Shown piece after piece: positions 1-64,000 of a stretch of 64,000 nt of DNA; position 1 is the stretch's first letter, and each line of letters begins with the position of its first letter. The stretch spans positions 62,001 to 126,000 of the forward strand of contig NW_027590274.1 of NCBI RefSeq assembly GCF_964213995.1, read 5' to 3'. Source of the stretch: Mustelus asterias. Its lineage: Eukaryota. The position numbers were made by a program, and so were the translations under genes. Under the pieces are notes generated by a model. It was given only the letters and a program-made list of their open reading frames with translations, searched no databases and was not told the DNA's origin.

Positions 1-3000
1 TGAATCCTAGGGAGACAAATATCCTGGCAGGAACGTTGGCTAAGGCTACTGGGGAGACTTTAAACTAGAAAGGTTGGGGGGAGGGAATCGTGACGAGGTG
101 ACTGAGAGCGAGGAGGCTAGCCCGCAAATAGAGAAGGATTGTACACAGTGTAAGAGGGAGAATAGACGGGTGATGGAGAAGGGGAGAGCTCAAACCAAAG
201 GTTTGAGATATGTCTATTTTAATGCCAGGAGTGTAGTGAATAAAGTGGATGAGCTTAGATTGTGGATCGATGCTTGGAAGTGTGATGTGGTGGCCATTAC
301 GGAGACTTGGGGACAGGGACAGGACTGGATACTTCAGGTGCCGGGTTTCAGATGTTTCAGAAAGGACAGACAGGGAGGCAAAAGAGGGGGGTGGGGAGTG
401 GCACTGCTGATCAGGAATAGTGTCAGAGCTGCAGAGAATGTGGAAGCCGTGGAGGGATTGTCTACGGAGTCTCTGTGGGTGGGAGTTCGGAGCGGGAAGG
501 GGTCGATAACTTTGCTGGGTGTTTTGTACAGGCCGCCCAATAGTAACAGGGATGTTGAGGAGCAGATAGGGAACAGATCCTGGAGAGATGTAGGAATAAC
601 AGGGTTGTCGTGATGGGAGACTTTAATTTCCCAAACATCGATTGGAATATCCATAGAGTAAGGGGTTTGGATGGGGAGGGGTTTGTTAGGTGTGTTCAGG
701 AGGGTTGCCTGACACAGCATGTGGATAAGCCTACAAGAGGAGAGGCTGTACTCGACCTGGTACTGGCTAATAAGCCAGTACCAGATGTCGGATCTCTCAG
801 TGGGGGAGCATCTTGGGGATAGTGATCATTACTCTATCTCCTTTACGCAAGCATTGGAAAGAGATAGGATCAGGCAAGCTCGGAAAGTGTTTATCTGGAG
901 TCAGGGGAAATATGAAGCCATCAGGCAGGAGATTAGATGCGTAAATTGGAAGGAGGCATTCTCGAGGAAAAGTACTGAAGTAAGGTGGCAGATTTTCAAG
1001 GAATGTTTGCCTCGAGTTCTGCATGACAACGTTCCGATGAGAGAGGGAGGTGTTGGTAGGTTACGGGAACCATGGTGCATGAAAGCTGCGCTGAACCTAG
1101 TGAGAAAGAAAAGGAAAGCGTACAAAAGCTTCAGAGCGCTAGGCGATGATAGGGATCTAGATGAGTAGACGGCTTGTCGGAACGAAGGGGTCACGAGAAG
1201 GCCTTGGCAGGTAAGATTAAGGAGAACCCGAAGGCATTCTATAAATATGTGAAGAGTAAAAGGATGAGATGTGATGGAATAGGAATTATAAAAGGTGAAG
1301 GTGAGATAGTCTGTACAGAACCGGAAGAAATAGCAGAGGTGCTTAATGAATATTTTACCTCGGTATTCACGGTGGAAAAAGACCTGGGTGGTTACTACAG
1401 GACTGAGGTGGGCTGAAAAGATTGAGTATGTGGACATTAAGAAAGAGGATGTGTTGGAAATTTTGAATAGCATCAAGATAGATAAGTCGCCGGGACCGGA
1501 TGGGATGTACCCCAGGTTACTGTGGGAGGTGAGGGAAGAGATTGCAGAGCCTCTGGTGATGATCTTTGCGTCGTCGATGGAGACGGGAGAGGTTCTGGAG
1601 GATTGGACGATTGCGGATGTGTTTCCTATATTCAAGGAAGGGAATAGGGATCGCCCAGGAAATTACTGACTGGTGAGTCTAACCTCAGTGGTTGGTAAGT
1701 TGATGGAGAAGATCCTGGGGAACAGGATTTATGAACATTTAGAGAAGTTTCGTATGCTCAAACGTAGTCAGCACGGCCTTGTCAAAGGCAAATCGTGCCT
1801 TACGAAACTGGTGGAGTTCTTTGAAAATGTGACGAAACACATTGACGAAGGAAAAGCGGTAGATGTGGTTTACATGGACTTCAGCAAGGCGTTCGATAAG
1901 GTACCCCATGCAAGACTTCTCAAGAAAGTGAGAGGGCATGGGATGCAAGGGGCTGTTGCCTTGTGGATTCAGAACTGGCTTGCCTGCAGAAGGCAGAGAG
2001 TGGTTGTAGACGGGTAATTTTCTGAATGGAGGTCGGTCACCAGTGGAGTGCCCCAGGGATCTGTTCTGGGACCCTTGCTGTCTGTCATTTTCATAAATGA
2101 CCTGGATGTGGAAGTGGAGGGATGGGTTGGTAAGTTTGCCGACGACACGAAGGTTGGTGGTGTTGTGGATAGGTTGGACGCATGTCAGAAGCTGTAGTGT
2201 GACATTGATAGGATGCAAGACTGGGGAGAGAAGTGGCAGATGGACTTCAAACAGGATAAATGTGTAGTGGTCCATTTTGGCATGTCGAATGGAATGAAGG
2301 AGTATAATATCAAGTGTACGACTCTTAGCAGTGTAGAGGATCAGAAGGACCTTGGGGCCCAGGTCCATAGGACTCTTAAATCGGCCTCGCAGGTAGAGGG
2401 GGTGGTTAAGAAGGCGTATGGTGTGCTGGCCTTCATCAATCGAGGGATTGAGTTTAGAAGTCAGGAGATAATAATGCAGCTTTATAAGACCCTCGTCAGA
2501 CCCCACTTGGAGTACTGTGCTCAGTTCTAGTCGCCTCATTACAGGAGGGATGTGGAAATGATTGAAAAGGTGCAGAGAAGATTTACAAGGCTGTTGCCTG
2601 GATTGGTTGGCATGCCTTATGAGGATAGGCTGAGGGAGCTCGGTCTTTTCTCCTTGGAGAGATGAAGGCTGAGAGGTGACCTGAAAGAGGTGTACATGAT
2701 GTTGAGAGGTATAGATCGGGTGGATTCTCGGAGGCTTTTTTCCAGGGCTGAAATGTCTGCTACGAGAGGACACGTGTTTAAGGTGCTGGGGAGTAGGTAC
2801 AGAGGAGATGTCAGGGGTAGGTTTTTCACTCAGAGGGTGGTGGGCGAGTGGAATCGGCTGCCATCAGTGGTGGTGGAGGCAAACTCGATAGGGTCTTTTA
2901 AGAGACTTCTGGATGAGTACATGGGACTTAACAGGATTGAGGGTTATAGATAAGCCTATATATAAACCTAGGTAGGTAGCGGCATGACCGGCGCAACTTG

Positions 3001-3056
3001 TGGGCCGAAGGGCCTGTTTGTACTGTATTTCTTTCTATGTTTCTATGTTCTATGTA
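1..3056 (+). mobile_element. CR1-clade LINE, degraded ORF2 (APE endonuclease + RT) with 3' microsatellite tail
   Basis: ORF fragments show [40 protein letters not shown] and HLEYCAQF; multiple stops and frameshifts; tail TTCTATGTTTCTATGTTCTATG at about 3032-3055. Confidence 0.93.
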
Positions 3057-3139
3057 CCCTGGTTCCCTCCCCCCTCCCTCCATCCCCCCCCCCCCCCCCC
3101 CCCCCTCACTATTCTATTACTTACAGCCTCAGAAAATGC

Positions 3140-3850
3140 AAGTAGGTTTGTTAAGAATGACATATCTTCCTTAAGCCCATGCTGGCTTCATCAAATTCCG
3201 TTAATGCTTTCCAAATATTTTGCTATCATGTCGTTGATAACAGTCTCTAACATCTTCGCTTATGCTAAAGTCAGGCTGTAATTCAACATTTTTACTCTCC
3301 CTTCCTTTGTACATGTTGGGATTTCATTTGTCACCCTCTAATCTATAGGAACTGATCCAGAGTGTATAGAATTTTAGAGGATGACACCAATGCACCCAAT
3401 ATTTTGAGGGACATTTTCATTCATACTCTGGGATGTAGATTCTCAGGCCTTAGTGATTTATCAGCATTTCACCCCATTAATTTCCCCAGCATGATTTTGC
3501 TACTAACACTGGTGTTCTTCAATGCCAACCAGCTCTTGGTTCCCTAACATTTCTGGGAGGATATTTGTGTCCCCTTTTGTGAAGATGGAGTCAAACTTTG
3601 TGTTCTATTCATCCAACATTTCTTTGTTCCCCATTATAATTTCCCTGGATTCTGAATGGAAGCTACCTAATTTGTCTTAACTAATCTTTGTCTCTTCAGA
3701 TATTCAGAGAAGCTTGTACAATTAGTTTCTCTGCTTCCTGCCATTATACTTTCATTCTCTCTTTCCCCCCTCGCACATTGTGTCTTCTTTTGTTGAATTT
3801 TAAAACATTCCAAACCCTCAGGCTTGTTGCTTCTTCTGGCAATTTTATAT
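3140..3850 (-). mobile_element. old degraded CR1 RT fragment
   Basis: Reverse complement resembles the CR1 region from the ENPK-like segment to the QHGF motif; heavily diverged. Confidence 0.6.
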
Positions 3851-4649
3851 GTCTTACAAGTAAGAAGTAAAATTTCCTCTCCTAAAATACATCAGAGAAG
3901 AAGATGAACTTTGCCGAAATATGATTGTTATTAATTAGACACCGATGTTTGATTCAGCTTAATCAATTAATTGAATTGAAATTCCCCAGTTGCTGGGGTG
4001 GAATTTGAACCCTTGCCCGCAGAGCATTACTTCAAGCTTCTGGAATACAAGCTTAATAATAATATTGTAAGCTACGCCTTGGACTGCAATATCATCACAT
4101 CCAATAATGGAACAACTGAACATTCAGCACTTGGTCACAGGTTGTATCATGAGCTGAGGTATCTGTTGTGGGAATTGAGCACATTGCCAATTGACTCAAA
4201 AATGATGTTGATTCCACTGGGATAAGACTGTTAACCGATCACAGTTTTGTGTTTTGACATAACATTGAGCTCAGTGTGTCTAAACTCTGAGATCTGTGTC
4301 CAATATTTCACTGATGCATTTAATTGTCAGAAGCAAGTCTTTTCTTGGCCTTGAATCTTATTCTGACACGATGCCATTGATTAATGAGAATCCATGTGAA
4401 AGTTCCATCAATTCCTAAAATGACATCGGGAAACATGCGAGGCAGAAGGCGGTGTGGAGCTTGACGTTCATCATGCGTGAGCCGCACTATCAGAACAGCT
4501 GAACGCAGAGTTTCTTTCCTTTAGAACAGTGCAGTTTATGGGAGATTTAGTACAGAAGTTCAAAGTTATGAATGAGCATGTTTTGCTCATTAGGAAGAAA
4601 ACGCTATCCATTGGCAATAGGGCCAGTATGTAGAAGACCCTGCTTTATT

Positions 4650-6360
4650 GGTTATTAATTCACTGAATCAATCCTCTGATTACATTACACTGGTCCATGC
4701 TTCTATTTATGTTGTACCAGACCCAGTCTTTAATGATATGGTAGTGGACCCTGTCTCTCTTTATACTACATTCGGTCGTTTTTCTCGTTATGCTACACTC
4801 AGCCATTTCTCTATTTATGCTACATCAGGTCCTCTCAATTAGTCCTACAGTGGACCACAGATCTGATTACATTACGTCGGATCCCATCTCTTTTTACATT
4901 ACACAGGATTTGTCTCTTTACATTACATCAGAGCCTGTCTCTGTTAGTCCAACATGCGACCATGAATATGTTGCCTGTCGAGATATTATCAATCACGATA
5001 TATGTGGGTGTGCCTGTCCGATACCAATCATTCTTGTTTGAAACAGTAGGTTTATTTTTTGCTAATATTTATAAGTAGCTGTGAGAAACGTCTAATCACT
5101 CTGCTATTGTGTGGGTAATATTTAGCGTGAAAGTTATAACAATTTCTCAGTGATAAACTGGCATTGAGGGACAGGTCAATATGAACAATAGTGCAGTGCT
5201 CTTTGCAATATATTTAGGAATCTCTGTTATGATGCATTTTATTCGTTGTAGATTGTGTTGCACTATGTCAATTTGCTGCAGATTTTAGCGATAAAGATTG
5301 TTTCGCCTGTCGTATTTTATTAATAGCATTCAACTGATACACTGGCGGTATGAGACAGAATTTTGTACTCACAATATCGCCAGATGGGCTCCCACAGGCC
5401 AATTTTCTAACCAATGGTTAATTGTTCATCTGTTTCAGAGAGAAATAAAACGAAATGGCAACAGAACAAGTTATGTTTGAATAGAATTGAAATATATATA
5501 TTTTCTGCAATTTCCATTCTTATCTTCAAAATTATTTTTCAGTTAGGGATGTGTTAATCTGCCCAGGCCCTAAGCTCTGTTATTCCCTCCCTAAATCTCC
5601 TTATCTCACTTTCCTCGTCTAAATCAATGCATAAAACTGTCCCTGTATTGATCGTCCTTTTAGTAATCTGTTCAAATATCTCCTTGCTCAAAAACAAGAT
5701 ACTGCGGATGCATGGGATCTGAAAAATGAACTGCCAGAAACACTCAGCAGATCATTCATCATAAATGGAGTGATATTAATGCACTTGTCCATCTGTCTCT
5801 CTCTCTCTCTCTCTCCTCCCTCAGTCAACACTGCAGTTCATCCTCCAGGATTCATAGCATTAGATCACATATCGTTATTACTGAATTAGGTTATGATTCC
5901 GAGGAACATATTAATGGCCATTTTTGTTCTATTGCTTACTATGGTACGACGATGTATATGCTTAAATTTCACTATATATTGAGTTTAGTTTTATTACACT
6001 GCCCCTCCTTCTGTTATTACTGCATTTCACCATGTAATTTTTTTTATTGCACAGGAGTTGTCTCAGTCATGTCTGTACGCCACCATATCTCGTTTTATCT
6101 TTCTTTCTGCACTATATAACGCAACCTGAAGTTTAATTTATTAACGGACTGGGCCTTGATCTATAAGGGCTACAATTAACCCTGTCTCAGTTAGTACTGT
6201 ACTTGACGATGTTCGCTGCAATAGCCCATTTGGTGCAGTCTTATACAGTAATGCACTAGGCCATGCCTCTTTATGTACTGCATTTGATTCATTTGAATCA
6301 TTATTGCAATATACCTTGTATCTGTTTACATTACATTACGTGCCGCTTCCTTTATATTAC
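4650..6360. repeat. patches of degenerate short-period (about 25-30 bp) tandem repeat
   Basis: Recurring TCTCT(T/G)TTTATATTACA(T/C)TAGACCC-like words at 4650-4950 and 5850-6360. Confidence 0.5.
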
Positions 6361-6367
6361 ATGAAGG

Positions 6368-6940
6368 CATAAGACCATAAGACCATAAGACATAGGAGCG
6401 GAAGTAAGGCCATTCGGCCCATCGAGTCCACTCCACCATTCAATCATGGTTGATTTCAACTCCATTTACCCGCTCTCTCCCCATAGCCCTTAATTCCTCG
6501 AGAAATCAAGAATTTATCAATTTCTGTCTTGAAGACGCTCAACGTCTCGGCCTCCACAGCCCTCTGTGGCAATGAATTCCACAGACCCACCACTCTCTGG
6601 CTGAAGAAATTTCTCCTCATCTCTGTTCTAAAGTGACTCCCTTTTATTCTAAGGCTGTGCCCCCGCGTCCTAGTCTCCCCTGTTAATGGAAACAACTTCC
6701 CTACGTCCATCCTATCTAAGCCGTTCATTATCTTGTAAGTTTCTATCAGATCTCCCCTCAACCTCCTAAACTCCAATGAATATAATCCCACGATCCTCAG
6801 ACGTTCATCGTATGTCAGGCCTACCATTCCTGGGATCATCCGTGTGAATCTCCGCTGGACCCGCTCCAGTGCCAGTATGTCCTTCCTGAGGTGTGGGGCC
6901 CAAAATTGCTCACAGTACTCCAAATGGGGCCTAACCAGTG
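6368..6940 (-). mobile_element. CR1 LINE 3' fragment
   Basis: ORF 6456-6923(-) LEYCEQFWAPH..RFTRMIPG..GDLIETYKI; tail seen on + strand as (CATAAGAC)n. Confidence 0.92.
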
Positions 6941-7189
6941 CATGCCGTGATATATGCTACAATTAATCATTTCTGAGCTGTTGTTGCTCAGTCAATAGTC
7001 CACATATGTTACATTAGGTTCCATCTCAGATATTATTTTTGGTAAGTTGTATGTCATGCACTACTGAGCACACCCGTACCTCACGTTGCATTACATTGGG
7101 TCCGAATAAAAAAGCAGGCACTGCCTCAGTTACTAATTTCTATAAAATGCGTCTGATGGATGGAAAAAGAGGAAGACCAAGCTAGCTGG

Positions 7190-7475
7190 ATGGCGCAGTG
7201 GTTAGCAGTGGTTAGCACTGCTGCCTCACAGTGTTGGGGACTCGAATTCGATTCCTGGCTTGGTCACTATATGTGTGGAGTTTGTACGTTCTCCCTGTGT
7301 CTGTGTCGGTTTCCTTCCACATTCCAAAGATGTGCTAGTTAGGTGCATTGGGAATGTCAAATTCTCCCTCAGTGTACCCGAACAGCTGCCAGAGTGTGGC
7401 GACAGGGGGATTCTCAGAGCCGCTTCATTGCAGTGCTAATGCCATCCGACATGTGACTAATAAATTAACTTTGAA
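7190..7475 (+). mobile_element. tRNA-derived SINE (HE1/V-SINE-like core) with ..TGTGACTAATAAA tail
   Basis: A-box TGGCGCAGTGG, GGTTAGCACTGCTGCCTCACAG head, GTGGAGTTTGTACGTTCTCC core. Confidence 0.8.
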
Positions 7476-7699
7476 TAAACAGATACTAACTTAAGAAATG
7501 AAACGTATTCGTGTGGATGAAAGGGGTTGGAAGTGTGCATTTCATCTTGTTAATAAATATTCGGTGTTGCACATCATATCTAGTTGCTCACGTATTGTGT
7601 GCAATAATTTGTTGAAAGCTTGGGATGAATCTTGTAACATCCTCTTGTTCAAAGGAAATTGAGGAATACAATAAACGTATGCCACGTTGGACTGCAAAT

Positions 7700-7880
7700 G
7701 GATACTCAGGGACAATTCAGCATGACCACTCCTCCTAACCTGCACATCTTTGGACTGCAGGAGGAAAGCGGTAAACTTGGCGGAAACCCACGCACACAAT
7801 TTGCAAAAACCAGACAGACAGTTACACAAGGCCGAAGTGGACCCTATGCCCATAACAATGTGAGGTACCAGTCATAACTC
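7700..7880 (-). mobile_element. SINE fragment
   Basis: GGACAATTCAGCATGACC..CTAACCTGCACATCTTTGGACTG is the reverse complement of the SINE core. Confidence 0.7.
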
Positions 7881-9440
7881 CTATGTAAATAATTGCAATT
7901 AGTTTTAAGCATTTTATGGTAATTTGTTCAGTATTTACTTGCACATTCTTTGCCTCAGTCAATGCCTAAAGTTAATGAACTGCTCTGGACGTTCTTGATT
8001 GTGATATACAGCTGGCCATTCCACTGCCAAGGCATTGCATCTTTCAAATGACTCACTGAACTTCTCTCCTCTCTTTCTCTGTCTCAGACAAGACCTAAAT
8101 CGGAAAACCTCTCTTCTCTCTCTCAACCTCCTTTAGCTCACTTACAGAGGTACCCATGAGCCGGATCTGGCTACTCGTTCAAAAATGTTTAACTTTCATG
8201 CTTAAGGCAACTTGTGACTGAAAAGATGAAACACAACAATCTCAACAGAGGAAAATTCAGTGCCGGAAACAGACCAGTTCACTCTTTTATACGCTCTCCT
8301 CGATTTCACTCACACAACACCTAACACACTTAAACTTTCTATTTTAGAACACCTGTGCGGGGAAAAATGTAGCTTTAATTTTCACTCTTTTCTCTCAGCG
8401 ATAATCTTCAATCCATCTTCCTTTCAATTAACCTACCTAAACCCCAAATATGATCATTTTCTTGATTCATTAAAATGGCAATCGAAGTGAATGTAATGCT
8501 GCGACCGGCAGCAATTCTGTAACTGTTCTTGAAGCTTTCAGAATGAGTTCACCCTCGCAGGCAGGAAGACTGTTCACGGTGATAACATTAAACTGGCCCC
8601 GTTTGTTTCATTCTCAGGTAATATAACTTCCTGATTCTTGTTGCCAGTTCCAAACCACACATCTCACTTCTGAGCAGAAAATAAATCCAGGGGCCACAAT
8701 CTGACGAGAACATCTGTCAGTGCGGCCTATATCTGTCCACAGAGCGAGGGCAGAGTTATAAAGATCACATTGTGGTGACATTTACAAATGAGTCTGTTGT
8801 GATCTGTTCAGAGTTTCCATTCCAGGACATAACTGGATGGTCAGTGGATCAGTCACTGAGCTCTCCCAGGTTTCGTGAAGAAAGGAAATGATAGCTGTTA
8901 TCTTGCATTGTTCGATCATTTTCTCTCCATCAGCTATTTATTTTTTGTTCTTCAGCTTTTATCTGTCAGCACCCCGTTTTTCTTTCTCCTAACTCTCCCG
9001 GTGTCTCTCTCTCTCTATCTCCTTGCCAGTGTTTTGAACACTTTTATTCGTGTTCAAAATCATGACGTTTTGAGTGGGGTAATTAAAGAGAGGATATTTC
9101 AACTGGGAGGACGGTCAGCAACCAGTGGGCACAGATTTATTTTATTGAGCAGAGAGACAGAAATGTGATTGTTTACTTTTACACAAGAGTTGTTGTGGAC
9201 TGGAATGAACAGCTTCAGAGGGTGATCGAATCAGATTTCACAGTAACTTTGAAAATAAATGAGATATATCCTTCATGGAGTAAAATGTGAAGGATTTTCG
9301 AGAACAGGTCCATTTTAATGGTTCTTATGCATCATTGTCCTAGCATCGTTTTTGAGTCTCCCCCTGTCCTTCATTGAGACTGAATAAGATGCAATATTTA
9401 TACAGCTGTCGTCTTGTGCTAATCTTATCTTTTGGCAACA

Positions 9441-9480
9441 CGTGTGTGTGTGTGTGTGTATGTGCGTGCGTGTGTGTGCG
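9441..9480. repeat. (TG)n microsatellite
   Basis: Seen directly. Confidence 0.9.
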
Positions 9481-11399
9481 CGGTGGGGGAGGGGGGATGG
9501 GAGGGTTGGTGGTGGACATTTGCGAGGAACGATGCCGAAATTCAATTATTCAATTCTATTTACAAGCCATCACTTTGAACAAATTAGCATTGGATCGAAC
9601 TTGTTTCGGAAAAGTGCAATAATCCTTAACAGTTATTGCACTATTCGTTTTGCCTCCGATGATATTTTCATACTTCGTCTTTTCCGTCTTCACATGTCCC
9701 AATTCTGACTGGAAATGTGGAACTGTTTGTAAGAATGAGAAGGAGCATGTTATTTTCTGTTCCTCTAACAGATTCACCATTGTTACCTCAGAAAACAGAA
9801 TTTTTTGGAGTCCACCATGATTGATCCCCCCCCCCCCCCCCCCCATGGGAATAACAGCTCTTTGTCAGGTGGAGTCAGTCATTCTTGCGGCTGTCATCGG
9901 TTTCCAATCCGTGTTGGCCACACAAATCCCTGCATCACTCGTCATGACATGGAAACCTGCGCAAGCCCCTCGAAAAGATATGCTTCCTTATATCAGGTCC
10001 CAGTCTGACTCCGGGCCTAGCTGTCTCTGTTAGTGAAACACCGGGGCCGGCCATTCAAATTATAATATTCTAATTCTCTATGATTATTTTTGGAAACCGT
10101 TACCCAATCAGTTGTGAATTGGAACCTATATCTGGTTTTGCTACGTGTGACGCCTGCCAGTTATTATTGGACAATTTACTTTTTTCTAGAATGATCACAC
10201 GGAACAAAATGTTTATTTAAATGTTATATCATGTTCTGTCTCTCTTATTCTATATATCTCATACATTAGCTTACATGACTCTCCCGGCCAGTTTATGTTA
10301 TCATTGCGCCAGCACATCTGTCTATATTAGATTAGATTCTGTCTCTGTTGTTACTGCATAATTTTTAATCATTTATGGGATGTGGGCATCACTGGCATCT
10401 GTTGCCCTTCCCTAATTGCCCCTGACAAAGTGATGATGAGCTGCCATCTTGAACAGCTACTGTCCATGTTCACCAGGCAATATTACTGTTTGTTTCACAC
10501 AAGGTCTGACCACCCTCATAATATACCTGATCCTGATTCGTCATGTTACCGAGATTGTACAACCTATACACAGTAGAAAATATTTAGGATGGTTACCATG
10601 GAATTGGCGAATGTAACGGTTAAACAGAAATATTGCTCCATCTCTGGAGAACAGCAGATGTTTCAATCCTTTGCATTAATAGGAATAAGAAGTCTGAGAA
10701 TTACAGGTGTAATTATCTCCTGTCGGCTATATATCCACGGTCACTTCCGCCATCATTTTCACAAATCAGCACATAATTGAGTCGAAAATCAGGAACTTTA
10801 GTGAGACACGAAGAAGATCAATTTCCAGTAATCTCCTCGTCATCGAGATGTGATTTATCCATTTTCCAACAGATTTTTAAAGACAGATAAGTTAACGCTG
10901 GGAGCAAAATAATCAGATTGAAATCGTTTTGTGTGCAAGAGCACACAGCAGAATGGTTGTCAATAAATAGTTACATATTAAATGTTCTTCAGTTGAAATA
11001 CATGAACTGTCTGGTGTTTTCATACACTCATGGAAGGCAGAGATGGACTGAAGGTTATCACTTGGAAAACTGAAGGGAAATTGCTAAAATAAATCATTTC
11101 TCCAAAGGGGGTAATTGGAAAAAAGAATATTTAAAAGAAATTAGCACTCAAATGTCTAAGCAAGGTATGATATGATAATTCTTAGACATAGAACCATAGA
11201 ATCCCTAGAGTTCAGAAAAAGACCATCTGGCTCACCGAGTTGCATCCCACCCAGGCCCTCCCCTCTGCCCTGTCCCCGTTAGCCCCACACATTTACCATG
11301 GCGAATCCACATACCCTATGGACAATAACGGGCAATTTTGCACAGCCAATCCATCTAATACGATCTGTTGTATTATGAACGAAGGACGGGTTTTGTGGA

Positions 11400-12360
11400 G
11401 TAATACAGAGACAGAGTCGAGTGCACCAATTATTGATACAGCACGTGTACTAATATGAATGCAGACTGGGTCCAGTTCAGTGCTTACTGAGAGCGGGTAT
11501 AGAACAAAGAAAAATTACAGCACAGGAACAGGCACTTCGGCCCTCCAAGCCTGCACCGACCATGCTGCCCGACTTAACTAAAACCCCCTACGATTCCGAA
11601 GACCATATCCCTCTATTCCCATCTCATTCATGTACTTTCCTAGACGCCCCTTAAAAGTCACTACCGTGCCGGCTTCCACTACCAATGTAAGCAGAGACAA
11701 TGTGCACTATAATTTAAACTGAGACAGGTTCTAGTGTAATGTAATCTCACATGGACGCTATTAGAATAAAGGGATATAATCTAGTGTGATATAAACAGAG
11801 ATGTGACCCAGTGGAATAAAAAGTGAGGCAATGCAGAGTAAAGCAATAACTGAGAGAGGATAATGTGTAAAATGAACAGTGGTATGGTTTGGCGCAATAA
11901 TAAAGGACACAGCAGCTAGCGCAATAAAACTCCACCTGTTCAATCGGTTCAAATACTGTTCAATCTGATTCTGGGCATTGTATGATATAAACTGAGACAA
12001 AGCTGATGCAATAATTTCAAACTAAGGCTTCAGATTGATAAAAGATTTGACAGGGACATTAGAGCAATAAGCGAGTCATGAAATAGAACAATAATTAGAG
12101 ACAGGATATTATTCGGTATAAACAGGGAGGTGGACTGGTGCAGCAGTGACTGAGGTCTAGTCGAGGTTTCTTTCGACGTTGCAGGTTCCAGCAATGTAAT
12201 ATCAAATGGGACTTGGTACGGTATACTGACAACTGGTATTTTGCTGAGTATAGAATCAATTGAGAATTATTGTCATGTAATCAGAAATATGATTTTGTGT
12301 CATATAAACTAGGTCTAGTTTCGGATGGATAAAGACTGCATCTATTGCAGCAATGACTGA
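11400..12360. repeat. degenerate tandem repeat, opposite orientation to 4650-6360, interrupted by a CR1 3' tail (11500-11685, minus)
   Basis: Recurring TGTAATATAAAC(A/T)GAGACAGG..TCTAGTG-like words. Confidence 0.5.
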
Positions 12361-12869
12361 GACGATCTGTTTCGCGTCGTGCCAAAGAGCACGGTTTCAC
12401 TGCCATCTCCTGGACGTCCTTTGATATAGCAGATGTTGTGAAATGCTGATTTTCGTTGCTGTTTCTTATTCTTTCATGGGGTGTACACACAGCTGGCAAG
12501 GCCAGCATAATTTGGCAATCGCGAGTACTCTGAATTCATTGGTTTCCTAGATCATCACAGAAGGCATGTAAACGCCAAACACGTGTGGGCCTTGAGTCAG
12601 CTATGGGCCAAACTGGGAAATGATGGATGGTTTCCTTTTCTGCTGGGCATTAGAGGATCTGCTATATTACTTGTATTGGCCGCAATTACAGAAACGAGGT
12701 TTAAATTCAGAATTGCAATTGCATTTTAAAACCCACGTTCTATTGCAGTTAGATTTGAACATATACCTTGAGAAAATTGCCTCCCCTCAGAAATCCTCTC
12801 CCAGTGATATTACCACTTTGCCACTGACTTCATTTTCCACACTGATAGGCTATTTACAGGAGAGAAGAA

Positions 12870-13640
12870 GGCCATTTTGAAGCATCATGTATGTGCTGGT
12901 CCTCTAAAGGAGCAATCCATCCAATAACACTCTATACCCACAGTCCAGCATTTTGTCAATTCCAGACAATAATCCAATCCCATTTTGAAACCATCAATTG
13001 GCGCCCCCTGAACCATACTCTGAAACAGCAGATTGCAGGTCTGAATCAGTCACTGTCCGAAAATGTTTTTCGTTCTGACTCCGTGCTTCTTTCACCAATT
13101 AACTTCAACCCGCGCCCTCTGTTACAAAATCCATCTGCTATTGAACAACTCCTCTCTATCTACTCTGTCAAGACCCCTCAGGATTTTGAAGGCCTCAATG
13201 GGATTACATCAGCAACTTCCTTTCAAGGATATCAGTCCGAACCTCACAAATATATTTTCGTAACTGAAGTTTCTGATCTCTGGAACTAATCTCGTATTTT
13301 TTCCCCTGCAACCAGACCATTGACTTTACATTTCTCCTTACGTTTGGTGCCCAGAATTTGACGCAATTTTTCAGTTGACTATTTTCCAGTGCTTTTTTAC
13401 AAATTTAGCATAACTTCCTTGCTTCTGTATTATTTTCCCCAACAGACAAAGAATGTTAACTATTTTATTTTCCGCTCTTTCAAACTGTCTTCCACCATGA
13501 ATGATTTATACACATATTCACTCAGGTCCCTCGGCGTCTTACCGCCACATTCATAGCGTTTTCATCATTTCCCTTTGTCTCTTCACATTCTGCTTAACAA
13601 CACTAATCATGTAACTTTACATGCAATCAATTAAATCTCC
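12870..13640 (-). mobile_element. old CR1 3' fragment
   Basis: Reverse complement resembles CR1 RT C-terminus and 3' end; diverged. Confidence 0.55.
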
Positions 13641-14499
13641 CAATTGCACGACAATTCCACAAATTAGTTTTTTTTTCGTTCTGAAGTTCTGCTCGGTCTT
13701 CTGATGGTTGGCAATGTTTCCATGTTTTGCATTATACACAGATTTTGAAAGTCTGACCTCCATACCAAGCTCTCGGCCATTACTATGCCGGGAATATCAA
13801 GAGTCATGTAACCTATTCCTGGCACCTTCACGACAAACTTTGTTCCAGTCCGAAAAACAGCTATGAGTTTTTTTCCTGGCACTCAGCCAATTTCCTATCC
13901 GTGTTGCTCCTATCCATTTTATTCTCTGATCTCCACATTTACTCACAAGCTGTGATGCAGCACCATATCACATGACCTTTGGACGCCCATTAAGAGAATT
14001 ACCCTCACAGACCATCTCTGTTGCTCAGCATTAAGCTCAAGCAAGTTGACGAAAAACGATTTGATCTGAACAAATGCATTCTGGCTGAATTTGTCAAAAA
14101 GCATTAAAGTGGGATGATTTCTGCAGTGATGAAGGCAGTGAAGATATGGATGTTATATCTGCTGACGACACAAGGATAGATCGGAAAATTGGGCATTGGC
14201 GAGGGCATTGGATATATCTCGAATATTGTGCACACTACTTGTCTCCTTATCTTAAGAAATATGTTAATACATTAGAAAAAGTTCATAGGTGTTTTACGAA
14301 ACCCTCACCAGCTCTGAGCGGGTAATCTGATGGGGAAAGGATGTTGACGTCAGGTTTGTATCCACGGGGGTTCAGAAGAGTAAGAGGCAAATTGAGTGAA
14401 AGCTTTAAAACGCTAAGGGGTGCCAACAGTGTGGATGTTGAGCGGATGATTCCTCCTGTCCAGTGTTGTAGCTGTACTGGATATGTCTCTGGGTGTATA

Positions 14500-14660
14500 T
14501 ATTTGGTCTCTTGGTTCTGCGTCTGTTTCCAATGCTGTTGTACTGTCCACGGAGGGCGCTCTCTGATCGCTTACCGAAAATCATGGCCTCCTTTTGCAGA
14601 AAGCGACTATTTGCCGATATGCAAATAGGCGGAGAAAATAAATCCCATCCCATCACATTG
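14500..14660 (+). promoter_or_regulatory. orphan copy of the V-gene upstream region, with octamer ATGCAAAT (14619-14626)
   Basis: Aligns by eye with 27295-27430, which lies upstream of the V leader at 27533; no leader follows here. Confidence 0.5.
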
Positions 14661-15384
14661 TATCTTCCCGGTTCTTTTGATTCAACCTTTAACTTCAATA
14701 CATTCATTTAACACAAATGCCCTCATTCTGAATTGAATATCTCTGAAATAGACAACATTGAATTGCAAGCATGGCTAATCAACAAAAGAGCGCGAGTCAC
14801 TGGGAAATACACATCCCATGGTACTTTTTTGAAATTGACCAAAGTCAGCTTTCAAACAAAAGCAAATATCTTTCAAGGGAAGAGATTTAAGAATGATCTG
14901 TTAGTTATACGTGATCCTTCTTTATTCGGTGTGTGAAACATTCTGGCACTTAAATATCTTTCATCGACCGGAGGCCCAGCAGTTCCGCACTGATTCTCGA
15001 TTTCCTCATCTGTCTGAGTGTTTTTTCCTATTTCTTTATTCGGAAGAACAATTTTAAAAATAAGCTTCGAAGCAATGTGTGCCATTTCCTCGAGTTCCGT
15101 TACAGTTTCACTTGTGTCTGTCTACCACGACTGGTAGACATGTTTCAGATGGTGATTAAGTCTGTTCGTCTGCACCGGTAAACGCATTAAATTTTGTTGC
15201 GGACTGAACGAGTAGCGAATATATGTACAAACAATACATACATTTATTTCCTGCCATTGCATCCTAAATAACAGCATTTCTGATTTTCCTAAAGGCAATT
15301 GAATTAATGTAAGGTCCGATTTTCCGAAAAGCATTTGAGTTGATGTAACATCGAGATTCACATAATGTTGAGCAATGATGGTGG

Positions 15385-15690
15385 CACAGTGGGACGGCAC
15401 AGTGGCACATTGGTTAGCACTGCGGCCTCACAGACACCTGAGTTCGATTCACGGCTTGGGTCACTGTCTGTGTTGCGTTTGCACGTTCTCTCCGTGTTCC
15501 CCGGGTCCTGGTTTCCTCCTACGGTCCAAAGATGTGCAGGTGAGGTGGATAGGCCATGCTAAATTGCCCCTTAGTGCCAGGGGGACGAGCTAGGTAAATA
15601 CATGGGGTTATGGGGATAGGGCCTGGGTGGGATTGTGTTCGGTGCAGTCTCGATGGGCCGAATGGCCTCCCTCTTCTCTGCATGATTCTA
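15385..15690 (+). mobile_element. HE1-like SINE with CR1-type tail
   Basis: GGCACAGTGG..TTAGCACTGC head, conserved core, GATGGGCCGAATGGCCTCC..GATTCTA tail. Confidence 0.85.
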
Positions 15691-15742
15691 GGAAGTTAAA
15701 CCATGCAGGCATCGCACTCCCTTCATAAGAATGGTCCAAAAG

Positions 15743-15820
15743 TGCTTCTAAAGTGCCGGGTTTTGATCCGGGAATCTTTTACGTGTGAGGCGAACGTGGT
15801 AACCATGACATTACACGAAC
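15743..15820 (-). pseudogene. tRNA-Val(CAC) pseudogene
   Basis: Reverse complement GGTTACCACGTTCGCCTCACACG..CCCGGATCAAAACCCGG matches the vertebrate Val consensus; stems degraded. Confidence 0.8.
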
Positions 15821-17016
15821 AGCTGACAGCATATTTTAGCTAATCGGCCTGTCTGCAATGTCCAACTGCGCTGCGCTGCTGCAGGTTCCAATGGTTAGAC
15901 TGAGAGCCCATGTCACTTAATTCAGGAAGAAAACCGGTATTTTCAACCTGATTTCTCAACTTATCTTGAACATCAAAATTTAAAAGCTTTCGTTTGGCAA
16001 ATATCTAAGTGAGCATTGATTTCTGCCCATTCATTAATGCAGCATTCTCATCTTCCTTCGAATAATCTCAACAAATTGTAATCAGTAATAAAAGTAAATT
16101 ACTGCGGATTCTGGAATCGGAAACCAAAAGAGAAAATGCTGGAAAATCTCGCAATGTCTGACAGCTCCTGTTAGGAGAGAAAAGGGCTGACCTTTCGAGT
16201 CCAGATGACATTTTGTGAAAGCTCATTGAGCAATTGTACTCAGTATTTTTTTTATTATTCACTATTTAGTATCAATGCATTATTTAACACATATGTCTTC
16301 ATTATGAATTGAATATTTCTGGAATTGAATATCACTGAATTGCAAACATAACTGACCAACAGAACGAAGCGAATCACCGGGTAATCACCGGGTAATACAG
16401 ATCGCAATTTTGAGATTGACAATCGCCAGCTTTTAAACAAATTCAACTACGTTTTAAATGGAAGTGATTCAAAAATTAAATGTTCGTGACACTTGAGCCT
16501 TTTTTATTATGGGCGTGAAATAGTCAGGCGCATAAATTCCGGCCATTTATAGGAAAGTCCAGAAGATCTGCACTGAGTCCCGATTCCTTCATCTGTCTGA
16601 GTGTCTTTTTTTCTATTTCTTTGTTGTGAACAACGATTTTAAAATGGAATCTTCTGGGAAATGAGCGCCATTTCCGATAGATCACTTACAATATCACTTG
16701 TGTCAGTCTTCTGGAGCACAAACTACTATTAGATATGTTTCAGACGGCGATTAGCCATGTCAGTCTGCACCTATAAACCCATTAAATTCTGTTGGAGACT
16801 GAACGAGATGCGAATATGTGCTCGATGTCAAAATCGAAACGTTTCTTTCCTGTCAGTGCATCAAAAAAAAATCAGCATTTCTTATTTTACAGAAAACATT
16901 GGAGGCCGATGTCAGAGCAACGATAATATGCCTGTAATATCGAGGTTCAGATAATGTTGAGGAACGAACTGAAATCATGCAATTTTCCTTCACCCGACAT
17001 GAGAAATCTTAATGAA

Positions 17017-17089
17017 TGTTTCTGCTTCGTTTGGAACCAGGATCCTTCCGCGTGTCAGACGAACATAATAACCACTACACTACAGAAAC
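17017..17089 (-). pseudogene. tRNA-Val pseudogene (anticodon position reads GAC)
   Basis: GTTTCTGTAGTGTAGTGGTTATTATGTTCGTCTGACACGCGGAAGGATCCTGGTTCCAAACGAAGCAGAAACA; T-stem broken. Confidence 0.82.
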
Positions 17090-17554
17090 AGCTGGACTCA
17101 AGCTGCAGCAAATCGGCCTGTCCGCAATGTTCAACTGCTGCAGGTTCCAATGGTTAGACTGAGAGCCCATGTCACTTAATTCAGGAAGATAACCGTTGCT
17201 TTCAATCTGATTGCTCAAATTATCTTGAACTTCAAAAGTTAAAAGCGTTCTTCTGGCAAATATCTAAGGGAACAATGATTTCTGGCCATTCATTAATGCA
17301 TCATTCTCATCTTCCTTCGACTAATCTCAACCAATTTTACTCAGCGATAAAAGCAAATTCCTGCGGATACTGGAATCGGAAACCAAACGAGAAAATGCTG
17401 GTAAATCTCAAAACGTCTGACAGCACCTGTAAGGAGAGAAATGAGCTGATGTTCGAATCCAGGTGACACTTTAACAAAGTTCATTGTACAATTGTACTCA
17501 GTATTTGTTTCAGTATTTAGTCTGAATGCATTATTTAACACATATGTCTTCATT

Positions 17555-20449
17555 ATGAATTGTATACCTCTGAAATTCAATATCATAGAATTGCTCCTCC
17601 CTCTGGGGGAGGATGACCTCACTGGGCCTGGAGGTCTGGAGTGCTTATACTTAAATGCAAGGAGCGTAGCAGGTAAGACAGATGAACTTAGGGCCTTAAT
17701 GCTCACGATGAATTTGGATGTGGTTGCGGTGACAGAGACTTGGTTGAAAGAGGTACAGGACTGGCAGCTGAATATTCCGGGGTACAAGTGTTTTAGGCGA
17801 GACAGAGGAGGGACCAAAAGAGGTGGGGGAGTAGCAGTATTAGTTGGAGAGCATATTACAGCGGTGCAGAGGGAGGACAATTCAGAGGGGTCGTGTAACG
17901 AGTCACTCTGGGTGGAGCTTAGAAACAGGAAGGGCGCAGTCACTATGTTGGGGGTGTACTACAGCAACCCCCCCCCCCCCCCCCCCCCCGCCAACAGCCC
18001 AAGGGAAGTGGAAGAACGGATATGTCAGGAAATACTGGATAGCTGCAGGAAAAATAGGGTTGTTGTAGTGGGAGACTTCAATTTCCCTGGTATAGACTGG
18101 AAATCGCTGAGATCAGGGACTCTGAATGAGGAGGAATTTGTAAAATGCGTACAGGAGGGTTCTTTGGAACAATATGTAGATAGCCCGACTAGAGAGGGGG
18201 CTATACTAGACCTCGTACTGGGGAATGAGCCCGGTCAGGTCTTCAAAGTTTCGGTAGGGGAACATGTGGCAAATAGTGACCACAATTCTGTTAGCTTTAG
18301 GATAGTGATGGAAAAGGATGAGTGGTGTCCCAAGGGTAAGGTGTTGGATTGGGGGAAGGCTAACTTTAGTGGGATTAGGCAGAAATTGGCAGCTCTTGAT
18401 TGGGAGAGGCTGTTTGAGGGTAAATCCACATCTGGCATGTGGGAGTCTTTTAAGGAACAGTTGTTAGGGCTACAGGACAGGCATGTGCCTGTTAAAAAGA
18501 AGAATAGGAAGGGTAGGATTCGAGAACCGTGGATAACCAGGGAAATTGAGGGACTGGTCAAAAAGAAAAGAGAGGCGTATGGTAGGTCCAGGCAGCTAAA
18601 AACGGAGGGAGCTCTGGAGGAGTACAAAGAAAGTAGGAAAGAACTCAAACGGGGAATTAGAAGAGCAAAAAGGGGTCACGAAATGTTCTTGGCAGACAGG
18701 ATTAAGGAGAATCCCAAGGCATTTTATTCATACGTTAGGAACAAAAGGGTTGTCAGGGAAAAAATCGGACCTCTCAGGGACAAAAGTGGGGAATTATACT
18801 TGGAGCCCAAAGAAGTAGGGGAGATCCTAAATGAATACTTTGCGTCGGTATTCACAAAGGAGAGGGATGTGTTGACTGGGAGTGTCTCGGAGGGGAGTGT
18901 TGAACCGTTGGAGAAAATCTCCATTACAAAGGAGGAAGTGTTAGGTTTGTTAGAGAATTTAAAGACTGACAAATCCCCAGGGCCTGATGGAATCTATCCA
19001 AGGCTGCTCAGGGAGACGAGAGATGAAATCGCTGGGCCTCTGACGCAAATTTTTGTCTCGTCACTGGACGCAGGTGAGGTCCCAGAGGATTGGAGGATAG
19101 CTAATGTGGTTCCGTTATTTAAGAAGGGTAGGACAGATAACCCGGGTAATTATAGGCCGGTGAGCTTGACGTCCGTGGTGGGGAAGTTGTTGGAGAAGAT
19201 TCTTAGAGATAGGATGTATGCGCATTTAGAAAGGAATAAACTCATTAACGATAGTCAGCATGGTTTTGTGAGAGGGAGGTCATGCCTCCCTAACCTGGTG
19301 GAGTTTTTTGAAGAAGTGACCAAAATGGTTGACGAAGGAAGGGCCATGGATGTCGTCTATATGGACTTTAGTAAAGCGTTTGACAAAGTCCCTCATGGTA
19401 GGCTGGTGAAAAAGGTTGGATCTCATGGGATAAAGGGGGAGGTGGCTAGATGGGTGGAGAACTGGCTTGGTCACAGAAGACAGAGAGTGGTAGTGGAAGG
19501 GTCTTTCTCCGGCTGGAGGCCTGTGACTAGTGGTGTTCCGCAGGGCTCTGTATTGGGACCTCTGCTGTTTGTGATTTATATAAATGATCTGGAAGAAGGT
19601 GTAACTGGGGTGATCAGTAAGTTTGCGGACGACACAAAATTGGCAGGACTTGCAGATAGTGAGGAGCATTGTCAGAAGCTACAGAAGGATATAGATAGGC
19701 TGGAAATTTGGGCAAAGAAATGGCAGATGGAGTTCGATCCTGATGAATGCGAAGTGATGCATTTTGGTAGAAATAATGTCGGGAGGAGCTATATGATAAA
19801 TGGCAGAACCATAAAGGGTGTAGATACGCAGAGGGACATGGGTGTGCAAGTCCACAGATCCTTGAAGGTGACGTCACAGGTGGAGAAGGCGGTGAAGAAG
19901 GCATATGGCATGCTTGCCTTTATAGGGCGGGGCATAGAGTATAAAAGTTGGGGTCTGATGTTGCAGATGTATAGAACGTTGGTTCAGCCGCATCTGGAAT
20001 ACTGCGTCCAGTTCTGGTCGCCACACTACCAGAAGGACGTGGAGGCTTTGGAGAGAGTACAGAGGAGGTTTACCAGGATGTTACCTGGTATGGAGGGGCT
20101 TAGTTATGAGGAGAGATTGGCTAAACTGGGGTTGTTCTCCCTGGAAAGACGGAGGATGAGGGGAGACTTAATAGAGGTGTATAAAATTATGAAAGGCATA
20201 GATAGGGTGAACGGTGGGAAGCTTTTCCCCAGGTCGGTGTTGACGTTCACGAGGGGTCATAGGTTCAAGGTGAAGGGAGGGAGGTTTAACGCAGATATCA
20301 GACGGACATATTTTACACAGAGGGTGGTGGGGGCCTGGAATGCGCTGCCAGGCAAGGTGGTGGAGGCGGACACACTGGGAACGTTTAAGACTTATCTAGA
20401 CAGCCATATGAACGGAGTGGGAATGGAGGGATACAAAAGAATGGTCTAG
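17555..20449 (+). CDS. CR1 ORF2: APE endonuclease + reverse transcriptase, uninterrupted
   Basis: YLNARS, VTETW, GDFN, SDH (EN); [25 protein letters not shown] (RT). No stop. The in-frame ATG at 17555 lies in host DNA. Confidence 0.85.
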   Translation: MNCIPLKFNIIELLLPLGEDDLTGPGGLECLYLNARSVAGKTDELRALMLTMNLDVVAVTETWLKEVQDWQLNIPGYKCFRRDRGGTKRGGGVAVLVGEHITAVQREDNSEGSCNESLWVELRNRKGAVTMLGVYYSNPPPPPPPANSPREVEERICQEILDSCRKNRVVVVGDFNFPGIDWKSLRSGTLNEEEFVKCVQEGSLEQYVDSPTREGAILDLVLGNEPGQVFKVSVGEHVANSDHNSVSFRIVMEKDEWCPKGKVLDWGKANFSGIRQKLAALDWERLFEGKSTSGMWESFKEQLLGLQDRHVPVKKKNRKGRIREPWITREIEGLVKKKREAYGRSRQLKTEGALEEYKESRKELKRGIRRAKRGHEMFLADRIKENPKAFYSYVRNKRVVREKIGPLRDKSGELYLEPKEVGEILNEYFASVFTKERDVLTGSVSEGSVEPLEKISITKEEVLGLLENLKTDKSPGPDGIYPRLLRETRDEIAGPLTQIFVSSLDAGEVPEDWRIANVVPLFKKGRTDNPGNYRPVSLTSVVGKLLEKILRDRMYAHLERNKLINDSQHGFVRGRSCLPNLVEFFEEVTKMVDEGRAMDVVYMDFSKAFDKVPHGRLVKKVGSHGIKGEVARWVENWLGHRRQRVVVEGSFSGWRPVTSGVPQGSVLGPLLFVIYINDLEEGVTGVISKFADDTKLAGLADSEEHCQKLQKDIDRLEIWAKKWQMEFDPDECEVMHFGRNNVGRSYMINGRTIKGVDTQRDMGVQVHRSLKVTSQVEKAVKKAYGMLAFIGRGIEYKSWGLMLQMYRTLVQPHLEYCVQFWSPHYQKDVEALERVQRRFTRMLPGMEGLSYEERLAKLGLFSLERRRMRGDLIEVYKIMKGIDRVNGGKLFPRSVLTFTRGHRFKVKGGRFNADIRRTYFTQRVVGAWNALPGKVVEADTLGTFKTYLDSHMNGVGMEGYKRMV

Positions 20450-20529
20450 TTTGGACCAGGGAGCGGCGCGGGCTTGGAGGGCCGAAGGGCCTGTTCCTGT
20501 GCTGTATTGTTCTTTGTTCTTTGTTCTTT
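17595..20529 (+). mobile_element. young 5'-truncated CR1 LINE with complete ORF2
   Basis: Inserted into an array unit between GAATTGC and ATAACTGA (AAAC lost, no TSD); (TTGTTCT)n tail. Confidence 0.96.
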
Positions 20530-21127
20530 ATAACTGATCAAAAGGAATCGAGTCACCGGGGAATACAGATCACAATTATGAGATTGACCATAGCGAACTA
20601 CATTTAACCAAAGTGAACTACATTTAAATAGACGAGATTGAAGAATTATCTGCTATTGACACTTGTGTCTTTTTTATTATGGGCGTGAAATATTCAGGCG
20701 CATAAATTCCAGCCATTTAAATGAAAGTCCAGTAGATCCGCACTAAATCTCGATTTCCTCATCTATCTGAGTGTTTTTTTTTTCCTATTTCTTTGTTTTG
20801 AAGAACGATTAAAGAAAAAGATTCTTCTGGGAAATGTGCGCCATTTCCGATAGTTCACTTGTGTTAGTCCCCTCGAGCACATACTACAATTCGAACAGTT
20901 CCAGATGGTGAATAGCTGCGTTCATCTGCACCCACAAACTCATTAAATTCTGTTGTTGATTGAACGTGATGCGAATATGTGCACAGTGTCGCAATCGAAA
21001 TGTTTCTTTCCTGTCATTTCGTCACAAAGCTATCAACATTCTTATTTTACAGAAAGCATTTGAGGCCGAGGTCAGAGCAAAGATCATATGGCTGCAATAT
21101 CAAGATTCGGATAACGTTCAGCAACGA

Positions 21128-21900
21128 AAGTCTAATACAGATAGGAAATATACAGTAAATGGCAGCACCCTTAAGAGTATTGATAGACAAAGGGATCTGG
21201 GTGTACAAGTACACAGGTCACTGAAAGTGGCAATGCAGGTGGAGAAGGTAGTCAAGAAGGCATACGGCATGGTTGCCTTCATCGGCCGGGGCATTGAGTT
21301 TAAAAATTGGCAAGTCATGTTGCAGCTTTATAGAACCTTATTTGGGCCGCACTTGGAATATCGTGTTGAATTCTGGTTACCACACAACCAGAAGGATGTG
21401 GAGCTTTGGAGAGGGTACATAAAAGATTTGCCAGGATGTTGCGTGGTATGGAGAGGATTAGCTACGAAGTGAGATTGCAGAAACTTGGTTTGTTCTCACG
21501 AGAGCGACGAAGGTTGAGGGGCGCCCTGATAGAAGTCTACAAGATTATGAGAGGCATGGACAGAGTGGATAGTCAGAAGCTTTTTCCTCGGGTGGAAGAG
21601 TCAATTACTGGGGGACATAGGTTTACAATGCGAGGGGCAAGGTTTAAAGGAGATGTACAAGGCAGACTTTTTAAACAGGGATTAGTGGGTGCCTGGGACT
21701 TGTTGCCAGGGGAGGTAGTGCAAGCGAATACGGTAGTGACTTTTAAGGGGCGCCTTGACAAGTACATGAATAGGAATGGGAATAGAGGGATATGGTCCCC
21801 GGAAAGGTCGGGGGTTTTGGTTAATTCGGGCAGCATGGTCGGTACAGACATGGAGGGCCGAAGGGCCTGTTCCTGTGCTGTAATGTTCTTTGTTCTTTGT
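21128..21900 (+). mobile_element. CR1 3' fragment inserted in an array unit
   Basis: RT C-terminal ORF pieces and TTCTTTG tail; host AGCAACGA|ACTGAAATC is split. Confidence 0.93.
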
Positions 21901-21949
21901 ACTGAAATCATACAGATTTTCCTCAATCTAAATTAGGAAGCTCAATAAA

Positions 21950-21985
21950 TGTTTCTGCCAGGTTTTGAACCTGGAACCTTTCGCC
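21950..21985 (-). pseudogene. truncated tRNA-Val 3' half
   Basis: TGTTTCTGCCAGGTTTTGAACCTGGAACCTTTCGC at the homologous array position. Confidence 0.65.
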
Positions 21986-23186
21986 TCTCTGCAATGTTCA
22001 ACTGCGCTGTATTGCTGCAGTTTCAAATGATTAGACTGAGAGCCCATGTCACTTGTTTCAGGAAGATAACCGTTACTTTCAATGTGATTGCTCAACTTAT
22101 CTTGAACTTCAAAATTTGAAAGCGATCGCCTGGCAAATATCTAAGGGATCAATGATTTCTGCTCATTCACTAATGCATCATATTCATCTTCCTTCGAATA
22201 ATCTCAACCACTTGTGCTCATTAATAAAAGCAAATTACTGGGGATGATGGATTCTGAAAGCAGAGGAGAAAATGCTGGAAAATCTCACATGGTCTGGCAG
22301 CATATGTAAGGAGAGAAAGGAGCTGACGTTTCGAGTCCAGATGACACTTTGTCAAAGCTCATTGTACAATTGTACTCAGTATTTGTTTCAATATTTAGTG
22401 TCAATGCATGATTTAACACATATGTCTGAATATCTCTGAACTTGAATATCACTGAATTGCAAACGTAACTGGCCAACGAAAAGAGTCGAGTCACCGGGTA
22501 ATACAGATCCCATGGTGTTTGTTTGAGATTGGCCATCATCAGCTTTTAAACAAAGTCAACTATAATTAAATGGAAGAGATTGAAGAATTATCTGTTAGGT
22601 ATACTTGAGTCTTTTTTATTATAAGTGTGAAACACTCAGGCGCATAAATTCCAGCCATCTATAGGAAAGATTAGTTGATCCGCACTGAGTCTCCATTTCC
22701 TCATCTGTCTGAGTGTTTTTTTTCCGATTTCCATGTGATAAAGCAAGATTTTTAAAAAAAGATTCTTCTGGGAAATTTGCACCATTTCCCCTAGTTCCCC
22801 TAGTTCCCCTAGACTTCTATCAGGTCGCCCCTCAACCTCCGTCGTTCTAGTTCACTTAGAGTATTACTTGTGTCTGTCTTTTTGAGCACACACTCCCATT
22901 AGACATGTTTCAGATGGTGATTCGCTATTTTAGTTTGCACCTATGAACCCATTAAATTCTGTTGTCCACTGAACAAGATGATACTATGTGCAGGTTGTCA
23001 AAGTAGAGACGTTTCTTTCCTGCCATTGCGTCAAAAAAAATCAGCATTTCTTATTCGCAGAAAGCATTTGAGGTTGAGGTCAGAGGAAAGATAATATTGC
23101 TGTAATAACGAGATTCGGATAATGTTCAGCAACGAACTGAAATCATACAGGATTTCCCTCATCTTACATGAGCAAGCTTAACGAAT

Positions 23187-23255
23187 GCTGTTTCCCCGTT
23201 TCGGACCGGGGACTTTTCGTGTTTTAGGAGAACGGGATAACCACTCCACTGCAGC
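23187..23255 (-). pseudogene. tRNA-Val pseudogene
   Basis: GTTTCGGACCGGGGACTTTTCGTG..GATAACCACTCCACTGC at the homologous array position. Confidence 0.7.
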
Positions 23256-24781
23256 TAGCATTGGGGCCTCAATGGCCCTGACTGCAATGTTTAACTCCAC
23301 TTTGTTGCTGCAGGTTTGAATGGTATGATTGAGGGCCCATGTCACTTAATACAAGAGCACAGCCCTTACTTTCAACCTGATATCTCAACTTATCTTGTTC
23401 TTCAAAATTAAAAATAGTTCGTCCGGCAAATATCTAAGGAAGCACTGATTTCTGCTCAATTATTAATGCGTTATTCTTAGCTTCCTGCGAATAATTTCAA
23501 CCAATTGTACTCAGTATCTGTTTCATAGAATCATAGATTCAGTGCAGAAACGGCCAATCGGCCCAACGAATCAGCAGCGACGCCAGAGTATCATAACCAG
23601 GCCATTTCCCCTGCTGTCCCCACAACGCTACTCTTTTCCCATGGCTAATCAATCTAACCGAGGGGCAATTTAGCATGCCCAATCCACCTTGGATCATCAT
23701 TCAATTTTTAATATCAATACAGTTATTTAATATATACGTCCAAATTCTGAATTTAATATCTCTGGAACAATATCTCTGGAATATGCAATTGGTCTGACTG
23801 CATTGTTCAACTCCGCTCTATTGCTGCAGGTTCGAATGGTTAGGCTGAGAGGCCATGTACCTCAGTGCAAGAAGGCAACCGTTACTTTCAACGTGATGTC
23901 TCAACTTGTCTCGAATTTCAAAATTTAAAAGCATTCATCGGACAAATGTCTAAGGGAACAATGATTTCTGCTCAATCGTGAATGCGTCATTCTCATATAC
24001 CATCGATTAACTTCAACCAGTTATATCCAGTATTTGTTCGGTAATCAACATTTACTATCAATCCAGTTATTTAACACATTGCGAATTGAATATGTCTGAA
24101 ATATACAACATTGAATTGCAAACATTACTGACCAACAAAATAAATCGAGTCACGGGTAATACACATCGAATGGTGCTTTTTTAAGTAAGTTTGACCATGA
24201 TCAGCTTTTAAACCAAATCAAATATATTTAAAGGGAAGAGATTCAAGAATGATCTGTCAGTTATACTTGATCCCTCTTTATTCTGTGTGAGAAACATTCT
24301 GGCGCCTAAATCTCGTTCATCTATAGGAGATCCAGAAGGTCCGCTTTGTTTCTTGATTTCCTCTTCTGTCTGAGAGGTTTTCCCTATTTCGTTAGTATGA
24401 AGAAAAATTTTAAAAAGATGCTTCGGGGAAATGTTCTCCATTTTCTCTACTTCAGTTACAGTATCACTTGTATCTGTATTTTTGAGCGCCCAATACTATT
24501 AGACATGTTTCAGTTGATGATGAAGTATGTTAGTCTGCATCTATAAACCTATTAAATTCTGGCGTGGACTGAAAATATTGCTAATATGTGCACGGTTTTA
24601 AAATAGGAACATTTCCTCTCATTGCGTCATGAAAATACAAGGTTTCTGATTTTGCTGAAAGCTTTTGAGGCAGAGGTGAGCGCAAATATAACATGGCTGT
24701 AACATCGAGTTTCGGATAATGTTCAGCTACAATCTGAAATTATACAGACTTCCCTCAACCTTAATGAACAAATTTCATTAA

Positions 24782-24853
24782 TGCTTCTGCTCGATTTCGA
24801 ACGTGGGCCCTTGCGTGCGTGAAGCAAATGCAACCAGCACGACACCACAGAAA
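24782..24853 (-). pseudogene. tRNA-Val pseudogene (highly diverged)
   Basis: TGCTTCTGCTCGATTTCGAAC..CACCACAGAAAC at the homologous array position. Confidence 0.62.
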
Positions 24854-26065
24854 CTGTTGGCTGCTCCGTAGCCCAATGGGGCTGAGTTGATATGTTGCAA
24901 TATTCGTTGGGAATGCTGGAGACACATTAATCTAAGAATGATTGAAAATGGTTAACAATGTCACAGATCGATGAGAGGCTCATCAATCCATCAGATATTT
25001 GCGAATTATTTTATGAGGAGCTAAATAATTAAGATGTCGTTGCGGGATTGATGGGCCGATGGGCCTGTTCCTGTCCTGAACTGTTCTTTGTTCCAATTTC
25101 AATTTCCTCCTCTCATTCCATGAAGTTGATGTTTCTCCCTTTTAAGTCATTGAAAAATCCCAATTTGAAGAAGGAGTTTCTGCGGAATCCATGGACAATT
25201 TGCTATAACAACCTTTCCCTTACCCAATGGCAGCAAGTATTGGATTTAGCTTCCTGATATAGTTTTCAACGTAAACATATATTTATTTTTGCAATTGATT
25301 TTATATCGATTTTACAAAACGAATTTAAATCTGATGAAGCATCTCCTCATTATTTCTGAATTATACCTAATATAACTACATTTACTCCACAACCTTCCAC
25401 AGAGTGTGGAATATAACAGACGAGAATAAATCACCTACACCTGAAGCAGTCTTCTTGTGCTGTCCTCCTGTGTCCTGAACATCCAATCCGAAAACCTCGA
25501 GAATGGATGGAGAATCTGTCTTATTCACACGGACTTCACATAGGCCAACACAGTGGCACAGTGGTTAGCACTGCTGTTTCACAACGCTAGGGACCCGGGT
25601 TCAATTGAAATTCCTCCTTAGTGTACACGAATAGGCGGCGGAATGTGGCGACGAGAGGATTTTCACAGTAACTTGAATTATTAATTGCAGTATTAATGTA
25701 AGCCTGGTTGTGACACGAGTAAATATGTTTTGCACACGGACACATCCAGAATATGTTTGGCGTAAAAATAAATATATCCATTATTGCTTATTCTGCAAAA
25801 GGGTCCACGTCGATTTGTCAATCAATGATCACCATTGATGAGAAATAGATTTCTGGCTGCTCCTGTTGTTAAAATGTTGTGTTCCATCGTAATGAGTATC
25901 TAACACGATATTGCCGCACTTACACCACACCAGGGAATTCCAGTTCAGGAAGTTTACTCTGGAGCTAGCACGCTTTTTACGTTGCCAATGAGTTCATGTC
26001 TCTTTTGTGTGTCAATGGCTGTGCCAATCTGCTTGGTTATCTTTCTTAGTGATTGTCCGTGTGTC

Positions 26066-26757
26066 TCGTGGAACAAGCTGCCAGAGGTATTAGTAGAAGC
26101 CGTTACAAGTTTATCTTTTAAAAAGCATTTAGATAGTATATGGGTACGATGGGTATAGAGGGATATGGGCCAAATGCGGGCAATTGAGATTAGCTGAGGG
26201 GTTTAAACAAAAACGGGCGGCATGGACAAGTTGGGCCGAAGGGCCTGTTTCCATGCTGAAAACCTCCAGAGATTTTAGAGAGAGTGCAGAGGAGGTTTAC
26301 CAGGATGTTGCCTGGTATGGAAGGGCTTAGTTATGAGGAGAGATTGGGTAAACTGGGGTTGTTCTCACTGGAAAGACGGAGGATGAGGGGTGACCTAAGA
26401 GAGGTGTATAAAATTATGAAAGGCATAGATAGAGTGAACGGTGAGAAGCTTTTTCCCAGGTCGGTGGTGACGTTCATGAGGGGTCATAGGTTCAAGATGA
26501 GGGGTGGGGGGGGGGGGGGGGAGGTTTAATACGGATATCAGAAGGAGGTATTTTACACAGAGGGTGGTGGGGGCCTGGAATGCGCTGCCGGGCAAGGTGG
26601 TGGAGGCGGTGGGAACGTTTAAGACTTATCTAGATAGCCACATGAACGGAGTGGGAATGGAGGGATACAAAAGAATGGTCTAGTTGGGACCAGGGAGCGG
26701 CGCGGGCTTGGAGGGCCGAAGGGCCTGTTCCTGTGCTGTATTGTTCTTTGTTCTTTG
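26066..26757 (+). mobile_element. two adjacent CR1 3' fragments; the second (26275-26757) is nearly identical to the end of 17595-20529
   Basis: QRRFTRMLPGMEGLSYEERL peptide and the same 3' UTR and tail. Confidence 0.9.
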
Positions 26758-27039
26758 ACTCTATGACTATGTTTGAGTCGATCGGTTTGGGAATCTATCA
26801 CTTAGTTTACTGGTCTCTGTGTTGATTCTGTGCAGTATCCGAGACTTCCAGTGAACACGGAGGTGGAAGTATTCATGCATTATCATGGTTAGCAACGCAA
26901 ACTAATAGGTGTCAGAAATCTGCAGAATAATTCTGGATTTATAACGAGGGACGTTAGAATTGATGTCACTGTCTGGGCATATATCTATATGGTTATATAT
27001 CCTTATTCGTGTTGGTCTTTCCACGTGACCGTGTGTCTA

Positions 27040-27260
27040 TCTGTTCTCCGCATGTCTGCTGGGTTTCCTCGGGTGCTGTGGTTTCCTCCAACAGACCAAA
27101 GATGTGCGGATTAGGTGGATTGGCCATGATAAATTGACCCCTAGTGTCAGGGAGATTATGTGTGCGGTTACGGGAATAGGGCCTCGGTGGAATTGTGGTC
27201 GGTACAGATTCGCTGGGCCGAATGGCCTCCTTCTGTACTGTAGGGGTTCTATGATTCAAT
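27040..27260 (+). mobile_element. SINE 3' part with CR1-type tail
   Basis: GGGTTTCCTCGGGTGC core; GGGCCGAATGGCCTCCTTCTGTACTG tail. Confidence 0.8.
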
Positions 27261-27532
27261 GTTCTCTATAAGTGTCAGTCTTTTCAGGTTGCCGCGTGTG
27301 TCCCTGTTTCCAATATGCGGCTGTGCTGTCCACGGGAGAGTACTCTCTGATCACTTATGAAAGATCACAATCCCTTTCTAAAGGAAGCGTCTGTTTGAAG
27401 ATGTAAAGATGGGCGGAGAGATGGAGTCACTTTGGACCTCATAACATCCCCCTGACTGTTTCAACATCTCCAATTGCAGATCAGATTCAGACAGTGATCA
27501 GTCTCTCTGTTTCTGCTGTTCAGACTCGAACC

Positions 27533-28004
27533 ATGGGGGTGAAACTCTGTCTCACTCTGGTTATTGTCCTGATTACAGGTCTGTCATTTTGAACTTCTGC
27601 GTGAAATCTGCCAGTCACCACATTCATTCCCCATTTCCATCTGGAGGGGATTATTCCATTGTTGTTACTCCTTCTAACCCACTGCGTGTCTGTTATCTAT
27701 TTTCAGACATGAGTAACGGTGACTCAGTGTCCCAGTCAGGACCAGGTGTTGAAGCAGCAGAGGGTGAAGATTCAGCAATACCCTGCAGTTACTCGGGACA
27801 GAGTTTAACTGTACAACATTACTGTTCTGGTATCGCCAGTATACACACCGAGCTCCTCATTGACTGCTCAGAGCCGCGAATGTACGGGTCTCAAGGTTTT
27901 TTACATTGCAGCGGGAATCTCAACCTGAAACAAAGCACTTTTCACTTGCCCATGAAAGATTTGAAGGTGACAGACAACACCGAGAATTACTGTGCACTGA
28001 GAGC
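27533..28004 (+). pseudogene. TCR alpha/delta V segment; leader 27533-27578, V exon 27707-28004; WYRQ motif out of frame
   Basis: Leader MGVKLCLTLVIVLIT with GT-AG intron; GDSVSQ..PCSY..DNTENYCALR; TGG TAT CGC CAG lies in a shifted frame. Confidence 0.88.
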
Positions 28005-28043
28005 CACAGTGAATGAGGCTCCCGCGGGCCTCATACAAAATCT
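28005..28043 (+). other. 23-RSS
   Basis: CACAGTG + 23 nt + ACAAAATCT. Confidence 0.92.
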
Positions 28044-28575
28044 GGCACAGGTCGATAATCAATGATTCATTGTCAGGACAACACATGGGGTTAAAAATCA
28101 GCGAAAATTTACTCATAGTGAACCTGACAATACAGTCCCGTCTAATTGTTTTCCCTCACTGAGGTTACTGATTGTCACTGTTGGGAAGTTTGACATGTTT
28201 TTACTCATATTACTATCACATCAAGTCCAATCGCTCCCCGATCCTTTCACACAAACCCACAGATCTCCCAGGTGAACCATGTCATCAGACAGACCACACC
28301 TTTCAAAAGTGATCAAGTTTCAAAGGCAGACTCAGAGTTGTCACATGTTGAAGTTGCTGGTTAAAATTATTGACTGTAACATGTGTACTTTATAAACAAA
28401 AACCCCCAGTTGCAAACAGTCGAAGTAACAATATTGGACGGATATTTTGCTGGAACTTAAAGTCCACAAATGCTGATGCGGTAAGTTATTTAATCAATTT
28501 CGGCTTTCACTCGAGGTGTCAGAACTGCTTTGTAGAAAGTTAAACAATTTTTATTTTGCTAGCTACTAACGTGCA

Positions 28576-28665
28576 GGCTCGTTGGTCTAGGGGTATGATT
28601 CTCGCTTAGGGTACCTCGCCCCATTAGCATGCGAGAGGTCCCGGGTTCAAATCCCGGACGAGCCC
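28576..28665 (+). tRNA. tRNA-Pro-AGG: tRNA-Pro(AGG) with an 18-nt intron (28612-28629) at position 37/38
   Basis: Exons match the canonical vertebrate Pro-AGG sequence; TTTT terminator 2 nt downstream. Confidence 0.93.
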
Positions 28666-28959
28666 CGTTTTGACCGAAATATTGTGTTCGAAAGGAGATA
28701 TTTTGATTTATTTCAGGTGCAAACGGCGGGATGGCTTTCTGCTGACTGGCTCCGAAAAAGAGTAATAAAGGCACAGAATTTTACAGCACGGATAGAGCCC
28801 ACTGGGACACCCACATGGCAGGCGCGGACACCCATCATGTCTGCGCCTGCCACGTGACAGCTGGACGGGAAGCGTTAGTTCTGATTCTCGCTCCACAGGT
28901 ACTTCCAGAAATACTGACATAACCCAGTATTTTCTGTTTTTATTTCAGATTTTGAAAGA

Positions 28960-29605
28960 CCGCAGTGTGCTGCATTATATTAGACTTTGGGCTGACAAGT
29001 GGCAAGTAACATTCGCGCCACACAAATGCCAGACAATGTCCATCACCAATAAGAGAAAATCTAACCACCACCTCTTGACAGTCAATAGTTTTTCCATCAC
29101 TGAATCCCCCAAGGTTAACATCCATACGGTTACCATTGACCAGATACTCAATTGGACTCGGCACATAAACACAATGGCTACAAGAGCAGGTCAGAGGCCA
29201 GGAATACTGCGGCGAATAACTCACCTCCTGACTCCCCAGAGTCTGTCCACCATCTACAAGGCACAGGTCAGGAGCGTGATGGAATATTCCCACCTCGCCT
29301 GGATGGGTGCAGCTCCAACAACACACAAGAAGATTGACATTATCCAGGACAAAGCAGCCCGCTTGACTGGCACCACATCCACAAGCATTCAATCCCACCA
29401 CAGCCGATGCTCAGTAGCAGCGATGTGCATCTAAAAGACACACAGTAGAAATTCACCAAAGATCCTTAGACAGCACCTTCGAAATCCATGACCACTTCCA
29501 TCCAGAAGGAAAAGGGTAGTAGACACATGGGAACATCACCACCTGCAAGTTCTCCTCCAAGTCACTCACCATCCTGACTTGGAATTATATTGCCATTCCT
29601 TCGCA
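28960..29605 (+). mobile_element. L2/CR1-group LINE 3' fragment
   Basis: WADKWQVTFAPHKCQ..IYKAQVRSVMEY RT C-terminus; a related 3' end lies in reverse at about 32010-32240. Confidence 0.8.
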
Positions 29606-29694
29606 TGGCCTCATTCTGTGGTGTACTCATTTTCTGATTTAGTGCGTACTTCACCCTGAGGCCGTGATCCGCAAAGTATTTTCTCATTTCTCAT

Positions 29695-30452
29695 TTCTGT
29701 CATCTCTCCCTCAATGTCAATAAAACGGAGATTGTCATTGACTTCAGAAAGCGTAGAGGAGAACATGCCCCTGTCTCCATCAAAGGGAACGAAGTGGAAA
29801 GGGTCGAGAGCTTCAGGTTTTTAGGTCTCCAGAGCACCAACAACCTGTCCTGGCCTCCCATGCCGTCACTATAGTGAAGAAAGCCCATCAACGCCTCTAC
29901 TTTCTTAGAAGACTTAGGAAATTTGGCATGTCAGCAACGACTGTCAGCAAGGTTTGCAGGTGCACCATAGAAAACATTATTTCTAGTTGTATCACAGCTT
30001 GGTATGGCTCCTGCTCTGCCCAAGACCGCAATAAACTACAAAGGGTCGTGAATGTAGCCCAATCCATCACTCAAACCAGCCTCCCATCCAGTGATTCTGT
30101 CTACGCTTCCTGCTGCCTCGGCAAAGCAGCCAGCATAGTTAAGGACCCCACGCACCCCGGACATTCTCTCTTCCATCTTCCTCCTTCGAGAGAAAGATAC
30201 AGAAGTCTGAGGTCACGTGCTAGCCGACTGAAGAACAGCTTCTTCCCTGCAGCCATCATACTTTTGAATGGACATTACCTTGCATTAAGTTGATCTTTCT
30301 CTAGACCCTGACAGTGACTGTAATACCACATTCTGCACTGTCCCGTTTCCTTCTCTATGAACAGTACACGTTGTCTGTATAGCGCGCAAGAAAAAATGCT
30401 TTTCACTGTATACTAATACATGTGACAATAATAAGTAAAACCAAATCAAATC
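29695..30452 (+). mobile_element. Rex1/Babar-like LINE 3' fragment
   Basis: LNVNKTEIVIDFRK, KKAHQRLYFLRRLRKF, ITAWYG, HPGHSLF, LKNSFFP; (AAATC)n tail. Confidence 0.85.
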
Positions 30453-30715
30453 GTTTCATTTCTCCTGACTTCCAGCCTATTCCTGTTGTTAAATTTCCTC
30501 CCTCCTGAGTTTCAGTCGTTTCAAATTCCCACATTTTTCACCTTTTCCTGTTGTAATGAAAGGCCATGGACGGAAAAGATGAGCGTTGTTTCCCTGTCCA
30601 CAAATTCTGCCTGAATTCCTAAGTTTCTGCAGCATCTTCCGCCTTCGCTGCAGTTATCTGATCGGTTTTGACTGACCAAGAGAGCATCTTTTCTTTCAAT
30701 CAGTGGCTGCTTATA

Positions 30716-30796
30716 GGCTCCTTGGTGTAGGGGTATGAATCGCATTTTGGTATGCCTTAACCACCGAGATCCCGAGTTGAAATCCGAGACTAGCCC
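30716..30796 (+). pseudogene. degenerate tRNA-Pro, 81 nt, with extra sequence after the anticodon region
   Basis: GGCTCCTTGGTGTAGGGGTATGA..ATCCCGAGTTGAAATCCGAGACTAGCCC. Confidence 0.7.
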
Positions 30797-31144
30797 TACT
30801 GTTTCTTCTTATCCCTGTTACATCAAAACATCGAAACCAGGAGTAGGTCATTGGAACATCATCTCCCATTCATTGTTGTCATGCCTGATAATCAAATTCA
30901 ATACCCTGATCCACCATTTAGCCCCAAGAGCTATATTAAACTTCTCTTGAAATCATAGTGTTTGGCCTCAACTACTTTCTGTGGGAGTGAACTCTGCAAA
31001 TTCACCACCCTCTGGCTGAAGGAAGTCTCATCATCTCAGCCGTTATCCTCAAACTATAATCCCCAGCCCTGGACTCCCCACTAACGAGAACATTCTTTCT
31101 GAATCTACCCTGTTTCATCCGGTCAGAATGTTATAAGGTTCCAT

Positions 31145-31465
31145 TAGAATCATAGAATCCCTGCAGTACAGAACGAGGCCAATTCGGCCCATCAAGTCTG
31201 TACGGACAACAATCCCATCCAGGCCCCACTCCTGTAACTCCATGCATTCACCCTGCTACTCCCCCTGACACGAGGGCCAATTTAACACGGCCAATCAACA
31301 TTAGCCGCACATCTTTGAACAATGGGAGGAAAGCGGAACACCCGGAGGAAACCCATGCAGATACGGGGAGAATGTGCAAACTCCACACACACAGTGACCC
31401 GATGCCAGATTTGACCTCGGACTCTGGCGTTTTGACGCAGCAGTGCTAACCAATGTGCCACCCAA
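31145..31465 (-). mobile_element. HE1-like SINE
   Basis: Reverse complement of head, core and CR1-type tail. Confidence 0.85.
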
Positions 31466-31549
31466 AACATATCTGCCCAGAAATAGCCAGGATAAGTTGG
31501 CAAGAAATGCATTTGCCAATGTTGGACACCTAAGTGTTAAAATAAGCCG

Positions 31550-31623
31550 CATCCCAGAAGGGACGCGAACACACGCTCACTTGGTTTAGGAAGCCAGTGC
31601 CTTACGCATTAGGTCACTAGAGC
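31550..31623 (-). pseudogene. tRNA-Arg(CCT) pseudogene
   Basis: GCTCTAGTGACCTAATGCGTAAGGCACTGGCTTCCTAAACCA..GTTCGCGTCCCTTCTGGG resembles the Arg-CCT consensus. Confidence 0.75.
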
Positions 31624-32429
31624 TATAGGTGAGCTACTGCTGCAGCTTGAAGAAGCTGTATATCTCCATCCACATAGACAGTGACTAACCCCAGAATCGA
31701 AACCAGGTCCCTGGTATTGTGAGCCAGCAGAACTAACCACTGTGCCGCTCTCTCCCACGAAGATTTTATCAGATTTCATGAGCTGCAGATTTTGTTTCTT
31801 TCTTTGCATTGCTGACTTTGGGATTGGTTCACATGGGGTTTCGTTTGAGAATCTGAGCACAAACTGTGAGAAATATATCAACACAACACAATCGCTCGAA
31901 AATAAAGATATGATCAACAGGGTTGGCTATGTAACTTGACGTTCATTTTATCTCCATTCACCTCGTCAGCTGGCCCCATGATTATCGGTTCAGTGAGCTG
32001 CCTTGATGTTTCTTTTTGTTCGTGTGGGTGTCGCTGGCTAGATCAGCATGCGCTGCCCATCAGTATTTACCCTTGAGAAAGTAGTGGTGAGCTGCATTCT
32101 TGAAACGTTGCATCCATTTGTACAGGTACACTTACAGTGCTGTTAGGGAGGGAATTCCACGGATTTGTCCCAATGACAGTGAAGGAACGGCGATATATTT
32201 CCAAATCAGAATGCTGAGGGACTTGAGGGTGGTGTTGGCTGTGTGGCTTTGGAGGGGGGGGGGGAGGGCGTGGGGGGGGGGGGGTGGGGGGGCGGTGGGA
32301 GGGGGGTGGGGGGTGGGGCGGGGTGGTGGTGGCGGGAGCTGCCGGGTGGAAGCGGTCATGGGTTTGGAAGATGCTGTCTAAAGTGCCTTTGGTGGATTCC
32401 TGCATCATGCAGACAAGTGGAGAGAGACT

Positions 32430-34153
32430 AAATGATTTTCTTTTGCATCCGTATTTACGGAAGAAACGGGCATGGAGTCTACGGAAATACGGCAAACAGG
32501 TAGGGAGGTCATGGAACCTTTCCAGATTAAAGGGGAAGAGGTGCTCGCTGTCTTGAGGCAAATCAGAGTGGATAAATCCCCAGGACCAGACAGGGCATTC
32601 CCACGGACCTTGAGGGAAGCTAATGTTGAACTTGCAGGGGTCCTGGCAGACATATTTAAAATGTCAGTATTCACGGGGGAGGTGCCGGATGATTGGAGGG
32701 TGGCTCATGTTGTTCCGTTGTTTAGAAAAGGTTCCAAAAGGAATCCTGGAAATTATAGGCCAGGAAGTTTGACATCGGTGGTGGGCAGGTTATTGGAAGG
32801 TGTGATAAGGGATAGGATCTACAAATATTTGGATAGACAGGGACTTATTAGGGAGAGTCAACATGGCTTTGTGCGTGGTAGGTCATGTTTGACCAATCTA
32901 TTAGAGTTTTTCGAGGAGGTTACCAGGAAAGTGGATGAAGGGAAGGCGGTGGATGTTGTCTACCTGGATTTCAGCAAGGCCTTTGACAAGGTCCCGCATC
33001 GGAGGTTCGTTAGGAAGGTTCAGTCGCTAGGTATACATGGGGAGGTAGTAAATTGGATTAGACACTGGCTCAATTGAAGAAGCCAGAGAGTGGTTGTGGA
33101 GGACTGCTTCTCTGAGTGGAGGCCTGTGACTAGTGGTGTGCCGCGGGGATCGGTGTTGGGTCCATTGTTGTTTGTCATCTATATGAATGATCTGGATGAT
33201 AATGTGGTAAATTGGATCAGCAAATTTGCTGATGATACAAAGATTGGAGGTGTAGTGGACAGTGAGGAAGGTTTTCAAAGCCTGCGGAGGGATTTGGACC
33301 AACTAGAAAAATGGGCTGAAAAATGGCAAATGGAATTTAACGCAGACAAGTGTGAGATATTGCACATTGGAAGACAAGCCAAAGTAGAACGTACAGGGTA
33401 AATGGCGGGACTCTGAAGAGTGCAGTTGAACAGAGGGATCTGGGAATACAGGTACAGAATTCCCTAAAAGTGACGTCACAAGTGGGTAGGGTCGTAAAGA
33501 GTGCCTTTGGTACATTGGCCTTTATAAATCGGAGTATCGAGTATAAAAGTTGGAGTGTTATGGTAAGGTTATATAAGGCATTGGTGAGGCCGAATTTGGA
33601 GTATTGTGTACAGTTTTGGTCACCTAGTTACAGGAAGGATGTAAATAAGGTTGAAAGAGTGCAGAGAAGGTTCACAAGGATGTTGCCGGGACTTGAGAAG
33701 CTGAGTTATAGAGAGAGATTGAATAGGTTGGGACTTTATTCCCTGGAGCGTAGAAGATTGAGGGGAGATTTGATAGAGGTGTATAAGATTTTGGTGGGTA
33801 TAGATAGAGTGAATGCAAGCAGGCTTTTTCCGCTGAGGCTGGGGAGAAAACAACCAGAGGACATGGGTTAAGGGTGAAAGGAGAAAAGTTTAAAGGGAAT
33901 ATTAGGGTGGGCTTCTTCGCGCAGAGAGTGGTGGGAGTGTGGAATGAGCTGCCGGATAAAGTGGTAAATGCGGGGTCACTTTTAACATTTAAGAAAAACT
34001 TGGACGGGTTCATGGATGAGAGGGTGTGGAGGGATATGGTCCAAGTGCAGGTCAGTGGGACTAGGCAAAAAATGGTTCGGCACAGACAAGAAGGGCCAAA
34101 AGGCCTGTTTCTGAACTGTAAGTTTCTGTGGTTTTCTATGGTTTTCTATGGTT
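32430..34153 (+). mobile_element. CR1 LINE, 5'-truncated, with stops and frameshifts
   Basis: RT motifs across ORFs 32472-34299; (GTTTTCTATG)n tail ends about 60 bp from the RSS nonamer at 34212. Confidence 0.93.
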
Positions 34154-34211
34154 CAGACTCACTCTGGTCACAATGTTTGCCTAACGCTCTGCTATTTTGT
34201 GAGGCTCTGAC

Positions 34212-34250
34212 AGTTTTTGTACAGGTTCAGCCCAGTTCTGTTTCTCTGTG
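34212..34250 (-). other. 23-RSS with variant heptamer
   Basis: CACAGAG + 23 nt + ACAAAAACT. Confidence 0.88.
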
Positions 34251-34723
34251 GGTCTCAATGCGCAATAACACACGCCAGAGTCTGCCAGCTCCGTTTTAGA
34301 CACTTTCAGCGGGACGGTGCGGGTTGTGCAATTGAGCTCCGCTAAAAAACGGTCCTCTGGGAATCTCTCTGTGTTCTCGCTAACTCTATGTCTCGTCAGC
34401 AGGAACTCCATGGTCCCGCTGGGATACTGACGGTACCAGAATAAGTAAGGGGTGTTGCTTGTAGCTGTATAATCACAGAGCAACTGAACATCATCTCCTT
34501 CAGTGACGGTGACTGCAGCCGCTGTTTGTGAAACAGAATCTCCTCCACAGTGTCCTGGAAGAACGCAAAGAAATATTGAACTAAATGCGGCTTCGCATTA
34601 AACATCACATACCCCCCTTCCCCCCAACACCTCCCTCTCCCCCCCCCCCCCCGCCACTCCCCAGAATCTGCTGTCATCTTGAACAATAATCTCAGAGATA
34701 AATCACACAGCAGAACAGAAGCA
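34251..34723 (-). pseudogene. TCR alpha/delta V segment; V exon (34554-34251) open, leader defective
   Basis: GDSVSQTAAAVTVTEGDDVQLLCDY..LFWYRQYP..LADSGVCYCALR; the putative leader MLLFCCVIYL ends in TGA and the donor reads AT. Confidence 0.85.
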
Positions 34724-36149
34724 TATATTTTTCACAGTTCAGTGGCTGGAAAGGGAAGGTGCTTGTGGCGATTAAATAACATTTACACTATAAACACCGT
34801 ACGTTCTAACGAGATCAGTTCAATGTCTTCAGTTCATGTAACTGGAAACTGCTCACGGACTGTCTGTTTGAAGTTTGATGTTTGCCAAAGTTATTCGCTG
34901 ATATCAGAGGAGCTTGAATCCCAGCCCAAACTATTCTCCCTCGTTCCCTCGGGGAAATGTGACTAATCCCAACAGTGTTCAGCGTTGAGGCCAGCGAGAA
35001 CGGGATAACGTTTCCATGTTGAGATCAATAAATTCCCTGATCATCTACCCCTACCCATAGAACCATACAACCATAGAAAATTACAGCTCAGAAACAGGCC
35101 TTTTGGCCCTTCTTGTCTGTGCCGAACCATTTTATGCCTATATTGAGCGAACCGCTCAACCTATGTTGAGGCTCTATGTCTTCTTGGAGGAGATCTCCAA
35201 AACATCCAATTATCCCCGTAGCTCCGTGAAATCTCTATTTAACTAACGTTGCTCTCAAGAGTACAGTCCGGTCTCTATCACCTCACCACAAAACTGAATT
35301 TCCTCATCTCTGGACATGATGCAAGGCGGATGATTGAGCAGAGATTTTGGAAAATATTGTCAGTTGGCAGTTGGGGAAAATGGAGAAGGAAGCAAACAAG
35401 AAAACACTGTCTCCAGCTTTGCGAATCTTTAGAAACTCTTTGGGAACCGGAACCAGAGGAGATTGAAGGGTGAACTGTCTGACAGTTGTGGGAGAGTTGG
35501 TTCCCGGTGACATGGATGTGTCTGCAATGGATGGGCTCTGACTGTTAGACTTAACTAACCCATTAGAAATCCATTCAATTATTCCATTCTCTCAAACTCA
35601 TTAATTATTCTCTCTTTCTCCGTTACACGGTGAGTGAGACAGGGAAAAGCAGCAATCTTCCAGCCCCCACTCTCCAAACATCCCCTGCCAGCAAAAAGGA
35701 CTGACGACTTAGCTGTGTCTGTTTTCTATGAAATGGTGAAGAGTAAATATTAAATATTTCGATTGATACCCAATTGAGTTCACATTTCACAATAAACTTC
35801 AATTCGGAAACTTCAGAGCAGTGAGTTTTGACAACATTTCTGCCCCGTTTAGCGCCTGGGACCTGCGCAAATATGAATAGAATGTGATTATCCCTTCAAT
35901 ACACAAAGTCCGCTCAGGATAAAAGCGACTTGATGGTCAAACTGTACAGTCTGAGTTAACTTTATAACCTGATTTGTGGAAGTACAATTCGGCTAAAAAC
36001 CATTTTTCATGCGGCAGAGAAATTCATCTAACATTAGAATCAGTAAATGACATTTGTGCCATTTCTTTTCTCTTTTACCATGTCTGGGTGGCCGGGGGTG
36101 GGGGGGGGGAGGTGGCGGTAGGGGGGGCGTGGGGGCGGTAGGGTGGTTG

Positions 36150-36420
36150 CACTGTGGCACAGTAGTTAACACTGCCATCTCACAGTGCTAAAGATCGATT
36201 CCCGGTTTGGGTCTCTGTCTATTTGACGTTTGCACTTTCTCCCCGTGTTTGCATGAGTTTCCTTTGGATCCTCCGGTTTCTTCTCACAGCCGGAAAGACG
36301 CGCTGGTTCGGTGCATTGACCCGAACAGCCGTCGGAGTTTGGCGACCAGAGAATTTGACAGTGTCTTCGTTACAGTGTTAATGTAAGCCTTACATGTGAC
36401 TAATAAATAAACTTTATTTT
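36150..36420 (+). mobile_element. SINE with ..CATGTGACTAATAAATAAACTTT tail
   Basis: Same head and core as the other SINEs, different 3' end. Confidence 0.8.
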
Positions 36421-37270
36421 AACTGAGCATTTTGCAGAATAACGTTTCACACTTGGGAAGTGCAACTGCAGTTAGGCTGAGAGATAATGTTTTCTTTCAA
36501 TATTTAACAACAAAAGAAAATGAGGTAACTTTTCCTCACACTGAGAGATGAGTTAGTTCGTTTCCTATTTCACACAGGAAACCTTTCATATGTTAAGTGA
36601 ATGTATAAAACACCACACTTCAGAAACTCTGAAGTACAATCAAATTGCACGGTTCGACACCCCAGTCTGTTGCAGAGTTGGAGAGCATCGTTTCTGTCTG
36701 TAATAATTATCACATTCATCTAAACACACGAAAGATTCCCGATTCGAAAACGGGAGGAAACATTTTTAGATACGTTTCACCTCGGAGTGAGGAAAATAGA
36801 AATAATTCACGTTTATTGCTGAATATTAGCTGAATACAGTAACTTACACGATGTTACATTTCGCCTTCCCCTCCACATTTCTGTACACACTCAAACCCGA
36901 CAGAATATCTTTAACTGGCTCCCGTTTCCAGCTCTGTCAGTTCAGAAAGCTTCTCTCAAACTTGCACATTCGGGCTTTTCTTTCGGTCATTTGTGAAACA
37001 CTGGCGTCGCTGGCCAGCATTTAATGCCCATCCCGAGTTGAGTTGCAAGCATATTGCTGTGGCTCTGGAGTCACAAGTAGGCCAGATAATAACAGCAGAT
37101 TTCCTTCCTAAAATACATGAGTGAAGCATATGGCTTCCTCCAACAGTCGGAAATTGTTTCATGGTCATCAATGCGAGGTTTTATTTATTGAATTCAAATT
37201 CCACTACCGACCGTAACCGTCCCCAAAATGGGAGCTGGTCAAGCGATAGTAGCACCAACACCATCTCACG

Positions 37271-37365
37271 TGCTCTAGGTGAGGCTCGAACTCACAACCT
37301 CGGCATGGCCCACGGGCTGTACTGCTGTATAAGTACCGCGCGCTAACCGATTGCGCCACTGGAGT
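37271..37365 (-). tRNA. tRNA-Ile-TAT: tRNA-Ile(TAT) with 21-nt intron (37307-37327); two acceptor-stem mismatches, possibly non-functional
   Basis: ACTCCAGTGGCGCAATCGGTTAGCGCGCGGTACTTATA[intron]ATGCCGAGGTTGTGAGTTCGAGCCTCACCTAGAGCA. Confidence 0.85.
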
Positions 37366-38308
37366 ACGGCTTTGGGCTGATTTTTGTCAGATTATTAAAG
37401 ACTTTTACAGCGTCACCTCCGTTAACAACAGTCATTCGAGGCAACATAGACGGGGAACAAACGCATCAATGATTCTCTCTTCACCAGCTCCACAGTAAGT
37501 GAGACAGGGACAAGCAGCAGCATTTTACCCCGCATTCTCCAATCATCCATCCGCTGCCAGCAGAAAAGCGGCGACTGCCGCTTCAATTAGTGGGTTACCG
37601 CCCATCCCTGGGACACAAGATTCAACCCCGTTCAAAACTCGCAATACACCTAACACAAGTTCAGCAAAACGTTTACGGATTATATCCCGCGCACTGAACC
37701 TTCGAGTATCATTTAAACAGTATCTGAGTGAGTCACAAACAATATTCAAACCAACTTTCCAAAACGTTTCAGTAGTAGATTCCTCCATTTGATTGAAAAG
37801 CTGAGCGCTGTGAATCTGGAAATGAACACCATGGGGTTTATGTTACCCAGTGACTATGAGTCCGTCAGGTTTCCAATTCCATTTGAGTTGTATATTGAAG
37901 CGAATCTCATTTCAAAATGAGGAGAAAACAATGAAAATATTAACTCTTGGAACAAATCCTGAGGAAAATGGGTCACAATATTTGGATACAGGTACAGCTG
38001 TGAATGGTGTTATTGATGATTGAGTGGAAACTATTGGATCCTTGGGCTTCTGGTGGTCAGTTCCCTTCCCTCCCTTTGAATTGCTCCCTGTGATAAGAGA
38101 CATGGATTCATTTTACCTACACGTTCATAGGAAAAAGAGAATAACCAACACACTACAGAAATGCTGCGGGATCAACGTAACCAAAGATACTTGGATAGAA
38201 TTCTAAACGGTGCGGTCATGCTGCAGTTCTGGAACAGGTTTTGCAGAAAGAGAATTGTGGTTATTGACACCCTAGCTTAGAATATCGTCAGCAGCAGCTG
38301 CTGCCTTA

Positions 38309-38382
38309 GTCTCTGTGGCGCAATCGGTCAGCGCGTTCGGCTGTTAACTGGAAGGTTGGTGATTCGAGACCACCCAGGGACG
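38309..38382 (+). tRNA. tRNA-Asn-GTT: tRNA-Asn(GTT), several substitutions (possible pseudogene)
   Basis: GTCTCTGTGGCGCAATCGG..GGCTGTTAAC..CCACCCAGGGACG; T-stem G53 is altered; TTTT follows. Confidence 0.82.
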
Positions 38383-39196
38383 CTGATTTTACTGTTTTCT
38401 CACCATCTGCATTCATAGGCAAACAGTTGCGTGTTGGCAATGGGTCCGTGGTCGTCAATAAAAAATAGCTCTCAAGTGTTGCCAGTTGTACTGTTATCTG
38501 TTGTCACCAACATTATTTAATGACTATTGACTTCTGACATATTACATATAATATTATATACATGCTTCCATTGTACCATTAAGCTTAACAATTAGAATGG
38601 AAACATGAATTTGTGGCTGAGCATTTGTTCCAATTCCATATCCCTGCTACCATTCATTCCTGAATAGATCATAAACCTATCCAACCCGAACTGAAATGTG
38701 TTCAATGATGGAGCATCTACAACCCTCTGGCATAGAGAATTCCCCAAATTCACTATCCTTTAAGTGAAGAAATGTCTGCTCATCGCAGTCCTAAATCATC
38801 AGCGCCTTATCCTGAGATTGTACCCCCGTGCTTTAGATTCCCGGACCAGGGAAAATAATGTCTCAGCATCCACCCTATCAAACTCATAGAATGATAGAAT
38901 CCCTGCAGTTTTTCAATGCAATCTATTCCTTCTCGTTAAAGCTGTTGAGATTTTCCAGATTTTTCTGTTCTTGATTTAGATTCCAGCATCCTCAGATTTT
39001 GCTTTTATTTTGTCTGAAATGGGGAGATCCAAACTGAACACACTATTACAGATGTGGTCTCAACACAACCCTGAATAACTGTCGCAAGACTTCAAACACT
39101 TCAAATCTTAACTCCGTGCTCATGGCTGGAAGGAGAGTGTGACAGTCGATAATTGGCACTGTGTACGTTCCTGCAATCAGGAACTGGATCAGGAAG

Positions 39197-39497
39197 ATGA
39201 GATATCTGTGTCTCTTTATACTGTTATCTCTAAACTCCATCTCCTCTCAATGCCGTGTGTCATACATTCGCTTTCCTTGCTTTCCAGGTGAAGATCGGGT
39301 TCACCAACTCTCTGTGTCTGTATCAAGCAGCTAATTGACCCTGGGAAATGAACAACCAGAGGGAACTTGATGAGAGGCAGCGACAGAAACAGGAAGAGAA
39401 GCGACAGGATAATGTTTCATAAATGAGTTCTGCCAGTTGCTCTCCGTGGTGAATGTCTGTCGTGTGTTACCTTGTAAGTTTCACAGAAGCCACAGTG
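39197..39497 (+). pseudogene. possible highly eroded V relic
   Basis: Leader-like MRYLCLFILLSL; acceptor TTCCAG followed by GEDRVHQ; SVVCY-like segment; CACAGTG at 39491 without a nonamer. Confidence 0.35.
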
Positions 39498-39747
39498 ATG
39501 AGTTTGGTGAGATTTGGAAATTGAAAGTGCCACATGACCAGCTTGCGGTACTATTTCACCTCACGGTCGATTTCATGTTGCAGCTAACAGGATTCGCTGT
39601 TTTAATTGGCTGAACAGTCCCTTGGGTTCGATCTAAACATGACAATTTAAAGGAGAAACTTGTTTTTTGTGAATAAAGAGTCTGAAATAAAAATAAAAGG
39701 CAGAAGGCTCATGGATAAATCAATCTTTTAAAGAACTTAGGCTAGCT

Positions 39748-39819
39748 TCCCTGGTGGTCTAGTGGTTAGGATTCGGCGCTCTCACCGCCGCGGCCCGGGT
39801 TCGATTCCCGGTCAGGGAA
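39748..39819 (+). tRNA. tRNA-Glu-CTC: tRNA-Glu(CTC), intact
   Basis: Matches the canonical vertebrate Glu-CTC sequence. Confidence 0.97.
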
Positions 39820-40424
39820 AATAGATATATTGCTGCGTCAACATCCTGCGTTACTTCCAGGTTTGTACCAGTTCTGTGGGAATCAGCAGCAGGTCGGTTT
39901 CCTCTTTTGTGTCTGAATTGGAAATGTCACATGTCAAGAACAAAAAAAAGAGAGTAATAGGATACAAAGCGCTCACGATATAGATGGTGATGTCGGCTAA
40001 GATCTGGCTGTTGATGGAGTAGATTTTATTATTTCTACTGACATAAATAGCTCGCAGGTCTGGGTCCAAATCTCGGACTCAGTGACAAGAAGACCTTTAA
40101 TTGTAACTCTCCGACCTCCAGTGAAGTGGAGGCAGTTTTCACTCAGAAAGCAGTAACTGTGAGATTAACAGCGCGGGATGGAGAAAGACTCAGTTTGAGC
40201 GGTGACGCTGCCGGAGGAATGGAGAGCTGGAGTTCACCCAGAAAAGCAGCAAAGTTGCTTCTTCTGTACAAACCTCCTTCTGTACAAACAGTGGCCCCCA
40301 ACTTGGGGCTGGAAGCCACCGTCCATTAACGCTGATAAGTTAATGATGATCAGCAGAATATCCACAAAATGGTTTATCACAGGTTGGTACTAACACTGCA
40401 GTAAAATTAAATGCAGTAGAATAG

Positions 40425-40870
40425 GACGGCATGGTTTCACAGTGGTTAGCAATGATGCCTCACAGCGCCAGTGGCTCAGGTTAAATTCTCGGGTCACTCT
40501 GTGTGGAGTTTGCACGTTCTCCCCGTGTCTGCGTGGGATTCCTCCGTGTGCTCCGGTTTGCTTTCCAAACATGTGTGAGAGACGGCCCGAGTGGGGTGGA
40601 GGGAGAGGGGGCAACAAAATGGAAAGTGAGATTTTAAATAAACAATGCAAAACATGGAAATTTAAAAAAAAAAATAAATATATATAAAAAGATATAAAGT
40701 AATAAAAATAAATAAGTAAGATCAAACGAAATAAAACAAAATAAATGGAAATGGGGAGAAGATGGAGGAAAGGAGATGCTCTGAAGTTGTTGAATTCAGT
40801 GTTGAGTCTGGAACGCAGTCAGTGCCGAATCGGGAGATCGGGCGATGTTCCTCCAGTTTGCATTGGAATT
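40425..40870. mobile_element. SINE 5' part (+) abutting a Penelope-like 3' fragment (-)
   Basis: SINE head at 40425-40570; 40575-40870 resembles the reverse complement of 62720-62950. Confidence 0.65.
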
Positions 40871-41489
40871 CCTCCTGATACCATTGTTTATTGCCCCTTC
40901 CGTCACGTTACTGATGATCAGGAGTAGACTGATGGTAATTTGCGGCGTTGGATTTGACCTGATATTTGTAAACCGGGTAATCTTGGGCAAATTGAAGCAT
41001 TGGCGGTTAGATGGCAGTGTTGTAGCGTAGGAACAGCTTAGCTCGGATTGCGGTAAGTTCTGAATCTGAATTCTTCAGCACCATTGCCAGAATATATTTT
41101 TATGACCATAGCATTGGCTGTTTTCAATGCTTTCAACTTTCTTTTTCTTTAATTCAAATCAAATGGAATTGGCATTTTTTCCGTTCAGTGTCTTCCCCAC
41201 TCCGTCTCTATCTTTCTCTTTGTCGATCTGCGTCGGTTATTCCCTCGCTCAGTCTCTCCATACAATTCCCCTCTTTTGTTCTTTTTTATTCATCCTATTC
41301 TCTCCATGTCTGGGTGGAATCAAGCTTCATTGAATTGATTCCTGAGATGAGGTGGTTGTTGGGCCGGGGACCCATCTTGATCTGAAGTGGCGGAGGAGAC
41401 TCAACGGGACATGTGATCCAATCCCGCCTCATTGGTTCTGTTCACTGCCAATACCAGCTCTGGTAGCAATCACTTCTGATGGTGTCACT

Positions 41490-41563
41490 GATAAGAATTC
41501 GAGGACACTTAATTGAGGATAGCGCTCTTTGTGGACGAGTGGGTTCAAACTCCCCCACCGTCA
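41490..41563 (+). pseudogene. tRNA-Leu-like relic
   Basis: Long variable arm and GTGGGTTCAAACTCCCCCACCGTCA; paralog at 63335-63400. Confidence 0.45.
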
Positions 41564-41770
41564 GATATTCACTTCATTTGCTTTAAACGTTAAGAATAAA
41601 GTTGGTCAAACACGTGATCGCCAAAATGTTTCGCAGTGGAATGTATTATCATTCATTTTGATGAGAGGAACCAGAAGAGGCAATGTAAAATGAGAAACTA
41701 ACGGGATTGTGGAAGCAGTTTTGTTGCTTCTCCAGTAAACCAGATCTTCTTCAGCTGCAAGAGCTGCTGT

Positions 41771-41843
41771 GTTTCTGTAGGGAAGTGGTTACCACGTTGA
41801 CCTCACACGCGAAACGTTCCTGGTTCAAGACCGCGTCGAAGCA
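41771..41843 (+). pseudogene. tRNA-Val(CAC) pseudogene
   Basis: GTTTCTGTAGGGAAGTGGTTACCACGTTGACCTCACACGCGAAACG.. Confidence 0.78.
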
Positions 41844-42061
41844 TTCCCAAATGTTTTTTATTGCTCACGGATTCATACTTCAGAATTATTCTCGTTTCTC
41901 ACGAAACTTTAATTGAACGGTTGAGTTATTGCAGCATTTAAGTCAGGAATTGCTCTGTAATGAGAACAAAACGGAAGGTATGTGATAGAGAGCTAGACAA
42001 GATGGATTAACTGACACAGGTAATGATGGACAAGTGCAACATTGAGCTGGTGATGGTGGAG

Positions 42062-42115
42062 TCCGGGTGATCTATTGCTGCCGAATCAGTGTTTTCACCG
42101 CCAGGGCCCGGGGTT
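42062..42115 (+). pseudogene. tRNA-Glu(TTC)-like relic
   Basis: GTGATCTA..TTTCACCGCCAGGGCCCGGGGTT. Confidence 0.5.
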
Positions 42116-42799
42116 TATAACAATCGATAACTAAGTAGAACATCTTGAATTTGCTCTGTTTGTGGGGATAATTGAATCTGAACACAAGGAAAAAGGTGCA
42201 TTTTACTGGAATCATAAAGTGATATCGAGATTGAGTGAATGTGTCTCAGGCGAAAGTGGCCTGAAATGAAGCAATGAGTAAAGCGACGATGATCAGCTGA
42301 TTGCAAATCTCTTAAATCAGCTTCACTGGAAGTTTCGTGGTCAGGATTCAGTACGGTGGTTCGGGTTTGATTTCCACCCAAGGAGTGGGTGTAAATCAAA
42401 CCCGATTATCATTCTATAATCAAATTATAGAACTTTCTATGATTCTTCATTGAATTCAAACACACCTCACAGCATCTGTGAAGGGCGAAGCAAGATTAAT
42501 CTTCCAGCTGGAAGAACTTGCACTAGAGTTGGAAAAGTCAGAGATGTAACATCAGCAATAAGCTCTGACGAAGAATCACACGGCAAACACACGGCAGACA
42601 GTGGTCACTGAACGTAACTGACACATTTCAAATTCTGCCGCTTTGCATTAACATCTTTGAACTTCGTATTCTCCATCTCAGACATTTCCTATGAATCAAA
42701 TATTACCCACAAAATCTTCGCTCTGATGCTCGTTCCACTGATTATAGAAGAGTAACTGTTAAAATGGGCATGCGGTTGGCTTCATAGCTCAGAGCGCCA

Positions 42800-42855
42800 G
42801 TCATCGTGGCTGTCTGGTTAACGTGATGGAGTTTAAATCCATTGGGATTTCCCGC
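42800..42855 (+). pseudogene. tRNA-Ser relic (5' part)
   Basis: TCGTGGC..TGGTTAACGTGATGGA..AAATCCATTGGGATTTCCCGC resembles the Ser consensus. Confidence 0.6.
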
Positions 42856-43412
42856 TTCTGATTATTCCTGGTTTGAACTTTGTGTCCACAGAGCGAATTG
42901 AATCAAATCCACCCAAACACTCGGGCGGTTGCACATTTCCGTTCATTCACCAAAGCATCACGGAACCTGCAGTCAGAAATGGAACAGAGACGGAGCCAGG
43001 TTGTGTTTTCAGTATGTTGTCTCTCCTTCGGCCTCTGTCACGCTGGGTGCGTGTATGTGTCTGGGTTTCTCTGTGTGCGTCAATGTGCTTTAGCTCCCCC
43101 TTGGAAATGAACAGCTTTTTACCGTCACAAAATTATCCACAATAGTTCAAAAGTTTAATCATGAAATGTTTCAGAGAAAAGATCAGAGTGAAAGATGTAA
43201 GAGGAGTTTGTAATGTTTGGAAGGAGGTGCAGCAAATAAATAGAAGATGGGAATGATGTTACTGCTGACTGAGAGGAATGCAATGTAACGGTGGGGATTT
43301 TATTGATCGGTTAACTGTAAACGTTGGATTCAGAACAAGCTGAGGCACCAGATGGAAACAGCGTTTGGCTTCACGTATGTTAAGAAAGGGTGCAAGCATC
43401 GCTACAGCAGGA

Positions 43413-43483
43413 GGACGGTTAGCTTAGTCGCAGCATATCAGATGTAATTTCAGAATCGTTGGTTGCAGCCCCACGTTAGACTC
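43413..43483 (+). pseudogene. tRNA-Lys(CTT)-like pseudogene
   Basis: CGGTTAGCTTAGTCG..TAATTTCAGAATCGTTGGTTGCAGCCCCACGTTAG; an inverted paralogous relic lies near 40290-40350. Confidence 0.6.
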
Positions 43484-44418
43484 CATCGTGTTTAATCTTT
43501 GCTGCTTTCCTGGGTGACTCCAGCTCTCCATCCCTCCGGCAGCGTCACCAATCAAACTGAATCTTTCTCCATCCCGCTTTGTTGATCTCAGTGAAGGAAT
43601 GAAAATTGCAATCAATAAAGGTGAAAGAGTTTAATGTTCATTCGGTGAGAAGTTTTCTTCTTCGCCTGGGAATTTGTATCCAGAAATGCGTGATATTTTT
43701 GTCAGTATAAACGGGTCAATCTGGCCCATTAGCACCCAGACGTTACGTTGTATCACGATCTCTATCGGCAGAACCTTACAATCTATCACTGTCCTTCACT
43801 ATCTGTGTTTGTCCTTTACCTGTTGCACATGTGACATTTCCAGCTCGCAAGCCAACTACAAATCTCACTCCACTGATTCTGACAGAGCTGCTTTCGATCA
43901 GGAAGTACTTCAAGTTTTTTTAAAATCAAAACCATTAAATCTTAGTACATCGAAGCCAGTCTGCGACCCTGAAAACGCCGACCCCTCACCACTCGATGAC
44001 CAGGATCCCACCTGCCCGATTCTCCCAGATACTGATTACAGCAATGTGCACAGTGCCAATTATCCACAGTCACACTCTGCTTCCTGTCTGTTAAGGTTAG
44101 AAATTGTTCACATTTTCACACTGGCTTCCAATGCGACGAAAATAGAGGGTGAACAGCTGATGCTGTTCAGTAGATTTACCACAATAGAGTTTCTAACAGG
44201 TCGATGCTAACATTGCTGTTTGAATGTGGTGAGCTGCAGTGAAATTCAATGCAGTTGAAGGTAGAGTACTCATTATTTTCGGAGGAAACAGCAGGGCAAT
44301 GTCAGTATGAATTGCTGTGGGTAATTGACGGGATTGTGGAATGGGAATGATTTTTCTCCCTGCTGTTCAGACTGGCACAGGTATTGCATGATTATTTGCA
44401 GGCGGATATTGTGCGTTG

Positions 44419-44490
44419 GGTTCCGTGGTGTAATGGTGAGCACTCTGGACTCTGAATCCAGCGATCTGAGTTCAAATCTCGGCGGAACCT
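44419..44490 (+). tRNA. tRNA-Gln-CTG: tRNA-Gln(CTG), likely intact
   Basis: 72 nt; stems pair, with a compensatory G-C pair in the acceptor stem and one G.U in the T-stem. Confidence 0.92.
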
Positions 44491-44743
44491 TGGTCAACGC
44501 TGATGGTTGATTTGCCGAAGGGCGTTTCGTTCAATTTTTTCACAACGTACGAATCGAGAGGGCAATTTGTCAGCCAGTTCAACTGCTATTACAATGCGCA
44601 TTGCTGAGCCTCTGGCGCCAGATGCCTGGCGCATCAATGTCTTTTCATATTTTATCTTCTCTTTAATTCCTCTGTTGAAAGAAAGGAGCAGCTGGTGCCA
44701 CACAGCAACAGCCCTTCGAATGGAGTCCAGCAATTATTGAGCA

Positions 44744-44744
<1 letters not shown>

Positions 44745-44775
<31 letters not shown>

Positions 44776-44805
44776 CGCGTGCGCGTGAGAGAGAGAGAGA
44801 GAGCG
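44745..44805. repeat. compound microsatellite (TG)n(CG)n(GA)n
   Basis: Seen directly. Confidence 0.9.
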
Positions 44806-45200
44806 AGTGTAGGTACGTGTGTGTGTTTTGGGAGACAAGTCTTCGGTCACTGTGCTGTCGATTCCATGGTGTAACGGATCGCACTCTGGCCTCTCGCTTC
44901 CGAACTCTTTAAATTGGGACAGATGAGTGAGTGAATGACACGACACATGAAGATGGACCCCCCCCCCCCTCCCCCCGCCTTTCTACAGTGGCTTCCCTGC
45001 CTCTCAGCGCATTGTATTCCTGAGCAATCATCCTCTGGGGCTGATGCAATGACGCCAGGAGAGGCATTCGCTGCAGCGTCTGCAATTTGAATGCCGTGGA
45101 ATTTGCTGAGATTTCGTCAGTGTTGAGATTTACACTTTCTGACAATTTAAAATAAAATGCCCTTCTGCAAACCCGTCATCGGCTTTAGCAAAACAAATCA

Positions 45201-45272
45201 AGGTTTTGCCACGATACGAACTCGAATTGCTGGATTCAGATTCCAGAGCGCTCACCGGTACACCACAGATCT
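45201..45272 (-). pseudogene. tRNA-Gln pseudogene
   Basis: Reverse complement of the Gln consensus, degraded. Confidence 0.75.
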
Positions 45273-45508
45273 CAGAACGCGCCCATTGCCGGCAAATGAT
45301 CACTCGAACAATTTGATCTCTTTCATTCGATGTGACAGCAACAGCAAGTATGATAACAATGTGTCGTTATAGGCCACCGTTGATATCAGAAAAGCTCAGA
45401 AGGCAGAGTGCCCCAAATCTCAAATTATTTCATCGCAAGACCTATCGGGAGATATCTCCAGAAATAGCCATGTTTCGCAGGTCATTTGCAAGTCATTGCG
45501 GTGCTCTG

Positions 45509-45580
45509 TGTTCCGTGGTGTAATGGTGAGCTCGCTGAACTTTCAATGCTGCGATCTGAGTTCAAATCTCGGTGGAGCCT
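45509..45580 (+). pseudogene. tRNA-Gln pseudogene
   Basis: A and B boxes intact, anticodon arm mutated. Confidence 0.8.
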
Positions 45581-45878
45581 TGCTCTCCTTTACCAATGCT
45601 GATAATTGATTTTCTCCATGACATTTATTCTCCATTTGTCACCATGTACGAATCGAGAGGGCACTTTGTCAATACACATTGCTGAGACTCTGGCGCCAGA
45701 TGCTTGTAGCATCAGTGTTTTTCTTTTATCATCTTTCGCTACTCTTTGACGTTCTGTCGAATCAGAGGAGCAGTTGGTGTCAAACAAAAACCCGACTGGA
45801 GCCTGGCAATTATTGAGCAAGAGTGTGTTTGTGTGAGATTTGGGTGAAAGATCTCCCGCATTAAAACAGCGCCCAGTT

Positions 45879-45950
45879 GGTTCCATGGTGTAACGGTGAG
45901 CACTCTGGACTTTGAATCCAGCATTCCGAGCTCGAATCTCAATGAAACCA
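45879..45950 (+). pseudogene. tRNA-Gln(TTG), 3' stems degraded
   Basis: GGTTCCATGGTGTAACGGTGAGCACTCTGGACTTTGAATCCAG.. Confidence 0.82.
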
Positions 45951-46517
45951 CTATTCTCAACGCCCGAACTCCTGCTTAACTTGGGGCAGATGACTCAGTG
46001 AATTATATCGGTAGAATAACTGTGGTTAGCACTACTGCCTCCCAGTAACAGGGCCCGTGTTCAGTTCTGGCTTCGGGTGACTGTGTGCAGTTTGCACATT
46101 CTCCCCGTGTCTGTATGTGCGGAAGAAAACCGAGCACACGTCCTATAAGACAAAAATGTGCGGATTAGGTTGATTGGTCATGTTACGTTACCCTTAGAGT
46201 CAGGGGATTAACTGGGTAAATATGCGGGATTACAGGGATGGAGACTGGGTGCGTTTGCTGCTGGTGCCGGATGAGCCAAATTGCTTCCTTCTACACGATA
46301 AGGGTTCTATGATTCTGCCTCCGAACTCTTCATTTTCTTGAGCAATCGTCCTCTGTGACTGAAGCCATGAAGCTAGGAAATCATTTCCTGCATCGTCTGC
46401 AATGTGGATGCGGTGGAATTTGCTGAAATTTCTTCAGAGTTTAAAATTTCACTTTCTGCCAATTTTAAATAAAATACCCTTCAGCAAACCAATCATCGCC
46501 TTTAGCAAAGAAAAGCA

Positions 46518-46589
46518 AGGCTCCACCGAGATCTGATTTCAGATTACTGGATTCAGAGTTCAGAATGCTCACCGTTACACCACACAACC
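46518..46589 (-). pseudogene. tRNA-Gln pseudogene
   Basis: Reverse complement of the Gln-CTG consensus, degraded. Confidence 0.75.
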
Positions 46590-46631
46590 GGGAACATGGG
46601 CGCCACTTGCAAATCGTCACCAACCGCATTT

Positions 46632-46703
46632 GGTTCTGTGGTGAAACTGTGGGCACTCTAGAGTCTGAATCCAGAGATCTGAGTTCGAATCTCCTTGGAA
46701 CAT
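46632..46703 (+). pseudogene. tRNA-Gln pseudogene
   Basis: GGTTCTGTGGTG..TCTGAATCCAGAGATCTGAGTTCGAATCTC. Confidence 0.75.
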
Positions 46704-46744
46704 TGTTTTTCTTTGCCAATTCTGATGATTGATTTGCTAGATGA

Positions 46745-47092
46745 TATTTGATTTGATTTTGATTTAATTTATTATTGTCACGTGTATTAGTATACAGTGA
46801 AAAGTATTGTTTCTTGCGCATTATACAGACAAAGCATAACGTTCATAGGGAAAGAAATGAGAGAGTGCAGAATGTAATGTCACAGTCATAGCTAGGGTGT
46901 AGAGAAAGGTCAACTTAATAGAAGGTAGGTACATTCAAAAGTCTGATGGGAGCAGGACAGAAACTCTTCCTGAGTCAGCTGGTACGTGACCTCAGACTTT
47001 TGTATCTTTTTTCCCAACGGAAGTAGGTGAAAGAGAGAATGTCCAGGGTGCGTGGGGTGCTTAATTATGTTGGCTGCTTTGCCGAGGCAACC
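46745..47092 (-). mobile_element. Rex1-like LINE 3' fragment
   Basis: Reverse complement of 30110-30452, including the (GATTT)n tail. Confidence 0.88.
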
Positions 47093-47258
47093 GAGGTTTA
47101 ACTTTCTCACAAAGTATGAATCGAGAGGACAATTTGAAAGCCAGTTCAACTTCAATGACAATGCACATTGCAGAGAAAATGTGTGTGTGTGTTTGTGTGT
47201 GTGTGACTAAGAGAAAGATCTGGGAAAATGGCCTGCTGCCTTAAACCAGTGGCCTGTC

Positions 47259-47330
47259 GGTTCTATGGTGAACTGGTTAGCTTTCTGGTTTGTGAATCAA
47301 GCAAACTGAGTTCGAATTTCCGTGGAGCCA
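47259..47330 (+). pseudogene. tRNA-Gln pseudogene
   Basis: Positional and sequence homology to 45879-45950. Confidence 0.68.
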
Positions 47331-47919
47331 CTATTCTTTTCGTTCTAAGTCTTGTTTAAATTGGGAGAAAGGACTCAGTAAATGATACCGGTTGGGGAAC
47401 CCCTGCACTCTGTGGCATTTCCGGCACGGTGGCACAATGCTACCTCACAGTGTTAGGCACCGGGTTTCAATTCTGGCTTCGGGTGACATTCTGCAGTTTG
47501 CACATTCTCCCCGTGTCTGCGTGTGTGGAAGGAAGCTGAGCATCCGGCGCAGAATCCAAAGGTGTGTGGGTAGGTTGATTGGCCATGCTACTTTGCCCGT
47601 AGTGTCAGGGGGACTAAGAGGGTAAGTGTATGGGGATAGGGCCAGGGTGTGATTGTTATCGGCGCAGGCTCGATGGGCCGAATGGCTTCCTTCTGCACTG
47701 CAGGGATTTTATGATTCTGCCTCCGAGCTCTATTCTTTCTTGAACAATCGCCCTCGAGGGCTGAAGCAATAACACCAGGAGAATCATTCGCTGCATCGTC
47801 TGCAATGTGATTGCGGTGGAATTTGCTGAAATTTCCTCAGAGTCTAAAATTCACTTTCTGAGAATTTCAAATAAAATGTCCTTCAGCAAACCAATCACCG
47901 GCTTTAGCAAATAGAAGGA

Positions 47920-47991
47920 ACGTTTCACCGAGATCTGAACTCGTATTACTGAATTCAGAGTCCAGAGTGCTCACCATCACACCACTTAACC
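47920..47991 (-). pseudogene. tRNA-Gln pseudogene
   Basis: TTCAGAGTCCAGAGTGCTCACCATCACACCAC on the + strand. Confidence 0.75.
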
Positions 47992-48794
47992 AGGAACAGA
48001 GCCGCCAGATGCAAATGGTCACTCAAAGTATGTGACCTCCTTCATTCAATGTGGGAGGAACAACAAGTGGATCAATTGCTTTGAGCGACCATTTGAAGCC
48101 GACTGATCTGTTGTCGGTTTTCTGGTCTAACTGTGAGCACTCTGGATCCAGCGAACCAGGTTTAAGTTTAGTTGGATCCTTGCTCTTCTTTCCCATTGCT
48201 GAGGATTAGTTTGTGAAACGACCTTTTATTTAAATTTCTCATGAAGTAGGAATCTGGAGGACAGTTTGTCAGCCAGTTTAACTTCTCTTACATTGCACAT
48301 TGCTGAGCCTCTGGGGACAGATGCCTGCAACAACAATGTTTTGTTTCCATCTTTTCGCGACATACACAATTGTTTCCTTTTCTTCATGTTGAGCTCCTGT
48401 TTTCTCTTTTTGGTGTCTGTTACAGTTGTACATATATTGGGCAGCTCAGAGCACACGTGCTCTGTTCTCAATATGAAAATCAATTGTTATGTTCCCTTCT
48501 GTGAACTTTAAAAAAACGTTTCTGTAAAATGTTCTCTGAATTTTTAAAGTAAATCTTGAATAAAAAATGAATAAATCATCACTTTGCCAAACTCCTTTCC
48601 CCATCAGGCAAAATGGATATCCATCCTTGTGTTCAATCTGCGCTTCAAACCAAATCTCTCAGAGTAAAATATAATTCTCTTCCCCACTGCACGAGGCACG
48701 CTTTCCAAGTATAAGGATCTCCCACACCACAACACAGTCCTGTGCAATCTCTCAGGGAGAAGTGGAACATTGAGGCTCATAATTCGAACAAATG

Positions 48795-48807
48795 CCACCA
48801 GAGGGCG
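48795..48807 (+). promoter_or_regulatory. CTCF-like core motif
   Basis: CCACCAGAGGGCG fits the consensus CCASYAGRKGGCR; about 1.2 kb upstream of the intact V. Confidence 0.6.
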
Positions 48808-49981
48808 TTTCAGCATTACTCGAGTTTCAGCATTGGGATATTGACTCGCTCTCAGTGAATATATGCCAGATACATACTTTCATACCTAACATAAATGGAC
48901 ATTAATGATTGCAACCCAGTTCAATGCAACCAAAATTAGCTACTTGAATAGGCATCTACGGAACTATGGCCAAAAGTTCCTCAGCAACAGCACTGGTCGG
49001 CAGCTCAGTCTCGATATTGACATTCTCAATTAAACATTCGCCTTTAAAGCATTTTCAACATTGAGAGCAGAACGGTAGAATACACTGGAGTGTTTTACCT
49101 ACAGTGACGTGTGATGCGACAATGACCATGCTCCAATGTCGGCTGCAGGTTCCAACAGTCAATGCTTTTCCATTTTTTCAAATCTACTTGCCTGAATATC
49201 ATAGAAACATCGGATCCCTACAGTGCAGAAGGAGGCAATTTGGCCCATTGAACCTACACCGACTCCCTGACACCAATCCTACTCAGGCCCTATCCCCGGA
49301 AGCCCATATATTCAGCCCGCTAATCCCCCTAACCGACACACACATCTTGGGACACTAAGGGGCATGTGAGCTCGGCCAATCCACCTAACCTGCATAGCTT
49401 TGGAGTTTGGGATGAAACAGCAGCACCGGGAGGAACTTTCTATTACTGGAAAAGCTAGATGTGCTACGCATCCTCTTTCACCATATTAATAGTCCCGAGA
49501 GACCACAGCAGTTTAAGAACCTGCACATCCCCTCTCCTTCTCAAGGGTAATTAGGAATGGAGTTGAAATCTAGACTTCCCAGTAACGCTGACATTACTTC
49601 ATGTATTAATAATAATTAAAGCCCGTGAGAGGAATTTCACTGCAGTCATGGTTATCACTACGCTGATAGTGGAGCAAAATCCGTGAAAACAAAGTGACAA
49701 ATTCATTCAAAAATTATTTACTTTCTTTAGTACAATTAAGGTGAAGGTGTTCCTTCCCCAACTCCGGTGGACAATACGGGAAGCATTTTCTCTGCAAGAA
49801 TAGTGACTGTAATGCAGCTCGGGGTGATTCTCTTTGCTATCTGCCGGCCTCACAGCACCAATGGAAAAGCAAGGAAGTGAGGTGAGTACAGCCTGAGACA
49901 CGGCAGCAGATTATTGAGGGCGGGGTTTAGAAAGGGTGGCTAAATATCCAACCCTCCCCTTTCACAGAGCGGACAGAGACA

Positions 49982-50436
49982 ATGCGGCTGCTCAGCATCT
50001 GGGTTGTGTGGGGAATATTTCTGGCAGGTAAATGTGGATGCGTTCTTCCATTCCCCAAGCTTGATTGGAATCAAATTTCAACCAGCCACCGGTCTATACT
50101 TTTCCTGATTAATTTATTATATTCCAGATCTGAGTCATGGAGATTCTGTCACTCAGCCGCTGCCCTCAGATGTTAAGGCAGAAGGAGCAGCGCTCATATT
50201 CACCTGTAACTATGAAACTACACAGAGAAACTATGCATTACACTGGTACCGCCAACTCCCAGGAAACCATCCCGAGTTTATAGTGTGGAGAAGTACATAC
50301 AACAGTGAAGATAAAGCAGATTTTGCCAAAAGCCGTTTCTCTATCGAGCTTCATACATCGACTAAATTCACCAGTTTAACTGTTTCGGATCTGCAGCTGA
50401 CTGATGTCGCCGTGTATTACTGCGCTTTACAGCTAT
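49982..50436 (+). CDS. intact TCR alpha/delta V segment; leader exon 49982-50027, V exon 50128-50436
   Basis: MRLLSIWVVWGIFLA|DLSHGDSVTQPLPSDVKAEGAALIFTCNYETTQRNYALHWYRQLPGNHPEFIVWRSTYNSEDKADFAKSRFSIELHTSTKFTSLTVSDLQLTDVAVYYCALQL; phase-1 GT-AG intron; both Cys and the Trp are present. Confidence 0.95.
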
Positions 50437-50475
50437 CACAGTGATGGAAAGCTGTCTCACCCCTGCACAAAAACT
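50437..50475 (+). other. 23-RSS, near consensus
   Basis: CACAGTG + 23 nt + ACAAAAACT. Confidence 0.95.
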
Positions 50476-52359
50476 GCCTTTGGATTGTTGGTGCGAGCTC
50501 TGTTCTGTTGAGCGTTAAGTAGGAGTGCGGTTGTTGCAGTGCAGCGGCGCTCACAGGCGCTCAGATACACACCGAGAGGAAACCAAATTAACCCCGGATC
50601 AAACTGTCACCCAACAGTTAGCAGGAGAGACTGAGAAAATGAAATGCAGAACTGCAGTGGAACAGAGAAACATCACATAATCATAACTGAAGCCACCCGT
50701 TATAATCCCCGCCCTCAATGATCCGACGTCCTGTGTGAGCTGGATGTCAGTGAAAGGAAACACCTCGATCTGTGCTGCAGCCAATGTCCTGGTGGGAGAC
50801 AGCGTTCTGCTGTGTGGGTTGGTTTGTTAATGATCATCAGAAAAACAATAGTTAAAGGAAAAGGGGAAACAAGATTAGCCTCAGGAGACACCCTGAAGCA
50901 CAAGCAGCTCATTCTCAATTCTCAGTTACTACTTTGTGGAACAAGTTGGTTGCAGATACGCTGTTTCTGATCCAGTAACACGCACTGATTAAATATAGCT
51001 CTGAACAGACCAGTTGTAAGCTGCTGGAGAGTGAGGGAGGAGATGATAAATGGTTGTTTCATAGGCGGGCAGGTGGGGAACGGGTAGTAAAGGAGACAAA
51101 AAGCACATTAAAATATCATGAGCGCATTTATGACGTTTAACTTCTGTATAAAGGCGACTTGTAATCAACTAATGTAATAAGTCCACTGGTGGCCATGTGA
51201 ACATACAAATTCGGAGCTGGAGTAGGCAACCGTGCCACCTCGAGACTGCCCGACATTTGATAAGATCCTGGCGGATTGAATTGTGACATCTCTATTTCCA
51301 TGTCTCCCCTGTACACTCTGACTCCCTGGTCATTCAATAATCGACCTCACCCCGTCCTAATTGTTTTCAATGAACTTGCCACCACTGATTTCTGGGGAAG
51401 GGGATATCACAGACCAAATAACATCATGGTGACAAAAAGGCATAATCTCATCATTTCTGAGGGGACCTTGAGGAGTTTATTAACATTATCTCCCAAGTTT
51501 TTGTCCCTGTCACAAAGGAAACATCCTTTTAGTTTGGAATTAACCTCTGCACATTCTATACTGACCCAGCGATGATAACGGAAAAACCGTATAATTCCAG
51601 GAATGAATGATACGGATTTTTTCTGTTTTATTCAAATAGGTTATGTATTTTTAAAATATCTTTAACACTATGCTATATTACTCTGCACACAACTGGCCTT
51701 GACAGGCCGGAAGGAGATTTATTGGAATGGTATTTGTGATCAGGGAGCTCTCCAAATTTGGTCAGCTCAAACAGTGTAAAACTGATAGCAATTCCGCACC
51801 ACTCGAGGTCACTGGGGGACGAGACACCAAAACTTTCTCCAAAACAAACCATTTTAAAATTAATTTGACCGAGTGTGGGATTCGTTGCTGAGTCCACAAT
51901 TTATTGTATTCCCTAATTGCTTTTCAAATGGTGGTGATGATGTTGGGGCTGCCCTCTTCCAGGCCAGCTGATATCAAGAAAACCAAACTCAGCTGTGAGT
52001 TCAAACTGCAGTTTCACTATCTTGCGATTAAACTATTACAATATCACCATCTGGTGGTGACTTGCACTTACGGCAGGCGCTGGCCTCTGTGAGTCTCGGG
52101 GAAGTTCAGGCACTGGATGGCTGGAACTGGCATCCGGTTGATGAAGTGCCAATATGGAATAAGATTGTTCATTCCCTTTTGCAAACTTTCATTCCTAAAT
52201 TGGAATGGAAGTTTGCAACATGTGCTCGGGTGGTGCATTCGCCTATTTGTCACCAGGCACTGTATAAGAATTTTGTGACCCATTCCCCATGGGAGATATT
52301 GTCTGGAGTTGCAGTTCGGGATTATTGTGTACATTAATATTTAAAATAAATATTATTGA

Positions 52360-52542
52360 AGATATATGGCACGGGAGATACGTTTCAAGATCTACCGGAC
52401 AGATGTTCTTGCTGTTTTGCGCAAAGGAAATAAAACTGTTCTTTTTGATGTTGCCGGGATGCTTCTCTCTGACACCGCCGTGTATCACTGTGCCACGGAG
52501 CCCACACTGCTGCAGAGATAGAGCGGATCCCAGACAATAACC
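52360..52542 (+). pseudogene. 3' fragment of a V segment with RSS (52503-52542)
   Basis: ..LAVLRKGNKTVLFDVAGMLLSDTAVYHCATE, then CACACTG + 24 nt + ACAATAACC; 5' half absent. Confidence 0.75.
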
Positions 52543-52568
52543 CCACACATGGGAGTTCCAGTTAGGTA

Positions 52569-52581
52569 CCACTAGATGGCG
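52569..52581 (+). promoter_or_regulatory. CTCF-like core motif 26 bp after the RSS nonamer
   Basis: CCACTAGATGGCG fits the consensus. Confidence 0.6.
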
Positions 52582-53357
52582 GTCTTACGCTGGTAAACAT
52601 AATCAATAATTCACTCTCCATGTAAGTCACAGGGAACTTCCCAAGAGGTCAGAAAAAAAACACAATCTCAACAAGAGGTGAGCAACATTTGAGGAGTTAT
52701 ATTAGTTTATTTTAACTTGCATTTGTGCTATCGCCGATCTTCTTAAATCTATTCCATTTAGCTCAGTTGTTGCCCTTGGATGCAGTTTCCGTGTCTCTAA
52801 TATTGAACAACTCAATCCCCCTCTCCCCTGACAGGTTTCTGAAGTCTATTACCGCGGCCTGGTCACTGGGTTTATTTGATCCGAGAGATGTACTGCTTCC
52901 GAGAAAGTGTATACACAATGAAGAAATTTCACAATGAAGTGACTGTGATCTTTTAAATAGACATTGAGCACAGAATTTCCCCAATGACCAGTGAACTTCA
53001 GAATGTTTCCTCAATGATGCTTGTTACTATAAAGCAACCAAGAATTTGCAGCTGCCAATTAACAGAGCAGGGTTTCATCCCCGCAACCCCATCCGGAAAA
53101 GTGCACCCGTTCCCCTATCGAGATGCTGAAATCAGCTCGGCTCGAGGGATTTCCTTTCGATATCAGCCAGCTCATAACTGAGAGATCTCACAGACTCAGA
53201 GAGACACAATGATTGAAGTGGCAGGATACTGGACACACTTGGGCTGATCACAGGTTAATGAGCAATCTTGCATAACTGACAGTCACATTATGGCTGCATC
53301 TGCCCGCGATTCTGAGCAACCCGCAGCAGACAGGGTTTTCAACCTATAGTTAAAGAC

Positions 53358-53396
53358 AGTTTTTGTGCAGCAGTCAGACTGCTTTCCATCACTGTG
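53358..53396 (-). other. 23-RSS
   Basis: CACAGTG + 23 nt + ACAAAAACT. Confidence 0.94.
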
Positions 53397-53854
53397 AGTT
53401 TCAGCGAGAGCGCAGTAGTACAAGGCAGTGTCAGTCAGCTGCAGACCCGAGATGGTCAAACTGGTGAATTTACTCGATGCCTGAAGTTCTCCAGAGAAGC
53501 GGCTTTCAGCAAAATCTGCTACATCTTCACCAAACAATGAGTTCTTCCCCACTGTAACACAGGGTGTTGCCGGTACCAGTGTAAATTGTAGTTGCTCATT
53601 GTAGTATCAAAGGTACAGTTTAAAGTCACCGTTTCTCCTACTGTCTGTTATTCTGAGGACAGCGACTGAGTAACAGAATCTCCATGACCCAGATCTGAAA
53701 AACATGTTCGAACGAAAACAGATCAGAACAACTGAATACGTAAAATTCAGTTCAAAAACAAATTTGTAAAATTAAAGTAGATATGAAATGCGTTTGGTCC
53801 ATAATTACCTGTCAGGAATGTTCCCCGCACAATCCAGAAGCTGAGTAGCAGCAT
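53397..53854 (-). pseudogene. TCR V pseudogene, same family as 49982; leader 53854-53809, V exon 53694-53397
   Basis: MLLLSFWIVRGTFLT|DLGHGDSVTQSLSSE*; frameshift after WYRQHP; ends DTALYYCAL. Confidence 0.92.
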
Positions 53855-54419
53855 CGTTGTTGTCTGCTCTGTAAAAGTGGAGTTGGATATTTGAAGACAC
53901 CCTTTCCAAACTTCACCCTGTATATTTTGCTGTCGTGTCTCGGAATGCTCTCACTGCATTTCCCTGTATCCGCTGTGGTGCTGTGGGGTTGGTAGCTGGT
54001 GAGCTGTCTGCCAGTGAATGGATTCACCCCGTGCTAGCTTCAGTCAGAGTTCCGATCGGACGAAATAGTTTCCTAGTTAGACACGTGGGAAGAGATTTGT
54101 AACCGGAAACATGGGGTCACTGATGGGGTTTATTTATTCCGGCTTCAATTCTTCATCTCCGATTCCAGTAGAATCGATGTCAGTGAGTGTGGGCGGATAA
54201 AACCCGAGTCTCAGCTTCTTTGATCAGTTCGACAGATAGGCGCCTCAGTTGGATACGAAGCAGGCGTTTGACTCCTTGTAAATTCTTCCGAATATTAAAC
54301 CCAGGTCCTGGTTCTAATCTGAACTCCCTGGACAACTGCTTCAGCAGAAATTTCATATGATCTGAAAAAAGCTTCGAATTTACAGACTCTCTTTGCTGAG
54401 TTTCGCTCTGACATGCACT

Positions 54420-54702
54420 GGGGTGACTGGAGCAGATGAGGTGATGCAGCTTCCTCGGTGGAAATGTTGTGAGTGAAGGGGGATCCGTATCCATGAACTG
54501 CACCACGACCACTACATTTAGCAACGCATATTGGTACAGACAGTCCCCGAATCAGCCACCCCAGTATCTGGTGATGGCCAGAACAGAAACCGATTAACGC
54601 GAGAGGATCACTGCCTCAATCGGCGGAGGCAGCAAATTCAGCGCCCTGACTGTGAGAGACGCCAAAGTTACAGACACTGCCACCTATCTCTGCGCCGTGA
54701 GC
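54420..54702 (+). pseudogene. TCR V-alpha-like pseudogene exon
   Basis: ADEVMQ / VSEGGSVSMNCT..AYWYRQSPNQPPQYL..D*..DAKVTDTATYLCAVS; frameshift, in-frame TAA, no clear acceptor. Confidence 0.9.
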
Positions 54703-54741
54703 CACAGTGTGACAAACATAGGGTGAGCCCATACAAAAACA
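54703..54741 (+). other. 23-RSS
   Basis: CACAGTG + 23 nt + ACAAAAACA. Confidence 0.93.
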
Positions 54742-55083
54742 TGCACAGACTGCGAGAGCAACTCTGCTGAGTCCGGAGTATCGGCAGAGTGAATGGAATT
54801 ATAAAAAGTCCATTAACAAAGGAAATGAGCGCAACACAAAATAAAATATAGAATCTAATTGTTAAAATTCCGTCAGAAATGAAGATAGATGAGAACAGAG
54901 ATGGAGAAGAAAAAAGAAGGACGATGTAAACCACAATGAGCGAGCAGCAAATTGAAATAGAAACGTTCAATCTTCATAGGAGAAATGGGCAGAACATGAG
55001 GGAACTATCGAAAGGGAAATTGAAGACACTGAAAAGCATTAATAAACGGGTTGAAGATCAGATTAAATCATAAATAAAAGTCG

Positions 55084-57762
55084 AACATAGAACAGTACAG
55101 CACAGAACAGGCCCTTCGGTCCACGATGTTGTGCCGAGCTTTATCTGAAACCAAGATTAAGTTATCCCACTCCCTATCATCCTGGTGTGCTCCATGTGCC
55201 AATCCAATAACCGCTTAAATGTTCCCAAAGTGTCTGACTCCACTATCACTGCAGGGAGTCCATTCCACACCCCAACCACTCTCTGCGTAAAGAACCTACC
55301 TCTGATATCCTTCCTATGTCTCCCACCATGAACCCTATAGCTATGCCCCCTTGTAATAGCTCCATCCACCCGAGGAAATAGTCTTTGAACGTTCACTCTA
55401 TCTATCCCCTTCATCATTTTATAAACATCTATGAAGTCTCCCCTCAGCCTCCCCCGCTCCAGAGAGAACAGCCCTGGCTCCCTCAACCTTTCCTCATAAG
55501 AGCTACCCTCCAAGCCAGGCAGCATCCTGGTAAATCTCCTCTGCACACTTTCCAGCGCTTCCACATCCTTCCTATAGTGAGGTGACCAGAACTGCACACA
55601 ATATTCCAAATGTGGTCTCACCAAGGTCCTGTACAGTTGCAGCATAAACCCACGGCTCTTAAACTCCAACCCCATGTTAATAAATGCTAACACACTCTAG
55701 GTCTTCTTCACAGCTCTATCCACTTGAGTGGCAACCTTTAGAGATCTGTGAATATGGACCCCAAGATCTCTCTGTTCCTCCACAGTCTTCAGAGCCCTAA
55801 CTTTGACCCTGTAATCCACATTTAAATTAGTCCTACCAAAATGAATCACCTCACATTTATCAGGGTTAAACTCCATTTGCCATTTTTCAGCCCAGCTTTG
55901 CATCCTATCTATGTCTCTTTGCAGCCTACAACAGCCCTCCACCTCATCCACTCCTCCCACGAATCTTGGTGTCATCAGCAAATTTACTGTTCCAGTCCTC
56001 AGCCCCCTCCTCTAAGTCATTAATAAAAATCATAAAGAGCAGAGGACCAAGCACTGATCCCTGTGGCACTCCGCTAGCAACCTGCCTCCAGTCCGAAAAT
56101 ATTCTATCCACCACCACCCTCTGTCTTCGATCAGATAGCCAGTTACCTATCCAATCGGCCAACTTTCCCTCTATCCCACACCTCCTTACTTTCATCATAA
56201 GCCGACCATGGGGGGCCTTATCAAACGCCTTACTAAAATCCATGTATATGACATCAACTGCCCTACCTTCATCAACACACTTAGTTACCTCCTCAAAAAA
56301 TTCTATCAAATTTGTGAGGCACGACTTGCCCTTCACGAATCCGTGCTGACTATCCCAGATTAATCCGCATCTTTCTAAATGGTCGTAAATCCTATCCCTA
56401 AGGATCTTTTCCATCAATTTACGAACCACCGAAGTAAGACTAACTGGTCTATAATTACCAGGGTCATTTCTATTCCCTTTCTTAAACAGAGGAACAACAT
56501 TCGCCACTCTCCAGTCCTCTGGCACCATCCGCGTGGGCAGTGAGGACCCAAAGATCAAAGCCAAAGGCTCTGCATTCTCATCCCTTGCCCCCCAAGAATC
56601 CTAGGATATATTTCATCAGGCCCAGGGGACTTATCGAACTTCATTTTATTCAAAACTGCCAGTACATCCTCCCTCCGAACATCCCTCCGATTTTTTTAAT
56701 GACTGAGAGGAGGAGGCTGAAGGATGGATCAGTAAATTTGCTGATGACACCAAGATTGGTGGAGTAGTGGATGAGGTGGAGGGCTGTTGTAGGCTGCAAA
56801 GAGACATAGATAGGATGCAAAGCTGGGCTGAAAAATGGCAAATGGAGTTTAACCCTGATAAATGTGAGGTGATTCATTTTGGTAGGACTAATTTAAATGT
56901 GGATTACAGGGTCAAAGGTAGGGTTCTGAAGACTGTGGAGGAACAGAGACATCTTGGGGTTCATATCCACAGATCTCTAAAGGTTGCCACTCAAGTGGGT
57001 AGAGCTGTGAAGAAGGCCTATAGTGTGTTAGCTTTTATTAACAGGGGGTTGGAGTTTAAGAGCCGTGGGGTTATGCTGCAACTGTACAGGACCTTGGTGA
57101 GACCACATTTGGAGTATTGTGTGCAGTTCTGGTCGCCTCACTATAGGAAGGATGTGGAAGCGCTGGAGAGAGTGCAGAGGAGATTTACCAGGATGCTGCC
57201 TGGTTTGGAGGATAGGTCTTATGAGGAAAGGTTGCGGGAGCTAGGGCTGTTCTCTCTGGAGCGGAGCAGGCTGAGGGGAGACTTAATAGAGGTTTATAAA
57301 ATGATGAAGGGGATAGATAGAGTGAACGTTCAAAGACTATTTCCTCGGGTGGATGGAGCTATTACAAGGGGGCATAACTATAGGGTTCGTGGTGGGAGAT
57401 GCAGGAAGGATATCAGAGGTAGGTTCTTTACGCAGAGAGTGGTTGGGGTGTGGAATGGACTGCCTGCAGTGATAGTGGAGTCAGACACTTTGGGAACGTT
57501 TAAGCGGTTATTGGATAGGCACATGGAGCACATCAGCATGATAGGGAGTGGGATAGCTTGATCTTTGTTTCAGATAAAACTCGGCACAACATCGTGGGCT
57601 GAAGGGCCTGTTCTGTGCTGTACTGTTCTATGTTCTATGTTCTATCTATTTCCTCCAGCCTATTAGCCTGTAACACCTTCTCTTCCTCAAAAACATGACC
57701 CCTCTCCTTGGTGAACACTGAAGAAAAGTATTCATTCATCACCTCGCCTATCCCTACTGACT
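55084..57762 (-). mobile_element. CR1 LINE (host copy), split at 56682/57646 by a second copy
   Basis: Minus-strand RT ORFs 55157-56564; 57646-57762 reads GEVMNEYFSSVFTKER..LEEI and continues into DVRREDVL at 56682. Confidence 0.9.
56683..57645 (+). mobile_element. same-family CR1 3' fragment inserted antisense inside the host copy
   Basis: ORF 56767-57561 is nearly identical to ORFs 55157-55981(-); (TGTTCTA)n tail. Confidence 0.92.
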
Positions 57763-59224
57763 AGCATGTGTTTTTTTCTTTAACATTTCTAATATTTACT
57801 TGCTATTTAAATCGTTGAATGTTCTGAAACATGTCACTGAAAGACCGACCACAGCAAGTTGCCCGACCGGTAAATTTTGGCTTTACTCATTATCCCGACT
57901 AGGGGATTTCACATTCACTTCATTGCAGTATTAATGTCACCTTTCTTGTGACAATGATCAATAAACTTTAAAATAATAAACGGAGAATAGGCTACCGATG
58001 GCATTGAACAGATACAGCACCTGAGGTTTATTAACAAGGCCGCAGATTTCAGAACACAAGGGGACACGTGTAAGCCTGCACACATCATTGGTCAGAACGC
58101 AGTTCAAATACTTAGATCCGTGTCGCGACTTTTCGTTCCTTTGTCGTTAATCTCAGTGACAGTGCGGAAGAGTTACTGGGAAAGATGAAGTGGGGATGAG
58201 AGAGAGAGCACCACATTAAGCGGAGGCTCGTCAATCGATTCGTGTTAACCTCAGAGACAGTGTGTAAGAAAGACTGGGAAGGATACAGTGGGGATGAGAG
58301 AGCACAGTGCTCAGCGGAAAGTAATCGGAAAATATCTGTACTCCTCAACGTCTTTACTCCAGGATCAGTGTAGCAACCCTTTTGGACAGAGAATTAAACA
58401 TTCCCACTGATTTCCGTGTTAATAACGTTTCTAACATCACCACAGCGACTACAGTACAAATGAGTTTCCTTGGGTTAGAAAGTGCTTTGGGATATCTGGA
58501 GTCTGTAAAAGGCTGTCAATAAATATATTTCCTTCTGTTTACGAGTCAAATTTCTTTCTAGAGATTAACTTCATTGTCCATATGCTTCCACGGTCCCAGT
58601 AAAGTTTATTTTTAATTTCATTTTCTTTAGTTCAGTCCGTTTGTCTCCCGTATTGGGTTAATGAATGTTCACCACCTCCTCTGATTTCCCGGGTTCTGTC
58701 TGCAGTCTATTCAGAAATTCTTTCCACTCCAGAGGACATCGGCAGTCTGGCAGGAATAAGAATCCGGGAATTTACCGAAGAGACACTGTAGTGCTCAAGG
58801 AATGCTGCACCGTCAGAGCTGCCAGCCTCTCGATAACCTGTGAAATCTTCCGTCTTTCCTCTCAGGTGGAGGTGCCGTATCACATGTTCACTGTTTCCAA
58901 GAAGAGTAGGAGAAATGTCCTGCTTGATATCTGTTCACCAATCACAATTACTGAAACAGTCAGAAAGCTGCAATATTATTGAATGAAATGACACGCTGAT
59001 GCCAAATTGGCTGCTGTGTTTCCCACAGTGACAGGGAAACAGTTTGGGACATCAAACTCTAGAAATATTCTAATGCCCATTCTCTAAACTGCCCCCATTG
59101 TTTTAGTTTGGTAATATCTTTAATAATAAAAAAGTGTATTGGAATTAAAATTTTAAGATGCCAACAAGACTCACTCTGATCACAACGTTTGTCTAATGCT
59201 CTGTTATGTTGAGTGAGGCTCTGA

Positions 59225-59262
59225 CAGTTTTGTACAGGTTCAGCCCAGCTGTGAGTTCTGTG
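59225..59262 (-). other. degenerate 23-type RSS
   Basis: CACAGAA + 22 nt + ACAAAACTG. Confidence 0.75.
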
Positions 59263-60030
59263 GGTCTCAGTGCGCAGTAATACACCACGGAGTCTGCCAG
59301 CTCTGTTTTAGACACCTTCAGCTCCGCAGAAAAACGGCACTCTGAAGATCTGTCTGTGTTCCCGGTGTATTTATTTGTCTGCACTAGATACTCCATGGAC
59401 CCGCTGGGATACTGACGGTACCAGAATAGATAAATGTGGTTGCTTGACGTTGTATAATTACAGAACAACCTAACATCATCTCCTTCAGTGACGGTGACTG
59501 CAGCCGGTGGCTGTGTAACAGAATCTTCTCGGGAATGTCCTGTAAGGGTACAAATAAATATTAACTTACACAATGCGACTTGTCTGTTTCCGCCCAGAAT
59601 CTGCCCGCCATGTTGAACAACAAAGTCATAAAGTCACGACAGTGCAGAAGGAGGCCATTCGACTTATCGAGTCTGCACTGACAACAATCTTACGGAGGCC
59701 CTATCCCCGTACCTCCACATATTTACCCTGCTAATCCATCTAACCTACGTATCCCAGGGCACAAAGGGTCTCAAACTCTCAAACTTAGCATGGCCAATGC
59801 AACTAACCAGCACATCTTTGGAATGGGAGGAAACCAGAGCACCCGGAGGAAACTCACGCAGACACGGGAAGAACGTGCAAACTCCACACAGACAGTGACC
59901 TAAACCGTGAATCGAACCCAGTTTCCTGGAGCTGTGAGGAAGCAATGCTAACCACTGTGTCACCGTACCGCCCACAATAATAACCTCAAAGACAAATCAG
60001 ACAACTGAACGGAAATATATTTTTCACAGT
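59263..60030 (-). pseudogene. TCR V pseudogene, paralog of 34251-34723; V exon 59539-59263 with a 27-nt FR3 deletion; SINE in the intron; leader defective
   Basis: EDSVTQPPAAVTVTEGDDVRLFCNY..LFWYRQYP..RFSAEL^KVSKTELADSVVYYCALR. Confidence 0.88.
59630..59975 (-). mobile_element. HE1-like SINE inside the V intron
   Basis: Full head, core and tail in reverse; absent from the paralog intron at 34555-34690. Confidence 0.88.
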
Positions 60031-61229
60031 ATATTCGCTGGAACGGGAAGGTGCTTGTGGTGATCGAATAAAACTTCCATCATAAACATTCTACACTTAC
60101 TAACGAGATCAGTTCCTCTGTAACTGTAACAGGAACTGCTCACTCTCTGTGTTTTAAAGTCTGGCGTTTGCAAAGACATTCACTGGCACCAGAGGAGTTT
60201 GAATCTCAGCCCAACTCTTCCTCTCTCATTCCTTGGGGTAAATGTGCCAACTCCCAACAAACAGTGTTCTGTTTTGAGACCAGCGAGATCCGAATGACTT
60301 TTCGAAATTGGGATCAATCCATTTCCCCGATCACCCACCCCTCGCCCCTTGCATTGAGCCCATTGAGCTCAACAGAATATAATGTGTGGTAAAGATGTGA
60401 AACACAGAATTGAATAACTTGTGAACCTACCGGTTAAAAGAGCTGACGCTGTGAGGAATAAGTACAGCGTAACAGGAAACATGTTTGAAGGGAGCTCGGA
60501 CGGATTTGACCAGAGCTGGTTGAAGCTGAAATTGTTTGCGGCAAGAAATGGGTAGAAGTTGAGTCACATCCTGGCTCCTGCTGATTGGTTCATTGCCAAC
60601 AACGTCATCACGTGGCATCCAATCGACTCAAGCTCCTGTTTTCCTGAATTCAACCAATAATTTCACAGCTCCTTTATCTCCATTTAATTCTATTGGTGGA
60701 GGGACGAAAGGGACAAAGTGAATTTCTTTCTCGCACGACAGGGAATTTGACAGGAATTGAAAGGATTTTTGGCCGTTTAACCCTTCCAATCACTCGGGTG
60801 AAGATAACGGAAGGAAACAGCGTTTGATTTTTCAGTACCTGTGCCTGAGGTCCCAATTAAATTAGCTTCTCTCTAACGATGAAATATCTCCACAGCCGTA
60901 AGCTGCAGCCCGGGAGTCATGAGGGATTGGAATAGAACAATGTGTTAAATAGATAAACGCCACATTGTAAATGAAATAAATGATTGAAGGGAGTGGATTG
61001 TGTGTTTGATGCATATGCGTAGAATGGGCATGTGTGTTCAACGCACGGGCTCAGTGATGTTGGAGTGAGATGTTATTTAGAAATATTTATAGGTTTCTTC
61101 CTTTAAAAATAACAATGTTTACAATAACTTAATATTAACTAACAGAGCCACAGGCTTCCACCAAAAATTGATGTTTGCATATAAACCTATTTGATTCAAT
61201 ATTCTGGTCAAACCTTCTTTCACAGCATC

Positions 61230-61296
61230 TTCCGAAACCGCAATCTCTAACAACTGTGGTGATTGCGCCAAATCCTAATCACTGGACTACCAGGAA
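61230..61296 (-). pseudogene. tRNA-Glu relic
   Basis: GGTGATTGCGCCAAATCCTAATCACTGGACTACCAGGAA resembles the reverse complement of the Glu 5' half. Confidence 0.6.
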
Positions 61297-62058
61297 ACTG
61301 CCTCCAAGGTTTTTAATCTAAACTACGCATGCTAACTTGGCGCTTTGCTTCTATTCCAACATTTACTTTTTGTACACCAGGGACAAGTCTGTCTGACAAG
61401 TGCCCCTTCATATGAACACATTTACTGCGGATGCTGGAATCTGAAACAAGAACAGAAAATGCTGGAAAATCTTAACAGGTCTGAAAGCACCTGCGAAGAG
61501 AGAATAGACTGAACGTTCACTGTCTGGATGACCCTTCGTTAGAGCTGAAGACAAATAAATTTGGACGAGATTTATACTGTAATGCTGAGGGATATGGGTG
61601 TTGGGTGGATGACCAAGGTGTCACATACAAATAAATAAAAAACAAAGGGAATTAATCATGGCTACGATGGCAGCCCATTTAGAGATCAGAATGTGTAAAT
61701 GGCAGGGCAAAGAATATGTAAGAGATGGCCCGAGTGGGGTGGAGGGAGAGGGGGCAACAAGATCGAAAGTGAGATTTTAAATAAACAATGCAAAACATGG
61801 AAATTAATATATATAAGCAATATAAAATAATAAAAATATATAAATAAGATGAAATTTAACAAAACAAAATACATGGAAATGGGGTGAAGATGGAGGAGAG
61901 ATGTTCTGAAGTTGTTGAGCTGGGGATCCACACAGATTTTAGATGGCGATCTAATCCAGTGTGATCTAATCCAACTCCATTGATTCTGTTCACTGCCAAT
62001 ACCGGCTTGATAGCAATGACTTCTGCTGGTGGCATTGATGGGAAGTCGAAGACACTAA

Positions 62059-63334
62059 GATGCATGGAATGAAGCTTGTGTTCCTTTACATCTGCAAGAA
62101 ACAGGAAAAGTGTTTTTGTTAATATGTCGAATGATGCAGAGGATGAAATGAAAATGGGGACTGGGACAGCGTTGAGAGAGAGTAAGATGGTATTGCTGGA
62201 GACAGATGTCGAGTGTCTTCGTGTGGTGGCGCATGGAATAGCTTGTGTTCCTTTATGTCTGCAAAAAACAGGAAAGGTTTTTTGTTAAGACCGTCGAATG
62301 ATGTGTATGATGATGCCACCACCAAACACATCTGCCCTTCACTCCTTCTGTCAACATTCCACAGAGACCGTTCCCTCTGGGATAACCTGGTCCACTCTTC
62401 CACTATTCGGAACACCTCCCCCGTCACCTTCCATTGCTGTTGCAGAAGGTGTCACATCTGTCCATTTACCTATTCTATGCTCACCACCCGAAGTCCAAAA
62501 CATACATTCCAGGTTAAGCAGCGTTTCACTTGCACCTCTTTCAATTTGGTGTATTGTATTTGCTGCTCCCAATGTGGTCTCCTCTATATCAGAGTGGGTG
62601 ATTGCTTTGCTGAGCACTTTCTTTATGTGCGCAATCAGGATTCTGACTTTCTGGTTCCTTTCCACTTTAACATACGATCCTGCTCTCATGCCCACATGTC
62701 TATCCTTAGCTTGGTGCAATGTTCCAGTGAAGCTCAACGCAAATTGGAGGAACAGCATCTCATCTTCTGGCAAGGCACTTTACAGCTTTCCGGTCTCAAC
62801 ATCGAATTCAACAACTTCAGATAATTTGCTCTACCCCATCTCGTCCCCCTTTGTTTTCACTCTATTTTATTTAATTTTTTACTGTTCTCTAACTTTTATT
62901 TCTTTATTGTCTTTCTTCATTTTTCTTCCTACTGTCCCCCTACTTCATCCCCCTCCCCTTATCTTCTTCCCCCCCCCCACCACTTCCCCTTTTCAACATT
63001 CTACCTCTGTCCCATCCCACCGATCACCCCGCCACCACAGCCGCCCCCCCCCCCCCGCCCCCCCAACATTTTCATCTGATACAGCTTGCAGCTTCTCTGC
63101 CATTTAGCCATCTACACCCTTTATTCTCTCTGTGGATAGCTATTAGCAGTATTTACCCCTGGTTTCTATAGCTATGACTCATCCTTCGTTCCCATCCCCC
63201 TGCAGCATAAATATCTCCCATTTTGTATGCATTTTACCTTTGACAAAGGGTCATCTGGAATCGAAACGTCAGCTCTTTTCTCTCCTTACAGATGCTGCCA
63301 GACCTGCTAAGATTTTCCAGCGTTTTATCTTTTG
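62059..63334 (+). mobile_element. Penelope-like retroelement fragment (GIY-YIG endonuclease region and 3' repeat) with a 14-bp TSD
   Basis: CxxC..FTCTSFNLVYCICCSQCGLLYI..FAEH..HFN..EQHLIF..GLN; flanked by GTCGAAGACACTAA (62045-62058) and GTCGAAGGCACTAA (63335-63348). Confidence 0.85.
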
Positions 63335-63601
63335 GTCGAAGGCACTAAATTTAGGATAGCGATATTTGTAGAGGAGTGGATCAAATCCCTCCACTGTCAG
63401 ATTTTCACTTATATTACTATAAACGTTGTGAACATCTTTGGTCAAAGATGTGATTCCTAAAATTAAATGCAGTAGAATGCATCATCATTCATTTTGATTA
63501 GAGGAACCAGCAGATAGAATGTAAAGTGAGCAACTGACCGGCTTGTCGAATGAGCGTGGTTGCTCCACCAGTAAGCTGAAACTACTCCATGCACATGGAC
63601 T

Positions 63602-63674
63602 GTTTCTGTCGTGTAGTGGTTAGCACGTTTGCTCCACACGCTGAAAATCCACCTTTCGAGACCAGCCAGGAGCG
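63602..63674 (+). pseudogene. tRNA-Val(CAC) pseudogene, paralog of 41771
   Basis: GTTTCTGTCGTGTAGTGGTTAGCACGTTTGCTCCACACGC.. Confidence 0.72.
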
Positions 63675-64000
63675 TTTCCAACCGGTTTTATTTCAAATTG
63701 ATTCAAATTTCGGAACTATCTCGTTTCTCACGAAACATTAATTAAGCTGTTGAGTTCCTGCGGCATTGAAGACGGGAATCACTCAATAATTAGATTAAAA
63801 GGGAAAGTTTGTGATGAAGAGCATAACAGAATGGATTGACTGACACAAGGAATGATGGACCAGGTGAACATTGGTTGGTTCTCATTATTTTTAAACTTTG
63901 CTGCTTTCCTGGATGAACTCCAGCTCTCCATTCCTCGGCAGTAAGTAACCATTCGACTGGAGACTGGCAATTATTGAGCAAGAGTGTGTATGTGTGTGTG

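Follow-up and report, generated by a model that had tools for sequence, protein, structure and literature searches.

V segments and tRNA-like elements

The window analyzed here is a 64-kb stretch from Mustelus asterias. [quoted passage not shown] It also contains 28 tRNA-like elements at a threshold of at least 11 bits, or 25 at a threshold of at least 14 bits. The features are listed in Table 1.

Table 1. Features of the window
Feature	Position	Strand	Description
Old tandem array	14672..24860	-	1.2-1.6 kb units, 68-83% identical
V1	27533..28043	+	TCR alpha/delta-type V pseudogene with leader, intron and V exon; its RSS23 is at 28005
tRNA-Pro(AGG)	28576..28665	+	Perfect cloverleaf; 18-nt intron 28612-28629 at position 37/38
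Decayed tRNA-Pro copy	30716..30796	+	21 bits
Arg-like tRNA relic	31554..31625	-	Picked by eye; presumed Arg
V2	34212..34546	-	Doubtful; open V exon, CYC in place of YYC, one mismatch in heptamer
tRNA-Ile(TAT)	37270..37365	-	Intron-bearing; two mismatches in acceptor stem
tRNA-Asn(GTT)	38309..38382	+	One mismatch in T-stem
tRNA-Glu(CTC)	39748..39819	+	Perfect cloverleaf
Five-relic group	41771..44004		Val 41771+; Glu-like 42063+, 42323+, 43948-; Ser 42803+
Gln tandem cluster	44418..48178		One perfect tRNA-Gln(CTG), 44419-44490, plus nine decayed copies derived from Gln; both strands
V3	49982..50475	+	Intact TCR alpha/delta V with leader, GT-AG intron and Cys/Trp/Cys; RSS23 close to consensus at 50437
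V4	52330..52542	+	V 3' relic; degenerate RSS with 24-nt spacer; 5' limit approximate
V5	53358..53854	-	V3-family pseudogene: stop and frameshift, RSS23
V6	54445..54741	+	V pseudogene with in-frame stop, RSS23
V7	59225..59531	-	V2-family copy: internal deletion, degenerate RSS (22-nt spacer), SINE upstream
Glu relic	61250..61296	-	Relic library search
Val relic	63605..63664	+	Relic library search

All seven V/RSS units of the initial annotation were recovered, six by a strict RSS scan and V7 with its degenerate RSS. The RSS spacer is 23 nt in V1, V2, V3, V5 and V6. A leader, an intron and a V exon with Cys23, Trp41 and Cys104 are complete in V3 alone, and V1 and V4-V7 are broken. The frame of V1 is open through two offsetting frameshifts, but the invariant Trp is gone. 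A leader exon of V2 was looked for and none was identified. V2 and V3 share 60% and 49% identity, respectively, with J- and C-containing shark gene models labelled 'TCR alpha chain', in agreement with the TCR identity proposed initially. In a search of the PDB with the V profile, the top matches were multi-V antibody constructs; the chains with a single V that passed 1e-25 were seven of TCR-alpha and one of an antibody light chain. V3 alone as the query retrieved multi-domain antibodies. Judged from the sequences, the V segments appear to be closest to TRAV/TRDV and not to Ig V. The three contig sets aligned to V3 contain no V-(D)-J joint, and they are uninformative on the predicted expression of V3.

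The 28 tRNA-like elements derive from eight isotypes (Val, Pro, Arg-like, Ile, Asn, Glu, Ser and Gln), and 23 of them are relics. The initial count of about 30 tRNA genes and relics is thus close, whereas the proposed ten or so isotypes are reduced to eight and most of the elements are dead. ARAGORN with introns accepts eight tRNAs in the window, and Rfam accepts seven. Fully paired stems were found only in Pro-AGG, Glu-CTC and Gln-CTG, and the Asn and Ile genes carry stem mismatches. The downstream T-runs are located at +3 (T4) for Pro-AGG, at +45 for Gln-CTG and at +86 for Glu-CTC. By sequence criteria, these three are predicted to be functional tRNA genes. A Tyr identity at 37270 was rejected, and the gene is Ile-TAT with an intron. 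MFE folding yielded no cloverleafs and was not used to judge the tRNAs, and ARAGORN at a lowered threshold produced spurious calls with long introns. The relic library lacks several isotypes. Three of its queries (Val 17017, Val 41771 and Arg-like 31554) are themselves excerpts of the window, so that their matches there are given by construction.

The old tandem array has a decayed tRNA-Val in most of its units (at 15758, 17017, 21949, 23196 and 24782), and it is broken up by a LINE at about 17.6-20.5 kb. The units of the Gln cluster are 70-79% identical to one another. Ten more matches in the window are SINE heads, which were excluded from the 28; true SINE heads are present in all samples. 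The 28 elements differ from tRNA-derived SINEs, as they have kb-scale flanks in common with their paralogs and are absent from the background. Retroposition as the main source of the window tRNAs was rejected because the kb-scale flanks are co-duplicated. At the DNA level, this co-duplication bears out the earlier claim that the tRNA units were amplified.

Along the window, the order is five Val relics, V1, three tRNA elements, V2, 18 tRNA elements, V3-V7 and two relics. The 13-kb gap between 48.2 and 61.2 kb is free of tRNA elements and contains V3-V7. The tRNAs are therefore arranged in blocks and do not alternate with the V segments; the kb-scale alternation described in the initial annotation was not confirmed, and a regular alternation was rejected. 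The tRNA genes run on for about 32 kb beyond the window end.

A tRNA compartment in the antigen-receptor complex

On C71 (20.4 Mb), V matches extend from 6.5 to 17.4 Mb and fall on either strand. C71 also bears a VH-D-D-J cassette and the CH1-4 exons of IgM together with a secretory tail. Nine J-alpha segments lie within 10 kb at 18.40 Mb, and C-alpha was located at 18.42 Mb using a shark C-alpha domain query; Pfam PF09291 missed it, in a search in which no positive control responded. C71 thus carries both IgH miniclusters and the V, J and C of TCR alpha/delta in linkage. A VH is located 29 kb before the window on the same contig, which is unplaced relative to J-alpha. The window belongs to the known elasmobranch antigen-receptor complex, with its IgM miniclusters, scattered V segments and J-alpha/C-alpha. 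The content of the window given initially is mostly real, but the IgM miniclusters and the multi-megabase V field were overlooked. In the description of this complex (AgRC; Flajnik et al., 2025, PMC12227049), IgH miniclusters are likewise in linkage with TCR alpha/delta, and V exons of the TCR type lie between the IgH clusters. In contrast, the term 'tRNA' has no occurrence in the text and supplement files of that work that were searched, and neither tRNA islands nor V and tRNA duplicons appear there.

The density of tRNA-like elements in the window is 390/Mb. None was detected in 340 kb of controls (220 kb of large chromosomes and 120 kb at Ig-C1 clusters on C13/C8), giving a 95% upper bound of 8.8/Mb. 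One background sampling covered 14 stretches. Reversed-sequence controls also contained none, and none was present in 80 kb of IgM stretches on C71. Compared with the genome background, the window is thus enriched, in line with the dense cluster described initially. A genome-wide RF00005 search scored 63 candidates, a figure that is not a genome total. Of the exact-match sites, 33/45 for Pro-AGG, 19/34 for Glu-CTC and 44/56 for one Gln isodecoder are on contigs bearing V or C1. Some stretches that lack V segments contain tRNA islands as well. The shark antigen-receptor complex doubles as an isotype-specific tRNA compartment. No description of such a compartment within an antigen-receptor complex was found in the literature searched, which bears on the doubt in the initial annotation as to whether the arrangement had been described. 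With the tRNA islands, the recently defined shark complex gains a component that had been missing, and for several tRNA isodecoders a large part of the exact-match copies is inside it. Housekeeping Pol III genes therefore lie in DNA for which deletion, inversion and hypermutation are expected in lymphocytes.

Shared duplications of V segments and tRNA genes

Blocks of V segments and tRNAs share duplications that are 88-99.8% identical. The window from 11.7 to 64 kb is 99.2-99.8% identical to C91, the part from 6.9 to 40.9 kb has a second copy 101 kb away on the same contig, and the part from 40.6 to 64 kb is 93-97% identical to C71 at 16.47 Mb. Nine V3 copies of at least 94% identity are present on nine contigs, and three V3 copies are 100% identical. 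Some of the copies of at least 99% identity on unplaced contigs may be alleles.

The V1-Pro cassette, of which there are at least 34 distinct copies, pairs a V pseudogene with an intact tRNA-Pro(AGG) that bears an intron and lies 0.6 kb away. Six cassettes, 88-99.7% alike, are distributed over 8 Mb of C71, and two of them are inverted copies 5.6 Mb apart. One of the eight stretches compared for cassettes (C71, 16.42 Mb) has no colinear chain and no V. V1 is broken in 24/24 readable cassettes, the other 10/34 being unscored. Within the Pro gene, the sequence diversity is 0.021 for exon 2 and 0.189 for the intron, and the flanks show 0.05-0.12; this apparent conservation is inflated, as the cassettes were picked by similarity or exact exon 1, and gene conversion could mimic it.

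Could these copies mostly reflect assembly redundancy, with haplotigs inflating a tRNA cluster that is small and only borders on the V field? Many copies are on unplaced contigs, and the window-C91 identity (up to 99.8%) and the identical V3 copies are in keeping with this. Against it, V3 copies diverged down to 94% occur on nine contigs, a tandem pair of copies is present within a single contig, and C71 by itself carries six diverged V1-Pro cassettes. We regard this explanation as very improbable.

According to the initial annotation, tRNA genes may promote the duplications. As recombination hot spots, by fork pausing or dispersed homology, they would drive V birth and death. Each tandem unit holds a tRNA, one deletion end is inside the Arg-like relic, and another end is 105 bp from a Pro relic. 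In a survey of the six C71 cassettes and of 200-kb stretches of C91 and C71, however, only 2/10 duplication or indel ends were within 110 bp of a tRNA relic and 0/10 were at an intact gene, against an expected 12% from the share of sequence; this is no excess that ten points could show. The other 8/10 ends are at least 337 bp from any tRNA-like element and correspond to LINE fragments, a G-run or the V1 RSS (repeat labels assigned by eye). The survey thus speaks against the claim, and a hot-spot role of the tRNA genes seems quite unlikely.

We consider it probable that the tRNA islands among the TCR alpha/delta V segments and IgM miniclusters were copied together with them in multi-kb duplications, as passengers of a shared unstable region, and that they do not control V(D)J recombination. 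The Val and Gln arrays were produced by old tandem duplication. Mosaic duplications of more recent date, in part inverted, scattered V and tRNA blocks across megabases, and most copies of both gene classes then decayed by birth-and-death. The duplications may arise by unequal crossing-over at LINE fragments and simple repeats, and a minority of the tRNA copies may be held functional by selection. Such selection would explain why dead V1 was multiplied beside a tRNA-Pro that stayed intact.

The tRNA-Pro(AGG) introns have TSEN-type features. All 36 distinct intron-bearing Pro loci keep the purine at -3 and the 32-35 pairing over 15 intron sequences, which include an unrelated 14-nt intron on C85. 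The introns are at position 37/38, and base 32 pairs with the third-last intron base. Pro introns are present in fungi. The family is predicted to be spliced, and it expands an isotype outside the usual intron-bearing tRNAs of vertebrates. In two reports, Tyr-GUA, Ile-UAU and Leu-CAA, plus human Arg-UCU, are named as widespread intron-bearing tRNAs, and the TSEN-spliced introns have the same 37/38 site and a conserved anticodon-intron base pair (PMC10485636; bioRxiv 10.1101/2025.06.17.660180). The shark introns differ from these in the isotype, Pro(AGG), and in forming a large vertebrate family. No such vertebrate family was found in the literature searched; Fig. 3A of Squalomix (bioRxiv 10.1101/2025.06.08.657570), which gives intron-bearing isotypes in the figure only, may already list Pro introns. 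The Squalomix text searched describes many shark tRNA loci, many of them intron-bearing, clustered on few chromosomes beside another expanding family. That family, in contrast, is the histone genes (red stingray chromosome 28), and 'TCR' and 'immunoglobulin' have no occurrence in the same text, which also notes that the tRNAs at human 6p22 co-occur with histones.

Position of tRNA genes relative to V segments

tDNA and TFIIIC have insulator activity. It had been proposed that the tDNAs shape V accessibility: active tDNAs, bound by TFIIIC together with cohesin or condensin, would serve as boundaries or as anchors of loops, aiding the opening and the RAG capture of distant V segments. The locus does present an unusual long-range problem, with V segments that lie among IgM miniclusters, on either strand, at distances of up to 12 Mb from J-alpha, and the exact-match sites above place many intact tRNA genes inside it. 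In 10-kb bins, which are non-independent and partly chosen, tRNA-like elements are present in 8/19 with V versus 6/41 without V (Fisher p=0.046). However, 12/12 V-centred 10-kb stretches on C71 (120 kb) contain no Rfam tRNA gene, and 7/12 also lack relics. The relic density is 83/Mb in V-centred stretches versus the C71 average of 90/Mb (p=1.0), and thus a V-specific tRNA excess is absent on C71. Most sampled V segments have no good tRNA within about 5 kb. V3, the sole clearly intact V, is 5.9 kb from the nearest good tRNA, and the V nearest to a good tRNA is the dead V1. Both the Ig-C1 clusters and the C71 IgM stretches lack tRNAs, and tRNA islands exist where V is absent. A regulatory role of tRNAs in V rearrangement is unsupported by these positional proxies, which are mostly negative, and this explanation of the islands is rather improbable.

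In human, a tRNA cluster at 14q11.2 is near TRA/TRD and outside the V array, and 6p22 has an extended-MHC cluster of tRNA, histone and ZNF genes. The resemblance to the shark complex is that tRNA genes are near immune multigene loci and ZNF clusters. The 14q11.2 cluster includes Pro-AGG, Pro-TGG, Leu-AAG and Thr-TGT, and all four are present in the shark complex. The human cluster lies outside the V array, whereas the shark tRNAs lie between V segments. It is conceivable, but unlikely, that in the ancestor of jawed vertebrates the antigen-receptor chromosome doubled as a tRNA compartment, that the human 14q11.2 Pro/Leu/Thr cluster is its remnant, and that the Pol III-bound genes of sharks, including the locus-resident spliced tRNA-Pro(AGG) family, organise or help to amplify a V field that occupies both strands among the IgM miniclusters over more than 10 Mb. 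The overlap gives a synteny test for the origin of the 14q11.2 cluster, and the shark locus lends itself naturally to the question of whether long-range V(D)J recombination is affected by tDNAs; if the overlap is merely passive, its value is descriptive. Dead V copies carried with tRNA genes can also inflate counts of shark V segments.

V segments and tRNA elements of the window

According to a strict RSS scan, six V-associated RSSs are present in the window (C242:62001–126000), and V7 carries a seventh, degenerate one, in agreement with the seven V/RSS units of the initial annotation. Four V segments are on the plus strand and three on the minus strand. V3 is intact, and its nearest proteins are those of sharks and a chimaera. 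The V exon of V2 is open, with no leader identified, and V1 and V4–V7 are broken.

Seven tRNAs were detected by ARAGORN (bacterial mode) and seven by Rfam, and a tRNA-Pro(AGG) was gained by permitting introns. The first, intron-less typing of one further element was rejected, as it became Ile-TAT once introns were permitted. Using nhmmer with a library of tRNAs of this same genome, 28 tRNA-like elements were detected, apart from 10 SINE heads (tRNA-like starts of SINEs); the reversed sequence gave none. Among the window tRNAs, the stems are perfect in three and nearly intact in two. Both classes (7 V, 28 tRNA-like) thus share the window as annotated, but the alternation is not found; the arrangement is blockwise, and a tRNA-free stretch holds five of the seven V segments.

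Coordinates of the features (C, contigs of this genome; L, individual stretches read from it)
Feature	Position	Observation
V1 pseudogene	window 27533–28043	RSS, splice sites and leader all intact
tRNA-Pro(AGG)	window 28576–28665	
Ile-TAT element	window 37270	
tRNA-free stretch	window 48.2–61.2 kb	
Two LINE pieces	window 55083–57635	head-to-head inverted; 949-bp segment 94.7% identical
Three RSS23 matches	L121:7369–7491	at 61-bp spacing, following a relic of one V
J-alpha cluster (L161)	C71:18.40–18.41 Mb	nine J-alpha, their repeated units nearly identical; strict scan gave no RSS
C-alpha	C71:18.42 Mb	
Two divergent V segments (L168)	C71:19.45 Mb	one with RSS23; ~1 Mb downstream of C-alpha, same orientation
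Second C-alpha-like exon (L176)	C546:240 kb	identity to the query 43% vs 41%; either an allele or a paralog
Lys-TTT/Thr tRNA tandem array (L001–L004, L009–L030)	C16:97.2–98.65 Mb	period ~1.8 kb; 53 exact Lys sites; anticodons mutated in some Thr copies
Lone intron-bearing Pro copy (L128)	G000:C24:20987215	~95 bp common with the cassette, then a SINE head
V1 replaced (L149)	C112:856.9k	
V1 replaced (L154)	C138:910.0k	

The locus and its tRNA density

Among the best 150 of 1773 candidates in this 3.68-Gb genome, V3 relatives are located on C71, where they span 6.5–17.4 Mb in either orientation, and on a further 63 contigs. C71 also carries the J-alpha cluster, C-alpha (with a second match on C546), ZNF clusters and C1-set exons. 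The two C1-set sites read both consist of IgM heavy-chain exons; at one of them a secretory tail is present, and a VH-D-D-J cassette lies close by. On the window's own contig, a VH is located 29 kb upstream. The locus matches the elasmobranch antigen-receptor complex, in which TCR-type V exons lie between IgH clusters (Flajnik et al., 2025, PMC12227049).

At ≥14 bits, the window contains 25 elements (390/Mb), whereas none is present in twenty-two 10-kb stretches of large chromosomes or in twelve at Ig-C1 clusters on C13 and C8 (background upper bound 8.8/Mb). An even sample of C71 contains 18 in 200 kb (90/Mb). These results indicate that the window is a tRNA-dense island on a chromosome that is itself enriched in tRNAs, and the annotated tRNA density stands well above the genome background. 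Exact-match sites, using queries from the window itself, are located on contigs bearing V or C1-set matches (C1 identity read on C71 only) in 19/34 cases for Glu-CTC, 33/45 for Pro-AGG, 44/56 for Gln and 10/13 for Asn. For the control Lys-TTT, with a query from elsewhere, 0 of 60 sites are on such contigs and 54 are on C16. Thus, the complex is one of several isotype-specific tRNA compartments.

Human 14q11.2 carries Pro-AGG, Pro-TGG, Leu-AAG and Thr-TGT tRNAs. The same four isotypes are found in the shark complex, and thus an ancient linkage is possible.

An earlier report (bioRxiv 10.1101/2025.06.08.657570) describes clusters of shark tRNAs together with histone genes. The accessible parts of Flajnik et al. 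(2025) and PMC10751288 never mention tRNA, and in that of PMC8450103 the topic comes up solely through tRNA-derived repeats of elephant shark. A literature search, mostly of papers free of subscription, found no report of a TCR V field that contains tRNA genes, and none of a vertebrate Pro-AGG intron family. The tRNA-within-V-field arrangement is real, apparently undescribed and probably passive.

Duplication history and a possible role of tRNA genes

The Val units are 68–83% and the Gln units 70–79% identical within the window, kb flanks included; both are old tandem duplicates. C91 matches 52 kb of the window at 99.2–99.8%, and a 34-kb part recurs on C91, 101 kb away. On C71, the window's left part has a 99.3% match at 13.21 Mb and its right third a 93–97% match at 16.47 Mb. 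The duplicated blocks form a mosaic with V segments and tRNAs inside. The proposed amplification of the tRNA units is seen at the DNA level, both in the Val/Gln tandem duplicates and in the multi-kb V and tRNA blocks on C91 and C71; that assembly redundancy produces this picture is very improbable. Co-residence and co-duplication of V segments and tRNA islands is the best reading, and we consider it likely. In this reading, tRNA islands and ZNF genes reside alongside IgM clusters and V segments on a recombination-prone multigene chromosome; blocks would be copied by unequal crossing-over, and most copies would then die.

Alternatively, tDNA boundaries might assist long-range V capture. A relic is present in 8 of 19 V-containing bins against 6 of 41 others (p = 0.046, bins non-independent). 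However, twelve V-centred 10-kb stretches on C71, with 29 V-like matches, contain 10 tRNA relics, or 83/Mb against the C71 average of 90/Mb (p = 1.0). In the twelve, Rfam detected no tRNA at its cut-off, and the seven lacking relics stayed empty even at E ≤ 10; ARAGORN detected three decayed Arg-ACG genes. The suggestion that tDNAs shape V accessibility thus finds no support here, and boundary-assisted capture is unlikely.

It is similarly doubtful that tDNAs are breakpoint hot spots promoting the duplications, as had also been suggested. Ten duplication/indel ends were mapped at 26–41 kb of the window. One falls inside a relic, a second lies 105 bp from one, and the other eight are at least 337 bp away; 2/10 within 110 bp compares with 12% expected by sequence share.

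The V1-Pro cassette

Joint duplication is most evident in the V1-Pro cassette, where V1 and the tRNA-Pro(AGG) are 0.6 kb apart. Of 45 Pro-AGG sites, 30 were read (L125–L154). The intron is present in 27, of which 25 have flanks in common with the window; the three loci without it are all on large chromosomes. The 45 loci yield 34 distinct cassettes; among these, exon 2 shows a diversity of 0.021, compared with 0.189 for the intron and 0.05–0.12 for the flanks, a contrast inflated by cassette ascertainment. V1 is broken in 24/24 readable cassettes. Together with the low exon diversity, this indicates that a dead V was multiplied beside a tRNA mostly kept intact; decayed Pro copies also exist. 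Anticodon-intron pairing, needed by TSEN according to PMC10485636, is kept in 36/36 distinct intron-bearing Pro loci, and splicing is predicted.

L135, a locus on C85, has a different 14-nt Pro-AGG intron with full pairing kept. An intron is also present in a decayed Pro-TGG-like copy on C91 and C71. L128, which lies on a large chromosome, has the appearance of a retrocopied pre-tRNA.

Two frameshifts that offset each other leave the reading frame open between the start of the V exon and the RSS in 10 of the 24 V1 copies that were read. The core of the open-frame copies (window V1; L031–L035, L037–L040, L042) is scrambled, without Trp41. In L149 and L154, unrelated DNA replaces V1 up to the equivalent of window 27999; the replacement ends 6 nt before an intact RSS23, just 3′ of a heptamer-like site embedded in the end of V, and is possibly a germline RAG-type event.
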